In this document: one piece after another, positions 1-64,000 of the stretch
Numbering within the stretch: position 1 is the first letter of the stretch
How the letters are laid out: every line of letters begins with the position of its first letter
Assembly: GCA_002749205.1 (NCBI GenBank)
Contig: PDOP01000031.1
Coordinates: 35,603-99,602 of the forward strand
Direction: 5' to 3'
Length of the DNA stretch: 64,000 bases
Origin: Treponema sp.
Lineage (GTDB): Bacteria; Spirochaetota; Spirochaetia; Treponematales; Treponemataceae
Position numbers and translations under genes: made by a program
Notes under the pieces: generated by a model
Databases searched by the model: none
Told to the model about the DNA's origin: nothing
Seen by the model: the letters and a program-made list of their open reading frames with translations, nothing else

Positions 1-1
1 C

Positions 2-196
2 GCCGAATCAGGTGAAACACCTGCAGATGACGGCACAAACGCCGAATCGGGTGAAACACCCGCAGATAACGGAACAAACACCGAATCGGGTGAAACACCT
101 GCAGATGACGGTACAGACGCCGAATCGGGTGAAACACCCGCAGATGACGGTACTAACGCCGAATCGGGTGAAACACCCGCAGATAACGGTACTAAC
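2..196 (+). repeat. 39-bp coding tandem repeat, 5 full units in the window
   Basis: Unit GCCGAATCGGGTGAAACACCCGCAGATGACGGTACTAAC with few substitutions; units encode (A/T)ESGETPAD(D/N)GT(N/D). Confidence 0.95.
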
Positions 197-937
197 GCCG
201 AAGCGGGCGAAGATGCGGGAGGGACCGGTGGAACCGCCCCAAGCCCTGAAACAAGCGAAAACGCCGGAGAGACAAGCAACCCGCAAATGAGTACAGTTGG
301 AGAAAACTTCAGCCCTGAAGGAAGCTCTGCACTTCAAAAAACTGGAGCTGAGCCGATAGCAAAAGATACGGTACAACCAAGATATTTTAGTCAGCGGGAA
401 TTTAAGGACTTAAAAGATGAAAACGGGAACCCATTGTTTGAAAAAGACCTATTAAACTATACCTGTTATGCTACAGCACTTTTAAATGAAATTTCTGAAG
501 AATATACACTAGCAACAAAAAAAAAGCTGACACTTGAAGAAGCAGGAAAAGCATTAAGAAAAGCAATTGATCAAGGTGCAGTCATAGATTATGAACTTGA
601 TGAAAACGGTAAAATTGTAGATAATAGATTTGGCACTGTAACAGATACCTCTAAATTTCTAAACACTGTTTCTAATGAAATAGGGTTAAAAGGTACATGG
701 AGTATAGTAGATACTGTCAAAAAATATCAAAATGATGAAAGATATCACGCAATATTTTACAACGGTAGACATTTTATTAATAATACTAGATCAGCAGGTG
801 AAGTATATGAAGTGTGGCGAGGTAAAAAGGAGATATTAGATCCAAATGACCCAAAATATTGGGGTAAAACAGAAAATAATGTAGATCTGAAATTCAATGT
901 AATCGAAACACGAATATTAAGATTTGATGCAAATTAA
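2..937 (+). CDS. 5'-truncated protein: acidic 13-aa tandem repeats followed by a ~200-aa C-terminal domain with a Cys...His pair (possible papain-like/toxin-type domain)
   Basis: Frame starting at nt 2 is open (AESGETPADDGTN...SNPQ-MSTVGE) and in frame with ORF 287..937, so the gene begins upstream of the window. The C-terminal part has NYTCYATAL and GRHFIN. Function is inferred. Confidence 0.7.
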   Translation, partial: AESGETPADDGTNAESGETPADNGTNTESGETPADDGTDAESGETPADDGTNAESGETPADNGTNAEAGEDAGGTGGTAPSPETSENAGETSNPQMSTVGENFSPEGSSALQKTGAEPIAKDTVQPRYFSQREFKDLKDENGNPLFEKDLLNYTCYATALLNEISEEYTLATKKKLTLEEAGKALRKAIDQGAVIDYELDENGKIVDNRFGTVTDTSKFLNTVSNEIGLKGTWSIVDTVKKYQNDERYHAIFYNGRHFINNTRSAGEVYEVWRGKKEILDPNDPKYWGKTENNVDLKFNVIETRILRFDAN

Positions 938-955
938 TTAAAAATTACAACTTAC

Positions 956-988
956 CCCCTTGCAAAAATTTGCAAGGGGATGTATAAT
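956..988 (+). promoter_or_regulatory. sigma70-type promoter overlapped by a palindrome
   Basis: TTGCAA(960-965)-17-TATAAT(983-988); inverted repeat CCCCTTGCAAA/TTTGCAAGGGG at 956-979. Confidence 0.6.
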
Positions 989-1030
989 AAGATAAATATT
1001 TACCAAATTCATAATCAAGGAGTTAAATTT

Positions 1031-1684
1031 ATGAAGAAAATTTTTTATTTAAGTTTTGTGGCACTTTTTTTGTGCTTTAGTGCATGTGCAGATGATCCAA
1101 ATGCAATTAATAAGATAAGTATCGGTAATAAATCTGTAGGTTTTAACCATACCCATTCTTTAAAATCAAATCACCCTGATGTAAAAATCACTAAGGTAAA
1201 AGTAAAAGGATTTGATCTGAATATTAGCGTAGAAAGTCACCTAAAAGGTGATGGAGAATTTTTGTTTGATGATGAATTATTTGAAAAAATAGAACAAGCT
1301 ATTAAAAACAACACAGATTTACCTTATTTCTATTTTGCATCACACAAACAAATTGTAACGATTGATAAACATAAATTCATTGAATATATATCGCTTGCAC
1401 CTCATTCTAATGAAACAATCAGTCTTATTGTACAATTAACAACAACGACACCTAAGTATAAAATACTCATACAAATTGAAGTAGCTCAAATGCTTAGAAA
1501 GATATATACCAGTGAGGCTCCTAAATATTTTATTGCGGAAAGTGGCAAGATACCAAGGTGGAAAAACAGTAAATTAATAGAAGAATTTGCGCAAAAGCTG
1601 GTTGAGGGTAAATGCGAAAGTAAAACGGCACAAGAACTTTATAATGAAATACAAAAAATTATAAAAACCATCAAAATTCACTAA
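1031..1684 (+). CDS. hypothetical lipoprotein (candidate immunity protein)
   Basis: AAGGAG SD then MKKIFYLSFVALFLCFSAC lipobox; ORF 980..1684. Confidence 0.75.
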   Translation: MKKIFYLSFVALFLCFSACADDPNAINKISIGNKSVGFNHTHSLKSNHPDVKITKVKVKGFDLNISVESHLKGDGEFLFDDELFEKIEQAIKNNTDLPYFYFASHKQIVTIDKHKFIEYISLAPHSNETISLIVQLTTTTPKYKILIQIEVAQMLRKIYTSEAPKYFIAESGKIPRWKNSKLIEEFAQKLVEGKCESKTAQELYNEIQKIIKTIKIH

Positions 1685-1689
1685 GACCC

Positions 1690-1763
1690 GTCCCTCGACA
1701 GGCTCGGGAACCGTCCCTCGACAAGCGGCTACTGCATCTCGACAAGCTCGATAACCGCTTGTC
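1690..1763 (+). repeat. REP-like nested palindrome, family B (copy 1)
   Basis: CCCTCGACAAGCGG..ACTGCATCTCGACAAGCTCGATAACCGCTTGTC; near-identical segment at 7686-7734. Confidence 0.8.
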
Positions 1764-1811
1764 TAAATTCAAAAATCTGTCGAGGGGAAAAGTCAGCTTT
1801 TGAAAATACAC

Positions 1812-1972
1812 AGGAAACCTGCCTGTTACACAAATGCTTAACCTGTGGTGGACAGGCGAAGTCTACACTTTTGCCCGATTAAACTTAAAAAGAAACAACC
1901 TTCGCCGGTAGAAGAAGCGTTGTTGATTTTGTTTTAAGAAAAGGGCAAAAGGTTATGCGAGCCTGTCGGGTT
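1812..1972 (+). repeat. structured intergenic element, family A, copy 1
   Basis: GCTTAACCTG..GACAGGC-GAAGTCTACA-CTTTTGCCC...GGGCAAAAG-GTTATGCGA-GCCTGTC-GGGTT. Confidence 0.9.
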
Positions 1973-2127
1973 ACAGAGCATTAAGTATTGAAGGAATTTA
2001 CAAATCCTTCAATACTTAATAGCGACAGAATTTAATAGCGAAAAACCTATAGTAGAACAAAATTTCATTTATATTTTGCTAATTACCCGCAAAAAAAAGC
2101 CGATTATCTAGGTAATTGGAGGGTAAT

Positions 2128-2943
2128 GTGATTAGAAGTTGGTATACGGGGGCTAGCGGAATGCTTGCTCAACAAAAAAGGCTTGATGTAATTTCAAATA
2201 ACTTGGCAAATGTGGACACCACAAGTTTTAAGCGTGATGTGGCTGTCAGTAAGAACTTTCCTGAGCTTTTATTACGCCGTGCAAATGATGACGGTGTTTT
2301 GAAAAATGCTTTTGGCTCACAAGATGTTGCGCCTATTATTGGTAAGTTGGGACTTGGTGTTGAGCTAAATGAAGTCTTCACCGAATTTGAGCAAGGCTCT
2401 CTAAAGCAAACTTCTTCGCCTTCGGATATAGCACTTGAAGGGGGCGGATTTTTCTGTGTGGAAACTCCTGCGGGCGAAAAATATACCAGAAACGGTAATT
2501 TTCTTGTCGGTGTAGAAGGGTATTTGATGACTAAAGAAGGTTACCCTGTTATGGGTGAAAACGGGCGCCTCTTCTTGCAGGATTTAGAATATACTATTAA
2601 AAAAGACGGCGAGATTTATGTAAAGCCGATTACAGATCCCGAAGCAGACGCAGTTTTTTTAGACAGGTTAAAAATAGTTGAGTTTGAAAATGACAGATTT
2701 TTGAAAAAAAACGGTGATAGTTTCTATCTCGATACACAGTTATCAGGTACGGCTATTTCTGCCGAAGGACCTTCAAGAGGCGTTGTAATTCAAGGTTTTC
2801 TTGAAACTTCAAATGTTAATGTTGTCAATGAAATGGTGCGAATGATAGAAGTAAATCGTGCCTATGAAGCAAATCAAAAAACAATTCAAGCCGGAGATAC
2901 AATGATGGCAAAGCTCTGGAATGAAGTGGCTAAGTCGAAATAA
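2128..2943 (+). CDS. flgF: flagellar basal-body rod protein FlgF/FlhO (FlgG-like paralogue)
   Basis: N-terminal ..YTGASGM..DVISNNLANVDT..FKRD and C-terminal LETSNVNVVNEMVRMIEVNRAYEAN; GTG start after GGAGGG; directly upstream of flgG. Confidence 0.8.
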   Translation: MIRSWYTGASGMLAQQKRLDVISNNLANVDTTSFKRDVAVSKNFPELLLRRANDDGVLKNAFGSQDVAPIIGKLGLGVELNEVFTEFEQGSLKQTSSPSDIALEGGGFFCVETPAGEKYTRNGNFLVGVEGYLMTKEGYPVMGENGRLFLQDLEYTIKKDGEIYVKPITDPEADAVFLDRLKIVEFENDRFLKKNGDSFYLDTQLSGTAISAEGPSRGVVIQGFLETSNVNVVNEMVRMIEVNRAYEANQKTIQAGDTMMAKLWNEVAKSK

Positions 2944-2958
2944 TTAGGGGGAAGATAA

Positions 2959-3753
2959 ATGGTTAGGAGTTTATGGACAGCGGCTACGGGTATGAATAGC
3001 CAACAAGCAAACATAGATACGGTTGCAAATAACCTCGCAAATGTGAACACAAGCGGTTTTAAAAAGCAAAGAGCCGAGTTTCAAGACTTATTGTATCAAA
3101 CGGTTGAGAGTGCCGGCACCCCTGCAACCGAAGATACAATTACACCCGTTGGTGTTCAGATGGGGCATGGTGCAAAACTTGCCGCAACTCAGCGTATTTT
3201 CGAGCAAGGCTCATTACAAAATACAGGTGTAAGCAGTGATATTGCAATTCACGGTGAAGGGTTTTTCAGGGTCTTACAATATGACGGTACTTATGCTTAT
3301 ACTCGTGACGGCTCGTTTAAGGTTGACGCTGACAGACAGCTGGTAACTTCTGACGGGCTTAGAGTGTTGCCTGAAATCATATTTCCCGAAAACTATCGTG
3401 AGGATACAATTGCCATAAGCCGAGACGGCAGGGTTACTGTCAGAGTCGGCGATGTGGACGAACCAATAGATGTAGGACAAATAGAGCTTTACCGATTTCA
3501 AAATAATGCCGGTCTTTCCGCCGAGGGTGGTAATGTTTTTAAGCAAACCCCTGCTTCGGGACAAGCTATTCCCGGTCGTCCGGGTTTTAACGGCTTTGGT
3601 AAAACCGAGCATAAATTTTTGGAAATGTCAAATGTTTCAACCGTAAACGAAATGGTAAATATGATTGTTGCACAGAGAGCTTACGAGTTTAATTCAAAAG
3701 CAATTCAAACAAGCGATAATATGCTTGGTACGGCAGTCAGTTTAAAACGATAA
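2959..3753 (+). CDS. flgG: flagellar basal-body rod protein FlgG
   Basis: MVRSLWTAATGM..NNLANVNTSGFKKQRAEFQDLLYQ; LEMSNVSTVNEMVNMIVAQRAYEFNSKAIQTSD. Confidence 0.95.
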   Translation: MVRSLWTAATGMNSQQANIDTVANNLANVNTSGFKKQRAEFQDLLYQTVESAGTPATEDTITPVGVQMGHGAKLAATQRIFEQGSLQNTGVSSDIAIHGEGFFRVLQYDGTYAYTRDGSFKVDADRQLVTSDGLRVLPEIIFPENYREDTIAISRDGRVTVRVGDVDEPIDVGQIELYRFQNNAGLSAEGGNVFKQTPASGQAIPGRPGFNGFGKTEHKFLEMSNVSTVNEMVNMIVAQRAYEFNSKAIQTSDNMLGTAVSLKR

Positions 3754-3770
3754 TAAAATAGGAGCATAGT

Positions 3771-4343
3771 GTGGGAGTAAATGCAATTTCAGGCTTTTCG
3801 CCAATTGATAAAGTAGATGCAGTTTCGGAACTCAAAAAACTGTATAAGGATACGGATAAAGAAATTGAATCAATAAAAAAAGAAGAAAAAGATTTTTTAA
3901 AAATGCTTAACGATTTGCGTCAAGCGGATCTTGCGGCAGAAATTACTTCTGCTTCATCGAAAGCAAATATGCCGGCAAAGGTAAAAAATCTTTCATCCGG
4001 AATTTCAGGCGACTACATTAGCTCCATGAAAATTAATAACCCGACTCCTGCGGATAAACAAGCGGCGGCAAAAGGCGATGCGGCTAAATCAATTATGGCG
4101 AATAATACAAAAGTTGATAAAACTTCAAAACTTTATGAAAAGTCGCTTGAGCTTGAATCGTATTTTGTAAAGATTATGCTAAATACAATGCGAAAAACAC
4201 TAACCGGAAGCAGTCTTGGAGATAACAGCTACGCATCAAAAATGTACAAAGATATGATGTACGATGAGCTGTCAAGAACAGTGACAAAAAATGCCGGTTT
4301 CGGACTTGCAGACCAAATTTATCTTCAGCTGAAAAACAGCTAA
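3771..4343 (+). CDS. flgJ: rod-binding protein, single-domain FlgJ-like
   Basis: C-terminal LELESYFVKIMLNTMRKT..MYKDMMYDELS..GFGLADQIYLQL; follows flgG; no muramidase domain. Confidence 0.7.
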   Translation: MGVNAISGFSPIDKVDAVSELKKLYKDTDKEIESIKKEEKDFLKMLNDLRQADLAAEITSASSKANMPAKVKNLSSGISGDYISSMKINNPTPADKQAAAKGDAAKSIMANNTKVDKTSKLYEKSLELESYFVKIMLNTMRKTLTGSSLGDNSYASKMYKDMMYDELSRTVTKNAGFGLADQIYLQLKNS

Positions 4344-4345
4344 AC

Positions 4346-4384
4346 GAGCCGGTTACAAAAGTCAGGTACTTTTAAAATTGCCTC
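4346..4384. repeat. family C ~40-bp palindrome
   Basis: GAGCCGGTTACAAAAG..CTTTTAAAATTGCCTC. Confidence 0.6.
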
Positions 4385-4483
4385 AAATTTATTAATTCTC
4401 AGCTGTTTTCAAAAGCATTTTTTTTTCAAATACTTTTTGTTCTAGACCTTGCTAAATTCGAATTTTTGTTGTATAGTTTGTGT

Positions 4484-5893
4484 ATGAGTATTTCAATTTA
4501 TTCTCTCGGTGCAGCCGAGGAGGTTACCGGCTCGAAACATATTCTGGATGTTGACGGTCGAAAGTATTTGATTGATTGCGGTGCATTCCAAGGCTCAAGA
4601 GCCGAAGCAGATAAAAAAAATCGTGATTTTAATGTTCCCGCTAAAGATTTGGAAGCAGTAATTCTTACGCACGGGCATTACGACCACTGCGGTTTATTGC
4701 CTTTACTGAATATACACGGCTTTGAAGGAAATATTTACGCAACACCTGCAACAAGGGATTTAGCAAATCTGATTTTAATGGATTCAGCACATATTCAAGC
4801 CCGAGACCGTGAGTTCCATGCAAAGCAGGCGGCAAGAAAAGGCGAAAAGTTTACATGGAAGCCTCTTTTTGAAGAAGGTGATGTAATAAAAACAATCGGA
4901 CAATTTATTACTGTTTCGTACAGGCGCCCCATATATATAGGTCCGGGTGTTCAGTTGGAATTTTATGATGCGGGGCATATCCTGGGCTCTTCATTTGCAA
5001 TACTTACCGTAACGGAAAGCTCAGGTCGTGAAGTAAAAATAGCCTTTACAGGCGACCTTGGGCGGGAAGAAAAAGCGATTATCAGAAATCCTGAAGTCAT
5101 TCCTCCCGTAGATTACATCATTATGGAAAGCACCTATGGAAACAGACTTCATGAAAGTCAGGATAACGCATTAAAAATGCTTGAAGAAGCCGCCAATAAA
5201 ATTCACAAAACACACGGCAAGATTATAATTCCGGCTTTTGCTGTCGAAAGAACACAAGAGTTGGTTTACCACTTTCATTGTTTAATAGACGAAAAGAGAA
5301 TTCCTGAAATTCCGATTTATGTGGATTCACCGATGGCGGTAAATGCTACCAGTATTTTCCAAGTGCATCAAGAATGCTACGACAAAGAAACACATGAGGC
5401 TTTTATAAAACATCATAAAAATCCTTTCGGCTTTAACTCTTTGAAATTCATCACAAGTGTCGCAGAATCAAAAGAGCTAAACGATATTGACGGGCCAATG
5501 ATTATAATCAGTGCTGACGGTATGTGCGAATTCGGAAGAATTACACACCACTTGGCAAATAATATTGAAAAGCATTCAACAATTATTCTTTTGGTCGGCT
5601 TTATGGCGGCAAACACGCTAGGAAGAAGACTTCAAAACGGTGACGATAATGTTCGGATTTTTAACAAAAACTTTCATGTAAATGCAGAAGTTCTTCAAAT
5701 CAACGCATTCAGTGCCCATGCAGACTATCGTGAAATGCGGGACTGGTTGGACAAAAATGATACTTCAAAATTAAAGCGAATTTTCTTGGTACACGGCGAG
5801 CCTGATGCACAAAAACATCTTATCTCTTATCTTGGTGAAAAAAATTATAAAGATGTGCAAGTGATAAAATATGACGAAACATACGAGTTGTAA
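4484..5893 (+). CDS. MBL-fold beta-CASP ribonuclease family protein
   Basis: IDCG, THGHYDHCG, AGHILGS, FTGDLG, MESTYG, FSAHAD motifs. Confidence 0.9.
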   Translation: MSISIYSLGAAEEVTGSKHILDVDGRKYLIDCGAFQGSRAEADKKNRDFNVPAKDLEAVILTHGHYDHCGLLPLLNIHGFEGNIYATPATRDLANLILMDSAHIQARDREFHAKQAARKGEKFTWKPLFEEGDVIKTIGQFITVSYRRPIYIGPGVQLEFYDAGHILGSSFAILTVTESSGREVKIAFTGDLGREEKAIIRNPEVIPPVDYIIMESTYGNRLHESQDNALKMLEEAANKIHKTHGKIIIPAFAVERTQELVYHFHCLIDEKRIPEIPIYVDSPMAVNATSIFQVHQECYDKETHEAFIKHHKNPFGFNSLKFITSVAESKELNDIDGPMIIISADGMCEFGRITHHLANNIEKHSTIILLVGFMAANTLGRRLQNGDDNVRIFNKNFHVNAEVLQINAFSAHADYREMRDWLDKNDTSKLKRIFLVHGEPDAQKHLISYLGEKNYKDVQVIKYDETYEL

Positions 5894-5913
5894 CACTTGT
5901 TTTAGAGCTAAGC

Positions 5914-5948
5914 AAAAAAAAGCGGTGTTTTCAACACCGCTTTTTTTT
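5914..5948. terminator. bidirectional intrinsic terminator
   Basis: A8-GCGGTGTT-TTC-AACACCGC-T8 between convergent genes. Confidence 0.9.
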
Positions 5949-5979
5949 AAAACTTAAAATTACGCCTTAAAACGCAAAT

Positions 5980-6687
5980 TTAAGCAATAACGCCTTGCAT
6001 TCCGATAAAGCCTAACACAATCAAAAACTGTGCCAGAAGATAGGCTAACATAATCCAAAAATGTGATTGTTTATAACCTCCGACAAAGTATTCCTCGATA
6101 ACATGTGAATCAGAAAGCATAAACAGAATACCGCCCACAGCCATTAAAATACTTGCCGTATTCGGATTTGCAATTGCAAGCAACAAGAAAAGATACGACA
6201 TTATGCCGACACTAATCATATAAACAACAGCAAAGCGTCCTAATCCCCTAAAATCATGCCTTACAATAATGAGCTTGATTGTAATAATTACTATATAAAC
6301 AATAAGCAAAATTAAAGCGGCGATAACAGGAACGGTGAAATTCATAATCAGGATAATTCCGGCCGCAATGTAAGCAATTTGAGCCAAAAGGAACATCAGA
6401 ATACCGTGAACAAAGCTGGGTCTTTCCCAGTCATAAATCAACAGAATATCACCAACCCACAGGGCAATTAAGGCGACCAATACAAAAATATTAATCAACG
6501 CAATAGTGTCTGAATACATGAATGTCCAAACAGCATACATTAAAATAAGCAAAGGCATCAACATAAACTTTGTAATGTCGGAAAGACCCAAGAGCTGCTT
6601 TGAACAATGAACAAGATGTATAATAGCAACAACAACAAAAGGAATCAGCGCAAGCCAACACCAAAAATTTCCAATTTGCGGATACAT
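5980..6687 (-). CDS. YhhN/lysoplasmalogenase family membrane protein
   Basis: TKFMLMP, WVGDILL, FLLAQIAY, GGILFMLSDS, YLLAQFLIV; GAGGAGG SD before ATG 6687. Confidence 0.8.
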   Translation of the reverse strand: MYPQIGNFWCWLALIPFVVVAIIHLVHCSKQLLGLSDITKFMLMPLLILMYAVWTFMYSDTIALINIFVLVALIALWVGDILLIYDWERPSFVHGILMFLLAQIAYIAAGIILIMNFTVPVIAALILLIVYIVIITIKLIIVRHDFRGLGRFAVVYMISVGIMSYLFLLLAIANPNTASILMAVGGILFMLSDSHVIEEYFVGGYKQSHFWIMLAYLLAQFLIVLGFIGMQGVIA

Positions 6688-6768
6688 AAAAAACCTCCTC
6701 AAGTTTTTTCTAATCTATTTTACACCCTAATAGACTTTTTTTCAAGTATTACTCTCTTAAAAAAAGAG

Positions 6769-7470
6769 CTAAAATATATCGCCAAGCTCAAGCCTTTTTA
6801 ATGAACAATCCTCTACTACATAATTACAATCGGCTTTTTCGGAAATTTCGCATACTGCATAACGACCGTCCAATAATGCACCCGGATTGACAAAAACCGT
6901 TTCTCCAATTTTTTCAACGGCAAAAGATTCGTGAATATGCCCTGAAACAGCCAAAACAGGTTTATACTTGTCAATAAAGGATCGAATTTTAGGCGAGCCT
7001 ACATGAATTATCCCTGCACGATCCAGCTTTGTGTTTTTAGCCGGATTATGAGTAACTACAATCAGATTTTTCCCCGAAAACCTGCCCTGCTCCATTTCTG
7101 CCTTTGCGACATCCAAATCGCCTGCAAGCTCATCGTCTGTACGCTCGTAGGGGGTCGTACCTGTAAATTTACTCCCGCCGCCTGAGCCTGCAAGAAAAAG
7201 ATTTTCAAACATGGCTATTTCTGCATTTATCGAAATGCCGGCCTTCTGCATTTCTTTCAACAAATCCAAAGTGTCGCAATTGCCAAGCACCGAAAACACC
7301 TTAGAATGCAATGCAACAACCTCATTAAAAAAAGGCATCGCCGTTTCAGGCTTTCCAAAAGCCGTAAAATCACCTGCAAAAATTACAAAATCAGACTTTT
7401 CTGCCTCATCTTTCAACCGCTTCAAATTTTCAACATTTCCGTGTCCATCACTGCAAATCAATATCCTCAT
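6769..7470 (-). CDS. metallophosphoesterase (calcineurin-like, Icc-related)
   Basis: SDGHGN, AGDFT, GNCD, VTHNP, SGHIHE motifs. Confidence 0.9.
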   Translation of the reverse strand: MRILICSDGHGNVENLKRLKDEAEKSDFVIFAGDFTAFGKPETAMPFFNEVVALHSKVFSVLGNCDTLDLLKEMQKAGISINAEIAMFENLFLAGSGGGSKFTGTTPYERTDDELAGDLDVAKAEMEQGRFSGKNLIVVTHNPAKNTKLDRAGIIHVGSPKIRSFIDKYKPVLAVSGHIHESFAVEKIGETVFVNPGALLDGRYAVCEISEKADCNYVVEDCSLKRLELGDIF

Positions 7471-7685
7471 AAATCACTCCCAATAAAATTCAAGCAAACA
7501 AATGCCCGTTACAGGATACAACCCTTTTAATAATTTTGTCAAGTAAAAAAATTTTTTTTAAAGGGGGAAGTATCCCCCTCGCTTGCAAAAAATTGCCTTT
7601 TTTCTTTTGTTAAATTATATCGAGTCTTCCTCAAGTCAGCCTCGATTACTTAAAAACATCAACAAGGCAATTGTTTTTCCGCTAC

Positions 7686-7757
7686 CCCCTCGACAGGCGG
7701 CACTGCATCTGGACAGGCTCGATAACCGCTTGTCGAAGCACGGGAACCATCCCTCGG
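7686..7757 (+). repeat. REP-like nested palindrome, family B (copy 2)
   Basis: CCCTCGACAGGCGGCACTGCATCTGGACAGGCTCGATAACCGCTTGTC matches 1715-1763. Confidence 0.8.
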
Positions 7758-7971
7758 CTTTTTTTCAACTTCCTGTCAGAGGGTAATAATCATCCATCCT
7801 GTATAATTATTACCCTGCCAAGTTTTGGCTTTTGCCAAAACTTGGTAAAATTAATTTTCACGAAACAAAAGTGTTTCGATTTGATATAATAGAAAAGTCT
7901 ACATCCTGTCCACACAAGAAGCTCAACATAAAACTTAAACGATACATAAGCGTGGAAGCATACGGTTAAGC

Positions 7972-8132
7972 AGAAAACCGGCAAGCCGGTCAATTAGTTT
8001 AACCTGATTTTAACCGGCGAAGTCTACACTTTTGCCCGATTAAACTTAAACAAAAACAACCTTCGCCGGCAGAAGAAGCGTTGTTGATTTTATCAGCAAA
8101 GGGCAAAAGGTTATGCGAGCCGGTGGGGTTGG
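7972..8132 (+). repeat. family A element, copy 2
   Basis: AGAAAACCGG..GTTTAACCTGATTT..ACCGGC-GAAGTCTACA-CTTTTGCCC...GGGCAAAAG-GTTATGCGA-GCCGGT-GGGGTTGG. Confidence 0.9.
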
Positions 8133-8246
8133 AGGCTGTGAAATGTTTTAAGATAAAAATTTTATTAAACCGTTTTTAAAACAACATTTCACAGCACCAT
8201 ATTATTTTATTTTGCTTTATTTTATTTTGCTTTACTTGATTTCATT

Positions 8247-9902
8247 TTATTCAATGTAAGCGTATTTTAAATTATATGTTCCAAGATAAAATTGGCGGAC
8301 ATTTTTTAAGTTTGGTTGCACGAAGATATTGTAGGTTTGGTTTGCATAAGGGGCGATGCAACAATCTTCTACGAGAAGAAGTTCTTCCGCGCGTTTGTAG
8401 TTTTCAAGTTGTACCGCAGGGTCGGCGCTTTTTTTTGCTGTAAGGACAAGTCGGGTGTATTCATCGTTTTCCCAGCCGGTTGGAACGATGCGATTGCCGG
8501 GCAAAAATAAGTCAAGATAGCGGGACGGATTTTCGACACCGCCTGCCCATGATTTAAATCCAATTTGATATTCCAAACTGCGATTGCGTTTCTTAAAGAC
8601 AGTGCTTTCAACTTTGTCCAATACAACATTTACGCCGAGTGTTTGAGTAAGGCTGCTTTGAAGATATTCGTCAAATTTCGAGCTTTCGTTGGACGGGAAC
8701 ATAATGCTGATTGTTACTTGAGAAGGATCAGTTCCAAGTCCCAATTCCTGCATGCCTTTAATAAAATGTGCTTTTGGGTCGCCTACATTTTCCAAAAGTT
8801 TTTTAATCGGCTCTCCGGCGAGGCTGCGATAATTTTGATTATCCAATTTTGTTGAAAGTGCCACAAAACCGTAAGCCGGTTTATAAATATTGTCAAACAG
8901 GTCTTTGCATATTTCATCACGGTTCAAACTTGCAGAAACAGCTTGGCGTATTTTTCTGTTTGAAAACAGTTTGTCTTTTTGATTCATAAAGACATACCTG
9001 ACGCGACTGTCAACTCCTGAAATTTCGGTAAAACGGTTTTGTGATTTTAGTTTGTCAATCCAGCTGATTGTGTAGGCTCTTGCGATATCGATGCTTCCGT
9101 TTAAAAGCTCACCTATTGCCGCATTTTCGCCGCGAATGATTTTAAATGTTAATGATTTAAGTTTAACATTTTTTGCATTCCAAAAATTTTCGTTTTTTAT
9201 CAATTCAATTTTACTGTTATGAATCCATTCTTTTACTTTGAAAGCTCCACTGCATATTATTTTTTCGGCATCGCTTCCATAAGAGTCCGGAAATTTTTCG
9301 ACTATGTCTTTTCTCTGAGGCGGAATTTTAGCGGCGAATTCATCCAAGTTTTTTATTGGGTATTCTGTTGTAATTTTTAATGTGTTTTCATCAATTGCAG
9401 TAATCCCAAGCTCGGTGTAATCCTTTTCGCCTTTCAATATAGCATCTGCATTTTTGATATAATCATAGTACATTGCCATTGGTGATGCGGATTCTTTATT
9501 GATTATTCGCTTAATGCTGTAAACAAAATGGTCGGCAGTAATTTTTTTGCCGTCAGACCATAATGCTTGTCTCAAATGAAACACCCATTCGGTGTAATCG
9601 GAATTATGCTCCCATGTTTCGGCAATTCCGGGTAAAACGGTGAGAGTCGCATCGTCTGCAGTTTCTATGTTAGTCAGGTTTTCGTTAATATAATCCAAAA
9701 CCACGAAAGAATATCTGTCAGATGCTTTTGCCGCATCTAAGATGCTTGGCTCAGCACCGAGTGAAGCCGCAATCACTTGCTCTTTTTTATGTGCCGATTT
9801 TTTATTGGCACTGTTACCGCAAGAAAGCAGTACAGCAAAATAACAAAGCATCAATAAAGTTTTAAACAAAGTCTTAAATAAAAAAGTATTTCTTGTTTTC
9901 AT
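8247..9902 (-). CDS. oppA: oligopeptide ABC transporter substrate-binding lipoprotein
   Basis: LLSC lipobox; EPSILD, PGIAETWE, WSDGKKITADHF, SGAFKVKEW: SBP family 5 pattern. Confidence 0.85.
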   Translation of the reverse strand: MKTRNTFLFKTLFKTLLMLCYFAVLLSCGNSANKKSAHKKEQVIAASLGAEPSILDAAKASDRYSFVVLDYINENLTNIETADDATLTVLPGIAETWEHNSDYTEWVFHLRQALWSDGKKITADHFVYSIKRIINKESASPMAMYYDYIKNADAILKGEKDYTELGITAIDENTLKITTEYPIKNLDEFAAKIPPQRKDIVEKFPDSYGSDAEKIICSGAFKVKEWIHNSKIELIKNENFWNAKNVKLKSLTFKIIRGENAAIGELLNGSIDIARAYTISWIDKLKSQNRFTEISGVDSRVRYVFMNQKDKLFSNRKIRQAVSASLNRDEICKDLFDNIYKPAYGFVALSTKLDNQNYRSLAGEPIKKLLENVGDPKAHFIKGMQELGLGTDPSQVTISIMFPSNESSKFDEYLQSSLTQTLGVNVVLDKVESTVFKKRNRSLEYQIGFKSWAGGVENPSRYLDLFLPGNRIVPTGWENDEYTRLVLTAKKSADPAVQLENYKRAEELLLVEDCCIAPYANQTYNIFVQPNLKNVRQFYLGTYNLKYAYIE

Positions 9903-9994
9903 AAACCGCTATATATCAAATTTAAGTAAAACTTTCAAGTGGTTTTAATCATAAAAATTGGCTTATTTTGAAAGAAGATGGCGATTTTGCTTTC

Positions 9995-10040
9995 AAGCAA
10001 AGGGCAAAAGATTTAAGGTGCGAGCGGGTTGGCGTTTAGC
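9995..10040 (+). repeat. family A element, copy 3 (3' half only)
   Basis: GGGCAAAAGATTTAAGGTGCGAGCGGGTTGGCGT; matches the 3' end of copy 4 (CAAAAG..GGCGT identical). Confidence 0.8.
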
Positions 10041-10114
10041 AAAAAAGCTCCAAATTCAGTATAATTTCTTAACGCTTTTATTTGAAGCTTTTGTTAATTT
10101 AAGTTAATCGCAGA

Positions 10115-12124
10115 TTAGTATCTAATGCGAACATCTTTTTTTCGTGGTGTTTCCTGTTTTGAATATGCAGTCTTTTCTGTGGCATGATGTGCCTGCAAGT
10201 ATTCTGCAATAGCGTCTTGCTCTCCACCTGTTTTACTGAAGCTGCTGTTTTTGCCAGGATCTTTGTTAATATTTTCTGTAGGATATTCAGCCGCATCTCC
10301 ATAGCCTTTGCCTGCATATAGATTTCTTCTTTCAGGTTTTGAAAGTGTAGCGAATGGATAGTCATCACCGCCATTTGCCAAGAAGTTCAAAGTAACCATT
10401 CTAAATCTTCTTTTTGCATCACCTTTGATTTTTCCGTTTTCAATAACAGTATCTTTTACTTTTCCGTTTTCGTCAACAATTTGAAGTTTGGTAACTCTGT
10501 TACCTGCCTTTTTTGTTATATCAAAAACGAAGTGCATTCCGGCAATTTGCGGGAAAGCTCCCGGAGTTTTTCCCGCGCCTGCACCAGCGACAGCATGCTC
10601 TAAAATCATTTTTAATTCTTCAGCTGTCAAAGAAAGAGTTACAAGACCGTTGTCGAATCTGAGAACTGCTTTCATGTGGCCTTCGGTAATAGCTCCCTTT
10701 TTGGTTCCATTTTCTTTACTTGCCGCAGGTGCTTTGTAAATGATTTTGCTTGTGTTGTTTGTTCCGGGTGGAACAATGGCTGTGCCGATTTCAGTTCGGA
10801 TACCGCCACCATTTTTAAAAGATATATCTACATGCTCTTTAGCCATAAGGTTTGCGTACCATAGGTTTGCGTCAGCAGAAAGGTCTCCAAGGTTTGTTTC
10901 TTGTGTACGAACTTGTGAACGGCGACCATCAAGATAAACTGAAGTGTAGCCAAGAACATTTCCGAATTGCTTTTTAATAATTGTTTGCATTGCTTTTTGC
11001 AGCTTTACAACTTCAGGAATTGGTTTTGCATTCAAATTTTTTACATTGTCAGCTGTGCTTGCCCAAGCTCCATTTACTGTGTTGTCAAGATTTCCTAATA
11101 ACATTTCACCGTTTTTGTCGAAGTCAACAACTAAACGACCTAAGTATTTGTAGTCCCCATCAACATTTACAACAACTATAGGTTTTTCATCCTTTGTTGC
11201 TGTAATATAAGGATATGCTTCTTCAAAACCTTTATCTCCCGTAAATAGAGTATCATTTTTGTCACCCATTCTTGTATTTGAACCTCCGGCAACGATAATA
11301 TCAACACCGTGTAGGTGTCTTGCCAGTTGCTTTTCAATACTAATTTGCTGCATGTGAGCTAATAGTATGATCTTATTTACACCACTGTTTGTAAGAGCAT
11401 CAACTGAAGCTTGAATTTTTTCAGCCAATTTTGGAATGTCCATACCTGATTTAGGATATAAAGTCATATCACCAATGCTGGTAATTGTACCAAGTAAGGG
11501 TGTTGAAGCTCCAACGATACCGATTTTTTCGCCATTTACAACAACAGTTGTATATGCCGCCAGCTTACCGGCACTCTTAGAATAATCAACACCGTTTTTA
11601 CCTAAATATTTTGCAGTATCTTCATCTGTGCTAAAATCGATGTTTGCTGAAAGGTAAGGAAATTTTGCACCTGAAAATTTGGCACCACCTTTGGCTTTTG
11701 GCTTTAGAGCATCACAAAATTCTTTTGGGCTTGCATCTAATTCGTGATTTCCCAAAGCAGAAGCTTTTGTGTTAAAAGCATTCATTAAAGCAATGTCAAA
11801 ATGACCGGGCTCATTGCTGCCTGTTAAAGCTGTAATTGCTTTTTGTTCAGCAGCATAGAATCGTTGACCGGGAATAATATTGTCTCCTGAACTAAGCACT
11901 AATGTAGAATTTCCATATTTCTTGTCATTAGTGAAAGCATTTACCAATGCAGAAAATTCATCAACCGAAGCTAATGCAACTTCTTCATTACCATCAACAT
12001 CTGCATAGTGCAATAATTGCAATGTGTATGCAGACTCCCCTTCTTTAATGACCTTTGATGTATCTACTGTAGCACAGCCAAAAACAAATACAACAAGCAT
12101 CATAGAAGCTAAAATTTTTTTCAT
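10115..12124 (-). CDS. bifunctional metallophosphatase/5'-nucleotidase lipoprotein
   Basis: FGC lipobox; LSSGDN, ALGNHE, ETNLGDLSADA, NGGGIR, FLANGGDDY. Confidence 0.9.
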   Translation of the reverse strand: MKKILASMMLVVFVFGCATVDTSKVIKEGESAYTLQLLHYADVDGNEEVALASVDEFSALVNAFTNDKKYGNSTLVLSSGDNIIPGQRFYAAEQKAITALTGSNEPGHFDIALMNAFNTKASALGNHELDASPKEFCDALKPKAKGGAKFSGAKFPYLSANIDFSTDEDTAKYLGKNGVDYSKSAGKLAAYTTVVVNGEKIGIVGASTPLLGTITSIGDMTLYPKSGMDIPKLAEKIQASVDALTNSGVNKIILLAHMQQISIEKQLARHLHGVDIIVAGGSNTRMGDKNDTLFTGDKGFEEAYPYITATKDEKPIVVVNVDGDYKYLGRLVVDFDKNGEMLLGNLDNTVNGAWASTADNVKNLNAKPIPEVVKLQKAMQTIIKKQFGNVLGYTSVYLDGRRSQVRTQETNLGDLSADANLWYANLMAKEHVDISFKNGGGIRTEIGTAIVPPGTNNTSKIIYKAPAASKENGTKKGAITEGHMKAVLRFDNGLVTLSLTAEELKMILEHAVAGAGAGKTPGAFPQIAGMHFVFDITKKAGNRVTKLQIVDENGKVKDTVIENGKIKGDAKRRFRMVTLNFLANGGDDYPFATLSKPERRNLYAGKGYGDAAEYPTENINKDPGKNSSFSKTGGEQDAIAEYLQAHHATEKTAYSKQETPRKKDVRIRY

Positions 12125-12151
12125 TTTTCATCCTCCAAGATTAAAAATAAT

Positions 12152-12191
12152 GAGGGAATTACAAAAGTAAGACGAATTTTGTAATTTCTTC
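12152..12191. repeat. family C ~40-bp palindrome
   Basis: GAGGGAATTACAAAAG..ATTTTGTAATTTCTTC. Confidence 0.6.
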
Positions 12192-12287
12192 AAAGTAACT
12201 TAGTGTATCACAAGTTATTAAAAAAAACAAGCAATCGAATTAAATCATGTTAAATCTAACCGAAAAAAACATACAAAGAAAATTGTA

Positions 12288-12612
12288 AGAATACCGGCGT
12301 GTAAAAGCCCGAGAAAAAATACTGAGCCGCTTGCAAAAGTCGGTTACTTTAGCAAGCACCTTAAAAAGAAGCTCATTTCATTGCACTTTTTGATATATTT
12401 TGGAAGAAATTGCAAAACTCGTCTGAGTTTTGCAATTTCCTATACTTTGTAATTTTTCTCGGGCTCGCATTTCGTTTAACCTTATTTTGCGAGTGCCGTT
12501 ATCCTTTTGTTTGATTGTTTATATAAGTAAAAGCGGTTCACAATTGTGAAACGCTGATTATTATTTTTCAGAAAAAAACAAAAGATTTAAGGTGCGAGCG
12601 GGTTGGCGTCAG
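12288..12612 (+). repeat. family A element, copy 4 (interrupted by a family C doublet)
   Basis: AGAATACCGG..[insert]..GTTTAACCTTATTTT..GTTATC-CTTTTGTTT...AAACAAAAG-ATTTAA..GGGTTGGCGTC. Confidence 0.85.
12324..12442. mobile_element. MITE/REPIN-like family C doublet (~120 bp)
   Basis: GAGCCGCTTGCAAAAGTC...TTTTGCAATTTCCT flanked by ATACT/ATACT; closely similar to 31231-31350. Confidence 0.7.
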
Positions 12613-12631
12613 CTAAAATTTTTTAAAAGTT

Positions 12632-15600
12632 TTAAATATGCTTCGTTATAATATTATTGGCAAAAATATGTTTTATTTTATCCACATTTTTCAATTGATT
12701 TTCATCTCCGATAACAGTCGCAACAAGATAATGATTTTTTGCCTGTTGCAAAAAAAAGTCGGCAAAGCGTTTCATGTCATCATCTGTAGCAGATATAATT
12801 CCAGCAACTTCTTCTTGTTTTTCATTTGCAGAAACACCGTTTAAAATTTGCGAAAAGCTTATCATACTTTTTGAATATGGTGTTTTAGGATTAACCTCTG
12901 TGTTGTATGCACCTACAATTAATTTTTCTATTCCTTCGTTTGTAAACTCTTCGTCTTTAGTCGTCTCAAAAATATTTATAATTTCATTTAGCGATTTAAG
13001 CGGATTTGGATCTCGATAAGTTACAACCGCAAAAAAATCTTCTAAACTTTGAGTGATGGAAAAGACACCATACGCTCCGCCAATTGTTCTAATGCGCTCC
13101 CAAAGAGGACCGCTTGAAAGCCATTTTCTAAATACATGAAGTTTTCCGTAAAGCATCGGACTGTACGGCATCGACTTAAACACAATTGTGCTGTGCGCAA
13201 CTTGAATGTTTGCAGGAATTAACTGAAGTGCCGGTTTTTCATTTTGTGATAATTGAACAGCGTGTTTTCTAAATATTTTTTTTGAAGGTTGAATACCCGA
13301 ATATCCTATTAAACATTTTGGAAGAACTTTTTTTAACATGTTTATATTTTCAGATGTACCGGTTAAATTTAGAAGCAACCCTGACGCTAATATTTTTTTA
13401 TGTATCTCCGTAAGTTTTTTAGAAATATTATCAATTTCATGTGCGTTGTTTTTAATATTATTATTTAGCTTTGTTAAAAAATTAAGTTGTGTTATACCGG
13501 CCCATCTTTCAGTAATTGCCCATTTATCGCTAACTGTTGCAAGAGTACTTGAGATTGTAAATGTATGCCCGCTCATTGCAGGCATGTTTTCAAAAGAATT
13601 TTTGGTTTCTTTTATAATATTAAGTAATCTTTTGCTATCGTTAAATGAAACATTCTTGATTAAGTCAAAAACAAATTCGGTTGCTTCAAAAACTAAGTCG
13701 CCCAACATTTTAACACATATCATAATCCAATCACGCCCGAGAATATCTTCGCTTCTCAATACATTTTGCATTTTAAAAAATTGAGGAATCTTTGTGATAT
13801 TTTTTTTTGCAGAAATAAGATTAACACTTATACCACCCAATAGTCTTGCAGAAATGCTCAACGAATCACTCCATGATAATTTATCGGTACCAATATCCAT
13901 CAGAGATGATGAATATAATTTTAAGTACTCATAATCTTCATCATCAATGCAATCAACAGGAATTGCAATATCAATATACGCAATATTATTTGTCGGTTGC
14001 TGATGAATTACCACAGGAATACCGGAAATACACTCAACTGTTTTTTCAGGAAGTGCTTCAACAGGCGGTAATTCATTTTTTGAAAGATATGGTATCAAAG
14101 CTTCAAGCTCAGGCGTATCAGCAGTTACTTTTTTCTTTTCTAAAACTGCTTGGTCTTCAAGTAGTTGTTTTCGCTTTACATCTGTTAATTCGGATTTAAA
14201 CTTTTCAATATACGATAAAACAGATGCTTGAATATTATTTGTATAATTTTTATCATGCTTAATTACGGTAGTGCATCTATGTTGATTTTCTATCAATAAT
14301 TCAGTTATCATCTTTTTTAAATAATTTTTATCTTTTAAAATATTTTTTTTCACTTCTTCAAATACAGAAATATATCTTAGCGCATCTTCAGGTTTACCGC
14401 CATAATTCCATGAATCATAAGCCCGTGACATCAAACTTAAACTAAAAGGGGCGCCACCTGACCTGACAACTTCTCTGTTTGAAAAGTCAATTATATTTAA
14501 TGCGGTCTGTATTTTATCATCGGAAATATCTGAACTAACTACGCTATTCAATGTTTCCAAAATTAAAGCCTCAACCTTTTCTTCATCGCCACTTTTTACA
14601 TTTGACATTCCGACAAAAAAAGCAATCGATTCATAAGGTGTTGCCAAAGAATTATACGGATACAATTCGCCAAATTCAGAATTCAACAAAGCCTTATTTA
14701 AAAAACTTCCGTCATGTCCAATCAAAAGCTCTTGCAAAATAAACGCTTCCATCAAATGCTTTACATCTTTTGTTTCTTTTAAAGCCCAACCAACCAAAAC
14801 AGTATTTTCTGAATCACTATCATCACCACTTTTTTCAGGGCCGGAAGCATAAACTTTTGCAGGTTTATCTAAACGAACAATCGGTTGAATTGGTTTTGGT
14901 TTTTGAGAATATTCAAAAAACGCCAAAAATTTTTCATCTAAAAACTTTAATTGCTTGTCTGTCGGAATATTACCGCATAAAAAAATCTTACAGTTACACG
15001 GATGATAATATTTTTTATGAAATGCTTTAAATTGCTCATAAGTCAATTCAGGAATAACGCGTGGATCACCGCCTGAGCTATAAGAATAAATACTGTCTTT
15101 AAAAAGATTTTGGCTCGCAATATCATAAGCTACATTTTCAAAATCAGAATAACCTGCCATCATTTCATTAAACACGACACCTTGAATTGTCAACTCACCA
15201 TTTTCATCAAACTCAAAACGATGTCCCTCTTGCTCAAACGCATGTTTATCCAACAACGGAAAAAAAACTGCATCGCCGTACACAGACATTAAATTAAAAT
15301 AATCTGCTTCTACAATTGAACTCGCCGGATACAAAGTTTTATCGGGATAAGTCATGGCATTCAAAAAAGTATTTATACTCTGTTTGTCCAAAGTTAAAAA
15401 CGGATCTTTAAGCGGAAAGTTTTTCGACCCGCACAACACTGTATGCTCTATAATATGTGCAACACCATTTGAGCTTTCAGGCGGTGTCGTAAATCCAAAA
15501 CAAAAAAGATTTTCAACATCATTATTTAAAACATGATAAACTTCAAGTCCGGTTTTCTTATGAATTGCGTAAACGCCTCGTGCCTTTAACTCCAACAACT

Positions 15601-15640
15601 CATGCTCCGAAATAATTTCAAAATTATGTATTTCTTTCAT
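12632..15640 (-). CDS. M16C (insulinase/PreP-like) metallopeptidase
   Basis: inverted zinc motif HIIEH; FLNAMTYPDKT.YP, GVVFNEM, RTIGGAYG, YRDPN. Confidence 0.92.
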   Translation of the reverse strand: MKEIHNFEIISEHELLELKARGVYAIHKKTGLEVYHVLNNDVENLFCFGFTTPPESSNGVAHIIEHTVLCGSKNFPLKDPFLTLDKQSINTFLNAMTYPDKTLYPASSIVEADYFNLMSVYGDAVFFPLLDKHAFEQEGHRFEFDENGELTIQGVVFNEMMAGYSDFENVAYDIASQNLFKDSIYSYSSGGDPRVIPELTYEQFKAFHKKYYHPCNCKIFLCGNIPTDKQLKFLDEKFLAFFEYSQKPKPIQPIVRLDKPAKVYASGPEKSGDDSDSENTVLVGWALKETKDVKHLMEAFILQELLIGHDGSFLNKALLNSEFGELYPYNSLATPYESIAFFVGMSNVKSGDEEKVEALILETLNSVVSSDISDDKIQTALNIIDFSNREVVRSGGAPFSLSLMSRAYDSWNYGGKPEDALRYISVFEEVKKNILKDKNYLKKMITELLIENQHRCTTVIKHDKNYTNNIQASVLSYIEKFKSELTDVKRKQLLEDQAVLEKKKVTADTPELEALIPYLSKNELPPVEALPEKTVECISGIPVVIHQQPTNNIAYIDIAIPVDCIDDEDYEYLKLYSSSLMDIGTDKLSWSDSLSISARLLGGISVNLISAKKNITKIPQFFKMQNVLRSEDILGRDWIMICVKMLGDLVFEATEFVFDLIKNVSFNDSKRLLNIIKETKNSFENMPAMSGHTFTISSTLATVSDKWAITERWAGITQLNFLTKLNNNIKNNAHEIDNISKKLTEIHKKILASGLLLNLTGTSENINMLKKVLPKCLIGYSGIQPSKKIFRKHAVQLSQNEKPALQLIPANIQVAHSTIVFKSMPYSPMLYGKLHVFRKWLSSGPLWERIRTIGGAYGVFSITQSLEDFFAVVTYRDPNPLKSLNEIINIFETTKDEEFTNEGIEKLIVGAYNTEVNPKTPYSKSMISFSQILNGVSANEKQEEVAGIISATDDDMKRFADFFLQQAKNHYLVATVIGDENQLKNVDKIKHIFANNIITKHI

Positions 15641-15815
15641 ATCGTTTCCTTTAATTTTTTTTTATTTTAACATTTTATAAAGAAAACAACAAGGCTTATG
15701 AACCTGATTATTTATTTTTTATAAAAATGTTTAGTTTATTTATTTTTTTAATACTACATTTTTAAAACCATATTACATCTCACCCTGTACTGTAAAAAAT
15801 CAAAAACATTTTTCT

Positions 15816-15978
15816 CAACCCGCGACCACCGCATAACCTTTTGTTCTTTAATTTAATTTTTAATCAGTGTTTTACGCTATCGCTCCAACCACTTTTTCTT
15901 TTTAATTTAATCGAACAAAAGTGTAGACTGTGGTCGCCAAATCATATTAATCGTTCTGTATAATATGTTAGGTTTTCT
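15816..15978 (-). repeat. family A element, copy 5
   Basis: minus strand: AGAAAACC..TGATTTG-GCGACCAC-AGTCTACA-CTTTTGTTC...GAACAAAAG-GTTATGCG-GTGGTCGC-GGGTTG. Confidence 0.85.
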
Positions 15979-16106
15979 TTTTTTTATCACGACAGTCATT
16001 AAAAATAACCATATTTTATATTAAATAAAATTATTTTTTCTCTTGATTTTTTATTAAAAACATTATATTCTCATATTGAAAACAAATATCACAAAGGATG
16101 CCTGCA

Positions 16107-17045
16107 ATGAAAAAATTATTTATTACTATTTTCTTCACTTTTATTTTTATAATAGGATGTAAAACACAAAACGATTCAATAAATACCGCAATATTAATTC
16201 AGCGACCGGAGAGAATGTTTTGGGAAATTAAAGGTCCAAAAAACAGTATATACATTCAAGGCACAATTCATGTAGGAACGGATGAAATGTATCCGCTTGA
16301 CAAAAACGTCTTAAAATCATTTAAAAATTCAAAATTAATATATGCTGAAATTTCATCAAAGGATATTACAAAAGCACAATCAAAAATTTTGAGCTTAATG
16401 TTTTCAAGCATTGAAAAAGATAAAACCAAACGCATTGAAGCAAATATAACTAAAACCGAAAAAAAAGTACTAATCGATACTTTAGGTAAAACAGCATATA
16501 CCCAATTAAATAAATTTAAGCCTTGGGCAATGAATTTAGGTATTATGGAAGTAACAAACCAAAAATTAGGCGTGGATCCACAAAAAGGTATCGATATGTT
16601 TTTATATCAACTGGCAAAAAAACAAAAAAAAGAAGTCTTGGGTTTAGATGAACTGGAAACCCAATTGAATATTCTCAAATTTGGCACAAATAAAGAGCAA
16701 ATATATATGCTAAAAGAAACAATTGCAAGTATAAAAAATCAATCATACCAAAAAGAATTCGAGCAACTGATTATTGCTTACTTAGAAGATAATAGAAGTA
16801 AACTTGAAGTTTTACTTAATTCATCAATAGAATATGAATCAGAGGAACCTGAAATAATTGACCTGCAAAAAAAATACTATAATGCTTTAATTTTAGAGCG
16901 AAATACAAGATGGACAACTACTATTTCAGAACTTTTAAATCAGCATAATGATGTTTTTATTTTTGCAGGCTCGGCACATTTTTTAGGTGAAGACAGTGTA
17001 TTTAATATTATGCAAAAAAACGGATCTCTTGAATTAAAAAAATAA
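16107..17045 (+). CDS. TraB/GumN family lipoprotein
   Basis: IIGC lipobox; IQGTIHVG, GIDMFL, GLDELETQL, ERNTRW, AGSAHFLG. Confidence 0.85.
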   Translation: MKKLFITIFFTFIFIIGCKTQNDSINTAILIQRPERMFWEIKGPKNSIYIQGTIHVGTDEMYPLDKNVLKSFKNSKLIYAEISSKDITKAQSKILSLMFSSIEKDKTKRIEANITKTEKKVLIDTLGKTAYTQLNKFKPWAMNLGIMEVTNQKLGVDPQKGIDMFLYQLAKKQKKEVLGLDELETQLNILKFGTNKEQIYMLKETIASIKNQSYQKEFEQLIIAYLEDNRSKLEVLLNSSIEYESEEPEIIDLQKKYYNALILERNTRWTTTISELLNQHNDVFIFAGSAHFLGEDSVFNIMQKNGSLELKK

Positions 17046-17075
17046 GTAGGTAAAAACATTGAAATAAAACTAAAA

Positions 17076-17114
17076 AAGAAATTGCAAAAGTCAAACGAGT
17101 TTTGCAAGTGGCTC
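17076..17114. repeat. family C ~40-bp palindrome between convergent genes
   Basis: AAGAAATTGCAAAAGTC..GAGTTTTGCAAGTGGCTC. Confidence 0.7.
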
Positions 17115-17120
17115 GCACTT

Positions 17121-18710
17121 TTATTTATTCATTTTAAAAACCGTACTTACTTTTAATATATCCGATGAGTATTGCCAAAAAAGCATATTACCGGTAAGCA
17201 TAATCCGTATAGGACTTAACTCCGATAGTTTATATGCGTAAGATAAATTATTTTCAGGTGTTTGAGAAATACTTAAATGCACAATATAATTTTTATCGTC
17301 TATTTTTTCAAACAAAAAATAAAGTGTTTCAAAAAAAGAATATCCGTTTGCCGAAAATAATCTATCCGCAAAAACCAAAAAACTACCGTCATCTGCAACC
17401 GATGAGCAAGTAATATTAGAAAGCTCAGGAATTAAAGACTTGCCGTTTACAACTAATTTTAAAATCTCGACAGGATTGATAAGTTTTTCTTCAGAGCTTT
17501 TTGGTTTTTCTTTAGATACTCCTTTTGTCTGTTGCTCATTTAGTTTAACCAGCTCCGACAAAATATTGTTTAACACATCATCATCTAAGTTGTTTGCATT
17601 TGGTGTCGTAATTTCTTTATTACCTAAAACTGTATTTAATAATCCCATAATTGAATTATTATTCATAGTCTCCAATTTTTTCGCCGTCAAACCGGAAAAA
17701 TTCTTATTTTGAGTTTTAGTTTTTTTTGCATTATTCTTTGCATTACTCTTAAAATTAGGCGGCTTAGGTGGTGCAGGTATGGAAGGCAGTACCCAAGCAC
17801 CTGGTTTAATAATTATTTCAGGGATTTCGGGCATTACAGGAAAATCAGATGAGCTGTCATCAGCAAACATATCTAATGGAGAAATAAAAATTATAAAAAA
17901 CCAAAATAAAAAAGCTGAAATTGGTATTTTTTCAAGTTGATTTTCTACATCATTCAAACGCTTTTTTAATGTAACAATTGTTTTTTCAATTCTGTTTTTT
18001 TCTTTTTCTAGTTTTTGTCTTATGTCAATTTTATCATCTTTTTTTCTACCGAGTGCTTGTCTTACAATTGCAGGACTTTTGTTTTGCAAAAACATCTTTT
18101 CAGCTTCCAACCTTTTTTCGTTTGACCCAATTTTAGAAACTTGTTTCATTGCTTCATATCCAATACTCGGGTCTAAATCATAAGCACTCATTTTTTCGAT
18201 TGCTGTACTCGCCGCTCTAGGTAAGCATAAAACTCTGTCAACATAATCTTCGTAGCGTACTCCGGCTTTTTTACACAACCCTCTAGCCTTGTACAACAAT
18301 GACCCTAATCTTTTCATCAATTTACCGTTTTCCACCAAAATTGTATTTCGTATTTCATCTGTAATTTCCAAAAGCTCAGGAGAATTTTCCAACTCTATTT
18401 TATATAAATTCAAGCTCTCGGCTTTTTCCAATAATTCGTGAAACTTACTCCAAAATCGAGGGGGATGAAAACGATTTGTATAAAACCCGCCTTCAATTTC
18501 ATAAAGTTTATGATGAGTATATTCATGAATTGCGGTATAAACAAGCTCTGAATCAGCAGAAAAATTTTTGTTGTGTAATATAATTTCATGCACATCAGGT
18601 TTATAAAGCCCGTTTACTTTTTTGCTTTTTTTACCGGTGAAAATAACAGAAAACTCAAGTTCACTGTCTTCAATTTTTAATAATAATTCTTTTATTTGAT
18701 CTTGATTCAT
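17121..18710 (-). CDS. hypothetical protein: N-terminal HExxH domain + coiled coil, internal signal-peptide-like segment and a distinct C-terminal half (possibly two fused genes)
   Basis: IHEYTHH motif; GGGAGA SD before ATG 18710; hydrophobic IPISAFLFWFFIIFISPLDMFA in mid-protein. Confidence 0.6.
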   Translation of the reverse strand: MNQDQIKELLLKIEDSELEFSVIFTGKKSKKVNGLYKPDVHEIILHNKNFSADSELVYTAIHEYTHHKLYEIEGGFYTNRFHPPRFWSKFHELLEKAESLNLYKIELENSPELLEITDEIRNTILVENGKLMKRLGSLLYKARGLCKKAGVRYEDYVDRVLCLPRAASTAIEKMSAYDLDPSIGYEAMKQVSKIGSNEKRLEAEKMFLQNKSPAIVRQALGRKKDDKIDIRQKLEKEKNRIEKTIVTLKKRLNDVENQLEKIPISAFLFWFFIIFISPLDMFADDSSSDFPVMPEIPEIIIKPGAWVLPSIPAPPKPPNFKSNAKNNAKKTKTQNKNFSGLTAKKLETMNNNSIMGLLNTVLGNKEITTPNANNLDDDVLNNILSELVKLNEQQTKGVSKEKPKSSEEKLINPVEILKLVVNGKSLIPELSNITCSSVADDGSFLVFADRLFSANGYSFFETLYFLFEKIDDKNYIVHLSISQTPENNLSYAYKLSELSPIRIMLTGNMLFWQYSSDILKVSTVFKMNK

Positions 18711-18724
18711 AATTTCTCCCAATG

Positions 18725-19459
18725 CTAATTCCAAAAACCAAAAGAATTTAATACTAAACTGATACCCGCGGTTGTTGCTGTTTCAGTTCTTAAAATACGA
18801 TTACCTATAGAGCATTTAATAAACCCATTTTGTAAAAAAATACTTCTTTCATTTTGAGACCATCCTCTTTCGCTTCCAATTGCAGCACAAACAAAATTAT
18901 GTTTGTCAGGAATTTCAGAAATGGACATACAGTCTTTTCCAATGTCAAACAAAATTTTAGATGCTGTATCATTTAACTTTATAACTTCAAAAAAATGTTT
19001 AACACTTTTATAAATTTCCACTTTGGGTATCAAAGTAGAGCCTGCTTGAGAACAACCATCAACCAATATTTTATCTATTTCCGACTTTTTTGCAAGATCG
19101 GAATTCAAATAAGATTTTTCACCCAATTCAGATGCAACCAAGCTAATTTGTAAAACACCTAATGATGATACATCTCTCAAAATTCGTTTTAATTGAATTG
19201 GACGCGGAAACCCCAACAACAAATTTACAGGAAATAAAGGAGACGGTTGTTTTTTTTCAGAAAAGCTAAATACAATTTTTTCTTCAGTAAATTCCAAAAT
19301 TACTGCTTTACCGATAACACCATTGATAATTCCTGCTTTAAATTCATCGCCAATTTTTAATTTCAATATTTTTTTTATATGTAAATACCTGGCATCGTTT
19401 TTAAAAAAACAAAACCCTGTATTACATTTTTGCTTTTCGGAAAATAAAATTATATTCAT
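18725..19459 (-). CDS. rsmE: 16S rRNA m3U1498 methyltransferase RsmE
   Basis: HIKKILKLK.GD, GCSQAG, AIGSERGWS, IGNRILRTETA. Confidence 0.9.
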   Translation of the reverse strand: MNIILFSEKQKCNTGFCFFKNDARYLHIKKILKLKIGDEFKAGIINGVIGKAVILEFTEEKIVFSFSEKKQPSPLFPVNLLLGFPRPIQLKRILRDVSSLGVLQISLVASELGEKSYLNSDLAKKSEIDKILVDGCSQAGSTLIPKVEIYKSVKHFFEVIKLNDTASKILFDIGKDCMSISEIPDKHNFVCAAIGSERGWSQNERSIFLQNGFIKCSIGNRILRTETATTAGISLVLNSFGFWN

Positions 19460-19528
19460 CAATTTATTATACTTTAAATTTCAAAAAAAATAAAGCATTT
19501 CTATTTTTTATATTTAAAATTAACAGAT

Positions 19529-21283
19529 TTAAGCATCTTTTAATGCAGATTCATACTCAGCGTATGTAAAAAAAGTGCCATATTGACATGTAAGTTTTTT
19601 ACCGCAAGCACATTCTCCGCAAATACCTATACCGCACATTGTATTCATTTCAAATGAAATAAATATATTTTTTGTGGGTACATTCATTGATTTAAGCATT
19701 TCTGCAGCCGTTTTCATAAAAATCATCGGGCCGACTAAGTAGGCTGCAAAGTTAGTTTCATCTTCTATAACAAAATTATTAAAACCACAAGCTTTATTTT
19801 TTATGTCATTCTCCATAGTTTTAATCACTCGTCCCGGAACACCATTATCTGCAACACAGTTATACGAGCCAAGCCGAATAAGAAATTCTTCAATTTGATT
19901 TTGTTCTCTTAGTTTTTCTTCAGAGGTACCAATGTAAGTAGAAATTTTACACCCGTTTTCTGTTAAAGTTTGTGCCAACATCGGTAAAACAGCAATACCG
20001 GTTCCACCGGCAAGCAGTACTGCATGTTTTGTTTTTGCATATTTAACAGGAGCTCCATACAAACCTCTAATATATACAGTATCACCTACATTTAAATCAA
20101 AAATTGCTTTGGTAAATTTTCCCCGCCTTTTTATTTCAATAGTTATAGGTTTTGGTAAGGCCAAAGAAAATGGTTTTTCTCCTATACCCGGAATCCATAC
20201 AAAAACAAACTCCCCTGCAAAAAAAGGCATCTCGCCATCTAATGTTAATATAACAACATCTTTACTGTCTTTATATCGTGAAATTATTTTTTTAGGTATA
20301 TATTCAAGTCGTTTTTCATTTATAATAAATTCGGAAGTGGTATTTTTTTTAACACCGCTTAATTCTTTAATTGCATCACTTTTTAATGCAGATAAATAAT
20401 TTATCCAATTTTTTTGATGTACTCGTCCTAAAACAGAGCCAACACCAACAATATTTGCACCGGCATTAATTAACTTTGCAACTTGCTCTCCATTGGCAAC
20501 ACCCCCCATACCAAATATTGGAATATCCTTACCGACAGCTTTTCTAATTTCTGTAATTGCAATTACTGCTCTTTCAAAAATATCCAGCCCGCTTTTTCCG
20601 CCTTTACCGCCCAGTTTGTTATTTAAAATTGCCTTACCTGAATTTTCTTCAATATAAAGCTCAGGGCCCACAGTATTTATTGCAGTAATTCCGTCTGCCC
20701 CTGCATCAATTACAGCCTTTGCAATTTCAGATATGTTTTTTACATTGGGAGTAAGTTTTGCAAAAATCAAAGCTCTTGAGTTAGGAATTTCTTGTTTAAT
20801 TTTTTTTACATAATCTTCCGCAATACTTACATCACAACCTATTGAAGAGCCATAGCCTGATGCAGCATGAGGACATGAAAAGTTCAGCTCAATTATATCT
20901 GCAACATCTTCAAAAGTTTTTATAAGCAGAATAAAATCTTCAGGTGAAGATGCGGAAACAGATACATTTAAGATTTTAGTTATTGGATTTTTTTTTCTTA
21001 ATTTTTTAAGCTGAGCTAAGGCAACTTCCATTCCGGGATTTCTAAGTCCGACTGAATTACCGAATGTGCCTAATTTAGGCTCACAAATTATCGGCTCTCT
21101 GTTACCGTCATTTTTTTTAACTTGAAAACTTTTTGTCGTAATTACATCAATTGCGTTGACATCTTCATTAAAAAACCTTATCAATGAAGGTTTTGTAGAA
21201 GCAACACCGGAAACAGTTCCAAGCAAAACAGAGGTGCTGTCTTTACATTTTATAATATTTAATACTTCACTTTTTGAAAACAT
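19529..21283 (-). CDS. pyrD: fused dihydroorotate dehydrogenase (PyrD, class 1B) + electron-transfer subunit (PyrK)
   Basis: N-half NSVGLRNPG, ELNFSCPH, KLTPN, INT, GMGGV; C-half GEKPFSL, AGGTGIA, MCGIGICGECACG..TC (2Fe-2S). Confidence 0.85.
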   Translation of the reverse strand: MFSKSEVLNIIKCKDSTSVLLGTVSGVASTKPSLIRFFNEDVNAIDVITTKSFQVKKNDGNREPIICEPKLGTFGNSVGLRNPGMEVALAQLKKLRKKNPITKILNVSVSASSPEDFILLIKTFEDVADIIELNFSCPHAASGYGSSIGCDVSIAEDYVKKIKQEIPNSRALIFAKLTPNVKNISEIAKAVIDAGADGITAINTVGPELYIEENSGKAILNNKLGGKGGKSGLDIFERAVIAITEIRKAVGKDIPIFGMGGVANGEQVAKLINAGANIVGVGSVLGRVHQKNWINYLSALKSDAIKELSGVKKNTTSEFIINEKRLEYIPKKIISRYKDSKDVVILTLDGEMPFFAGEFVFVWIPGIGEKPFSLALPKPITIEIKRRGKFTKAIFDLNVGDTVYIRGLYGAPVKYAKTKHAVLLAGGTGIAVLPMLAQTLTENGCKISTYIGTSEEKLREQNQIEEFLIRLGSYNCVADNGVPGRVIKTMENDIKNKACGFNNFVIEDETNFAAYLVGPMIFMKTAAEMLKSMNVPTKNIFISFEMNTMCGIGICGECACGKKLTCQYGTFFTYAEYESALKDA

Positions 21284-21400
21284 ATTTTACCCCTTCAACA
21301 CTTACATAAAAAGATTAACAGAAAAACAATAACCTGTCAATACAAAGATAATATAACTGTATTAAAAAAATAAAGTCGCTTTACTGTCGTGAAGTTATAC

Positions 21401-21606
21401 AGAAAACCGGACTGTACTAGAGGCTATTGCAAAACTCGTATGACTTTTGCAATAGCCTCTACTACATAACACTTAACCTGATTTGGCGACCGCAGTCTAC
21501 ACTTTTGCTCGATTAAATTAAAAAGAAAAGTCGGTTGAAGCGACAGCGTAAAACGACGATTAAAAAATAAAGAAAAGAGCAAAAGGTTATGCAAGGGAGC
21601 GGGTTG
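21401..21606 (+). repeat. family A element, copy 6 (with a family C palindrome in the leader)
   Basis: AGAAAACCGG..ACTTAACCTGATTTGGCGACCGC-AGTCTACA-CTTTTGCTC...GAGCAAAAG-GTTATGCAA..GGGTTG. Confidence 0.88.
21420..21459. mobile_element. family C 40-bp palindrome with flanking direct repeat
   Basis: TACTA-GAGGCTATTGCAAAA..TTTTGCAATAGCCTC-TACTA. Confidence 0.7.
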
Positions 21607-21671
21607 AAAAATGTCTGCTCTGATTTTAGTTTTGAACTTAAATCAGAGCAGACATTAAAAATAAATTTAGT

Positions 21672-23495
21672 TTAAATTTTTTGGTCGTCAATTTGTAAAT
21701 ATTTTTCGTAATTTGTTTTTATTTTTGTCGAAAATGTTTGAATTGACTCGTAGACTTTTCCGGTTTGTATGTTTAATTTTTCAAATGCTTTTTCGAGGTC
21801 GCCACCGGATTTTCCGATAAAGGTTATGTCTTTGACGAGTTCTTTGACGGTTTTGGTAATGCCTTGCGAATTTTCGGCAGCAGCTTCGGCGAGGCGCCCC
21901 ATCTCTTCGGCAACAACGGCAAACCCTTTTCCTGCATTACCGGCATGTGCGGCTTCGATTGCCGCGTTCATGCTTAGCATTTTAATTTGGTCGGCAATGC
22001 CGTCTATTAGCTCACCAATTTCGGTAATGCGGGCGACACTTTGTGTTGTGTAGACAATTCTTTCGTTTGTAGTTTTAAAAATGTTTGCACTTTCTTCAAA
22101 AGCATGCATTAATTCTTTTGCCTGCTCGGTGTCTTTTTGTCCGGTTTCTATGCTTGCATGAATTTCATCTATTAATTTTTTACCGGATTCTTCTTTTAAT
22201 TTAAAGTTATCACTTTCGCATTTTAATTTTAAATTTTCATAAGCAGTGGTTATGTCAGTGTTTATTTTTTGAAGTTCATCATTTGCAGTTTTAATTTTTT
22301 CTAATTCAGTTTTAAGTTTTTCTATCTGTAAATTATTTTCGGAATTGTTATTTGTATTTTGCGAAATAGCAATATCCTGTTCGATTTTTTGTGCGGTACT
22401 AAATATGCTGTTTCCAGATTGAGTAAAAGAGGCATCATCGTTTTTTGTTTCATTACTATTTTCGGAATTGACATATAATTTTTCTGAATATATTTCAGGT
22501 TCTGAAGTTTTTTTCGCAACATCAACTTTTTTTTCTGCTTCTATTTTTGCGTTTTCAAAATTTAAATTATTATAATTAAAATTACTATTATATGAAGTCT
22601 TTGTATTGTTCAATTCAAAATCAGGAAAGTCCGGTTTTAATTTTTGCTCTGAGTTTTGAATATTTACCGGTGTTGATTGTTCAGATATAGATTCTTTTGT
22701 CGAAGGTGTTACATTATTGGTTTCAGAATCACCTTGAAAAAAATTCAACTCCGTGTTTTTTATGTCGTTAGAATTGATGTCAAAATTAGTTGTAGATTTT
22801 GTTTCAACCAATGATACGGTGCTTTGTGTAAATTTAGCTTTTTTTTCTCCGACACTTAAACGGATTTTTTTATGCGGCTTTGATCTTAAGGATGAAATTA
22901 TAATTGTAAACTTTTCTTTGCATAAACGATAAGTTAAAAATATAGCCAACACCCAAGCCAATATTATAATAAGACCGCTTAGCATTATGTTTTTTTGTGT
23001 TTCAATAATATCGGATTCCAAAAACTTTTGTTGATTGTTCTTATATAATTTATGTTGCTCTAAAAAGTTTTTTTCAATTGCAGTTATACTTGATTCAGAT
23101 CTGTCTTGTATTTTACTGTATTCTTGTTTCCATAGAGCTAATTTATTCAATGTTTTTTCACAGGAGAGTATATATTTTTCTACACCTCTATCAAGTTTTA
23201 CTCTATTCAAAAATCCTGAATATTCATTTATAATTAATTTTAGATTTTTCAAGAGGTTATCTTGTATTGATATTTGCTTTTCAAAATCTCTTACATCAAA
23301 TTTATTTTCGCTTAAAGCCAAACTATAAACATTAGACTTAAATTTAAGTGCAGAAATTTCATATTCAGTTAAAACATCCAAAATATATTGGTTGTCTCTC
23401 GAATTTTGATTTACTAACCTGTAAAAACCAAGACAAGTACTTGCCAATAACAATACTCCCAAGCAGATTAAAATAATCTTTTCAATTTGCTTCAT
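21672..23495 (-). CDS. atypical methyl-accepting chemotaxis protein
   Basis: two TM segments; C-terminal [30 protein letters not shown] hairpin-tip motif; long Asn/Ser/Glu-rich linker. Confidence 0.8.
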   Translation of the reverse strand: MKQIEKIILICLGVLLLASTCLGFYRLVNQNSRDNQYILDVLTEYEISALKFKSNVYSLALSENKFDVRDFEKQISIQDNLLKNLKLIINEYSGFLNRVKLDRGVEKYILSCEKTLNKLALWKQEYSKIQDRSESSITAIEKNFLEQHKLYKNNQQKFLESDIIETQKNIMLSGLIIILAWVLAIFLTYRLCKEKFTIIISSLRSKPHKKIRLSVGEKKAKFTQSTVSLVETKSTTNFDINSNDIKNTELNFFQGDSETNNVTPSTKESISEQSTPVNIQNSEQKLKPDFPDFELNNTKTSYNSNFNYNNLNFENAKIEAEKKVDVAKKTSEPEIYSEKLYVNSENSNETKNDDASFTQSGNSIFSTAQKIEQDIAISQNTNNNSENNLQIEKLKTELEKIKTANDELQKINTDITTAYENLKLKCESDNFKLKEESGKKLIDEIHASIETGQKDTEQAKELMHAFEESANIFKTTNERIVYTTQSVARITEIGELIDGIADQIKMLSMNAAIEAAHAGNAGKGFAVVAEEMGRLAEAAAENSQGITKTVKELVKDITFIGKSGGDLEKAFEKLNIQTGKVYESIQTFSTKIKTNYEKYLQIDDQKI

Positions 23496-23540
23496 ATAAA
23501 ACCCCTTTACAAAATAATCAATATTTCGTAGTATATAGTA

Positions 23541-24704
23541 ATGAAGCTACTACATACTGCGGACTTACATCTTGGAAAAACCCTACACGAAGTATCACTT
23601 GAAGAGCAACAATCCGACATGCTTAAAAGCATTATAGAAATACTGTCAAGCGATGATTATACGGCACTTATAATTGCAGGCGATGTATACGACCGCTCAG
23701 TTGCCTCTGCAACTTCAGTCGCTCTTTTTAGCAACTTTCTTACAGAAGTTAAACAACGCTTCCCTACAATTTCAGTGCTTATCATTCCGGGTAATCATGA
23801 CTCGGCTCTACGACTTTCATACGCACATGAGCTTCTTGAAAGCATGTCAATTTACATCGCAAATGATATTTCCAAAATCACTACACCTATAAGTATATCA
23901 CATAATGATGAAAATGTCGAATTCTTTTTACTGCCATTTTTACAAACAGGTGCATTTTTTTCAAAATCTGAAAGTGATGAAAATCGATTGATGACCACTC
24001 AAAAAGAGATGGTTGAAGAAGCCATGAGACAAATAAAACCACATATTTCAAAAAAAACACCGTCTGTGCTTATTGCACATCTTTTTACTATAAACGGCAT
24101 TACATCTTCAACAGAGAGGCAATTTATAGGCAGTGCAGAGTTAATTGACCCTGAAATATTGTCCGGTTTTTCATACATTGCCTTGGGGCATTTACATAGA
24201 TTTCAAAAAATAAGGAATAATATCTACTATTCAGGCTCACCTCTTGCATACGCTTTTGATGAAGCAAAGTATGAAAAATATATTCTGTCGGTTGAAATAG
24301 ACTGCAAAGATTTGACAGCAATTCCTACAGTTAAACCTATACCTATAAAGCCATCACGAAAACTTAATACCATTGAAGGTAAGTTTCATGATTTACTCGA
24401 TACCGATAAATTTAATGAATACAAAGACGATTTTTTAGAAATAATATTAAAAGACAATATAAGTATTCAGTCACCAATGCAAATTTTACAAAAAAAGTTT
24501 ACACATCTTTTAACTGTAAAGCAAGAAGCATTTATCAAACAAGTAGACAGCGATATTGAGTCAGATTTGCAAAACTCAATCAATTCAAGTCAAAGCATAG
24601 AAGATAATTTCATCAGTTTTTCAAACACAATTAATGAAGAAACAGATGAAGATGAAAAACATCTTTTTATCGATATTTACAAGGAGCTCTTAAGTGAAAC
24701 CTGA
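23541..24704 (+). CDS. sbcD: exonuclease SbcCD subunit D
   Basis: HTADLHLGK, IAGDVYD, PGNHDS, AHLF, ALGHLH, YSGSPL. Confidence 0.95.
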   Translation: MKLLHTADLHLGKTLHEVSLEEQQSDMLKSIIEILSSDDYTALIIAGDVYDRSVASATSVALFSNFLTEVKQRFPTISVLIIPGNHDSALRLSYAHELLESMSIYIANDISKITTPISISHNDENVEFFLLPFLQTGAFFSKSESDENRLMTTQKEMVEEAMRQIKPHISKKTPSVLIAHLFTINGITSSTERQFIGSAELIDPEILSGFSYIALGHLHRFQKIRNNIYYSGSPLAYAFDEAKYEKYILSVEIDCKDLTAIPTVKPIPIKPSRKLNTIEGKFHDLLDTDKFNEYKDDFLEIILKDNISIQSPMQILQKKFTHLLTVKQEAFIKQVDSDIESDLQNSINSSQSIEDNFISFSNTINEETDEDEKHLFIDIYKELLSET

Positions 24705-27700
24705 AAAACTAACCCTGTGTAACATAGGGCCATTTGTGGGAAAGCACTCTGTTGACTTTTCGCGTTTTAATTCTATTTTTTTAGTTTGGGGAAATACAGG
24801 CTCAGGTAAGACCACAATTTTTGATGCAATATCTTATGCCTTTTACGGGAAACCACCGGGTATACGCTCGCAAAGTCCTAAAAATATGCGCAGTCATCTT
24901 GTAGCGGATACAGAGCCGTCAGAAGTAGAGCTTATTTTTTCTATCAAAAATAAAAGATATAAAATTTTAAGAAGTTTGCCTGTTTATTCAAATAAAAAAA
25001 ATAAGGAAACCCCTGAAGGAGTTGAACTATGGGAATACAATACAACTGTTGAAAAGGACTGGAAAAATATTTCAGAAAGTAAAAAAACAGATACTGCAAA
25101 AAAAATTGAAAATTTGATAAAATTATCATTTGATAAATTCTCAAAAATTGTAGTGCTTCCGCAAGGTCAATTTGCAGACTTTCTTTCAAAAACCTCAAAC
25201 CAACGGCAAAATATTTTAGAAAATCTATTTCCTGTAGATCAATATACAAAAATAATGGAAAAAGCAAAAGTCAGACAAGATAACATAACGGAAAAAATAA
25301 GTTATCTGCAAGAAGAGTTAAACAGATTACAGGAAACATATAATGACAGTTTATATTCAACAGCACATAAAGAACTAAACGATGAAATAAACAGATTAAA
25401 AAAAGATTTAAAAGAAATAAATAAAAAACTGGATTTAAAAAAAGAAGAAAAAATTCAAGCCGGATTAATACTTGAAAGAAAAAAGAAATACGCCAAAGCA
25501 AAAGAGCAATTAGAAGACACCAATAAAAAAATAGAAGATTACAATCAAAAGAAAATGCAAATTGAAATGGCAAGAAAAGCAGAGCCTCTGGCAGTTGAAG
25601 TTGAACAAATTGAAGAGCTTATCAGAAATGAAAAATCTGAAAGTGATAAGCTATATGAAATAAAGAATAAACAAATTTTCGCACAAGAAAAATTCAATCA
25701 ATATGTTGAACAAAAAAGCACAATAGAAAAAGAAGAAAAAAATAGAGATAACCTATTGGCAAAAGAAGACCGTTTAAAAAGAGCTACAGAATTATTTAAT
25801 GAAATAAAAAAAGAAAAAGACAAACTATCCGAATTACATAAAAAATTATTACCAAAAAATAAAAAATTAACTGAGCTTAAACAAAAATTATCAGATATTA
25901 AAAAAGAGATTAACTTAGCTCAGAATGATGCAGAACTTTTTTCAAAACATGAAACTGAATTTAATCTTGTAAAAGAAAAATCAGAGTATTTGCAATATAT
26001 TTATGATTTAATTGCAAAATATAACGAAAAAAAACAAAATTTTAAAACCCATAATTCACTTCTCCAAAAAAAAGAAAATAAACTTGAAATTATAAATAAA
26101 AATATTAAAATAGAAAAAGAAGAATATGATTTTCTTGAAGAAACAAAAGCAAAAACTGAGCAGCAAAATATAGCATTTATACTTGTAAAACAATTAAAAG
26201 AAAACTATGCATGCCCTGTTTGTGGCTCGCTTACCCACCCTACTCCTGCAACCCGCCCTGAAAAACTTTCTTTTTCGATTGATGAAAGAATAGAAAAATC
26301 AAACGCATCGTTGGAAAACTTTTTATCCGAAAAAAAAGAATGTGAAGAAGAAATTACAAAATGCAAAATCAACACCGAGCAATGGCAAAATCAGTTGAAT
26401 GAAATAATACAAGAAGCTAAAAATCTTAACTCAAAATATAGTAATGAAATAATATTTTCAACACCCATAGATAAAATAAATATTAATGAAGTATTCGAGA
26501 TGAAAAGTACTGTAATTGAAGAGCTAAATGACAAATCAAAATTAAAAGAAAGCTCACTTAGATCTATGGACAAAAAAAATAAGTTAGAGCAGAGCCATGA
26601 TGAAAATACAAAATTATATGAAAAAATAAATTTTGAAACAAACGAAATCAGCATACAAGAAAGCTCATTAAAGAGTATTATCAAAGAAAAAGAAAATAAT
26701 TTTGATAAACTTTTTTCTGAAATAAATGAAAATAAAGAAAACCCAAGCCTTATTTTAGAAAAATGCCAAGTAGAAATTAAAGACATATCGCATAAAATAA
26801 ATTCATATTATCAAAACATCTCAGAAGCAGAAAAGGCGTTAGAAAATTTTAATACGGCAAAACAAATGCTTGAGGTAAATTTAGCAGATATAAAAAAGCA
26901 AATCAGAGAAAAAACAGATGAAGTAGAATTAAAATGCTCTAATGCAGGATTTGCCGGTTTTGATGATTTAAAATCAGCTATTATTCCTAGTGATGAAATA
27001 AAACAAAATGAAGATGAAATTAAAAAATTTTATGAATATAGGGCAGCAACATTACAATCGGTGGAAACATTAAAAAAAGAATTGGAAGGACAACCTGAAT
27101 ATGATTATAACCTGATAGAAACTGAAGTTGATCAACTTAATATTAAAGTAGAAGAACTGGAAGCAAGAGCTGCAAATAAAACCACACAAATATTAGAGCT
27201 GGAAAATAAACATAATCAATATTTAACACTTTTCAATAAACATAAAGAAACTTGTGAAAATTCAATAGTAATAAATAAGCTGGCGAATAAACTTAACGGA
27301 AAAAACTCTAAAAAACTTAAATTTGATACATGGATACTTTCTTATTTTTTCAAACAAATAACCGTATATGCAAACAAAAGACTTGAAAAAATGAGTAACG
27401 GAAGATACCGTTTAGTCGTAACATCGGAAAACGAAACTAAAAAAGGTTTTGACGGTTTAAATTTACAAATTGCAGATGCAAATACAGGAAAACTCAGACC
27501 TTCCTCTACGCTTTCAGGTGGAGAAACCTTTATGGCTTCAATTAGTTTAGCACTCGGGTTTGCCGATAGCATTACGGCAAATGCCGGCGGAATAGTATTG
27601 GACTCTATGTTTATTGACGAAGGTTTCGGGACTCTTGATTCAACATGTCTTGAAAATGCTATTTCAATTTTAGATGAAGTTCGAGGGCATAGAATGGTTG

Positions 27701-27792
27701 GAATAATTTCGCATGTTGCGGAGCTCACATCAAGAATACCGGAAAAAATTAAAATAGAAAAAACAAATCACGGCTCTAAAATTATGCAATAA
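24694..27792 (+). CDS. sbcC: exonuclease SbcCD subunit C (SMC-like ATPase)
   Basis: GNTGSGKT, LPQGQF, zinc hook CPVCGS, TLSGGETF, FIDEGFG; overlaps the sbcD stop. Confidence 0.95.
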   Translation: MKPEKLTLCNIGPFVGKHSVDFSRFNSIFLVWGNTGSGKTTIFDAISYAFYGKPPGIRSQSPKNMRSHLVADTEPSEVELIFSIKNKRYKILRSLPVYSNKKNKETPEGVELWEYNTTVEKDWKNISESKKTDTAKKIENLIKLSFDKFSKIVVLPQGQFADFLSKTSNQRQNILENLFPVDQYTKIMEKAKVRQDNITEKISYLQEELNRLQETYNDSLYSTAHKELNDEINRLKKDLKEINKKLDLKKEEKIQAGLILERKKKYAKAKEQLEDTNKKIEDYNQKKMQIEMARKAEPLAVEVEQIEELIRNEKSESDKLYEIKNKQIFAQEKFNQYVEQKSTIEKEEKNRDNLLAKEDRLKRATELFNEIKKEKDKLSELHKKLLPKNKKLTELKQKLSDIKKEINLAQNDAELFSKHETEFNLVKEKSEYLQYIYDLIAKYNEKKQNFKTHNSLLQKKENKLEIINKNIKIEKEEYDFLEETKAKTEQQNIAFILVKQLKENYACPVCGSLTHPTPATRPEKLSFSIDERIEKSNASLENFLSEKKECEEEITKCKINTEQWQNQLNEIIQEAKNLNSKYSNEIIFSTPIDKININEVFEMKSTVIEELNDKSKLKESSLRSMDKKNKLEQSHDENTKLYEKINFETNEISIQESSLKSIIKEKENNFDKLFSEINENKENPSLILEKCQVEIKDISHKINSYYQNISEAEKALENFNTAKQMLEVNLADIKKQIREKTDEVELKCSNAGFAGFDDLKSAIIPSDEIKQNEDEIKKFYEYRAATLQSVETLKKELEGQPEYDYNLIETEVDQLNIKVEELEARAANKTTQILELENKHNQYLTLFNKHKETCENSIVINKLANKLNGKNSKKLKFDTWILSYFFKQITVYANKRLEKMSNGRYRLVVTSENETKKGFDGLNLQIADANTGKLRPSSTLSGGETFMASISLALGFADSITANAGGIVLDSMFIDEGFGTLDSTCLENAISILDEVRGHRMVGIISHVAELTSRIPEKIKIEKTNHGSKIMQ

Positions 27793-27806
27793 CTTGTATG
27801 AAGAAT

Positions 27807-29027
27807 TTATTTATACAGTAAATATTTTTCTCTTTTGTTTTTAAAAATTTGAGTGTCATGTTTTACTTTTTTATAAAATTCCAATGCATTAAAATCGTTT
27901 TTTGTAATATCATCACAACCTGTAAGCAAATTTAATCCACATCGACTAGAGCCGTAATTATTTATTTTAAACTTTTTGGGGTACAAGTTTTTAAAAGTTT
28001 CAAACATAAATAAAGCCGTTTTGATAGGCTGAAACAATTTTTCATCGGTAATAATTATTTGAACCCCTTGACAGTTTTGATTTTTATAAACCGATAACGA
28101 AGGTGTAAAATATACGGGATAAAAAAACACACCTGAAAGTTTTAATTTATTTAATTCAAAAGCTGTTAATTCTGCATCCATATATGGTGCCCCAATGTAT
28201 TCAAAAGGCATAGTTGTACCGCGCCCAACCGAAACATTTACACCTTCAAACATTCCCATTCCGACATAGATGAGTGCGGTTTTTGGCTTAGGTATATTAG
28301 GGGAAGTGGGTATCCACATTAAATGAAAATCACTAAACATCTTATTTCTATCCCAATTTTGCATCGGTATAACAGTAAGGCGGCAATTTATTCCAAATTC
28401 AGAATTAAACATAGCGGCTAACTCTCCGACTGTCATTCCGTGACGCTGAACAATAGGATAATAGCCTACAAATGATTTAAACTTTTTTTGTAAAATATTT
28501 CCTTCAACAGTACCTGATATGGGATTGGGTCTGTCAAAAACTACAAACTCTTTATTATACATAAATGCCGCTTCCATAGCATAAGCCATAGTATAAATAT
28601 AGGTATAAAATCTTGCGCCCACATCTTGAATATCAAAACAAAGCATATCAATTTTTTCCATCATCTCTTTTGTCGGGCGTTTTGTATTTCCATATAAACT
28701 GTAAACCGGCAGACCTGTTTTTTTATCGATGCTATTTGAAATATTGGCTCCTTCACGCTCGCTTCCTCTAATACCGTGTTCCGGTGAAAACAATGCAATA
28801 AGGTTTACATTTTCGTTAAGAATATCAATTGAAGTTTTTCCGAATCTGTTAATTCCTGTAGGATTTGTAATAAGCCCGACTCTTTTAGCTGCAAATAATT
28901 TAGCATATTCATCAATTCTTTCAATACCTAAAACTATTTCAGCCTCTTTTGTTTGCTTGGCTATTGTCGCACAACCGGTTAAAAGAATAATAAACACACA
29001 TAATAATATTTTGTTTTTTATATTCAC
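27807..29027 (-). CDS. namZ: exo-beta-N-acetylmuramidase NamZ (DUF1343) family lipoprotein
   Basis: LTGC lipobox; VGLITNPTG, LFSPEHGIRG, FDIQDVGARFYTY, DRPNP, RHGMTVGE, PTSPNIP, SVGRGT. Confidence 0.88.
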   Translation of the reverse strand: MNIKNKILLCVFIILLTGCATIAKQTKEAEIVLGIERIDEYAKLFAAKRVGLITNPTGINRFGKTSIDILNENVNLIALFSPEHGIRGSEREGANISNSIDKKTGLPVYSLYGNTKRPTKEMMEKIDMLCFDIQDVGARFYTYIYTMAYAMEAAFMYNKEFVVFDRPNPISGTVEGNILQKKFKSFVGYYPIVQRHGMTVGELAAMFNSEFGINCRLTVIPMQNWDRNKMFSDFHLMWIPTSPNIPKPKTALIYVGMGMFEGVNVSVGRGTTMPFEYIGAPYMDAELTAFELNKLKLSGVFFYPVYFTPSLSVYKNQNCQGVQIIITDEKLFQPIKTALFMFETFKNLYPKKFKINNYGSSRCGLNLLTGCDDITKNDFNALEFYKKVKHDTQIFKNKREKYLLYK

Positions 29028-29048
29028 AGTAAAACCCTTTATCGTTTT

Positions 29049-30956
29049 TTATTTTAAAACAAGTTTTTCTTTAAGAAAACTTTTTATCTGTTTAGCTTTT
29101 TCCGTTCTTAAAAATTTTCGCAACATAGCGGATCTTAATGATCGCTTTTTTATGGTTTGCATAATTGCATTTAAATCTTTATAATAGCCGTTATTCTCAA
29201 ACTTAGGCTCTGTTTTTAGCATATCGAATTTATTTTCCGCTAGTTCAATTAACATTGTATTTAAAAAATAATTATCAGCATTTAAAAATGCAGAGTATAT
29301 AATAGAAGTAATCGCTCCATAACCTTTAACCAAATAATAATCTCCTTCATAACGCATAGGCCTGACATAATCGGAATGTTTTGCATTGGTACAAAGAATA
29401 ACAGCAAGATTATTTTTCCGGTCAATCATAGTCATAGTCCCTGTCCAACCGGTATGCCCGATTGTACCGGGACTCGCACAACCTGAAAACGCCCAAGAAT
29501 AAGCCAAATCTGATTGTCTGCGCCACCCTATAGCATGACTTGCTTTTAAATTGCTTTGATTGGTAAAAAGATTTACAGTATTTAAATCAAACAATTTCGC
29601 AGTACCATACCCGCCTCCGTTAATCATGACTTGTGCAAGCACCGCCAGACTTTCAGCATTTGCAAATAAACCGGCATGACCGCTTACTTCATCCATTGCA
29701 AAAAAACTTTCTTGGTCATGTACACGCCCGTGAACAAAACCTCTATTGCTTTCATTTTTTCTTATACGGGCTTCACCAATTACCGTACCTGCTATTTCAT
29801 TTTTTGAAAACCCTTTATCCATTGGCATAAAACAAATTCGTGATAGCCCAAGTGGCTTGTAGATGTATTTAGAAACATATTTATCCAAAGGCATTTTTGT
29901 TACTTCTTCAATAATAAAAGCCAACAACATAAAATTTATATCAGAATAAACTGTTTCTGTACGCGGGGTATAGGATAAAGGCGTATTCATAATTAAGTCA
30001 AAGGTAATCTTCTTAGCAGGCTTAAATTCTGCAATTGCATTTTTAACTTTCTCTTTTCTGTAATATGCACCACCCGGTCTGAATCCGGATGTATGTCTAA
30101 GCAAATCGCGTATTGTTACATCTTCTTTACCGGTAAACTTGGCGTTTTTTGAATCAGTAAATTCTGGAAAAAAATCTACAACCTTATCATCTAATGAAAG
30201 TTTTTTTTCGTAAACAAGACGCTGAATTGAAAAAGTTGTTGCGTACATTTTTGTATTACTTGCCAAGTCATACAATGTTTTATTTGTAACCGGTATTTTT
30301 TTAGACGCTGAAATTTTACTGTGGTCGGCATTATAAATATTTCCATACTGACTGTTTTTAATAATCTTACCGTCCTTTAATATAATCAACTGAATTGAAG
30401 GAAATCCGTTTTCTATTTCCGCTTCCAAAAGCTGGTCTAAAAAAGCAAAAGCATCATAAGATACACCTTCAATTTTTTTTGAAGAGTTTAATAATTTAGG
30501 ATACGGAATTTTTATGTGTAATTTTGGAAAAGGTTTTTGAGATTTGTATTCTTTTGGAACAATGTTTGAAACATATAATATATTTACACCGTTTTTTACA
30601 AAATCGGAAATGTTAAACTTAACCAATCCATTTTTACAAATTTTTGAAGTATCGATTTTATACTCATTAAGATAACAAGTAAATCTTTCAATGTCTTTTA
30701 CTTCAAAAAAAATTTCACCCTGCCCTTTAAAACAAGTAAACTGATAAAAATTATTTGTCAAAATACCGTCATCATAGTCTTGAGTTTTTTTGGGAATACT
30801 TACATCTAATTGTAAACCAAAAACGCCGCTTTGATTTTTAGACCTATCTTGCAAAAAATCAAATTCCGATTTTGTAATTTTAGTAATATTATTCGGAAAA
30901 GTATAACAGGAAATAAACACAGAAAATAAAACAAACGATAAAACAAACTTCTTCAT
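29049..30956 (-). CDS. serine hydrolase, beta-lactamase/AmiE (PBP4B-like) family, with N-terminal extension, lipoprotein
   Basis: ISC lipobox; SxxK (ASNTK), YSDINF, GHAGLF, GHTGWTG. Confidence 0.85.
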   Translation of the reverse strand: MKKFVLSFVLFSVFISCYTFPNNITKITKSEFDFLQDRSKNQSGVFGLQLDVSIPKKTQDYDDGILTNNFYQFTCFKGQGEIFFEVKDIERFTCYLNEYKIDTSKICKNGLVKFNISDFVKNGVNILYVSNIVPKEYKSQKPFPKLHIKIPYPKLLNSSKKIEGVSYDAFAFLDQLLEAEIENGFPSIQLIILKDGKIIKNSQYGNIYNADHSKISASKKIPVTNKTLYDLASNTKMYATTFSIQRLVYEKKLSLDDKVVDFFPEFTDSKNAKFTGKEDVTIRDLLRHTSGFRPGGAYYRKEKVKNAIAEFKPAKKITFDLIMNTPLSYTPRTETVYSDINFMLLAFIIEEVTKMPLDKYVSKYIYKPLGLSRICFMPMDKGFSKNEIAGTVIGEARIRKNESNRGFVHGRVHDQESFFAMDEVSGHAGLFANAESLAVLAQVMINGGGYGTAKLFDLNTVNLFTNQSNLKASHAIGWRRQSDLAYSWAFSGCASPGTIGHTGWTGTMTMIDRKNNLAVILCTNAKHSDYVRPMRYEGDYYLVKGYGAITSIIYSAFLNADNYFLNTMLIELAENKFDMLKTEPKFENNGYYKDLNAIMQTIKKRSLRSAMLRKFLRTEKAKQIKSFLKEKLVLK

Positions 30957-30962
30957 TTGCAG

Positions 30963-30991
30963 ATTATAGATTATTTTTTTTTAACTGTCAA
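30963..30991 (-). promoter_or_regulatory. consensus sigma70 promoter, leaderless layout
   Basis: TTGACA-17-TATAAT-6 nt-ATG(30956). Confidence 0.8.
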
Positions 30992-31087
30992 GGATAATTC
31001 GATTATAACATGGAAAAATATGTAAATTCATACTTACTTTTATAAATTGACGCAATAAATAAACATAAAGCAAACGTGAAATAATAA

Positions 31088-31404
31088 AGAAAACCCAAAA
31101 TACGACATGAGAAAAATAAAATTGTAATTTTTCTCATGGTCATATCGTTTAACATGATTTTGAAGACCGCCGTTATCCTTTTTGCCGATTAAAATAAAAA
31201 GAATAGACCTTCGCCGGCAGAAGAAGCGTCGAGCCGATTGCAAAAGTCGGTTACTTTAGCAAGTTGCTTAAAAATAAGCTCATTTCATTGCGCTTTTTGG
31301 TATATTTTAAGAAGAAATTACAAAACTCGTCCGGCTTTTGCAATTTCCTCCGTCTATTAAAAAAATCATTAAAGGCAAAAAGATTTAAGGCGGTCGAGGG
31401 TTGG
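31088..31404 (+). repeat. family A element, copy 7 (interrupted by a family C doublet)
   Basis: AGAAAACC..GTTTAACATGATTT..GACCGCC-GTTATC-CTTTTTGCC...GGCAAAAAG-ATTTAA-GGCGGTC-GAGGGTTGG. Confidence 0.85.
31231..31350. mobile_element. MITE/REPIN-like family C doublet (120 bp)
   Basis: terminal inverted repeats GAGCCGATTGCAAAAGTCGG / CCGGCTTTTGCAATTTCCTC, flanked by CGTC/CGTC. Confidence 0.75.
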
Positions 31405-31478
31405 AAGCTAAAAGTATTGGAGCGACTTTTTTTAACTAAATTAAATATTAAATCTCCAATACTTTTAAGCGACAATAT

Positions 31479-32207
31479 TTATAAAATTTCAACCTCACCA
31501 TTAGTTTTCGCTACAAACACGGTCGGAATATTTTTTGTAAAAAAACCGTTTTCCACCACACCCGGTATCGCATTTATTTCGCATTCAAATTTTTCAGGTT
31601 TTATTTTAGAATCAGGAAAAGTTATGTCAATAATAAAGTTGCCGTTGTCGGTAATAACAGGCCCCATTTTACGAACACCATTGCGCAAAATTGATGAGAC
31701 GCCATACTGCTCAAGCGCCTTCATCACACTGAGTCGAGCCTCGGGAACAATTTCAAGCGGAAGCGGAAAATGCTTACCAAGAGAATGCACTTTTTTGTTT
31801 TCGCCTACCACTATAAAATATTTTTTGGAATTATATGCAATTATTTTTTCTTTTAAAAGTGCAGCACCGCCGCCTTTAATTAAATACTTTTTATTGTCAA
31901 CTTCATCGGCACCGTCAATTGCCAAATCAAGCTCACCATCTATAATCCCGGAGCTTAAAGAGTAAACGGGAATGTTTAATTCTTCGCATGCAATTGAAGT
32001 TTGAAAACTTGTCGGCACTGCGACAATATTTTTTAACTTATTCTTACGAATATATTCTGCTATTCTTTTTATTGCAGGCATGGCAGTCGAGCCTGTACCG
32101 AGTCCGACTTTCATTCCCGATTGAAGAATTTTTTCCTTCACCAAATAATCAATTGCAAAATTTCCTGCAAGCTCTTTAACCGCCAAATCATCAAGAACCT
32201 TATTCAT
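31479..32207 (-). CDS. rpiA: ribose-5-phosphate isomerase A
   Basis: GLGTGST, DGADEV, KGGGAALLKEKI, TDNGNFI, GVVENGFF. Confidence 0.95.
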   Translation of the reverse strand: MNKVLDDLAVKELAGNFAIDYLVKEKILQSGMKVGLGTGSTAMPAIKRIAEYIRKNKLKNIVAVPTSFQTSIACEELNIPVYSLSSGIIDGELDLAIDGADEVDNKKYLIKGGGAALLKEKIIAYNSKKYFIVVGENKKVHSLGKHFPLPLEIVPEARLSVMKALEQYGVSSILRNGVRKMGPVITDNGNFIIDITFPDSKIKPEKFECEINAIPGVVENGFFTKNIPTVFVAKTNGEVEIL

Positions 32208-33684
32208 AATCTCTCCCCGTAAAAATATTAAACTGCAAATATGCTTGTGCTTTCAACATTTCATATCCGTTACAAACTTTACAACCTGCCCGCTCGGCTC
32301 GTTGCATAAGTACTGTTTTTTTAGGTTGGTAAATTAAATCAAAAACTTTTTCGTTTCCGTTAAACGCATAGAAGTCCAAGGGGTCTTTGTTCGGGTTTTC
32401 CATAGACCCGACTGTTGTAGTTTGAATAATCAAATCGGAAAATTCTTGCAGAAGAGACAAAGCAACCGAATCCAAAAACGCCCATTTAAAATTATATTTT
32501 TCTGCAAGTTGTGCGGCTTTTTCAATTGTACGATTTAAAATGCACGCCGAGCCTGACATTTCTTTTACAACCAAAGCCACGGAATTAGCAACACCACCTG
32601 CACCTATAATTGCAACCTTCATGCCTTTAAGGCTTTCTCGATTTAAAAAATTCTTTAATGCAATTTTTAAACCTTCAATATCCGTATTATAACCGATTAC
32701 ATTATTTCTGCCTTGTTTTAATAATGTATTGACTGACATAACATTTTTTGCATTATCGCTTAACTTTGAAGTATAAGGAATTACATCTTGCTTAAACGGC
32801 GAAGTTACAGACAAACCACAAATACCTATGCGCTCGGCAAACTCCAAAGCATCATAAGCATTCTTTACGGAAATCGGAATGTAAACCGCATTCATATTTT
32901 TTCTTCTGTAACCTTCGTTATGTATTATAGGACTTTTACTGTGTCTTACATCTTTACCAATAATGCCGAAAACTTTTGTGCGCTCATCTAAATTTTTAAA
33001 ACCGTATACATCATTTAATTCAATCGGATCAATTGCTTCTTTTTCAAGATTGTATTTTTTAATATGCTCTTTTGAAAATGTATAAACTATTTCCGAGCCG
33101 ATTTTTGTTGCAAGCAATCTAGCCGGTAAACTAAACCTACCCGTAGGCGAAATTATATAAGGCTTCATATAATTATTAACGCTTGAAAAAATTTTTGTAA
33201 CATCTTTTAAACATTCGCTTTTAAACGAAAGTTTTACAATGTCCTCAGGAGCCTTTCGAATTTTTTGAATTGTCTGCAAAATATTTTTAACAGGCTCATT
33301 TATACTGTGCAAACTTCTGATTATTTTTATATTAAACGCCTGCGCAACTTCTTCAAAACCCGATGAATCAAAATCGTGTTCAAAATCTACATAGGCAAAA
33401 TTATTTTTTGGATTACTGTCTGCAAACGAAAGCCCGCGTGCAAAAAGAGTTACCCTAGCTCCTTCCCCGCTTGTACAAAATCCGCCGTCAACGACTCGCC
33501 GCAATGTTAAAATTACCGGAACATCAACGAATGCCGGAAATTTTCTTATACTTAAAACTTCATCGCCTTTTAAAAAATCCGCCCTCAATTCGACAATGTC
33601 AATATAATTTTTATATTCATCAATCAAGCGTAAATTTTTTTCAATTGTATCTTCGGTTAAAACCAAACAAATTTTTGCAGACAT
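32200..33684 (-). CDS. aroE: fused type I 3-dehydroquinate dehydratase / shikimate dehydrogenase
   Basis: N-half VELRADFL, ILTLRR..DGG; C-half HSKSPIIHN, SVTSPFK, VNT, GYNTD, GAGG, NRT, DLIYQP, GYEML; start moved to MSAKICLV. Confidence 0.88.
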   Translation of the reverse strand: MSAKICLVLTEDTIEKNLRLIDEYKNYIDIVELRADFLKGDEVLSIRKFPAFVDVPVILTLRRVVDGGFCTSGEGARVTLFARGLSFADSNPKNNFAYVDFEHDFDSSGFEEVAQAFNIKIIRSLHSINEPVKNILQTIQKIRKAPEDIVKLSFKSECLKDVTKIFSSVNNYMKPYIISPTGRFSLPARLLATKIGSEIVYTFSKEHIKKYNLEKEAIDPIELNDVYGFKNLDERTKVFGIIGKDVRHSKSPIIHNEGYRRKNMNAVYIPISVKNAYDALEFAERIGICGLSVTSPFKQDVIPYTSKLSDNAKNVMSVNTLLKQGRNNVIGYNTDIEGLKIALKNFLNRESLKGMKVAIIGAGGVANSVALVVKEMSGSACILNRTIEKAAQLAEKYNFKWAFLDSVALSLLQEFSDLIIQTTTVGSMENPNKDPLDFYAFNGNEKVFDLIYQPKKTVLMQRAERAGCKVCNGYEMLKAQAYLQFNIFTGRDYE

Positions 33685-33747
33685 AAAAACATTATAAACT
33701 AAAATTAAATTTTTGCATAGACCTGTTAAAAATTTATTTGGGTGTTC

Positions 33748-33875
33748 CCCTCGATGAAACTTTTTCATCGAGGGTCGGCGTATCTCGGGCTACGCTTTCG
33801 CTTCGACTAAAATCACGACATAAATTATTGTCGTGATTTTATTTTGTGCCGAAAATTAATATTTTCGGCACACCC
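33748..33875. repeat. cluster of three REP-like hairpins
   Basis: CCCTCGATGAAA/TTTCATCGAGGG; AAAATCACGACA/TGTCGTGATTTT; GTGCCGAAAAT/ATTTTCGGCAC. Confidence 0.75.
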
Positions 33876-33891
33876 CTCAATGTGCCTAACA

Positions 33892-34285
33892 CATGGGGTT
33901 TACGGAAACGTCCTGTTTCCGTAAACCCCGACGAGTTTTGGACTTTCGTCCAAAACATCGCTGTTTTTTTTTAACGCAACATCCGTGTTGCGTTTTTAGT
34001 TTCATGGGTTTCATGCAAACGTCCTGTTTCCGTAAACCCCGACGAGTTTTGGACTTCCGTCCAAAACATCGCTGTTTTTTTAACGCAACATCCGTGTTGC
34101 GTTTTTAGTTTCATGGGTTTCATGCAAACGTCCTGTTTCCGTAAATCCCGACGAGTTTTGGACTTTCGTCCAAAACATCGCTGTTTTTTTTAACGCAACA
34201 TCCGTGTTGCGTTTTTAGTTTCATGGGTTTCATGCAAACGTCCTGTTTCCGTAAACCCCGACGAGTTTTGGACTTTCGTCCAAAA
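33892..34285. repeat. tandem array of ~110-bp three-hairpin units (3.6 copies, no unique spacers)
   Basis: units start at 33892, 34003, 34112, 34222; lengths differ through a poly-T tract. Confidence 0.95.
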
Positions 34286-34349
34286 GATAACTATATTTAT
34301 ATTGACTTTTTTAAATATAAATGATATAACTTTCACAGAGAGGTAATAC

Positions 34350-36056
34350 ATGAAGCTAATCACATTGGTAAAAAAGAATAAATCGTCTTTTTTCTTTTTT
34401 GTTCTCGGTAGTTTTATTACATCAATTTCACAACTTGCAATTTCCATCATTTTTGCTATAGCCATTGGTATGATGCAAAACCCAAGCATTGAAATGATTA
34501 AAAGCCGTGCTTGGTTTGTAATTGCCGGTGCATTAATAGTCGGGTTATCAAATTTTATTGAGCATCGATTTCCGATTAGTTTTAAGCGCTCAATAAATCT
34601 TGAGCTAAAAGCAAAAGCATTTGCAAAGATTATAAATAAGAGCTTTGAACAATTTAATCTAAAATCAAAAGAAAATTATATTTCCAATTTAATAAATGAT
34701 ATTCAACTGTTTCAAGAAGACTTTTTCAACTCTTTACAAGTAATAATGCAATTTATATTTCAAACTGTTTTGCTAATGATTATTTTATTTTTTATTGATG
34801 TCAAATTTGCATTTATACTTTTTGGAATTGAAATAATACTTTTTTTTGTAAGTAAACTTTTTAAAACAAGCACGGAAAAATTAAAGCAAACGGTATCCGA
34901 AAGCAACGAAAATTTTTCTATAGAAGTTTCAAACACATTAAACGGCGCTGAAATTATAAAACTTAATTCAGTAGAACAAATATTTTTGGATAAAACCTCA
35001 ACTTCAATTAACGCTGTAGAAGCAACTAAAAGAAAGTATAATTTACTTTTAGGTTTCCAAAAAAATTTTTTTAAATTATTATCCATTTTTCTCAACCTTA
35101 TAGTGTTTATTTATTGTATGATAAAATTATTTAACGGAGCTGATTTAACATTGATGGTTATTATTATACAATCAGCCATGTTTATAATAACTCCTTCGGA
35201 ATTTATATTTTCCAGTATAAACACATATAAAGCATCAAAAAAAATATACGAAAAACTAACCGATGAAAATGAAGACAAAAATAAAGATAATACATTACCG
35301 AAGCAAGGCATTAAAACCAAATTTGATTTTAATAATAAAATTAAAGTTCAAAACCTGACATTTTCGTATGAAAACAAAATTGTTTTAGACAATGTTTCTT
35401 TCGATATTATAAAAGGAAAAAAATATTTAATTAGAGGCGTAAGCGGAGCAGGAAAAACAACTCTTTTAAACATATTGTCCAAAACTATAGAAAACTATAC
35501 CGGAGATATTTTTATAGATGAAACAAATATGAAGGAAATACAAACAGCCGCTTTTAACGAAAAAATAGGCTTTATTTTTCAAAATGTATTTTTGTTTGAA
35601 GATACAATAAAAAACAATATAGAGCTTTACAGAAATTACTCGGAAAAAGAATTTAATGAAGCCGTCAAAATAGCAGGATTATACAACTTTATTTCTGAAA
35701 AAGAAAAAGGTGCAGAAACAATGCTTGCAGAAAACGGAAAAGACCTTTCGGGAGGGCAACGGCAGAGAATCTCCATTGCCAGAGCAATTATAAAAAATTC
35801 GCAAATTCTTTTTGCAGATGAGGCATCTTCCAGTTTGGAAGCAGAATTAGGCGCTCAAATTGAAAAAGCAATACTTGATTTGGATTCGACGCTAATTGCA
35901 ATCTCACATCGATATTATGAAGGCATAAGTGAAAAATACGATTTCGTAATTGAAGTAAAAAACAAAACAGTAGAAGTATTTCCAGCAAGTGAATATGCGT
36001 TCAATAAAGAAGATTTATACGATGATAGCTCAAACAAAGGAGAGAAACATGATTAA
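34350..36056 (+). CDS. ABC exporter, fused permease/ATPase
   Basis: N-terminal TM domain; GVSGAGKT, LSGGQRQR, LFADEA. Confidence 0.9.
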   Translation: MKLITLVKKNKSSFFFFVLGSFITSISQLAISIIFAIAIGMMQNPSIEMIKSRAWFVIAGALIVGLSNFIEHRFPISFKRSINLELKAKAFAKIINKSFEQFNLKSKENYISNLINDIQLFQEDFFNSLQVIMQFIFQTVLLMIILFFIDVKFAFILFGIEIILFFVSKLFKTSTEKLKQTVSESNENFSIEVSNTLNGAEIIKLNSVEQIFLDKTSTSINAVEATKRKYNLLLGFQKNFFKLLSIFLNLIVFIYCMIKLFNGADLTLMVIIIQSAMFIITPSEFIFSSINTYKASKKIYEKLTDENEDKNKDNTLPKQGIKTKFDFNNKIKVQNLTFSYENKIVLDNVSFDIIKGKKYLIRGVSGAGKTTLLNILSKTIENYTGDIFIDETNMKEIQTAAFNEKIGFIFQNVFLFEDTIKNNIELYRNYSEKEFNEAVKIAGLYNFISEKEKGAETMLAENGKDLSGGQRQRISIARAIIKNSQILFADEASSSLEAELGAQIEKAILDLDSTLIAISHRYYEGISEKYDFVIEVKNKTVEVFPASEYAFNKEDLYDDSSNKGEKHD

Positions 36057-37677
36057 AAAAGCTATACGAAAATCATATCCCATATTATTTATCGCTTTAC
36101 TTTTTGCAATAGCCGGTTCTGCCTTTGCAATACGCTCAAGCTACTTTATAAAAACCATTACGGATAACATTTTAAGCACCGAGCGTAGCATGGTTTTTTT
36201 GAAAGAAAATTCAATAGACATGATAAAATTCGGATTGTTATCTGTAATATTTGCTTTAATCGCAAACTTTTTTAAGTTTTCTTATTCCAAAAAAGCTATG
36301 TTAAATGCAAAAAATCTGTACATAAAAAAACTGTTTGAAAAAGGCATAAATGAATTTCATTCGGAAAACACGGCAAAATATTTTTCAAACATGACAAATG
36401 ATATGTCTAAAATAGAAGCAAAATATGTTATGCCTATTTATAATATTATTTTTAATGTTTGTACCGCTTTGATGAGTATCGGTGTACTTTTATATGTCAA
36501 TTATATTTTGTTACTTTCTGCCATAGGTGTAGGTATTTTTCTGGCAGTAATGATAGCTATACTCGGTATACCTATACAAAAACACGAAAAAGAGTTATCA
36601 ACAATAAAAGGACAATACACAATTTATGTAAAAGAAATCATTTCGTCTTTTCAAATTATTAAAACAAACAACTTGGAAGATAAAGCAAAACATGATTTTA
36701 ATAAACAGTCAGAAAATGTTGAAAACAAAGAATATAAACTAAACAAACTCATTGCATATTTAGTATTGGGTTTAGGTATTATGCTGGGTGTTTTAATATT
36801 AGTTACTATCATGGGCGGCATTTTTTTGGTATATAAGAAGTTAATTACAATAGGAACATTTATATTCGGTTTTAAAATGTTTATACAAATAATAAATCCT
36901 TTTGGACAAATTGGCAGCGAAATACAAGCAATCGTTTCAATAAAAGAGATTTTTAATAAAATGAACGAAAACTTAAAAAAGACTGAGCCCGATAATGCAA
37001 ATATGGAGCTGGCTTCTTTTGATAAATCAATTATACTTAAAGATACTTCTTTTAATTATGAAAATAAACCAATTTTGAAGAATATCAATTTTGAATTTGA
37101 AAAAGGAAAAAAGTATTTAATTACCGGCCCGTCAGGCGGAGGCAAGACTACAATACTCAGACTATTAAGAAAATATTTTAATCCTACTGAAGGAGATGTT
37201 TTTATTGACGAAAAAAACTTAAAAGACATTAAGACTATTTCATATTTTAAACGAATTGCAAATATAGAGCAACAAGTCTTTTTGTTTGAAGACAGTTTAC
37301 GCAATAATATTACATTATATAAAGATTATTCCGATGAAGAAATCAATAATGCAATTGAAAAATCAGGATTATCACTGTTTGTTAAAAACTTAAACGAAGG
37401 GCTTAATTATAAAATAGAAGACAACGGTAAAAATATTTCAGGCGGTGAAAAAGCCAGAATAGCCATTGCCCGAGGTTTAATTACAAAATCAAATGTAATT
37501 CTTTTAGATGAAGCATTTGCAAGTTTAGACAAAGATACTGCCATTCAAGTAGAAAAAACATTATTGAGCTTAAAAGATGTAACAGTTGTAAATGTAAGTC
37601 ATGTTATTTTTGATGAAAATAAAAACAAATACGATAAAACCCTTTTTGTAAAAAACACTAAAATTGAGGTCGCATAA
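36049..37677 (+). CDS. ABC exporter, fused permease/ATPase (partner)
   Basis: GPSGGGKT, ISGGEKAR, LLDEA; AGGAGA SD before ATG 36049. Confidence 0.9.
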   Translation: MIKKAIRKSYPILFIALLFAIAGSAFAIRSSYFIKTITDNILSTERSMVFLKENSIDMIKFGLLSVIFALIANFFKFSYSKKAMLNAKNLYIKKLFEKGINEFHSENTAKYFSNMTNDMSKIEAKYVMPIYNIIFNVCTALMSIGVLLYVNYILLLSAIGVGIFLAVMIAILGIPIQKHEKELSTIKGQYTIYVKEIISSFQIIKTNNLEDKAKHDFNKQSENVENKEYKLNKLIAYLVLGLGIMLGVLILVTIMGGIFLVYKKLITIGTFIFGFKMFIQIINPFGQIGSEIQAIVSIKEIFNKMNENLKKTEPDNANMELASFDKSIILKDTSFNYENKPILKNINFEFEKGKKYLITGPSGGGKTTILRLLRKYFNPTEGDVFIDEKNLKDIKTISYFKRIANIEQQVFLFEDSLRNNITLYKDYSDEEINNAIEKSGLSLFVKNLNEGLNYKIEDNGKNISGGEKARIAIARGLITKSNVILLDEAFASLDKDTAIQVEKTLLSLKDVTVVNVSHVIFDENKNKYDKTLFVKNTKIEVA

Positions 37678-37820
37678 AGAATTAGAAATACTCATAATGC
37701 AATTAAACTTAAAACAGGGCGGCACGCCTTGCTAAATATAATTAAAATATTTTTACGGTTGAATCTGTTTTCGTTTTTAGATATAATGTCAATCGATTTG
37801 TAATGCAAAAAGGAGACCTT

Positions 37821-38789
37821 ATGAAAGTTTTAGTTATAGGCGGAGCAGGATATATCGGAAGCCATGTTACAAAGGCTATGCTTGATGCAGGGCACAGTGT
37901 TACGGTTTTTGATAATTTGTCTTCAGGACTGTTATGCAATTTATTTGAGGATGCAGAATTTATTGCAGGAGATACGCGCCATGCAGATGATATTGAAGCG
38001 ACTTTTGCACGAAAGTTTGACGGAGCAGTTTACCTTGCGGCTTTCAAGGCAGTCGGTGAATCAATGGAAAAACCTGAAAAATATTCTGTGAATAATATAT
38101 CTGCAACAATAAATATTTTGAATGCGGCAGTAAAGCATGACTGTTTAAACCTTGTCTTTTCTTCTTCTGCGGCAGTTTACGGCGCACCTGAATATTTACC
38201 TATTGATGAAGCACACCCAAAAAATCCTGAAAACTATTACGGCTTTACTAAATTGGAAATTGAGCGTTTTTTGAGCTGGTATGATAAGCTAAAAAAACTT
38301 CGCTCTGCATCTTTAAGATATTTCAATGCGGCAGGGTATGACCCTTCGGGAAAAATTACGGGATTGGAAAAACAACCGCAAAATTTATTACCTGTCATTA
38401 TGGAAGTTGCCTCCGGAATAAGAAATGAATTGCAAATTTTTGGAAGTGATTATCCTACACGAGACGGTACTTGTATTCGAGATTATGTGCATGTTTCGGA
38501 TTTGGCAACGGCACATGTAAATGCCTTAAACTACATCGCCAAAAACGATTGCAGCCTGTCGGTTAATTTAGGAAGTGAAACAGGTGTTACGGTTTTGGAA
38601 ATGCTGGAAGCCGCCCGCAGAATAACAGGTAAGCAAATACCCGCAAAAAAAACCGATAGACGAGCCGGAGATCCCGCAGAGCTCTATGCCACGGCAAAAC
38701 ATGCAAAAGAAACAATCGGTTGGAAGCCAAAATACTCGGATGTCGATACAATAGTTTCTTCAACTTGGGAAGTTTACAAAAAACGCTAA
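37821..38789 (+). CDS. galE: UDP-glucose 4-epimerase
   Basis: GGAGYIGSH, FSSSAAVYG, YGFTK, LRYFNAAG, DGTCIRDYVHV. Confidence 0.95.
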   Translation: MKVLVIGGAGYIGSHVTKAMLDAGHSVTVFDNLSSGLLCNLFEDAEFIAGDTRHADDIEATFARKFDGAVYLAAFKAVGESMEKPEKYSVNNISATINILNAAVKHDCLNLVFSSSAAVYGAPEYLPIDEAHPKNPENYYGFTKLEIERFLSWYDKLKKLRSASLRYFNAAGYDPSGKITGLEKQPQNLLPVIMEVASGIRNELQIFGSDYPTRDGTCIRDYVHVSDLATAHVNALNYIAKNDCSLSVNLGSETGVTVLEMLEAARRITGKQIPAKKTDRRAGDPAELYATAKHAKETIGWKPKYSDVDTIVSSTWEVYKKR

Positions 38790-38820
38790 AAAGCACTCAA
38801 AAATATTGACCAACATGAAT

Positions 38821-38860
38821 CAGTCACTTGCAAAAGATGAGTTACTTTTGCAATTTTCTC
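38821..38860. repeat. family C ~40-bp palindrome
   Basis: CAGTCACTTGCAAAAG..CTTTTGCAATTTTCTC. Confidence 0.65.
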
Positions 38861-38946
38861 GAATATTATCTCTTAATATATTTTGACTTGATTAAAATCA
38901 AATTTAGTTGTATAATTAGGTTAAATTTAATATAACAGGTGATTTT

Positions 38947-40341
38947 ATGGATGCATATTTAGAAAAAGTTTCAAAAGCTTTAGAAGAAAAAAAACAGTAT
39001 TTAAATAATGAAGAACTTTTAAAAATGCGGGATCATTATGTTCTTCAAGCAAGTGCAACAAAGGGTATATTGGATATTTTATTACAAAAAAGGCTGGTTC
39101 ACAACGATCCTTATACTTACGACAGTAAAATGACTGAAATTGAATTGCCTGAGGTTTCCAAGTTTTCAGACGGTGAGAAGGCAAGTGTAATAGGGACGCG
39201 CCTTTCTCATTATGTAACAATGCTTGAATTTTTGAACACGCATTATCAGTTTAAATGTGAGTTTTTAAATCCCAAACGCATATCTTTGCTTCAATCGCTG
39301 AATAATGTTTTCTTGTGGGACGATTTTTCGGATAAAACAAGTAGTCCTAATACGACAAATTTAGCAATAATTTTGGAAGCAATATTCAATTCACCGGATA
39401 AACTTTCTGCAAACCTTGTACGCAATTCCGTTGCCCAGATGGGAAAAACCTTAAAAAGCATCAGAAAAATTATTTCAGAGCTGGAAATATACCAAAAGGA
39501 AAAATACAAACTAATTATTAAAATGAAAGTTTTTCCCGAAATCCCAGATTCCAAAAAAACACAAGGAATGGAAATAATTTACAAAGAAATAAAAAAACTG
39601 TTTTCCAGCAAATTCAGAAAAAACGCATTCTATAAAAACTTTATTATTGAAGCTATTGAAGAAGAATTTGGACCGAATGCAGAAAGTTTAAAAACGGCTT
39701 TACTGCAAAAATTGGCATCAACACAAAAACAGAATAACGAAACAGAAGAAGAGCAGGAAACAGATCTTAAACCAATTATTATCTCCGGTTTAAAGGTTCT
39801 TGCAAATTCTTCAACTCAACTAAAATTAGTACTTGAAAAAATAGAAAAAAACTCGGAAATAATTAAAAAAGGCTCAGGCGGGTTATTTACGAAATTTATC
39901 AGACTTTTAAGATTAGCATTTAACATAAAAGAACCTGAACAGGACATTACTGTTGTAATTAATGATCCAATCACACAGTCAAAAAAGAAACATACAATAA
40001 ACCTGTCTGAGTTTAAAAATGATTTGAAACGCAAACTGAATATTTTCCAAAATATCTCCAACCCTGCCTCGCAAGTTCATAAAAAAATTCAACAAATACC
40101 GGAGCAGGATTTATTTGACAGTCTAAATCAATATATTCAAGATTGCAATAAACTCCTGTCTCAGATGACAGCCATCGATCAATATTACAAAACCGTAAAA
40201 CCGGAATTAAGAAGCCAAATACGGGGAATTAAACTGGAAATTACAGCGATAAAAAATTCTGTAATCAATGCAAACCAATACAGAGCTGAATACAGTTCCA
40301 CTGTTGAGGAAGAAGCTCAAATGAAACGGCTCGGTATATAA
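38947..40341 (+). CDS. hypothetical helical cytoplasmic protein
   Basis: 464-aa ORF with AGGTGA SD and upstream TTGATT-17-TATAAT; no motif recognised. Confidence 0.8.
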   Translation: MDAYLEKVSKALEEKKQYLNNEELLKMRDHYVLQASATKGILDILLQKRLVHNDPYTYDSKMTEIELPEVSKFSDGEKASVIGTRLSHYVTMLEFLNTHYQFKCEFLNPKRISLLQSLNNVFLWDDFSDKTSSPNTTNLAIILEAIFNSPDKLSANLVRNSVAQMGKTLKSIRKIISELEIYQKEKYKLIIKMKVFPEIPDSKKTQGMEIIYKEIKKLFSSKFRKNAFYKNFIIEAIEEEFGPNAESLKTALLQKLASTQKQNNETEEEQETDLKPIIISGLKVLANSSTQLKLVLEKIEKNSEIIKKGSGGLFTKFIRLLRLAFNIKEPEQDITVVINDPITQSKKKHTINLSEFKNDLKRKLNIFQNISNPASQVHKKIQQIPEQDLFDSLNQYIQDCNKLLSQMTAIDQYYKTVKPELRSQIRGIKLEITAIKNSVINANQYRAEYSSTVEEEAQMKRLGI

Positions 40342-40359
40342 ATTTACAAGGACACTTCA

Positions 40360-41961
40360 ATGAAAATAAAAAAACATTTTTTATGGTTATTTTCCATACT
40401 TATTCTATCCATTATTACGGCAAATCCTGTTTTTGCAAAAACATCCGAAAAAGAATTCGTTATACACATTTCAGATGATATACCGTTAATGCACCCACAA
40501 GTCGCAAACAGCGTTGTCAGCGCCCAAATTCTAACAGGGCTTTGTGAAGGATTATTTGTTTATGACCCTTACACCTGTAAACCTGTACCGGCATTAGCCG
40601 AATCGTGGACAGAAAACGGAAAAACATGGAAATTCCAAATACGCAAAAATGCCAAATTTGAAAACGGCGATTTAATTACTGCCCATACCATACAAACAGC
40701 TTGGTTAAACATACTTGACCCAAAAGTTAATTACCCGTTTGCTTCTCTTTTAGACTGCATAAAAGGTGCCCAAAACTACCGTTTAGGCAAAAATAAAGAC
40801 AAAAACTCGGTTGCAATCAATGTTGAAAATGATTTTACACTAATTGTTACTTTAACAGTTCCTACACAACATTTTGCAAAAATTCTTTGCCACCATGCTT
40901 TTTCCGCTGTACATCCGACACAATTAGATGACGGTAAAAAACATCTTGGAAAATATGTCTTAAAGAACTCAAAAAATGCTTTTATTCCGATCTCAAACGG
41001 CCCTTTCAAAGTTGAAACTTACAACAAAGATTTAATAAAGTTTGTAAAAAACCCCAAATACTGGGACAAAGATTCTGTTGAGCTTGATGTAATTTTAATC
41101 AAAATGAATATGAAGCCCGATGATATTACAGACGCGTTTAACAGAGGTGAAATTCATTGGACAAACAGCAGTGCAAATATAAACGATATAGTCGGATATA
41201 ATACAATTCAATATAGCCCCGGTTTTTCAACCGAATACTTGTTCTTCAAGGTTGAAGAAAGCCCCTTAAACAATGCAGAATTTCGAAAAGCATTGCTTTT
41301 AGCCATTCCGTACAAAGAGCTTAGAAAAGGCTATTTACTTCCTGCAAGCACATTAATTTTTCCGCTTATAGGATACCCTAAGATAAAAGGAATTGAGGAA
41401 TACAATAAACCTCAGGCAAAACAAATTATTGAAAAGCTTAATCTTAACGAAAAAGATAAAACGGTGAAAATAAAATTTCCGGATACAAGCTATCACAAAG
41501 AGCTTGCAAATATTCTCAAAAATGCTTGGACAGAAATAGGGTTGCAAGTTGAACTTGACTTTGTAAACTATTCAAAATACTATCCGAGTATTCAAAAATC
41601 CGGCTACCATTTGGCAACTATGACATGGGTTGGCGACTTTGCAGACCCTATTGCATTTTTGGAATTGTTTAAAAAAAGCTCCGGTCTAAATGACAGCAAA
41701 TGGAAAAACGATGATTTTGAAAAACTCATTATGAAGGCAAACTCCGAGTACAAACAAAAAGAAAGATATGAGCTTTTAGCTGAAGCAGAACAAATTCTTT
41801 TGGATAGTTCGGTTATTATTCCAATTTCTCACAGTCCGTCAATAAATATTATTGACCTGTCTACCCTTTCAGGCTGGTACTCCAATCCGCTTAATATTCA
41901 TCCGTTTAAGTTTATAAAATTCGTACCGCCGAAAATGTTACCCGGAATTGTAAAGCGCTAA
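40360..41961 (+). CDS. oppA: peptide ABC transporter substrate-binding protein
   Basis: signal peptide; EGLFVYD, PALAESW, FENGDLITA, NGPFKV, WVGDFADP. Confidence 0.85.
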   Translation: MKIKKHFLWLFSILILSIITANPVFAKTSEKEFVIHISDDIPLMHPQVANSVVSAQILTGLCEGLFVYDPYTCKPVPALAESWTENGKTWKFQIRKNAKFENGDLITAHTIQTAWLNILDPKVNYPFASLLDCIKGAQNYRLGKNKDKNSVAINVENDFTLIVTLTVPTQHFAKILCHHAFSAVHPTQLDDGKKHLGKYVLKNSKNAFIPISNGPFKVETYNKDLIKFVKNPKYWDKDSVELDVILIKMNMKPDDITDAFNRGEIHWTNSSANINDIVGYNTIQYSPGFSTEYLFFKVEESPLNNAEFRKALLLAIPYKELRKGYLLPASTLIFPLIGYPKIKGIEEYNKPQAKQIIEKLNLNEKDKTVKIKFPDTSYHKELANILKNAWTEIGLQVELDFVNYSKYYPSIQKSGYHLATMTWVGDFADPIAFLELFKKSSGLNDSKWKNDDFEKLIMKANSEYKQKERYELLAEAEQILLDSSVIIPISHSPSINIIDLSTLSGWYSNPLNIHPFKFIKFVPPKMLPGIVKR

Positions 41962-41998
41962 AACATTTACAGGTATTCTCTATTTGACAATAAGTATA

Positions 41999-43342
41999 TT
42001 AAAGCAATGCATTTATGTGTTTTTTTGCTTCTCCGACAAGATAAAACGAGCCTGTAATCAATAAAGGCTTGTTAGTGTTACGACTAAAGATATAAGCCTC
42101 TTTTATGACTTCGTCAAAATTATAGGATACACTTAATGCTGTATTAGAGTCAATTAAGTGTTTATTAAAATCATCGGTTGTTTTACTCAAATTGCTTGCT
42201 TTAAAATCTCCCGGTATTGTTAAATAAATTTTTGAAAACTTACCTGAAAAAAGAGGCGCAATCATTTCAGTATTCTTATCTTTCGCTGCTGCAAAAACCA
42301 AAATACCGTCATCTCTTTTAACAAGGCTTAAATATGCTTTTAAGCAATATTGTATACTTTGCATAGTATGAGCACCATCAAGTACAACAAACGGGGCATT
42401 TTTTATAACTTCAAAACGCCCCTGCAAAGAAGCATTTTTTAAACCGGTTTCAATTACAGTCTCATCAATATCATGAAATAAATACTTAATGACAGATGCC
42501 GCAATACAAGCATTCATACCCTGAACTTCATCAAAAAAAGGCAGAGTTGTTTCAATGGGGCGTGAAAATAAAATGCCAACAGGATTATTTTTGCTGAATT
42601 TCAAAGTTATATTTCCACCCTCTTTTGAAATATCAAACTGAAATTCATCAATAATTTCGGGAAGATAAAAAAAAGGAGCCTTTTTTTTATCCGCTATTTC
42701 TTTAAAAACTTGCAAAGCGGCTTCTTGTTGTGTAAAACAAAAAACCGGCACTTGAGGTTTAATTATCCCTGCCTTTTCAAAAGCTATCTCTTCGATTGAA
42801 TTACCTAAAATTCCGCAATGCTCCAGTTCAATTGGCATAAGTACGCAAACACAAGGCGCAATAATATTTGTACTGTCCAAACGCCCGCCTATACCGGTTT
42901 CAAAAACTCCCCAATCAAGGTTTTCTTCCCGGAAAAGCAAAAAAGCCAGCATTGTTACAATTTCAAACCAAGCAGGTTTGAAATAGACTCCTTCGGCAAG
43001 CATGGCATTAAAGCTTGAAATAATTTTGCCGTAAGCAGATGAATACTTTTTTTCGTCAAAAAAAGCACCTGCCATTGTAATTCGCTCACGAAAGTCTACA
43101 ATATGCGGTGAAGTATAAAGGCCTGCAGTAAAACCTGCCTCGCGTAAAATACTTGCCAGCATTGTAGTTACAGAGCCTTTACCCTTAGATCCTGCAACAT
43201 GAATTGTACGATAGGCTAAATGCGGATTTCCAAAAAACTTAGCATATTCACTCATTCGTATTATATTTTTCTCAGGGTTTTTCACACAATTAAGAAACCC
43301 GTCAAGCCAAAGTTCAAACTGAGATGTAGAAATAAAATCCAT
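41999..43342 (-). CDS. folC: folylpolyglutamate synthase/dihydrofolate synthase
   Basis: IHVAGSKGKGS, YTSPH, ETGIGGRLDSTN, EKAGIIK, GRFE, DGAH, TGSFYLVGE. Confidence 0.95.
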   Translation of the reverse strand: MDFISTSQFELWLDGFLNCVKNPEKNIIRMSEYAKFFGNPHLAYRTIHVAGSKGKGSVTTMLASILREAGFTAGLYTSPHIVDFRERITMAGAFFDEKKYSSAYGKIISSFNAMLAEGVYFKPAWFEIVTMLAFLLFREENLDWGVFETGIGGRLDSTNIIAPCVCVLMPIELEHCGILGNSIEEIAFEKAGIIKPQVPVFCFTQQEAALQVFKEIADKKKAPFFYLPEIIDEFQFDISKEGGNITLKFSKNNPVGILFSRPIETTLPFFDEVQGMNACIAASVIKYLFHDIDETVIETGLKNASLQGRFEVIKNAPFVVLDGAHTMQSIQYCLKAYLSLVKRDDGILVFAAAKDKNTEMIAPLFSGKFSKIYLTIPGDFKASNLSKTTDDFNKHLIDSNTALSVSYNFDEVIKEAYIFSRNTNKPLLITGSFYLVGEAKKHINALL

Positions 43343-43458
43343 AAGCGGCAGTCTAAACGGTTTAAGAAATTATGTCAAGCTGTCAAAATCAAATTTGTTT
43401 TAATTCTCATTTAGCTTAACCTGATTTCCCACGAATTAGCGATTGCATGATAAAAAAC

Positions 43459-43655
43459 AGAATACCGGCCTGAATGAGAAAAATCACAAAAGTGATTTTT
43501 CTCAAACAATTTGCTTAACCTGATTTGGAGCGGCGAAGTCTATACTTCCGACTTCAAATATAATAAAGAAATGGAAGCTGACGGTAGGAAGATTCCGTTC
43601 ATTTTTGAAAGTAGAAGTCGGAAGATTATGCAAGCCGCTCGGGTTGGCGTTAAGC
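43459..43655 (+). repeat. family A element, copy 8 (full length)
   Basis: AGAATACCGG-hairpin-GCTTAACCTGATTTG-GAGCGGC-GAAGTCTATA-CTTCCGACTTC...GAAGTCGGAAG-ATTATGCAA-GCCGCTC-GGGTTGGC-GTTAAGC. Confidence 0.9.
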
Positions 43656-43672
43656 AAATTTTTATAAATTTG

Positions 43673-45109
43673 TTAAAGTTTATCAATCAACATTGAGCAT
43701 TTACCGGAAGGAATAGGCAATGTTTTTCGTTTTTCTCCGATAATATCAATTGTAAAATAATACAGCTTTTCGCTTTCCATGTGGATTTCCCAACCTCGAT
43801 TTGATTTAGTCGAAAGAATAGTTATAAGATTGCGCTTCAGACTCAGATTTTCGATACCCATAACTTCCATACTCGGAATAGTCCAACCAACTGTTTTTCG
43901 AGGCAGGCTTATATTCAAGCCGATAACATTTTCTATCATCAAACTGATAGTCGAAAGAGCCAATGTTAAAATATAATTCTTTCTGGGGAACCATGTATGG
44001 CGTGGCCATTCTGCCTTACCCTCTTTCATGGGATTATATGCCTCCCATAACGCCCTTTCCGTTTTGTTGTATTCATCAACATCGGTCGGCGAAAGTGTCT
44101 CCAGAACATAATAAATATGCCTTATGGCGCATTCTCGTGCCAAAGACCACCTATTATATTTTTCCAAGCCTTTAATAACGATGTAATTCAAATCAGGGAA
44201 CACACTTCCGCAATATCCGCCACCTTTATCCGAAAACTCAGGCTCATTCGCCGCTAAACTCGGAAAAGGATGTTCGCCACCGAAAATTTCAGGGTCGGAC
44301 AAATATGAAGCCATCTGCGCCGCCTTATCCTCATTCGGTATTTCAGCCAACAAAGGCCAATAACTTGCAAGCGTTCTGACGGGAACATGCTGCTCTTTTA
44401 CATCAAGGTCATAATAAAAACCCGAATCAGAATCCCACATCTTATCGTTAATTCTGGTTTTAAGCGTAAAATAAAGTTTTTTATACTGAAAAGACACTTC
44501 CTTGTCATTCAAAATATCGCCGAGTGCCGATAAATACAAAGCATTAATCGCCATCGCCGAATTGAAATCAATCAAAAAAGCCGCAGATTTTCTCGGTGAA
44601 TTAACCATTCTCGTAACCGCCAAAGGTGTTTTGTACAAGCCGTTTTTTTCCTTAAACAACTCAGCAATCCACTCCATATACTTCAACAGCACGGGAAGCA
44701 CATCTTTAACCCGCTTTTTATTGCCTGTTTTGTGATAAATATTATATTCAGCCCATGCAAAAAGCGGAATACCAAGCCCCTCAGGATTAGCCTTTGTCAA
44801 AACAGGCTTACCCGTCTTAATATCATATTTTTTGCGAATAGCGCCTGTGGCTTCCTGCTTTGCGTAAAAATAATCCAAATTAGCTTCGGCACTGTAATTC
44901 CGGTTTGAATAAACCAAAAAAAATGTAGAAAAAATTGAAGGATACTGCTCAATAAAATCCCCGTCGTCTTCGCTGTAGACAAAATACTTTTCGTCCCCTT
45001 TTCCCGAGCCGGACATCCAATAATCATTCACCCTATCCCAAGTCTTATCATAAATATCCACAAAATCCTGATCATAAAAATGAATTCGCGGAAAATCTGT
45101 TCTATTCAC
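43673..45109 (-). CDS. MGH1/trehalase-like (alpha/alpha)6 glycoside hydrolase family protein
   Basis: PLFAWAEY, DFNSAMA, MWDSDSGFYYD, GYCGSVFP, LWEAYNP; family assignment from recognition only. Confidence 0.65.
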   Translation of the reverse strand: MNRTDFPRIHFYDQDFVDIYDKTWDRVNDYWMSGSGKGDEKYFVYSEDDGDFIEQYPSIFSTFFLVYSNRNYSAEANLDYFYAKQEATGAIRKKYDIKTGKPVLTKANPEGLGIPLFAWAEYNIYHKTGNKKRVKDVLPVLLKYMEWIAELFKEKNGLYKTPLAVTRMVNSPRKSAAFLIDFNSAMAINALYLSALGDILNDKEVSFQYKKLYFTLKTRINDKMWDSDSGFYYDLDVKEQHVPVRTLASYWPLLAEIPNEDKAAQMASYLSDPEIFGGEHPFPSLAANEPEFSDKGGGYCGSVFPDLNYIVIKGLEKYNRWSLARECAIRHIYYVLETLSPTDVDEYNKTERALWEAYNPMKEGKAEWPRHTWFPRKNYILTLALSTISLMIENVIGLNISLPRKTVGWTIPSMEVMGIENLSLKRNLITILSTKSNRGWEIHMESEKLYYFTIDIIGEKRKTLPIPSGKCSMLIDKL

Positions 45110-45209
45110 TACTACTCCTTAAAAAAAGCACCTAATAATTATAACATACTTTTTTAAAAAAATATACTAAAATTTCAAAAATAAACAAAATTTTTGTCGC
45201 TATTCGCTC

Positions 45210-45392
45210 CCAACCCTCGCCTACCTTGTATCTTTTGGGCTTTTCTTTTTTTTATAAAAGTCGTTTTCCCTCCGGTCAACCGACTTTTCCGACAAACTAA
45301 ATCGCCCAAAAGGATACCGGTAGTCTCAAAATCAGGCTAAGTGTATAAGAAAAATCAAAAATTGATTTTTCTCCAATACCCTCCGGTATTCT
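45210..45392 (-). repeat. family A element, copy 9 (variant subfamily)
   Basis: minus strand: AGAATACCGG..ACTTAGCCTGATTT..CTACC-GGTATC-CTTTTGGGC...GCCCAAAAG-ATACAA-GGTAG..GGGTTGG. Confidence 0.85.
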
Positions 45393-45410
45393 TAAATACT
45401 CCCTAAAAGA

Positions 45411-47480
45411 TTAAAGCCCGCCTTGTTTTACTTCAAAATGGCTGAATGTCATCGAAAAAGATGCACGCCCTTGAGTAACAGACCTGAGGGCGGTTGAAAA
45501 ACCGAACATCTTAGCCATAGGAGCTTGTGCATGAATAATATCTGTTTCACCTTTTGCATCGCTTCCGGAAATCATACCACCCCTTTGTGTAATTTGACTC
45601 ATAGCCTCACCGACAAATTCTTTGGGTGCAGAAATATCAACATCCATAACAGGCTCAAGCAACACAGGTGTTGCATTACTACAAGCATTGTCAAAACACA
45701 TAGAAGTAGCCGCTTCAAAAGCAAAAGGTGTTGAAGTAAGCTCATTATATTCTGCCGCAACAAGTGTAACACCAAGGTCGGCACATTGATAGCCGTACCT
45801 TATCCCCGATGAAAAACACGATTCAACACTGTGTGCAATCGCATTATAAATGTCTTCAGGGATTGAATTAGCCGCATTAAATGCCCCGCTTTTTTGGGAT
45901 ATTTTTTTAACCTCTGATTTAAAAACATTTCCCGTACCGCGTGGTAACGGCTCTACTTTTAAAGTAACCCCTGCAGTATTTTCTTTTCCCGCCAAAACCT
46001 TCGTATAATTTTCTGTGGCGGTATTTTCAGATGAAACAGACTCGCGATATGTAACCTGCGGATTTCCAATTCGTGCAGACACATTAAAATCCTGTAACAT
46101 TCTGGTTGTCAGCACCTCTATATGAAGCTCGCCCATTCCCGAAATAATCAATTGCCCTGTTTCAGCATCTTCCCTTCCTGTAAAAGTAGGATCATCTTTG
46201 GCTAAAATTTCAAGCACCGATTTAAGTTTTTCTCTGTCCGACAAACTCTTAGGCTCTATGGCAACGGAAATAACCGGCTCAGGAAAATTCATGCTTTCCA
46301 GTAATATAGGCATGCCTTCAGCGGCAAGAGTATCCCCTGTTTGTGCTAATTTTAGACCAATTAAAACAGCTATATCGCCTGCACTCACAGAATCAATTTG
46401 CTCTGACTTATTTGAATGCATTCTTAAAATACGGTTCACCCTTTCCCGCTTTTTTTTGCCGACATTAAAAATCTGCTCACCGGTTTTTATTTTACCCGAA
46501 TACATTCGTACATAGCATAGAGTACCGGCTTCTTTTTCATACTGTGTTTTAAAAACAACCCCAACCGGCACACCGTCTGTCTTACAAGGCACAGATACAG
46601 ACTCCTCTTTTTTGGTATGCAGACCCATTGCAGGAATAACTTCATCAGGTGCCGGAAGATAATCTACAATCGCATCTATCACCGGCTGAATTCCGATATT
46701 CTTTCTGGCAGAGCCGCATAAAAACGGAACAAACGATTGGGCTAAAACCCCTTTTCTGATTTCACTTTTTAAAAGTTCAATCGGCACTTCCTCTCCTTCA
46801 AGCACCATTTCCATAATCTCGTCAGAAAAAGACGAAACAGCATCGAGCAACAACTCCCGATGCGTTTGAGCCTCTTGGAGATGCTCATCTGAAACAGGAA
46901 TTACTTCAAATTTTTCGCCGTCAGTAGAAGCGTCCCAGTATATTTCCTGCATTGAAATTAAATCAATCACACCTGTAAACCTGTCAGATGCGCCTATTGG
47001 AATTTGAAGCGGAGCAACTTCAACACCGAATTTAGTTTTAACATCTTCCATTGCGGCAAAAAAATCGGCACCCAGCCTGTCCATTTTATTTACAAAGCAA
47101 ATCCTTGGAACCTTATATACATCTGCCTGCCGCCAAACAGTTTCGGTCTGTGGCTGAACCCCGCCAACCGCACATAATACGGCAACAGCCCCATCCAACA
47201 CACGCAAAGAGCGTTCAACTTCGGCGGTAAAATCAACATGACCGGGAGTATCGATAATGTTAATCTGGAAATCTTTCCAAAAAGTTGTCGTAGCAGCAGA
47301 TTGAATTGTAATACCTCTGTCCTGTTCCTGTTGCATCCAATCCATAGCCGCTTCACCATCGTCAATTTCGCCAATTCGATGGATTTTACCCGTATAAAAT
47401 AAAATTCTCTCTGTTGTAGTTGTTTTACCGGCATCGATATGCGCCATAATACCGATGTTTCTCATTTTCTCAAGCAACAT
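45411..47480 (-). CDS. fusA: elongation factor G paralogue (EF-G2-type)
   Basis: [33 protein letters not shown]; not in an rpsL-rpsG context. Confidence 0.93.
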
Positions 47481-47543
47481 AATACCTCACAATAAATTTA
47501 CTGATTAATTTTTTTTAAAGCTTTTTAACCTTTACAATATCAA

Positions 47544-48332
47544 CTATAACGCTTCAATTTCTTTTTGAGATAGCCCTGTTGCCTGCTCAATTTTCGCAAT
47601 GTCCACACCCAATAATTTGAAATTTCTCGCAACTTCAATTTTACCTTCCTTGCGACCTTCCTGTATGCCTTTTTGCCTTCCCTCATACAAAACATCCATT
47701 TCAAAGCCGGACATAAGCCTGTATTCTTGGCGAGCGCCTTCATTTTCCTTTATTATTGTTATCATATTTGCTATCCTCCCTGTAAATTCGGTAGTTGCTT
47801 CTCCGGTTTTAATGTATTCCAAAAAACCTCTTAGCTCCTTATTTTCAGTTTGACTAAACGCTGCTGCATTTACTATAATCTTACTTAATCCGTCTTTAAG
47901 CTCTATCGTATTATCCTCGCTACAACGAGTCTTAAACGAATACACAGGCAAACCTGCCTTTAAATAATCAAATTTGCAGATAAAGATTATATATGAGTCA
48001 ACAAGTTCACTATAATGACAACCTTTATCCAAAGAGCTTAAATCAATTGCAGACTGGTAATACCTCATACGCTTGGCAAGATCATTTTTATCGGTTGTTT
48101 GCATCTCTATATCATAAACATTTCCGCTTTCATCTTTTGCCAATATATCAAGGCGAATACCTTTGGCATAACTTGCATGCTCTACGTGTCTTTGAAAATC
48201 AATTTCGGTTATTCTGTCAACTTTATCCGATAACAGTATATTTAAAAGTGTAAGGCAAATATCTTTATTCTGCATAACATGATAAAACATAAAATCATCA
48301 GTTATTGTCAAATCATCAAAACGCTTAAGCAT
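47544..48332 (-). CDS. Rpn family recombination-promoting nuclease / PD-(D/E)XK putative transposase
   Basis: TDDFMF, IRLDI, DIEMQ, KRMRYY, IIFIC, C-terminal EGRQKGIQEGRKEG..IEQATGLS. Confidence 0.88.
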   Translation of the reverse strand: MLKRFDDLTITDDFMFYHVMQNKDICLTLLNILLSDKVDRITEIDFQRHVEHASYAKGIRLDILAKDESGNVYDIEMQTTDKNDLAKRMRYYQSAIDLSSLDKGCHYSELVDSYIIFICKFDYLKAGLPVYSFKTRCSEDNTIELKDGLSKIIVNAAAFSQTENKELRGFLEYIKTGEATTEFTGRIANMITIIKENEGARQEYRLMSGFEMDVLYEGRQKGIQEGRKEGKIEVARNFKLLGVDIAKIEQATGLSQKEIEAL

Positions 48333-48438
48333 CGATTTACCTCACCGGATAATTATATCATAAAAAGACGTTTTTTTCAAGCTAAGTAACAGCACTTTTT
48401 AAAACAGCATTCAATTTCAAACCGGCGTGGTTTAAAAC

Positions 48439-48632
48439 AGAATACCTGCAAGAATTGAGAACTTATCAGACTTTCTGTCTGATAAGTTCTCATCATTCAC
48501 TCAACCTGATGTGGCGACCGAAGTCTATCCTTTCGTCCGATTATTAAATCGGAAAAGTCGGCTTCTTTTGAAAGAAGACGACGATTTAATTAAACAGTAA
48601 AGGACGGAAGATTATGCGAGGGAGCGGGTTGG
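48439..48632 (+). repeat. family A element, copy 10
   Basis: AGAATACCTG-hairpin-ACTCAACCTGATGTG..GAAGTCTATC-CTTTCGTCC...GGACGGAAG-ATTATGCGA..GGGTTGG. Confidence 0.88.
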
Positions 48633-48674
48633 ATGCAAAAGCGAAGGCAAGCCTTTGGCTTACCAAGCGTTGCA

Positions 48675-48710
48675 CAAAAAAAGGACACAGCCTCAAGCCA
48701 TGCCCTTCTA
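48675..48710 (-). terminator. intrinsic terminator of the P83/100 gene
   Basis: minus strand GGGCATGGC-TTGA-GGCTGTGTCC followed by a T run. Confidence 0.6.
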
Positions 48711-48715
48711 TTTTA

Positions 48716-50317
48716 TTATTCCATCAAGTTTGCAAGACTGTCTTTTTTTAGAAGTCGCAAACTATTGTCGGTTGTTTGAACCATAATTCCCTTATCGGTA
48801 AAAATAACCGGTGTGTATGGCTGAACCTTTATGTCGGATTTTGCTTTTAACTGTAAGTCGGCATCAAAGCGTCCGAGATAGTATGAGCCTGATTTATCGA
48901 TAACCGCATAGTAGTCATCGCCGTCTTTTGCCAATACGCTTTCTGAAGCAATATCTTCATTACCTTGCTTTTCCACTTCAAGTGTCAGCGGGTCAAACAG
49001 CACGAGAGTAACAACACCGGCGCCTGAGTCTGAGCCTGCAATCGCCATAAGACGACCGTTCGCATCAAGCAATTCTCGCCCGTGAATTGTATCAACCGCA
49101 GAGGTTTTCAGAACCTTTGCCGTTTTTATATCCATCAACACTAACTCCGAAAGAAGCGTGGATTTTTCAACAACTTTTAGCCCGTAACCCGGCACGGAAG
49201 AAGCAATTGCGGCATTCTTGGCAGCCTTTTTTTCGTTGGCTTTTTCTTCGATAATCTTTTGAGTATCGGCAGCAACATCTTTTCTGTCCGACTGAGCTTC
49301 TTCTTCTTTTTTATCCGCAAACTTTTGCTCCTTTGCGGCTTTATCCTTTGCAGCCTTTGCATCTTTCTTTTTGGACTTAGCTTCTTTATCTTTGGCATCG
49401 GCTTTTTTCTTTGCGTCTTGTGCCTCTTTTGCTTTTTTCTTTGCGACTTTTTTATCTGCGGGGTTATTTGTTTTTTCAGCTTTTTTCTTTGCCTCATCCG
49501 CCGCTTTTTGTTTTTCTGCCGCTTTTTTCTTTTCGTCATCAGCCGCTTTTTTTGCCTTATTTGCTTCTTTTTCTTTTTTTGCGGCATCCTTTTGTGCAAC
49601 TTTAGCGCGGTCTTCGGCTTCTTTGCTTTCTCGCTCTTTTAAATCAATCATATCTTCGCGAACCGGAATGTCTTTATCTTTTTCGGTTTGCATTTTTTTG
49701 ACAACTTCTTTTTCCGATATGGTACTTGTATCTACGGTACTCAATGTTCCCGAATAACTCGAATCCGAAAGCGGAATAACAATTTGACTGTTTCCCGGCC
49801 ATTCGCTGTAATTCAATGCCAAACCCACTTTTTCGGCAGTAAGATTTTTTGTAACAACTTCTTTATATTTTGCATTAAAGTTGTTCATATTTTTTCTGTA
49901 AACCGCATTATAAATCGTTACAAAGTGAGCTATAGTATTTGCGTCTTTTGCACTGTATCCGTATGCCGCTCTCAAGTATCCTGAAATTATTAACCTGAGA
50001 TTATCTATGTGGTCAACCTTTGCATTTTTCCCAAGAAACAATATATCAGCGTCAAAGCCTTCTTCAACAGACTTATCCACCGCATGTACTACATAATAGC
50101 GAGAAGGTACTCCGGCTTTTCCTGATTTTGCAGCCCCTGCTAATCTTTTGCCTATTCCCGTAATAGCAGATACAGAATCTACACTTGAATGCTTTCCTGT
50201 GTAGTTAATGAATTCTACTTTATCTCCGCTCTGTCTGATTTCCTTTTCATCAACTTCATAGGCTGACAGTGATGTAAAAACAAACACAAAAAAACAAACA
50301 AACCAAAATTTCCTCAT
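48716..50317 (-). CDS. P83/100 family spirochaete antigen
   Basis: signal peptide; VEFINY, DADI, VDHIDNLRLII.GYL..AYGYS, FVTIYNAVYR, WPG.SQIVIPL; central Lys/Ala-rich coiled coil. Confidence 0.85.
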   Translation of the reverse strand: MRKFWFVCFFVFVFTSLSAYEVDEKEIRQSGDKVEFINYTGKHSSVDSVSAITGIGKRLAGAAKSGKAGVPSRYYVVHAVDKSVEEGFDADILFLGKNAKVDHIDNLRLIISGYLRAAYGYSAKDANTIAHFVTIYNAVYRKNMNNFNAKYKEVVTKNLTAEKVGLALNYSEWPGNSQIVIPLSDSSYSGTLSTVDTSTISEKEVVKKMQTEKDKDIPVREDMIDLKERESKEAEDRAKVAQKDAAKKEKEANKAKKAADDEKKKAAEKQKAADEAKKKAEKTNNPADKKVAKKKAKEAQDAKKKADAKDKEAKSKKKDAKAAKDKAAKEQKFADKKEEEAQSDRKDVAADTQKIIEEKANEKKAAKNAAIASSVPGYGLKVVEKSTLLSELVLMDIKTAKVLKTSAVDTIHGRELLDANGRLMAIAGSDSGAGVVTLVLFDPLTLEVEKQGNEDIASESVLAKDGDDYYAVIDKSGSYYLGRFDADLQLKAKSDIKVQPYTPVIFTDKGIMVQTTDNSLRLLKKDSLANLME

Positions 50318-50389
50318 TTTTATTCCTCCATAGTACTCCGAATTCATGTAATCAACTTACAGTCTTCTTCATACTCTCTATTATACTAT

Positions 50390-52012
50390 CTATTGTACTA
50401 CATTTTCAATCGTTTGTCTTGCAAAATTCTTGATTTTATTGGAATATCCCCCATTTATTATAGAAAAAAGCACATAAACAGCCTTTTTTGCCGTATATTC
50501 ATCTCCGAATTTTACTAAATTCTCAAGGGCTTGGCAAGCCGATTTCATCAGCAAAAAATTAAACCCGTTTTCTCCGCTTATCAAAATTTTTATCGCTTCA
50601 ATGGTTCGTCCGTCAGGGTCATAAGCAATTCCACCAAGCCCCTTTAGAATACCTGTCGCAAACTCCACATCAGGTTTTTTACGAGCCTCATCGAGTAAAT
50701 ACTCACGGTATTCATACGAGCCCATCTTACCTAAAAGCTCTGCAGCCTGTCCCCTTTCAAACGAATTAAAGTCTCGCGGAAAATACCTTCGCTTTTCGGT
50801 ATTCCCGATAATACGCACCAAGATATTCGCATACTTAACCTCATCTTCACCCAAAGTACCGTCCTCTATAGCAGTATCAATCTCACTGAGCATCAAACCT
50901 GTAGAATCTTGTTCAATAAGCAATGGCAGGTCAAACGATTCCGGTGAAATAATGCCGTGCTTATGAGTAACAATATCGGGGTGATCTTTTTTGCGAGTCA
51001 GCTTTGCTTCCATTCTATAGGCACGCATAATTTTTCCGCTCACCCCGACAACCATTCCGTTTTCGGTAATAACAGGCATAAAATCTTTTTCAGGAATCAT
51101 ACACTCCCATTTTAATTTTCCTCTATCCGTTACCAAACAACCATAACCGCCCGCAGTAATATAATACTCATTTTTAATAGAATAACAGTAAACATCACCT
51201 GAAAAAGATTGTCGCAAAGAAATGCGCCACTGCTCGCTGTTATCGGTAATACTTCGCATTGAAACTAGTCCGCTGTTTGAAACAACCAAAACAGAATTGC
51301 CCTTATAATGCAAAGCCTTACAAACACTTCCCTCATTGCTCTGCCAAACAGCTGTTGAGCCGTCTTGCACTTTATAATACGCAAGAGACGCATCAGTACA
51401 TGCCATCAAATAACCGCCCGGTGCATCGGACAAAACAGAAATAGTTTTTTTAAGTCGCTTGTTTTCGTTAATATTGCCAAAAAGCGAAAACCGCAAAAAA
51501 TCCCCGTTTTCCAAAACCAGAAGAATTTCTCCGGTACCTGTTTCGCAAACATTTCTAGCGGGCGGTGATTTTAACTTTCTCTGCCATTTAAGCACCCCAT
51601 GCCTGCTAAAACACATAATAGTTTTTGACTGCAAAATAAATAGCCTGCCGTCTCGGCTAAAATACACCGGAAACATCGGAAGCTCATCTAACTTAAAACT
51701 CCAAATCGGAATACCCTGAGAAGAAAAAGCCTCAACACCACCGCTTGCCGTAATCACAAAAAGCAACCCTGAAGGCGAAACCGTAATAAACTTCCCGTAT
51801 TCTTCGGTATTCCGCCGCCAAACAAACGAGCCTGAAGTAGAAACACAATTCAACGCCCTGTCATCGCCAATCGAATAAATATGCTTATTCCAAATCACGG
51901 GGTTTGCCAAATTTTTGCCGGCCATCACCAAAGTCCAAAAAGGCTCAAGTTCAACCGCAAAAACGGAAATTAAAATACAAACAAAAACGACAACACATAA
52001 AAACTTTTTCAT
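50390..52012 (-). CDS. secreted PQQ-like beta-propeller protein with helical C-terminal domain
   Basis: signal peptide MKKFLCVVVFVCILISVFA; repeated G..vW.. blades. Confidence 0.65.
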   Translation of the reverse strand: MKKFLCVVVFVCILISVFAVELEPFWTLVMAGKNLANPVIWNKHIYSIGDDRALNCVSTSGSFVWRRNTEEYGKFITVSPSGLLFVITASGGVEAFSSQGIPIWSFKLDELPMFPVYFSRDGRLFILQSKTIMCFSRHGVLKWQRKLKSPPARNVCETGTGEILLVLENGDFLRFSLFGNINENKRLKKTISVLSDAPGGYLMACTDASLAYYKVQDGSTAVWQSNEGSVCKALHYKGNSVLVVSNSGLVSMRSITDNSEQWRISLRQSFSGDVYCYSIKNEYYITAGGYGCLVTDRGKLKWECMIPEKDFMPVITENGMVVGVSGKIMRAYRMEAKLTRKKDHPDIVTHKHGIISPESFDLPLLIEQDSTGLMLSEIDTAIEDGTLGEDEVKYANILVRIIGNTEKRRYFPRDFNSFERGQAAELLGKMGSYEYREYLLDEARKKPDVEFATGILKGLGGIAYDPDGRTIEAIKILISGENGFNFLLMKSACQALENLVKFGDEYTAKKAVYVLFSIINGGYSNKIKNFARQTIENVVQ

Positions 52013-52055
52013 AACCAAAACCAAAACAGATAAACCTTAAAAAAGTTAAATAAAT

Positions 52056-52257
52056 TTGCTTGACGCCAACCCGACGGGCTCGCATAACCTTTTGCTTTTT
52101 TCTTATATAAATTCAAACGGTGCTTTTCCTGCCGTCAAAGACCTTTACTGATATTTATAATCAAGCAAAAGTGTAGACTTCGCCCGTCTAAATCAGATTA
52201 AGCGAATTGTTTGAGAAAAATCACTTTTGTGATTTTTCTCATTCTCTCCGGTATTCT
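52056..52257 (-). repeat. family A element, copy 11
   Basis: minus strand: AGAATACCGG-hairpin-GCTTAATCTGATTTA-GACGGGC-GAAGTCTACA-CTTTTGCTT...AAGCAAAAG-GTTATGCGA-GCCCGTC-GGGTTGGCGTCAAGC. Confidence 0.9.
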
Positions 52258-52272
52258 TTTTTAAAACCCCGC

Positions 52273-53670
52273 CTACCTAAACATATCTTTTACAATTTCC
52301 TTAAACTTGTTACCTCTGTCGAACTCATTTTGAAACATTCCAAAACTAGTTGCGCCCGGCGAAAAAATTACATTTTTTCTTTTTGAATTTTTTAAGCAAT
52401 CCTTGCCGTTAAGAGCTTCAAGCAAATCTTCTAAATTCGAAAACACTCCTTCAAAAACGATATTTCGTTTTTGAAGCATCGGAACAAGCAAATCCGTTCC
52501 CGAGCCTTCCAACAGAAAAACAGCCTCTGCTTTATCCGCATTTTCGGCAAGTGAAGTAAAATCCAAATTTTTATCCGTCCCTCCTGCAATCAAAACAGGC
52601 GGTGTCGAAAACGAATCTAATGCCGCAACCACGGCTTCGGGTACTGTGGCTGTTGTATCATTATAAAACCTAAAATATTGATTTTCATGAAAAAACTCAA
52701 GCCTATGTTCCAACCCTGAATAATTTTTCATTACGGAAGGAATTTTCTTTGCATCAACACCGAACAAAAACATTGCAAGCCCTGCATTCAAAACATTCTG
52801 CCTTAAAGCCCTGCCCGGAACCTTGCAATCACTCGGTAAAAGCAAAATTTCATTATTGTCGATATTACAAACTCCATCACCCGAAGCCGTAAAATATACC
52901 CCTTTCTTTTTTTCATCACTAAAAGGCTCTTTCGAATACCAAAGAACTTTAGCCGCTGTTTCACTTGCAAAAACCTTCCCCCACTCATCATCGGCATTGC
53001 AAACAGTAAACTGCCCTGCTTTTTGATTTTTATAAATAATTTTTTTGTCCGCAACATAAGATGCCATTGAGCCGTACCAGTTTTGGTGGTCGCTCATAAT
53101 CGGTGTTAAAATTACAACCTCAGGACTTAACTGCGAATTCTGTAGATCGTTTAACTGCCAACTTGAAAGCTCAAGAACAACAGGAGTAGTTGCATCGGTT
53201 TTTTTTAAAAAAGTCAACGGGCTTACAGTAATGTTTCCGCCCAAAAAAGCATTATACCCGCAATGAGTCAAACCGTAATGCAAAGCACTGACGGTTGAAG
53301 ATTTTCCTTTACTCCCCGTAACGGCTAAAATCGGGGCAGATGTTAATTGCAGAAAAATAGAAATATCGGATTCAATTTTTTTTGCTTTTGCCAAAAATTT
53401 ATTTCCGGCTCTTTTGACTGCAGGATTTTTGATTACTAAATCCGCATTTTCAAAATCAGCAATTTCGTGTTTACCCAAAACAAAACGAATGTTATCAAAA
53501 CTGTTCAATTTTTCAACTGAGGGAATAAGATCTTTTTGCGATTTCATATCCGTTACGGTAACATCTGCCCCCTGTGTTGCACAAAACAGGGCAGAAGCAA
53601 GACCGCCGCCGTTAAGCCCCAATCCCATTACAGTAACCTTCATACCTGAAAAGTCATTTAATTTAAGCAT
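52273..53670 (-). CDS. murD: UDP-N-acetylmuramoyl-L-alanine--D-glutamate ligase
   Basis: GLGLNGGG, AVTGSKGKSST, GGNI, ELSSWQL, HRLE, NDTTAT, IAGG.DK, SPGATSF.MF.NEFDRG. Confidence 0.95.
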   Translation of the reverse strand: MLKLNDFSGMKVTVMGLGLNGGGLASALFCATQGADVTVTDMKSQKDLIPSVEKLNSFDNIRFVLGKHEIADFENADLVIKNPAVKRAGNKFLAKAKKIESDISIFLQLTSAPILAVTGSKGKSSTVSALHYGLTHCGYNAFLGGNITVSPLTFLKKTDATTPVVLELSSWQLNDLQNSQLSPEVVILTPIMSDHQNWYGSMASYVADKKIIYKNQKAGQFTVCNADDEWGKVFASETAAKVLWYSKEPFSDEKKKGVYFTASGDGVCNIDNNEILLLPSDCKVPGRALRQNVLNAGLAMFLFGVDAKKIPSVMKNYSGLEHRLEFFHENQYFRFYNDTTATVPEAVVAALDSFSTPPVLIAGGTDKNLDFTSLAENADKAEAVFLLEGSGTDLLVPMLQKRNIVFEGVFSNLEDLLEALNGKDCLKNSKRKNVIFSPGATSFGMFQNEFDRGNKFKEIVKDMFR

Positions 53671-53894
53671 AATGATATTATAAACCTTTTATATGTTTTT
53701 TTAAAGTAGCAAACACTTTGGAAAATCGCAAAAACAGTCTATATCGATTAAGTTTTATGTACCGCGTTTTTTTTACTTTGGGGGGTAGCGGAGGCTAGGA
53801 GCCGGAGCTAGGGGGAGACACCCCCTCATTATGTTTTAAAAATGAGCCTTCTTCTAAGGCTTAGATTAAGAATACCCGATAATCAAAATATAGC

Positions 53895-53923
53895 TTGACA
53901 ATATTAATTAAAAGCCGTATTAT
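53895..53923 (+). promoter_or_regulatory. sigma70 promoter of the MCP gene
   Basis: TTGACA-17-TATTAT, AGGAG SD downstream. Confidence 0.7.
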
Positions 53924-53960
53924 AAATAAAGGTTAAAACTTAACCTCCAGGAGACTTAAA

Positions 53961-55793
53961 ATGATGGAAAATAAAATGCCAAAAGCCCCAAAAGCTATTC
54001 TGATACTTGATTTATTGACTAATTTGGGTTGGATTTTCAGTGATATAATTACTAACTTAGTTGTTGGAAGGTCTGACAATACATTAATGATTGTTACATC
54101 CAAAACAGTTATAATCGTATTGATACTGTCAATAATTGTGCCGGTCATAAAATGGAAAACATTAATTCCTGCAATCATGGATTGGGAAGAAAATGAAGCG
54201 AAGGCACAAAAAAGCATTTCTCTTTACATAAAACTTATGGCAATTTTACCGATAAGTATTGCAGTATTAGCACCTGTTTTTGCAAGCATGGAAACAGGAC
54301 TTATAGATAAAAGAGCGGCATTCATTTCCTTTTATTTATTAACATTTGCAAATATTCTGTTTTTGGCAAGTGCCTTTGCGTCAACCTGCTCAAGACTACT
54401 TGAAAAGTGGGCATCGTTTATCCCTGTTAACCAAAAGTTCAATAAGTTTTCAATGACCAGACGAGTTTTCTTGATGGTATTTTTCAATGTCATTTCATCA
54501 ATGTTTTTTATTATGGTGCCTTTTATACGAACCCCGGAAGCAGCCGGAAGCACACCATTTTTACTGAAGATAGCGTTTCTTATAGCTTTAGCTTTGGTAT
54601 ATTCTTCATATAATATTCTTTCTCCAATAAGTGCAACTCAAAAGCGCGTAAACAAACTAAAAGCCAATATATTTGAATTATCCAAAGGAAACTACGGTCA
54701 ACGCAATATAGAAATAGATTCCAGAGACGATATGGCTTTACTTTTTTCGAATTATAATTATTTTTTGGATTTTTCTCGTAACTTCTTAGGCACACTAATA
54801 GATGCAGTAAATGTATCAAACACGGCTTCAGAAAAACTTGGTGTAAATATGCAAAGCACCTCAAAAGCTATTTCATTTATTACAAACGGTATTGAAACAG
54901 TTGACGAGCATATACAAAATCAATCGGCCGGTGTTTTGGAAACACAAAGTACTCTGGATCAAATTGCACGAAATCTTAATAACCTGAATTCCAATATTGA
55001 AAACCAGGCAACATCGGTAACAGAATCCGTTTCCACAATAGAAGAAATGAGTGCAAGTATTCAATCCGTTGATAAGGCTGTAAACGAAAACATGCGTGCA
55101 ATAAACGAACTGCAAAAAGCAAGCGAAGAAGGAAATAAAGCATTGCAGAATTCTACGGAAGTTGTAAAAACAGTTACCGAAAACTCAGATGGTCTTTTGG
55201 AAGCCTCAAGTGTAATTCAAAACATAGCAAGTCAGACAAACCTCTTGGCAATGAATGCCGCAATTGAAGCGGCCCACGCAGGCGATGCCGGAAAAGGCTT
55301 TGCAGTCGTTGCAGACGAAATCAGAAAGCTGGCAGAAGAATCAAGCGTACAGGGAAAAAATATCACCAATGTTTTGAAACAATTAAAATCACAAATTGAA
55401 ACTCTGTCAACTTCATCTATGAGTGTCGAAAAACAGTTTTCAACAATTGTCAAATTACTGGGGCTTGTACAAAACCGCAGCACCGAAATTATGAATGCAA
55501 TGACAGAGCAAAGTTCAGGCAGTGCTCAAGTTTTAAATGCTGTTAGAGAAATAAACGAAATAACCGAGCAAGTAAAACTGGGCTCAAGCGAAATGGTCAA
55601 CGGTAATAAAGAAATCGCAAAAGAAAATCAAAAGCTGGTTGAAAGTGCAGAAGAAATTACAACAAATATGAAAAACATAAATTTAAGTGCCGAAAATATA
55701 AAAACTTCAATTGCGATGGTATTGGCGGCCGGAGAAGAAGAAATGGAAGCCATAAAAAAAGTTTCAAACCAGTTGGCAAAATTAACAGTGTAA
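53961..55793 (+). CDS. methyl-accepting chemotaxis protein (multi-TM N-terminus)
   Basis: six hydrophobic segments; [35 protein letters not shown]. Confidence 0.93.
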
Positions 55794-55842
55794 TTATGAT
55801 AGCTTAAAAAAGTCGTCTGACCTTTGCACAACAGCTAATTTT

Positions 55843-57861
55843 TTACATTAAGCTGACAGGGTCTATGTCAATTTCGATATAGACCCCCGTCATTACCGAA
55901 TAATTTTTTACAAAATACATCACCGGCTTTTGCATATCCTGCATCTTTTCCGAGCGCAACAGTATCTGCATTCTGTAATTACCCGAAATCATCGCAAGCA
56001 TACATTCTGACGGACCCATAATTTCAACCGTTTCGGGAATCAAGTTTTCAAGAATTTCTTTTGCACCGTATGCGGCAAGCTCCGCTTTTTTTAATTGTTT
56101 ACTTCTAAAAACCAACCGCAAAAGACGCGAAAAAGGCGGAAAAAAAAGAGCTTGCCTTTGTGCCAATTCATATTCATAAAAGTCTTCTATCCTTCCGTCC
56201 TTTGCAAAAACTATTGCAGGATGCTCCGGTCTGAGCGTTTGAATAATTACTTCACCGTCAGGAATATACCGCCCTGCCCTGCCTGCCACTTGTGTTATCA
56301 ACGAAAAAGTTCTTTCCGCCGCACGAAAATCAGGCATCTGCAGACCTGTATCCGCCAAAGCAATGCCAACCAACTTTACATTTGGAAAGTTAAGTCCCTT
56401 TGCAACCATCTGTGTACCAAGCAGTATATCCGTTTTTTGTGTTTTAAAATCCTCAATTGCCTGTTTCAGTTTTTCTGCCTTACCTGACAGGGCATCTGTA
56501 TCAATTCTTTCTGTAACACAATCAGGAAAACCTTTTATAATTTCATTTTCGATAAATTCCGTACCAAACCCGGCATAACCGGTTTCAAGCGATCCGCATT
56601 CAGGACAAGTTTCTGGAGGGCTACATTGCCACCCGCAATAATGACATTTCATCACGCCGGAAGACTTATGCCAAGTAAGCGGAACTGAACAATTTTTGCA
56701 AAGCATTTCAAAACCGCAACTATGGCACTTAAAAAAATGAGAAAACCCGCGCCTGTTCAAAAAAACAATAGACTGTTTTCCTTCGCTTTTAATCTTCCGC
56801 ATAGAATCAACCAAAAAACGACTGAGGGAATTTTTTTCACCGCACATATTAACGGTAGTAATTTTTGGCATATTCCCACCGGCAAGCCTTTTAGTCAATT
56901 TTAACTTTTTAATCTTACCTATTTGCATCAAATGCCAAGCTTCAACCGATGGTGTAGCAGAGCCCATCACAACAGGAAAGGCAAGTTTTTTTGAAAGCAT
57001 CATTGCAACCTGTCTTGCATGATAGCGTGGTGATGAGCCTGATTTATATGAGCCGTCATGCTCTTCATCTATTATAATTAAACCTAAATTTTTGGCGGGA
57101 GCAAAAACAGCACTGCGCGGACCTATAATAATTCTTGCATCGCCATTTTTTATTCTCATCCATTCTGAAAATTTTTTACCGGTAGACAACCCTGAATGCA
57201 ACACCGCCGCCAAATCACCGAAACGGCTTACAACCGACTCTGTAACCTGATGCGTCAAAGCAATTTCAGGCACCAAATATATAACAGCCTTGTTTTGTTT
57301 TAAAACTTCATCTGCAATCTGCAAAAAAACTTCTGTTTTACCCGAGCCGGTAACCCCGTAAAGATAAAAACTATCAGCCTTATCAAGATTTACAGTAATT
57401 GTTTTTACAGCGTATTCCTGCTCATCTGATAATATTATGTCCTTATTATTAAAGTGTGGCAAACTTGCTGTTAAACTTTCAAAAGCAGTCATTCTACGTC
57501 CTGAAGGCAACATAGCCGAAAGGCATTCGCCAACAGAGCAAATATAAAACCGTGAAAGCATAAAACTCAGTTCAATTTGCAGTTGCCCAAAAATAGGCTC
57601 AACATCTACAATTCGTTTCAATGGCTTAATTTTATCAGGCGATACCGGGAACTCACTCGGTAATTCATCAAACTCTCGAATAACAAAACCGATTGCCTCC
57701 CTGTTACCTAAGTTAGCCACAACCCTACGACCAACCAATGACGGGGCAGTAATATCCTTTCCGTTTTCAAGTTCCAGTCTATAAGTAAACTCGGCAAACA
57801 CAGGCACATTAAAAACAACTTCCACCCACTTTGCATTTTTCATTAAATTTGAGTATGCCAT
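55843..57861 (-). CDS. priA: primosomal protein N' (replication restart helicase)
   Basis: GVTGSGKTE, DEEHD, FLNRRGF, Cys-rich zinc motifs, GTQMVAKGLNFP, QVAGRAGR. Confidence 0.97.
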   Translation of the reverse strand: MAYSNLMKNAKWVEVVFNVPVFAEFTYRLELENGKDITAPSLVGRRVVANLGNREAIGFVIREFDELPSEFPVSPDKIKPLKRIVDVEPIFGQLQIELSFMLSRFYICSVGECLSAMLPSGRRMTAFESLTASLPHFNNKDIILSDEQEYAVKTITVNLDKADSFYLYGVTGSGKTEVFLQIADEVLKQNKAVIYLVPEIALTHQVTESVVSRFGDLAAVLHSGLSTGKKFSEWMRIKNGDARIIIGPRSAVFAPAKNLGLIIIDEEHDGSYKSGSSPRYHARQVAMMLSKKLAFPVVMGSATPSVEAWHLMQIGKIKKLKLTKRLAGGNMPKITTVNMCGEKNSLSRFLVDSMRKIKSEGKQSIVFLNRRGFSHFFKCHSCGFEMLCKNCSVPLTWHKSSGVMKCHYCGWQCSPPETCPECGSLETGYAGFGTEFIENEIIKGFPDCVTERIDTDALSGKAEKLKQAIEDFKTQKTDILLGTQMVAKGLNFPNVKLVGIALADTGLQMPDFRAAERTFSLITQVAGRAGRYIPDGEVIIQTLRPEHPAIVFAKDGRIEDFYEYELAQRQALFFPPFSRLLRLVFRSKQLKKAELAAYGAKEILENLIPETVEIMGPSECMLAMISGNYRMQILLRSEKMQDMQKPVMYFVKNYSVMTGVYIEIDIDPVSLM

Positions 57862-57903
57862 AATTTTTTAAACCATATAAGCTATCTTTTAACGCAAAAT
57901 TTT

Positions 57904-58803
57904 TTATTGTTTAATTTTATTATAAAGCTCGTCCAAATCATCTGCAGAAAAATAAGAAATCTCCACAGTACCTTTGTCTGCATTGCCCTTTATAATAACC
58001 TTTGTGCCGAGAGCATCTATAAACTGCTGTTGCAAATCTTGCAACTCGGGCAACATCTGCTTAAACTGTACCTTCCCCGCAAACGAAGCATTAGAATTAT
58101 TTTTTTTCGAATTAAGCTCAGAAGCAATCCTTTCGCTACTTCTGACTGATAAACCCTCATTGATTATTTTTTCAAACAAAGTTTTTCGTTTTATATCTGT
58201 ATTTACTGAAAGAATCGCCCTCGCATGACCTGATGAAATCCGACTTTCCTCAATAGCTTTTTGGGCGTATTCAGGAAGCTGTAAAAGCCTTAAAAAATTC
58301 GCAATAGCAGACCTACTTTTACCCACTCGTTGCGACAAGTCTTCTTGACTTAAATCATACATATTAATCAAATTTTGATATGCCTTGGCTTCTTCAATCG
58401 GATTTAAATCTTCACGCTGAATATTCTCAATTAAAGCAACCTCAAGATTTTTCTCTTCGGCAATATCTGAAATCAAAACAGGAATTTCAGAAAGCCCTGC
58501 CAAAATCGAAGCTCTGGTACGCCTTTCACCTGCAACAATAAAGAGTTCCCCTTTCTCCCCCCTGCTTACAACAACAGGCTGAATAATGCCGTGCTCTTTT
58601 ATGGATACAGAAAGCTCTTGAAGCGACTCGTCCGAAAACACTTGCCTCGGTTGATGCGGATTCGGCTTTAATTGATTTGGATCAATTAAAATCAAATTCT
58701 CATTTGAAGATTCCACCTTACTTGAATTATCTTTACCGGGAGAGTCGTCTTGAGAAAGCAAAGCATCAAGCCCCCTGCCCAGCTTTTGTTTACTTTTCGC
58801 CAC
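57904..58803 (-). CDS. parB: chromosome partitioning protein ParB
   Basis: LGRGLDALL, PNPHQPR, AGERR.RA, ENIQREDLNPIEEA, HTH GKSRSAIAN. Confidence 0.95.
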   Translation of the reverse strand: MAKSKQKLGRGLDALLSQDDSPGKDNSSKVESSNENLILIDPNQLKPNPHQPRQVFSDESLQELSVSIKEHGIIQPVVVSRGEKGELFIVAGERRTRASILAGLSEIPVLISDIAEEKNLEVALIENIQREDLNPIEEAKAYQNLINMYDLSQEDLSQRVGKSRSAIANFLRLLQLPEYAQKAIEESRISSGHARAILSVNTDIKRKTLFEKIINEGLSVRSSERIASELNSKKNNSNASFAGKVQFKQMLPELQDLQQQFIDALGTKVIIKGNADKGTVEISYFSADDLDELYNKIKQ

Positions 58804-59551
58804 GCTTTAAAATCTCCTCTGCTAATTTATTATAACTCTTTGCACCGATTGAAGAAGGCTCATATTTACAAATCGGCAAACCATGAGAAGGCGCTTCCGA
58901 AAGCCTGACATTTCTCGGAATAATTGTTTTCAAAACCCTGTCTTCAAAATAAGTAGAAACTTGCTGAACAACTTCTTGAGCAAGCCGTGTCCTCGAATCA
59001 TACATCGTAAAAAAGATTCCGCCAATCTCCAGTTTTTTATTCAAACCGGACTGCACCCGTTTAACTGTCTTTAAAAGTAAAGTCAATCCCTCCAACGCAA
59101 AATACTCACATTGAAGGGGAACCAAAACCTCGTCAGCTGCAACCAAACCGTTCAAAGTCAAAATTCCAAGTGATGGCGGACAGTCAATCAATACATAATC
59201 GTAAACATCTTTTACCTGCAACAAAGCATTTTCCAAAAAATGTTCCCTCTTATCAACATCAACCAACTCAATAGTCGCCCCCGACAAATTTATATTCGCC
59301 GGAAGCACAGAAAGCTTTTCAATAACCGTTTTTTGTATCGCCTCGCTCGTCTTACAAATCCCCGAAATAGCATCATAAACAGTCAAACCATTCTTATCAG
59401 CACCAACCCCTGACGACATATTACCTTGAGGGTCAAAATCAACCAACAAAGTCCTCTTACCGGAAAGCGCAAAATACGCCCCTATATTCAAAGCCGAAGT
59501 CGTTTTCCCGACTCCCCCCTTCTGATTTACAAACACAAGAATCTTAGACAT
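58790..59551 (-). CDS. parA: ParA/Soj ATPase
   Basis: NQKGGVGKTT, DFDPQGN, IDCPPSLG, IPRNVRLSEAPSHG. Confidence 0.95.
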   Translation of the reverse strand: MSKILVFVNQKGGVGKTTSALNIGAYFALSGKRTLLVDFDPQGNMSSGVGADKNGLTVYDAISGICKTSEAIQKTVIEKLSVLPANINLSGATIELVDVDKREHFLENALLQVKDVYDYVLIDCPPSLGILTLNGLVAADEVLVPLQCEYFALEGLTLLLKTVKRVQSGLNKKLEIGGIFFTMYDSRTRLAQEVVQQVSTYFEDRVLKTIIPRNVRLSEAPSHGLPICKYEPSSIGAKSYNKLAEEILKRGEK

Positions 59552-59606
59552 TTTTTAAGTATACATTATTTTCAAAAAAATTAAAAGAGGTTCAAAGAGT
59601 ATATTT

Positions 59607-59778
59607 TTGCTGACGCCAACCCGACGGGCTCGCATAACCTTTTACTTTTTTCTTACATAAATTAAAACGGTGCTTTTCCTGCCGTCAAAGACCTTTACTG
59701 ATATTTATAATCAAGCAAAAGTGTAGACTTCGCCCGTCCAAATCACGATAACCGTACTGCATAAAACGCCGGTTTCTC
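59607..59778 (-). repeat. family A element, copy 12 (near-identical to copy 11)
   Basis: about 130 bp match to 52059-52190 with only a few substitutions. Confidence 0.9.
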
Positions 59779-59786
59779 AGCTTATA

Positions 59787-60620
59787 TCACGGAAGCAATG
59801 ACTTTGCTTCTTCCCAAAATTTTTCAGCTTTTTCAATATTTTCTGCACACATAGCGAAAGAATTTTCAAGCATTTTTTCTTCCACATATTTAAATCGTTT
59901 TTCAAACTTATGATTTGCCGCATTAAGTGCAACAACCGGATCAAGTTTTAAAAATCTTCCCAAATTAACCAAAGAAAACAAAACATCTCCAAATTCTTCT
60001 AAAACATGCTTTTCGTCACCGCAATCAACAGCTGCTTTAAACTCATTTATTTCCTCGCTAATTTTATCTTTAACCCCGTCAATATGTTGCCAATCAAAAC
60101 CTTTTTTAGAAGCCTTTTTTTGCAATTTATAAGCACGCAACAATGGTGGAAATGCTTTTGGAATTGTATCAAGAATCGATTTTACTTCTTTTTTCTCAAC
60201 ACTTTCTTTTATATGATCCCACTGAGATAAAACTTCATCTGCTGTAGTAGTTTTTGCCTCACTGTCAGGACCGGCATAACCTTCAGTTTCTCCAAATACA
60301 TGTGGATGCCTTCGTATTAACTTTTCAGTTAAAGTTGAAAACACGTCTGCAACAGTAAATTTATTCTCTTGCTCAAACATATATGCAATCATCATTGCAT
60401 TTAATATAACATCACCTAACTCTTCTTTCAAGTTACTCAAGGCGTTCTTTTCACCCTGCTCAAAAGCTTCGATAGAATCAATTACCTCGTAGGCTTCTTC
60501 AATAAGAGGTGTACGCATGGTCATTGGTGTTTGCTCAATATCCCAAGGACACCCACCCGGATTACGAAGTCTTTTTAACACTTGAAAAAATTCTAAAAAT
60601 GCACTTTTTGTATCTTTCAT
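59787..60620 (-). CDS. mazG: nucleoside triphosphate pyrophosphohydrolase MazG
   Basis: LR.PGGCPWD.EQT, EEAYEV, EELGD, KLIRRHPHVF, EFGDVLFS. Confidence 0.95.
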   Translation of the reverse strand: MKDTKSAFLEFFQVLKRLRNPGGCPWDIEQTPMTMRTPLIEEAYEVIDSIEAFEQGEKNALSNLKEELGDVILNAMMIAYMFEQENKFTVADVFSTLTEKLIRRHPHVFGETEGYAGPDSEAKTTTADEVLSQWDHIKESVEKKEVKSILDTIPKAFPPLLRAYKLQKKASKKGFDWQHIDGVKDKISEEINEFKAAVDCGDEKHVLEEFGDVLFSLVNLGRFLKLDPVVALNAANHKFEKRFKYVEEKMLENSFAMCAENIEKAEKFWEEAKSLLP

Positions 60621-60638
60621 TTTGCCTCCATTTAAATT

Positions 60639-60666
60639 AAAAAAGCGGAGTAAAACTCCGCTTTTT
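60639..60666 (-). terminator. intrinsic terminator at the end of the alpha operon
   Basis: A6-GCGGAGT-AAA-ACTCCGC-T5. Confidence 0.85.
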
Positions 60667-60705
60667 CTACATTAAAATATCTTAAAATTATTTCTACTGT
60701 TAAGT

Positions 60706-60966
60706 TTATTCCTCAACAGCAGTTTCCGCTACAGCATTATCTTCGGTAGAAGCCGGTTCTGTAGAAGTAGGTGTAGGTGCAGTAGTGGCAGCTTTAGCCT
60801 TTTCATTTTTTATAGTTGCCTTACAAATCTTACAAATATTTTGCTTAACACCGTCTATTTCCTGCTCGTACACAATCTTCACACCCGTTTTTTTACAAAC
60901 AGGACATGTGCCACGACCTCTATTATAATTTTCTCTAATCCCCTTACCTCTATGAGCCTTTGACAC
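60706..60966 (-). CDS. small basic protein with CxxC-x20-CxxC, last gene of the alpha operon
   Basis: GTG start after AGGAGG; [30 protein letters not shown]; overlaps the rplQ stop. Confidence 0.75.
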
Positions 60967-61498
60967 GATTATACCTCCTGCTTGACTTTTGAGCTCCATC
61001 AGTTGAAGAACTCTTTACATTCAAATTAGCCCCTGAGTCAGCTTTATTACTTTTTCTTGTTTTTTTCGCTTTAGCAGATGAATCCGCTTTTTTCTTTTTG
61101 TCTTTATCTTTTGAAGTTTCCTTTTTTTCTTTATCCGCAAAAGAATAATCCACAAGTTCAAGAATTGCAACATTAGCCGCATCACCTTTTCTGAATCCCA
61201 ATTTAAGAATTCTTGTATATCCGCCGTCTCTGGTTTTCATTCGAGGACCAATATCAGTAAAAAGTTTATTTACAATTGAATCATCCCAAATCAATCTTGC
61301 TACTTCCCTACGATTATGCACAGAATCAATTTTAGATCTTGTAATTAACTTTTCTGCAGTACGTCGAATCTCTCTTGCTTTTTCCTTTGTTGTTGTAATC
61401 CGCTCATACTTAAAAAGAGATGTAACCATGTTTCTGTGCAAAGCCTTACGGTGTGCACTTCTTCTGGAAAGCGGATTAAAGCCATACTTATGCCTCAT
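60950..61498 (-). CDS. rplQ: 50S ribosomal protein L17 with Lys-rich C-terminal extension
   Basis: [45 protein letters not shown]. Confidence 0.97.
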
Positions 61499-62537
61499 CT
61501 GTTTCTTCCTTATACACTTTTGTTTTTTCACTAAAATGACTGTAATCAGTCATACCCAATCGAAGATTTCTTTCGTGCAGTTTTTCTTGTATTTCCAGCA
61601 GACTCTTTCGTCCAACATTTCGCATACCTGCAATTTCATCTTCTGTTTTTAAAACAAGCTCAGCTATAGTTTTTATGCCGGCATTATCCAAACAATTCTT
61701 TGCTCTTACAGTAAGTTCCAAATCCTTTATTGGACTTTCTAACAGTTTTTTAAGAGCTAAGTCTTCTTCATTATCCTCTTCTTCTTCCAAAAGCTCGTTT
61801 TCATTGAAGTTCACAAAAATAGTGAAATGATCTTTTGCAATTTTAGCAGCTTCTGCAAGTGCATCTTCAGGCTTTATAGACCCGTCAGTCCATATCTCCA
61901 AAATAAGTTTATCATAATCATTGCGCTGTCCAACTCGACAAGGCTCAATATTATAACTTACTTTTAAAACAGGACCATATATTGCATCAAGCGGTATTGT
62001 TCCATGAATTTCAATATATTTTTCATTAGTTTCTGCCGGAACATAACCACGGGCAAAGTCTACCTGCACTTCCATGTCAATAGAAGCATCATCCATCAAT
62101 TGCATGATAAATATATCTTCATTGAAAACTTCAAGTCGCCCGTCAACAGCGAAATCTTTACCTGTTAAGGTTGCAGGTCCTTTAAATTCAAACAAAAGGG
62201 TATCCTGCGTAGCTTCATCCGGAAGAGATAAATGCAATTGCTTCAAATTATTTAGAACTTCAATCGTATCTTCTGTTACACCCGGTATTGTCTCAAATTC
62301 ACTGGAAATAGTGTGTTGAACACCATCTTTATCATAACTGTTAATTCTGACCGCAGAAACAGCATAACCTTGAATTGAAGAGAGTAATATTCTTCGCAGA
62401 CAGTTTCCTATTGTCGTACCAAATCCAATTTCAAACGGAGATGCCGTAAACCGACCATAGGATTCTGTAGATACTTCTTGATCAAATTCCAAACCTCTAG
62501 GTTTTTTGAAGCCTTTTAAAAGATTTTTTCTGGCCAT
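61488..62537 (-). CDS. rpoA: RNA polymerase alpha subunit
   Basis: [52 protein letters not shown]. Confidence 0.98.
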
Positions 62538-62549
62538 TCAAACTCCTTT

Positions 62550-62936
62550 TTATATTCTGCGTGTTTTCTTTGGTCTACAGCCATTATGTGGAATTGGAGT
62601 TACATCACTGATAGATCTTATTTTCAAGCCTTTAAGACCTATAGCCCTAATAGCAGACTCTCTACCGGCTCCTGGCCCCTTTACAAAAACACTGACTTCT
62701 CGTAAACCGTATTGCTGAGCCTTTTGCACCGCAGTTTCAACAACAGTTTGTGCCGCAAAAGGGGTTGATTTTTTTGCCCCCGAAAAGCCCAAACCTCCGG
62801 ATGATGCCCAAGAAATAGCATTACCTTTCATATCAGTTATAGTAACCAGTGTGTTGTTAAAAGTTGCTTGGATGTAAACATTACCTACATCAACACTTTT
62901 CTTTTCTTTTCTTTTATGCCTTTTATTAGTAGCCAT
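62550..62936 (-). CDS. rpsK: 30S ribosomal protein S11
   Basis: [37 protein letters not shown]. Confidence 0.98.
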
Positions 62937-62951
62937 TATTTACCTCCGGAA

Positions 62952-63317
62952 TTATTTTTTCTTTCCTGCAACAGTTTTCTTCTTACCTTTTCGTGTCCTT
63001 GCATTGGTTCGCGTCCTTTGTCCACGCACAGGTAAGCCTTTTCTGTGTCTCTGTCCTCTGTAACAACCTATATCCTGCAACCTTTTTATGTTAAGAGCAA
63101 CCTCTGTTCTCAATCGTCCCTCAACTTTATAGTCTTTGTCTATAATATCCCTCAAAAGTGCAAGTTCATCATTGTCTAGATCATTCATTTTTTTTGTAGG
63201 GTCAACCTTTGTTTTTTCACAAATTGTCTCAGCAGACGATCTTGAAATACCATAAATATAGGTCAACGCAATTCTAACATGTTTATTAGGGAGATCGACT
63301 CCCGCAATACGAGCCAT
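62952..63317 (-). CDS. rpsM: 30S ribosomal protein S13
   Basis: [43 protein letters not shown]. Confidence 0.98.
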
Positions 63318-63334
63318 TATTTACTCTCCTCCAT

Positions 63335-63448
63335 TTAACCTTGTCGTTGTTTATGTTTCGGATTTGTACAGATTACTCTAACAATACCCTTTCGTTTAAT
63401 AATTTTACATTTGTCACAAATTGGTTTTACACTAGTTCTAACCTTCAT
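63335..63448 (-). CDS. rpmJ: 50S ribosomal protein L36 (absent from the ORF track)
   Basis: hand translation [37 protein letters not shown]. Confidence 0.97.
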
Positions 63449-63473
63449 AGCAAACTCCTTATCTAAAAGTATA

Positions 63474-64000
63474 TTACAGGTTCCTTCCCCGCAATCTCCC
63501 CTTTTTTACTAACCCCTCATGGTGGTGCATTTTTAATTGCGACTCCACCTGAGCCATCGTATCAAGATCAACACCAACAAGAATCAATAAGGAAGTACCA
63601 CCCATCAAGTGTGCAACCTCAGGCGGAAAATTAAGTCCTAATTCTATCAATGTCGGCAATACAGCAATAACAGCCAGATAAATAGCACCGGGAAAAATTA
63701 AGCGATTCAAGATACGCTGTAAATACTCTTCAGTCCTATCGGTTCGTATCCCTGGAATAGAGCCACCGTTTTCCCTGATTTGTTTAGCAATTTCAGTTGG
63801 GTTCAAAGTTATTTGAGTATAAAAATAAGCAAACAACACAATCAATCCCACATAAATTAAAATATAAGCAAGTTTAGTTGGATCGAAAATATTTTCCCCC
63901 AGAAAACGAACCCACTTAGCACTACCAGCAAACATTCTTGTCAGCTGCATTGGAAACATCAAAAATGAAGATGCAAAAATTACAGGCATTACACCCGAAG
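63474..64000 (-). CDS. secY: preprotein translocase SecY (3' part; start lies beyond the window)
   Basis: [34 protein letters not shown]. Confidence 0.97.

Follow-up and report, generated by a model that had tools for sequence, protein, structure and literature searches.

Most of the larger intergenic gaps in an uncultured Treponema-like bacterium carry one copy of an element of ~170–200 nt, here called family A, whose copies keep the same multi-helix fold while their sequence drifts, which raises the question of what kind of genetic unit this is. We favor, with a probability of about 45%, a still-duplicating, non-autonomous element with a selected single-strand fold, most likely as RNA.

Occurrence of the family

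We searched the window (the whole 64-kb stretch of DNA analyzed) with filters off, using a covariance model of the 140-nt core of the window copies, and found 13 copies. Ten are full copies scoring 106–151 bits (E 4e-24 to 3e-35); the partial ones are the copy at 31088, the 3′ half at 9995, and a fragment on the reverse strand at 7583–7674 (30.2 bits, E 3.8e-5). The sequence-only reading had listed 12 copies, on which the covariance model and leader positions agree. The fragment was absent from that list; it consists of the P3–apex domain alone (model positions 32–124) and is embedded in a different repeat, which recurs in loci L003, L014, L029, and L044. One further window match with E < 0.001 fell on the reverse strand of the 12288 copy (12503–12584, 26.3 bits), and the rest of the 64 kb contained no match near the scores of full copies. 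Leaders of the form AGAAWACC start at 1812, 7972, 12288, 21401, 31088, 43459, and 48439 on the forward strand and at 15978, 45392, 52257, and 59778 on the reverse strand, and the motif GAAGTCTAY occurs six times compared to 0.51 expected, a count reached in 0 of 100 shuffles.

The same model found 84 additional copies, spread over 44 loci of a single metagenome assembly (PDWI01, GCA_002754915.1), giving at least 97 copies in ~0.48 Mb of sampled sequence from loci that possibly belong to more than one genome; the high genomic copy number suggested earlier is thus plausible. Mean pairwise identity across the family is 56%. With the model, we obtained no family A match from 185,579 species-representative genomes or IMG/VR, nor from a sample of ~113 kb of other treponeme sequence, and Rfam 15 gave no match to the family at gathering or permissive thresholds, in keeping with the initial impression that it is not a named family. 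Family A is lineage-specific and undescribed.

Anatomy of the element and selection on its fold

Each copy is a discrete unit composed of a leader, an optional hairpin, a core, and, in about half of the copies, a tail. We use the long-form copy at 43459–43655 (+; type I loop, 131 bits) as the exemplar. The leader has the consensus CAGAAWACCGGNGTG in an information profile of 63 leaders (AGAATACCGGCCTG at 43459–43472 in the exemplar) and lies 21–28 nt from the core in 51 of the 65 leaders found; about 20 of 85 copies have no recognizable leader and an intact core. The optional hairpin between leader and core is A/U-rich (TGAGAAAAATCAC-AAAA-GTGATTTTTCTCA, 43475–43504), and ~12 of 85 copies have an insert at this position, which places the leader 48–68 nt before the core. 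The core is 136–146 nt long, and its sense strand, when single-stranded, forms one long irregular hairpin in the order P1 (AAYCU/GGGUU, G–U-rich), a UGAUUUGG bulge, P2, an internal loop, P3, an A-rich junction, P5, a G·A pair, and an apex that is modular and varies in length in our apex survey. In the exemplar, the P1 5′ strand AACCT (43517–43521) pairs with GGGTT (43641–43645), as indicated by pair counts (AU/GU, CG/UG, UG) and minimum-free-energy folds, and is followed by the conserved unpaired 5′ bulge GATTTG (J1/2, 43522–43527) and the P2 5′ strand GAGCGGC (43528–43534; partner GCCGCTC, 43634–43640). The internal loop comprises GAAGTCTATA on its 5′ side (43535–43544), with a Y at the ninth base that pairs with an R after P3′ (columns 51–189: UA 61, CG 16), and ATTATGCAA on its 3′ side (43625–43633); this purine-rich, conserved loop probably consists of consecutive non-canonical pairs. 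Between its two sides, P3 (CTTCCGACTTC/GAAGTCGGAAG) encloses the A-rich junction, P5, and the variable apex (43545–43624). The P1 3′ strand GGGTTGG and a tail mini-hairpin, GC-GTTAA-GC, complete the unit (43641–43655). Tail mini-hairpins of the GC-GNNA-GC kind occur in about half of the copies, and GC-N4-5-GC was found within 30 nt past GGGTT in 47 of 85 copies compared to 6 of 82 control stretches.

Four points of the earlier description required revision. The core, described as invariant, has two internal-loop types, type I (GAAGTCTAYA/RTTATGCRA) in eight window copies and type II (CGKTATCC/GATWYAAGG) in four (those at 9995, 12288, 31088, and 45210). In addition, RYYYAAC and GGGTTGG, taken to be free motifs, contribute to the closing helix P1, in which AAYCT pairs with GGGTT. 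Third, a tandem A·G/G·A mismatch occurs within stem1 in three copies (12288, 21401, and 48439), and fourth, the 12288 and 31088 copies are interrupted by another repeat, as detailed below. The stem1 and stem2 pairings listed in that description are each present in the sequence.

Besides the exemplar, the type I copies in the window are those at 1812–2027 (+; 132.5 bits), with leader AGGAAACC at 1812, core at 1834–1976, and tail AGAGC-[long hairpin]-AGCGAC; 7972–8134 (+; 136.7 bits), a short form with the leader 23 nt before the core; 15813–15978 (−; 119 bits), also short; 21401–21609 (+; 130.2 bits), with a TTGCAAAACTCG motif in the optional 5′ hairpin; 48439–48642 (+; 109.1 bits), a long form; 52058–52257 (−; 151.3 bits), a long form with a sense fold of −64 kcal/mol (z −6.1); and 59609–59778 (−; 138.7 bits). 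The last two are 96% identical from core position +10 onward and differ in the leader and the P1 5′ strand, a mosaic arrangement. An Rpn-family nuclease gene (47544–48332, −) has its start 107 nt from the leader of the 48439 copy, the two facing each other. Type II is represented by a 3′ half at 9944–10040 (+; 24 bits) with tail GGCGTTTAGC and repeat families D3, D8, and D11; by the copy at 12288–12613 (+; core 12472–12608, 106.5 bits), whose optional 5′ hairpin is interrupted by a nested repeat of ~125 nt (12324–12450); by the copy at 31088–31407 (+; 43.7 bits across the insert), whose apex region is interrupted by a nested 126-nt repeat (31231–31356); and by a long-form variant, GGTATCC/GATACAAGG, at 45199–45392 (−; 106.5 bits). 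The repeat nested in the 12288 and 31088 copies is distinct from family A.

Several measurements argue strongly that family A is structure-selected, with the fold rather than the sequence being kept, as had been proposed. Standard pairs fill 85.8% of pair cells compared to 67.8% in shuffles, and the covariation score of 0.482 exceeds both controls (0.187 for shuffles, with 0 of 500 reaching the observed value, and 0.075–0.133 for slid controls). Compensatory changes affect 7 of 7 pairs of P2 (84 copies), 8 of 9 pairs of P3, which is 98.4% paired, and 3 of 3 pairs of P5. Mutual information computed without reference to structure recovers the helices, ranking pairs of P2, P3, and P5 at the top and adding the pair adjoining P3 and a G·A/C–G/U–A position above P5. 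Among copies at least 80% alike, differences amount to ~4% at stem bases compared to 15% at unpaired columns, and both bases changed in a compensatory way in 4 of the 12 altered pairs. Changes in P1 are nearly all wobble-compatible transitions, and P0/P1 contain 189 G–U cells compared to 24 A–C cells; because of the G–U pairs in P1, one strand can be designated the folding strand. The antisense strand also forms the main stems (z −6.2), which weighs against our favored reading.

Duplication, context, and relation to known repeats

Young copies at unlinked sites have an identical extent, from leader to tail. Loci L034 and L038 have 196 nt in common at 96% identity and diverge directly after the mini-hairpin, and the segment that L006:4108, L049:11585, and L036:5396 have in common is precisely −25 to about +10 in core coordinates. 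In several other pairs, as in the 52058 and 59609 copies, the core alone is common to both, indicating mosaicism. No target-site duplication was found (longest shared flank word 5.38, compared to 5.26 ± 0.12 for mismatched flanks), nor a clear terminal inverted repeat beyond a weak 6–8-nt end similarity; no filled/empty site pair was seen, and the 372 ORFs of the sample contain no Y1, RAYT, TnpB, or integrase-like multicopy gene and no multicopy transposase. Since target-site duplication, a filled/empty pair, and a partner gene were not found, the case for the mobility proposed in the sequence-only reading comes from young copies with sharp boundaries, a pattern that could also arise by gene conversion or small duplications.

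All copies are intergenic, with none inside an ORF, and large housekeeping genes flank them. Copies occupy short spacers, starting 10–40 nt past the upstream stop and ending 6–100 nt from a convergent stop. Their orientation to flanking genes is random, which bears out the view that they are not gene-specific riboswitches or terminators: spacers between tandem genes hold 19 sense and 14 antisense copies, 46 copies share the direction of the downstream neighbor and 32 oppose it, and orientation is unbiased with respect to GC skew (48 vs 37). With both neighbors known (n = 69), 55 copies are co-oriented with at least one and 14 are antisense to both, so that a sense RNA from the latter would need its own promoter. 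We observed no conserved sigma-70-type promoter upstream of copies, where a weak CGKGRW box lies 8–12 nt ahead of the leader, and no consistent terminator downstream; most copies have none, and a hairpin plus T-run follows several (e.g. L017:3935, L009:3139, and L031:3537). Three copies are co-oriented downstream of tRNA genes, one of them directly abutting the 3′ end of tRNA-Pro. Head-to-head pairs are frequent, and their partners are just 48–53% identical.

Among described repeats, the TD-1 and TD-2 RNA motifs of Treponema denticola (RF03155 and RF03162) have 28 and 36 instances, respectively (Weinberg et al., 2007, PMC1950547). Like family A, both are multicopy, intergenic, confined to one treponeme lineage, and supported by covariation, with modular or variable-length stems, and TD-2 likewise is not in a 5′-regulatory configuration. 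TD-2 is itself present in the window, where TD models match 7778–7878 and 33891–34211 (Rfam), but these models never match a family A copy and there is no relationship in sequence or structure; TD-2 consists of three separate hairpins, whereas family A has a leader and a single long irregular hairpin of ~140 nt.

The ERIC/IRU, BOX, and Correia (NEMIS) repeats are also dispersed, intergenic, 100–200 nt long, present in both orientations, and able to fold as RNA; they can alter the stability or processing of neighboring mRNA, and ERIC copies are reported to retain RNA structure via compensatory changes. Near-perfect palindromes or clear terminal inverted repeats characterize these elements, whose copies are usually >80% alike, and Correia has a TA duplication. 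Family A differs in having no clear terminal inverted repeat or target-site duplication, low mean identity, conserved asymmetric internal loops, and a G–U-dependent closing helix. With REP/BIME and REPIN–RAYT systems it shares high copy number, intergenic location, strand-specific hairpins, head-to-head pairs, and the absence of target-site duplication, but REPs are 20–40 nt long with a GTAG head, REPIN partners are near-identical, and no RAYT was seen among the sample ORFs. PATEs, non-autonomous derivatives of IS200/IS605, are likewise non-coding, ~150–300 nt long, without target-site duplication, and equipped with subterminal hairpins; in those with TnpB omega-RNA scaffolds, a structured RNA of ~130–150 nt ends at the element's 3′ boundary, and the fold is kept by selection on the element itself. 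In family A, by contrast, the end hairpins are dissimilar and what follows the core on its 3′ side is often a shared tail rather than a unique guide; the sample ORFs include no tnpA or tnpB, and Rfam gave no IS605-orfB or HEARO match to the family. Integron attC sites resemble it in their variable stems, conserved unpaired bases, single-strand recognition, and RYYYAAC-like 5′ box, but only 4 of 85 copies have both attC boxes, copies lie in mixed orientation next to large housekeeping genes, and no integrase was seen near the copies or among the sample ORFs.

Competing explanations

In the reading that we favor, the unit would multiply whole, with leader and tail included, through a trans-supplied mechanism that creates no target-site duplication, and recombination would exchange segments among copies. 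Selection would maintain the fold and not the sequence, the conserved unpaired motifs may form the recognition surface for a putative protein, and the folded molecule is most likely RNA from the sense strand. If so, family A is comparable in behavior to ERIC, BOX, Correia, or TD-type repeats rather than to a regulator of particular genes. Nothing in the analysis pointed to the catalytic or replicating RNA mentioned in the sequence-only reading. The fold might instead act as single-stranded DNA recognized by an HUH/Y1 transposase (as in IS200/IS605, PATE, or REP–RAYT), a rolling-circle enzyme, or a tyrosine recombinase (as for attC), the copies being a non-autonomous DNA transposon mobilized in trans. 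Strand-specific pairing with G–T wobbles, sharp boundaries without target-site duplication, orientation independent of transcription, head-to-head pairs recalling BIME/REPIN arrangements, and the presence of a hairpin ~15 nt in from the 5′ end and of a mini-hairpin immediately within the 3′ end all suit such a substrate, and d(GCGNNAGC)-type GC-GNNA-GC mini-hairpins are very stable in DNA. We nevertheless regard it as unlikely: the entire 140-nt core is selected, modular apex included, whereas known ssDNA transposases read subterminal hairpins only, and the dissimilar end hairpins, diverged head-to-head partners, rarity of paired attC boxes, lack of GC-skew bias, and absence of a candidate enzyme gene among the sample ORFs count against it as well.

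Quite improbable, in our view, is a set of multicopy genes for a trans-acting small RNA, each copy its own transcription unit and the product acting, for example, as decoy or cofactor of an RNA-binding protein. A single trans function served by hundreds of diverged genes would be unprecedented, and the weak CGKGRW box in place of a conserved promoter, the scarcity of terminators, and the leaderless copies with intact cores are hard to reconcile with it, even though conserved G–U and G·A pairs, GNRA-like loops, and variable-length stems make the anatomy RNA-like, orientation is independent of neighbors, and some copies have a T-run hairpin or follow tRNA genes. We give little credence to a cis-acting mRNA module, with copies in neighboring UTRs providing 3′-end protection, processing sites, or insulation of transcription units, functions shown for REP, ERIC, and Correia elements. 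Occupation of short spacers, stable folding of both strands, and the 55 co-oriented copies are compatible with this role, but copies antisense to both neighbors are not depleted, and a simple protective hairpin leaves the conserved unpaired motifs and G–U-specific P1 unexplained. Remnants of an extinct element in neutral decay would account for the missing partner gene and insertion polymorphism and for the nested insertions tolerated by two copies; this explanation is nonetheless extremely improbable given that 86–98% of pairing is retained at 56% identity, that compensatory double changes are in excess even between close copies, and that 96%-identical copies lie at unlinked sites.

Copies in the window and anatomy of the element

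To locate copies of family A, a dispersed folded non-coding element of ~170–200 nt, we used 11 cores in the window to train a covariance model (R1; 140 positions, 30 pairs), which was run across the whole window with filters off. MAFFT and RNAalifold applied to the same 11 cores recovered helix P3 alone because stem1 (P2) was misaligned, and we therefore used a hand-specified structure and covariance-model alignment. In the window run, 10 full copies scored 106–151 bits, whereas the interrupted copy at 31088 scored 43.7 bits and the half-copy at 9995 scored 24 bits. R1 also detected a fragment at 7583–7674 (−) (30 bits; P3–apex domain only) that was absent from an earlier, sequence-only reading of this DNA, and gave a 26.3-bit match on the reverse strand of the 12288 copy (12503–12584); beyond these, all window matches were weaker than E 0.001. 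The motif GAAGTCTAY occurs 6 times in the window compared to 0.51 occurrences expected. The AGAAWACC leaders start exactly where the sequence-only reading had placed them, and all of the stem pairings it listed are present in the sequence. Its description of the core as invariant has to be revised, as there are two internal-loop subtypes, GAAGTCTAYA/RTTATGCRA in 8 window copies and CGKTATCC/GATWYAAGG in 4, and the RYYYAAC and GGGTTGG motifs that it took to be fixed and unpaired are actually the two strands of the closing helix. Tandem A·G/G·A pairs lie within stem1 of 3 window copies.

Along the sense strand (5′ to 3′), the unit consists of a weak CGKGRW box, 8–12 nt, the leader CAGAAWACCGGNGTG, a core of 136–146 nt, and a tail. 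A leader is recognisable in 65 copies; it starts 21–28 nt before the core in 51 of them and 48–68 nt before it in 12, the longer spacing reflecting an inserted A/U-rich hairpin; a leader hairpin had no consistent support. The core is closed by P0/P1, in which ..GCU-U-AAYCU pairs with GGGUU-GGC, and continues through a six-base 5′ bulge (GAUUUG), P2 (6–9 bp, free in sequence), the conserved internal loop, and P3 (9–11 bp, beginning CUUUU). Next come CGAUUA and an A-rich junction with a variable helix and then P5 (3–4 bp), above which stands a G·A (or C-G) pair; the apex is anything from a loop of 9 nt to a sub-hairpin of 25 nt, in many cases GC-GNNA-GC. A GC-N4–5-GC mini-hairpin follows GGGTTG in 47 of 85 copies, compared to 6 of 82 control stretches, and is replaced in some copies by a larger post-core hairpin, with a T-run after a few of these. 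The leader is unrecognisable in ~20 of the 85 copies, whose cores are intact. One leaderless core (704–913 of metagenome locus L006) shares its strand with a tRNA-Pro(GGG) gene and begins one base past that gene's 3′ end, and two more copies are co-oriented downstream of tRNA genes (tRNA-Cys in L014 and tRNA-Tyr in L041).

Continuing selection on a strand-specific fold

In an alignment of 84 copies fitted to the model, standard pairs made up 85.8% of pair cells compared to 67.8% in shuffles, and the covariation score was 0.482 compared to 0.187, with none of 500 shuffles as high. When the 3′ partners were slid by 1–3 columns, scores were 0.075–0.133. P3 was 98.4% paired in this alignment, and compensatory changes were present in 8/9 pairs of P3, 7/7 of P2, and 3/3 of P5. 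As an independent check, we calculated mutual information for all column pairs while ignoring the structure. Pairs of P2, P3, and P5 took the top ranks, and two additional covarying positions emerged: a pair that flanks P3 across a one-base bulge (UA 61, CG 16) and a G·A/C-G/U-A position above P5. The earlier claim that the elements are structure-selected is thus borne out both by covariation above shuffled and slid controls and by a structure-free analysis that recovers the same three helices.

Pairwise identity among copies averages 56%, with a nearest-neighbour median of 73%. Among copies at least 80% alike, differences were found at ~4% of stem bases compared to 15% in unpaired columns, and 4 of 12 changed pairs were double compensatory, far above the expectation for independent changes. 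In the 65–80% identity band, double changes that kept pairing affected 21.6% of pairs, compared to 8.3% for single changes that broke it. Our results show that the fold is under continuing selection for pairing.

P0/P1 contained 189 G-U cells but only 24 A-C cells, and its variation was nearly all wobble-compatible, with A or G facing U and C or U facing G; folding is therefore a property of the strand given here. The antisense strand retains P2, P3, and P5 (z of −6.2 compared to −6.1 for the sense strand) and loses P1.

Distribution, duplication and genomic context

The window carries spirochaete housekeeping genes, including those for flagellar rod proteins, Borrelia_P83, a TP_0584-type protein, the S13–S11–RpoA–L17 cluster, PriA, ParB, and SbcCD. 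Even the best relatives of the host FolC, with T. putidum and T. denticola among them, share only ~50% identity with it, which makes the host a member of a deep, uncultured treponeme lineage. To survey public collections, we used a strict type-I pattern, based on the first of the two loop subtypes. This pattern matched once in 185,579 species-representative genomes (an archaeal MAG, judged to be chance), not at all in IMG/VR, and at 47 metagenome loci, of which 44 were real and all came from PDWI01 (GCA_002754915.1); the remaining three, JGI loci L027, L040, and L048, were chance matches and not family A. R1 identified 84 copies in the 44 PDWI01 loci (~418 kb). It detected no copy in 88 kb of sequence from T. 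denticola, a Treponema MAG, and a relative at 51% identity, nor in another 25.5 kb of loci, which comprised 19.6 kb of other treponemes, taken from the same assembly and its siblings, and a Logan contig (5.9 kb) that belongs to the source organism and ends inside the 59609–59778 (−) copy. The PDWI01 loci do not overlap the window, and their tRNA set is non-redundant, in keeping with an origin in a single genome or in a few close ones. Our searches show that family A is confined to one lineage, in ~100 or more diverged copies.

Exact-protein look-ups matched the host in one run only (SRR6011893), and the strain comparison made in this way returned only the same sample. Two Logan contigs from that run (L002 and L055) are independent assemblies with ends inside the copies at 43459 and 59609–59778 (−); L002, for which identity was checked, is 100% identical to the window. 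Family A repeats break short-read assemblies. At ~1 copy per 5 kb in the window, or ~3–4% of the DNA, they must shape intergenic architecture as well as assembly breaks.

Two copies on different contigs are 96% identical over 196 nt and diverge right after the tail mini-hairpin, and a trio at unlinked loci has in common exactly the stretch from −25 to ~+10 relative to the core, that is, from leader to tail. A relative at least 90% identical exists for 10 of the 85 copies, and the sample is probably a minority of all copies. Target-site duplications were not detected, the longest word shared between flanks being 5.38 compared to 5.26 ± 0.12 for mismatched flanks, and no multicopy transposase was present among 372 ORFs (~0.48 Mb), in which ABC ATPases and methyl-accepting chemotaxis-type (MCP) chemoreceptors were the only multicopy proteins. 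No filled/empty pair of sites was seen either. The proposal that family A is mobile therefore stands in part: sharply bounded, near-identical units at unlinked sites favour it, whereas these null results do not. Many close pairs, such as the copies at 52058–52257 (−) and 59609–59778 (−), have the core alone in common and differ in their leaders, indicating that recombination between copies shuffles modules. Seven adjacent inverted pairs were compared, six of them head-to-head with leaders back to back 50–100 nt apart (L039 7295–7625, L011 183–539, L020 1843–2181, L019 406–776, L009 462–826, and L016 6971–7314) and one tail-to-tail (L004 2538+/2745−); partners in these pairs are 48–53% identical compared to a background of 56%.

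Two candidate partner enzymes were considered and rejected. An Rpn-family recombination-promoting nuclease/putative transposase is encoded at 47544–48332 (−) (TIGR01784 'T_den_put_tspse', 188.6 bits; Pfam PDDEXK_2), and its gene starts 107 nt from the leader of the 48439 copy. The only other homologue from the lineage in the sample, starting at L039:13131, has no copy within 5.5 kb, and Rpn homologues in other treponemes have no family A copy nearby; an association with family A is not supported. An eight-member protein family beside top-scoring copies proved to consist of dCache–HAMP–MCP chemoreceptor paralogues (window 53961–55793 (+) and seven loci, e.g. L021 1028–3145, L017 4131–6341, and L029 7598–9703). 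Three of these MCP genes have a near-identical family A copy directly 3′ on the same strand, and gene and copy were probably duplicated together as a segment.

ORFs of 150 aa or more contain none of the copies, and short spacers are tightly filled by copies. With the element strand as reference, the next gene downstream points the same way in 46 cases and the opposite way in 32; for the next gene upstream the corresponding counts are 36 and 38. Copies between tandem genes are sense in 19 cases and antisense in 14. We observed no bias with local GC skew or replication strand (48 vs 37), no conserved sigma-70-like promoter box upstream, and no intrinsic terminator as a constant component of the unit. 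With functionally unrelated genes adjoining the copies, this orientation-independent context rules out a riboswitch, 5′-UTR cis-regulator, or gene-specific leader, in agreement with the sequence-only reading, and argues against any function that needs the sense strand within a neighbour's mRNA.

Known systems, rival explanations and neighbouring repeats

Rfam 15 gave no match on any family A copy when the whole window was searched at the gathering threshold and at E ≤ 1, and single copies searched at E ≤ 10 gave only inconsistent matches of 11–22 bits, far below threshold; the earlier impression that this is not a named family holds at gathering and permissive thresholds alike. Rfam ribozyme models had no match on family A. 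By eye, K-turn, hammerhead-like (CUGAUUU vs CUGAUGA), hairpin-ribozyme-like (AGAAGUC), and 11-nt tetraloop-receptor-like (UAUG) readings of the loops misfit the consensus positions. Our results show that family A is a discrete, non-coding, strand-specific folded element that is independent of gene orientation and absent from Rfam.

Compared to integron attC sites, the R″ box RYYYAAC is present in 32 of 85 copies, the R′ box GTTRRRY (as GGGTTRRRY) in 8, and both in only 4. An attC cassette array has uniform orientation beside intI, whereas the window copies (8 on the + strand, 4 on the − strand) lie among large housekeeping genes with no integrase among them, and we rejected an attC identity on these grounds. 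Unlike a TIR-type MITE, family A lacks target-site duplications. Similarity between its ends is imperfect and covers at most 6–8 nt (AAWACCGG vs the reverse complement of CGGGTTG, ~6/8 bases); no parent IS with matching ends was found in the ~0.48 Mb, where the multicopy ORFs are ABC ATPases and MCPs. REP elements are palindromes of 20–40 nt with a conserved 5′ tetranucleotide, whereas the family A unit has 170–200 nt and five helices, and the arms of a REPIN doublet are near-identical, whereas inverted family A partners are no closer than random copies. IS200/IS605 PATEs carry similar subterminal hairpins at both ends, whereas the family A end hairpins are unlike (GAGAAAAAUCAC.. or UUAAGC/GCUUAA at the 5′ end and GC-GNNA-GC at the 3′ end). 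Absence of target-site duplication is common to family A and to IS200/IS605 PATEs and TnpB omega-RNA; in this incomplete genome, neither tnpA nor tnpB was seen among multicopy ORFs (~0.48 Mb) or window genes.

The closest behaviour is that of TD-1/TD-2 of T. denticola (clan CL00124), which are multicopy, restricted to one treponeme, covarying, modular, and of unknown function (PMC1950547), together with ERIC, BOX, and Correia repeats. Family A is a member of none of these, nor of attC sites, REP/REPIN, TIR-type MITEs, or IS605 PATEs/omega-RNA, and matches to the TD-2 model fall on no family A copy. Like ERIC, BOX, TD, and lacto-2 repeats, it is multicopy, intergenic, present in both orientations, limited to one lineage, and has a covarying single-strand fold. 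Because defining features of each named system were tested and not found, we class family A as an undescribed lineage-specific structured dispersed repeat with an unusually rich and well-supported fold. If this reading is true, the near-perfect compensatory pairing of its ~100 diverged members, together with a modular apex and non-canonical loops that are conserved, would place it among the best-supported undescribed structured nucleic-acid families that one genome can offer, and it would be a well-defined addition to the small, unexplained group of multicopy repeats that includes TD-1/TD-2, lacto-2, and ERIC. The covariance model can be used on spirochaete genomes and metagenomes. The practical value of the finding is limited for now by an uncultured host and one sample set.

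Neutral decay as the source of the observed patterns is effectively excluded by the strong covariation and by compensatory double changes even among close copies. We favour RNA as the folded molecule, because G-U pairs are conserved, G·A pairs and GNRA-like loops occur on stems of variable length, and selection spans the whole core rather than its ends only. This last point also weighs against the main rival, a single-stranded DNA substrate for a Y1/HUH transposase or recombinase, which gains from the fact that GC-GNNA-GC mini-hairpins and G-T wobbles form in DNA too. Behind it we rank a family of independent small-RNA genes and a cis-acting UTR module, the latter facing the same orientation-independent context that argues against a role within neighbouring mRNAs.

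Under the dispersed-repeat reading, the unit would multiply by means of a function supplied in trans, without leaving a duplication, and the conserved unpaired motifs may form a protein-recognition surface. A bolder possibility, to which we assign a probability of roughly one in ten, is that family A represents a functional RNA of a new class that depends on its complete fold to propagate itself. Such an RNA would explain selection on the entire 140-nt core in either orientation and the absence of TIRs and target-site duplications. It could be SINE-like and spread via an RNA intermediate, could be self-processing, or could be an omega-RNA-like or bridge-RNA-like guide or cofactor on a protein-less transposon, used by a nuclease/recombinase encoded elsewhere.

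TD-2 was the only Rfam family found in the window, with two matches above the gathering score at 7778–7878 (−) and 33891–33992 (−) (56.8 and 51 bits) and weaker matches at 34002–34101 (−) and 34111–34211 (−). TD-2 also forms part of repeat family D2, in which four units of ~110 nt stand in tandem at 33854–34301. TD-2 has been described as found only in T. denticola (PMC1950547); its range is wider than that, because the present host is only ~50% protein-identical to T. denticola. A second dispersed repeat of ~125 nt, GAGCCGMTTGCAAAAGTCGGTTACTTTAGCAAG ... TTGCAAAACTCGTCYGRSTTTTGCAA, is nested in the 12288 copy of family A (12324–12450, in the optional 5′ hairpin) and in the 31088 copy (31231–31356, in the apex). 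It also occurs in L003, L004, and L034, abuts other family A copies in metagenome loci, and resembles, in its behaviour, a small mobile element that has a TD-like hairpin. In a third repeat family (window 7550–7770; L014 9263–9444, L029 845–1039, L044 3728–3873, L018 5002–5138, and L020 8913–9184), a P3–apex domain homologous to that of family A stands in a different frame, joined to a GC-rich CTCGACAAGCGG...CGAGCCTGTCGAGGG module. The same module is found at window 1700–1790 and directly upstream of some family A leaders, and modules thus appear to be shared between repeat families. Finally, a 39-nt tandem repeat of at least five units (window 1–250; repeat family D1) reads as coding at the window edge.

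Follow-up and report, generated by a model that had tools for sequence, protein, structure and literature searches.

The stretch of DNA analysed here as a whole (64,000 nt, the 64-kb window) carries twelve copies and one fragment of family A, a previously uncatalogued and very abundant intergenic repeat of an uncultured Treponema-like spirochaete. The unit measures about 140 nt per copy, or about 190 nt when its conserved 5' leader is included, and it forms a long imperfect hairpin; the region 43513-43655 corresponds exactly to copy 8, with its outer GCTTAAC/GTTAAGC stem included. We think that the selected unit is the fold of the AACCTG..GGGTTGG strand and not a double-stranded DNA site. The best explanation, to which we give a probability of about one half, is that family A is a REP/BIME- or MITE-like dispersed element that was lately amplified, is selected as a fold of one strand and probably acts as RNA. 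According to this explanation, a high-copy, lineage-restricted intergenic family would have been amplified recently in this Treponema lineage, its RNA would arise either at an extended -10-like box of the leader or through transcription that reads on from neighbouring genes, and the hairpin would serve as a stable module for recognition by a protein or a nuclease.

Dispersed structured repeats (REP, ERIC, Correia, TD-1/TD-2) are common, and it is mostly unclear whether they act as DNA, single-stranded DNA or RNA. Family A offers an unusually clean handle on this question, because its many copies are diverged, because its helices are hypervariable but always complementary while its joint is conserved and non-Watson-Crick, and because its strand asymmetry can be measured and is larger with RNA than with DNA energetics by a factor of three. 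Should the RNA reading be true, family A would be a large new RNA family for spirochaetes; with a copy every 5 kb or so, it would occur in a substantial share of transcripts and would imply a dedicated binding or processing protein. If, on the other hand, the fold acts as single-stranded DNA, Treponema would contain an unrecognised structure-specific mobilisation enzyme.

Copies of family A and their genomic setting

The window is core spirochaete chromosome and encodes a flagellar rod protein, EF-G, MurD-like ligases, P83/100, PriA, ParA/ParB, RpoA, ribosomal proteins and SecY. In a database of 5.8 billion sequences, the closest proteins are at most 74% identical for EF-G (T. pedis, T. denticola) and at most 60% identical for P83/100, which places the organism in an uncultured, deep-branching lineage that is Treponema-like. 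The same scaffold was revealed at about a dozen intergenic sites by repeat finding and by a pattern search, and the pattern GTCTAYMC-N65-95-AAGRTTATGC has eight matches in the window with 0.00 expected. A covariance model was built from ten window copies and then run over the window and over metagenome loci; its matches score 58-157 bits, i.e., the family is well beyond chance, with copies 3 and 7 lower at 28.6 and 40.4 bits. The copies in the window are as follows.

1834..1987, + strand: copy 1 (136.8 bits)
7995..8145, + strand: copy 2 (140.7 bits)
9944..10040, + strand: copy 3, 5'-truncated, second subfamily (28.6 bits; model match from 9898)
12472..12619, + strand: copy 4, second subfamily (113.9 bits)
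15802..15954, - strand: copy 5 (123.4 bits)
21469..21620, + strand: copy 6 (139.5 bits)
31145..31410, + strand: copy 7, second subfamily, interrupted (40.4 bits for the 5' part)
43513..43655, + strand: copy 8, complete long hairpin including the outer stem (134.8 bits; model match from 43511)
45197..45344, - strand: copy 9, second subfamily (103.9 bits)
48497..48645, + strand: copy 10 (121.9 bits)
52053..52205, - strand: copy 11 (157 bits)
59603..59755, - strand: copy 12 (144 bits)

Eight copies are on the + strand and four on the - strand, with a spacing of 2-17 kb. Truncated and interrupted copies occur: only the 3' half of copy 3 aligns with copies 4 and 10 (repeat families D3 and D12), and about 120 nt of other repeat modules (D13 and D6/D7, 31231-31366) are inserted in copy 7.

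In metagenome contigs, a tighter pattern identified ten real loci, nearly all from the assembly PDWI01, and the covariance model located 16 further family A copies in the 80 kb that these loci comprise. The loci have nothing in common with the window except repeats and therefore represent other genomic sites, and the copy density is about one per 5 kb in both. The 28 sequences from the window and the metagenome that could be aligned come from perhaps one or a few related genomes. A match of only 25 nt to the tighter pattern in L113 is probably due to chance, and no match to this pattern was present in viral contigs. The looser pattern given above has at least 111 matches in 596 Gb of genome contigs, and among the matches listed, which do not extend to any Treponema contig, essentially all are in unrelated phyla; we judge them to be chance matches of a pattern that is too loose for this amount of sequence. 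The covariance model did not match L028, which comes from a Spirochaetales MAG. Around the P83/100 gene, this model also had no match in 187 kb from T. denticola and three other relatives, and around the EF-G gene it had none in 69 kb from three further lineages, i.e., no family A copy was found in 256 kb of seven other Treponema lineages.

All copies are intergenic. Relative to the flanking genes their orientation is opposite/opposite in 8 cases, same/same in 7, opposite/same in 6 and same/opposite in 5, and the similar frequency of all four configurations rules out a dedicated 5' leader or 3' UTR element; they would fit a repeat that is mobile or a gene that is transcribed independently. The intergenic regions form mosaics in which family A is accompanied by TD-2 copies, TTGCAAAAC...GTTTTGCAA hairpins, a module of 78 nt and a sister family (7579-7694), which shares the apical module GCTGACGNNAGGAAGA with family A.

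Fold and covariation

From the outside in, the fold consists of P1 (AACCU/GGGUU), a conserved 5' bulge of 6-7 nt, a hypervariable P2, a sequence-conserved joint and P3, and in the apical part P3 is followed by an A/U-rich internal loop, P4 and a modular apical hairpin. The joint is made of tandem G-A, a U-G wobble, a C/U mismatch, two bulges and a covarying Y-R pair. Copy 8, the sequence of which opens with GCTTAACCTGATTTGGAGCGGCGAAGTCTATACTTCCGACTTC and closes with GAAGTCGGAAGATTATGCAAGCCGCTCGGGTTGGCGTTAAGC, and the DNA just upstream of it are organised as follows.

43414..43427, + strand: orphan 5' fragment of family A (GCTTAACCTGATTT), an exact 14-nt match after which the sequence is non-family
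43445..43512, + strand: conserved 5' leader of copy 8, with the TGATAAAAA box, the AGAATACCGGC motif and the hairpin GAGAAAAATCAC/GTGATTTTTCTC
43513..43519, + strand: 5' strand of P0, GCTTAAC, partner GTTAAGC at 43649-43655, from the sequence and the MFE structure
43517..43521, + strand: 5' strand of P1, AACCT, partner GGGTT at 43641-43645 with one T-G wobble
43522..43527, + strand: conserved 5' bulge GATTTG between P1 and P2, without a partner on the 3' side
43528..43534, + strand: 5' strand of P2, GAGCGGC, partner GCCGCTC at 43634-43640, hypervariable and covarying
43535..43544, + strand: 5' side of the joint, GAAGTCTATA, conserved and non-Watson-Crick, with T43543 as the covarying Y and A43544 as the bulged base
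43545..43555, + strand: 5' strand of P3, CTTCCGACTTC, partner GAAGTCGGAAG at 43614-43624
43573..43596, + strand: P4 (GGAA/TTCC), which closes the apical module GCTGACGGTAGGAAGA; four of four P4 pairs change on both sides
43625..43633, + strand: 3' side of the joint, ATTATGCAA, with A43625 as the covarying R

The leader of copy 8 is common to copy 11 (inverted repeat I2), and the outer stem P0 is present only in some copies of the family. The MFE structure of copy 8 contains an alternative outer helix, CUGAUUUG/CGGGUUGG, with five G-U pairs, the variants of which are compensated in three cases and broken in six (our own reading of alignment A3). Since the variants fail to support this helix, we prefer P1 (AACCU/GGGUU) with its one-sided bulge.

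The hand-drawn structure, which contains 30 pairs (P1, P2, five joint pairs, P3 and P4), was tested on the model-based alignment A3. Standard pairs are formed in 89.0% of cells versus 75.7% in shuffles, and when the 3' partner is slid by 1-3 columns only 34-47% of cells pair. Seventeen of the 30 pairs change on both sides, in 119 cells, and none of 500 shuffles attains any of these values, the paired share included. Because A3 was fitted to a covariance model built on the proposed structure, the counts lean towards this structure, an effect that is mitigated by the slide controls and by an independent self-alignment.

The helices vary in different ways. P1 (A3 columns 7-11 with 149-153) is 86.8% paired and its variation is one-sided and mostly wobble-preserving, as in columns 8/152, where A-U is found 13 times, G-U 10 times and A-C not at all. 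In P2, five of seven pairs change on both sides, and the variants include GACAGGC/GCCTGTC, AACCGGC/GCCGGT, GACGGGC/GCCCGTC and GCGACCAC/GTGGTCGC; part of the apparent mispairing of P2 is a one-column alignment shift in the copies with GCGACC/GGGAGC. In the 14-pair helix of P3 and the joint, pairing reaches 96.6%, and two-sided changes are found in six of the nine P3 pairs. P3 and P4 switch among C-G, U-A, A-U and G-C and in doing so remain Watson-Crick in almost every case. The parts conserved in sequence and not in pairing are the 5' bulge GAUUU (TGAT-TT hardly varies in A1 and A3, the two alignments), the joint GAAGUCUAYAC / GRUUAUGCGA and the sequences that flank the apical hairpin. Family A has in this way both the compensatory helices and the sequence-conserved loops by which structured non-coding RNAs are recognised.

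The preliminary description had pointed to a compensatory C-G to T-A change beside a single bulged nucleotide, and the change is borne out by the window copies: TCTAC-A goes with GGTTATG in copies 1, 2, 5, 6, 11 and 12, and TCTAT-A of copy 8 and TCTAT-C of copy 10 both go with GATTATG. Copies 4 and 9, which belong to the second subfamily, have T-A at this position too. The pair persists in the metagenome copies without exception, so that in all 28 sequences the Y-R pair beside the bulged A (A3 columns 36/131) is C-G in 15, T-A in 13 and unpaired in none. On crude clustering trees these states correspond to 2-3 switches and not to 13 independent events, which means that the Y-R covariation represents few events with no surviving intermediate. 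Copies of the C-G subfamily differ from their nearest neighbours by 4-7%, across unrelated loci as well as between the window and PDWI01, whereas a T-A copy and its nearest relative differ by 23-36%, apart from a single pair that is nearly identical (2%). The C-G subfamily is thus young and the T-A copies are older, and the pattern of divergence is that of bursts from master copies.

The individual deviations from Watson-Crick pairing that had been reported are likewise present, i.e., one T-G pair in CTTTCGTCC/GGACGGAAG of copy 10, one G-T pair in CTTTTGCTT/AAGTAAAAG of copy 12 and two in GTGCC/GGTGC of copy 4. The same is true of the tandem G-A/A-G inside stem P2 in copies 4, 6 and 10 (GCGACC/GGGAGC or GCGAG/GCGAGC), which is also found in five metagenome copies and which in copy 5 is Watson-Crick instead (GCGACC/GGTCGC). 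The second subfamily does exist, with 5' CCG(T/G)TATCC and 3' GAT(T/A)(T/C)AAGG in copies 3, 4, 7 and 9 and in two further copies at L120:4534 and L118:8469. The quoted G-T pairs, the tandem G-A/A-G and the second subfamily all recur in metagenome copies. The consensus G-A/A-G that adjoins P2 is replaced by U-A/U-A in L114 and by G-C/C-G in L120:6213, and in copy 5 it is absorbed into an 8-bp Watson-Crick helix; these replacements indicate that the G-A/A-G positions face each other in a continuous helix. A kink-turn reading of the tandem G-A sites was rejected on inspection, since the required 3-nt bulge directly beside the G-A pairs is absent on both strands.

The folded strand and its possible forms of action

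It had been proposed that the AACCTG..GGGTTGG strand is the functional, folded one and that its wobble and tandem G-A pairs are typical of structured RNA. The first part of this proposal holds: in all 26 distinct full copies the AACCTG..GGGTTGG strand is lower in folding energy than its complement, with RNA and DNA parameters alike, and the mean gap between the strands is -10.1 kcal/mol with RNA parameters versus -3.1 kcal/mol with DNA parameters. In the well-aligned helices (P1, joint, P3 and P4) there are 65 G-T cells versus 3 A-C cells, or 10 versus 3 when counted by distinct column and type. In a strand-symmetric test, in which every copy was compared with its own reverse complement, transitions were scored neutrally and only mismatches stacked between Watson-Crick pairs were counted, G-T and A-C were found in 35 and 18 cells, in 24 and 11 distinct column pairs and in 23 and 10 rare ones, respectively. 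The preliminary description was to be abandoned if G-T and A-C mispairs were equally frequent, and G-T exceeds A-C in both counts. The second part of the proposal, i.e., the further step from the folded strand to structured RNA, is plausible only; G-T and tandem G-A pairs are tolerated in folded single-stranded DNA too.

Much or most of the G-T excess is found at conserved positions and may go back to a single ancestor; where positions vary, the strand-symmetric test gives an excess of about 2:1, with p of roughly 0.04. As the asymmetry lies largely at conserved, inherited positions, the 26 of 26 copies are not 26 independent events. This location of the excess is among the points in favour of a double-stranded DNA element, i.e., a MITE with long terminal inverted repeats or a palindromic protein-binding site, in which the asymmetry would be an accident of the founder copy; the element is, in addition, palindromic, intergenic and present in both orientations, and its Y-R covariation goes back to 2-3 events only. 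We nevertheless regard such an element as very unlikely. P2, P3 and P4 are hypervariable and yet complementary copy by copy (17 pairs, with the slide controls collapsing), which is not predicted by one protein that binds both arms. Moreover, the one-sided changes in P1 keep a wobble on one strand only, as the ten G-U and zero A-C in columns 8/152 demonstrate, the replacements of G-A/A-G by Watson-Crick pairs are sensible only in the folded strand, and the arms differ systematically by their bulges and by the one-sided loop of 6-7 nt.

The fold of one strand may act as RNA or as single-stranded DNA, and of these two, RNA is probably favoured. The modelled asymmetry is energetically meaningful mainly in RNA, the folded strand is G-rich (908 G and 579 C), several apical loops are of the GNNA/GNRA type and are closed by short G-C stems, and the leader contains a promoter-like box. 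In the case of copy 8, the RNA MFE is -56.6 kcal/mol (z -6.3) for the + strand and -42.8 kcal/mol (z -5.6) for the - strand, and with DNA parameters the strands are much closer (-24.7 versus -21.8). Against the step to RNA are the presence of copies in either orientation relative to neighbouring genes and the small number of copies, 9 of 28, that are followed on the same strand by a terminator-like site (dG <= -6, then a T-run). On the opposite strand such a site is found in 8 of 28 copies, and thus an intrinsic terminator of its own is not a general feature of family A. Many copies abut copy-specific hairpins downstream, which are probably the terminators of their neighbours.

Recognition of single-stranded DNA by an enzyme is the main rival to RNA. 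Family A could be a non-autonomous mobile hairpin, similar to REPINs or to derivatives of IS200/IS605, that is cut by an HUH/Y1-type or other structure-specific enzyme encoded elsewhere, with RNA being irrelevant. We consider this unlikely, although a number of observations agree with it. Bulged bases and G-T or G-A pairs are known features of the single-stranded DNA substrates of IS608 TnpA, of RAYTs and of attC sites, and all of them occur in family A. Insertion is independent of orientation, the young subfamily is burst-like, compensatory changes keep the structure, sequence is conserved near the ends, and DNA parameters favour the same strand in 26 of 26 copies. On the other side, the asymmetry amounts to 3.1 kcal/mol as DNA versus 10.1 as RNA, no Y1/HUH transposase and no tyrosine recombinase was present among the window ORFs scanned against Pfam, the copies lack a bias towards the lagging-strand template (8 of 12 are on the + strand, where the GC skew is negative), and each copy is one hairpin of 140 nt instead of two short subterminal hairpins.

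If family A acts as RNA, the leader is where its transcription might start. The leader motif AGAAWACCGGC has 15 matches in the window versus 1.5 expected, mostly just upstream of copies, and precedes the beginning of the model match by 22-25 nt; "long" copies have a hairpin (GAGAAAAATCAC/GTGATTTTTCTC or another) that separates the motif from the element. By eye, about 15 of 27 copies have in front of AGAAWACCGGC the arrangement TG-N-(A/T-rich hexamer)-NN, which in its sequence looks like an extended -10 promoter with a start in the AGAAWACCGGC motif. A -35 element does not accompany this leader box, which may also be a mere part of the repeat sequence. Sigma-54, ECF and -35/-10 readings of the leader motif were rejected because of inconsistent spacings, so that of the promoter readings the extended -10-like TG-N-hexamer survives, only as a lead. 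Guide-like matching between the leader and P2 was seen in copies 1 and 2 and not in others, and we judge it to be coincidental.

The promoter-like box raises the question of whether each copy of family A is a gene in its own right. A self-propagating structured-RNA gene, i.e., a bacterial counterpart of a SINE in which every copy has its own extended -10-type promoter and the RNA is the specific partner of a protein, would agree with this box and with all orientations relative to neighbouring genes, but the box may be no promoter at all, and we consider such a gene quite unlikely. Were it real, the extrapolated several hundred copies per genome would make the RNA a major cellular component or the guide or scaffold of a new mobile system. 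With regard to a possible protein partner, the apical module GCUGACGNNAGGAAGA (tandem G-A, a C-G pair and a GNNA loop) also occurs in a second, otherwise different repeat family, and this sequence likeness is suggestive of a shared binding site.

Edges of family A and its relation to known elements

The 3' edge of family A is sharp and lies after GGGTTG(G/C), and the 5' boundary is within the leader of variable length. The 3' edge can be seen directly in PDWI01, where three paralogous genes, presumably encoding MCP-like chemoreceptors (methyl-accepting chemotaxis proteins) as judged from sequence, are each followed by a family A copy. Among the three loci the element has 91-94% identity and the 3' part of the gene 41-82% (in alignment windows of 150 columns), and GGGTTGC marks the exact point after which homology ceases. 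No flanking direct repeat is evident at the copies, and neither IS-type terminal inverted repeats nor a target-site duplication was identified there. The sole transposase-like gene of the window is of the PDDEXK_2 family (47544-48332), and no cognate transposase was identified among the ORFs scanned in the window. We infer mobility from the distribution of the copies only, and amplification by a mobility mechanism, RNA as the active form and the molecular role are matters of inference as well.

In function and structure, the nearest known elements are the hairpin repeats of 100-160 nt (ERIC, Correia, RUP) and the REP/BIME mosaics; in contrast to both, family A combines strong covariation, a conserved non-Watson-Crick joint and a clear preferred strand. 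With the MITE-like repeats of the ERIC/IRU, Correia (NEMIS), RUP and BOX type, family A shares the size, the long imperfect hairpin, the existence of subfamilies and of truncated or interrupted copies, and the location in untranslated regions and between the genes of operons. Several of these repeats act in RNA, as targets of RNase III or RNase E or as stabilisers of mRNA. Family A has no sequence similarity to them, its helices covary far more than is expected of decaying MITE copies, and neither IS-type terminal inverted repeats nor a target-site duplication could be delimited for it.

The REP/BIME elements and REPINs of enterobacteria and Pseudomonas resemble family A in being high-copy, intergenic, hairpin-forming, inserted in either orientation and lineage-specific, in forming mosaic clusters with other repeat modules and in keeping the hairpin by compensatory change. 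They differ from it in architecture: REP is a palindrome of 20-40 nt or a doublet of such palindromes, whereas each family A unit forms one hairpin of about 140 nt, the internal loops of which are conserved and non-Watson-Crick, and its arms have no general internal palindrome of the short kind found in REP/REPIN (inspection of A3). Family A also lacks the conserved GTAG-type 5' tetranucleotide of REP and has a strong strand asymmetry unlike REP/REPIN. No RAYT was seen among the ORFs scanned in the 64-kb window.

The TD-1/TD-2 RNA motifs of Treponema denticola (Rfam RF03155 and RF03162, clan CL00124; Weinberg et al. 2007, PMC1950547) come from the same genus and are, like family A, multi-copy and composed of covarying modular stems. 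TD-2 copies share the window and its mosaic intergenic regions with family A, but TD-2 has three hairpins and family A is one long rod. In a scan of the whole window against Rfam 15 at the gathering score, only TD-2 was found, with matches elsewhere in the window (7778-7878 and 33891-34211), and the best match at the locus of copy 8 had an E-value of about 1; the TD-1 and TD-2 models gave no match at E up to 10 when run on 43380-43700. The assignment of family A to TD-1/TD-2 or to any Rfam family was rejected for want of a covariance-model match.

An integron attC site, or a CALIN-type cluster of such sites, is also an imperfect hairpin with bulged bases that is read on one strand, and copy 8 begins with GCTTAAC (RYYYAAC) and ends with GTTAAGC (GTTRRRY), which fit the R''/R' consensus, and has extrahelical bases in an imperfect hairpin. 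That family A should be of this kind is nevertheless hardly credible, because both consensus ends are found in one of 26 copies only, i.e., in copy 8 (RYYYAAC in 9 of 26, GTTRRRY in 1 of 26), because the copies are in mixed orientations, 2-17 kb apart, between housekeeping genes (EF-G, MurD-like, PriA, ParA/ParB, flagellar rod), and because cassettes are absent and the window ORFs that were scanned include no integrase or tyrosine recombinase.

Family A, finally, explains the breaks in the assembly of this organism at two of its sites. The only other contig found to carry a gene of the window is identical to the window; one of its ends lies inside the hairpin immediately upstream of copy 8 and the other inside copy 9.

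Leader, downstream repeat and paired copies of family A

The leader motif AGAAWACCGGC, with 15 matches observed against 1.5 expected, lies upstream of most copies of the family A repeat at a fixed distance. Just ahead of it there is often a TG-N-(A/T hexamer)-NN sequence, which resembles an extended -10 promoter, and in the 'long' copies a hairpin, GAGAAAAATCAC/GTGATTTTTCTC, stands between the leader motif and the element. On the 3' side, several copies at unrelated loci are directly followed by a shared inverted repeat with arms of 13-15 bp and a loop of 35-40 nt. Copies are also arranged in divergent pairs, 17-97 nt apart, and this arrangement recurs in three of the related metagenome loci (L115, L121 and L123).

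Window 7972-7982, 12288-12298, 21401-21411, 43459-43469 and 48439-48449, + strand: examples of AGAAWACCGGC
Window 45382-45392 and 52247-52257, - strand: examples of AGAAWACCGGC
Window 8135-8200: inverted repeat TGTGAAATGTT ... AACATTTCACA
L115, downstream of the 136-287 copy: same inverted repeat
L123, downstream of the 4409-4560 copy: same inverted repeat
L115 1-287, L121 6249-6615 and L123 4409-4759: head-to-head family A pairs

Three further metagenome loci carry paralogues that look like chemoreceptor (MCP) genes, each with a family A copy 57-101 nt past its stop codon; two of these loci, L118 and L120, share one 97-kb contig. The copies are 91-94% conserved versus 41-82% for the adjacent gene ends (per 150-column alignment window).

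L116 3800-6400, - strand: MCP-like gene
L118 970-3520: MCP-like gene
L120 7540-10040: MCP-like gene

In L113, a contig of 29% GC that belongs to a different metagenome, positions 17-41 match the joint/P3 segment of family A (AGTCTACACTTTTGCCCGATTAGG) exactly over 25 nt, the rest of the element being absent there. This match is probably due to chance, because about one such match is expected; alternatively, it could be a family A fragment.

Related repeats and inserted modules

A sister repeat family adjoins a family A copy in three different loci. Its scaffold, GGGGGTAGCGGAAAAACAATTGCCTTG...AAGGCAATTTTTTGCAAGCGA, differs from that of family A, and the apical module GCTGACGTGAGGAAGA, with its covarying closing stem, is common to the sister family and family A copy 8.

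Window 7579-7694, - strand: sister repeat
L117 4397-4511, L119 6936-7049 and L120 905-1040: sister repeats in metagenome loci
Window 12410-12447, 17082-17119, 21427-21464, 31318-31355 and 38828-38865: hairpin repeat TTGCAAAAC-loop-GTTTTGCAA
Window 12324-12401 and 31231-31308: 78-nt module

The TTGCAAAAC/GTTTTGCAA hairpin repeat, which is similar to the middle hairpin of the TD-2 RNA, interrupts family A copy 7 at its middle together with the 78-nt module. The same pair of modules is found within the leader-hairpin loop upstream of copy 4, an indication that hairpin loops are insertion sites for these modules.

TD-2 RNAs and other genes of the window

The TD-2 RNA (Rfam RF03162) is specific to Treponema denticola according to its description. 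It is present in the organism of the window, the EF-G of which shares only ~74% identity with its T. denticola counterpart, as an array of four tandem 110-nt units and an additional lone copy. Of the array units, one exceeds the gathering score and two stay below it; sub-threshold TD-1 matches lie on the strand opposite the array.

Window 33854-34301, - strand: TD-2 array
Window 7778-7878, - strand: lone TD-2 copy
Window 47544-48332, - strand: PD-(D/E)XK nuclease family transposase gene (PDDEXK_2, Rpn-like)
Window 1-250: five tandem 39-nt repeats

The PDDEXK_2 gene, the sole transposase-like gene in the window, is a neighbour of family A copy 10. In T. denticola, too, a PDDEXK_2 family member borders the P83/100 locus, and no family A copy was found at that locus. 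The 39-nt repeats share 70-91% identity with the reference copy. They are inside an open reading frame extending beyond the window edge and appear to code for a 13-residue peptide repeat.
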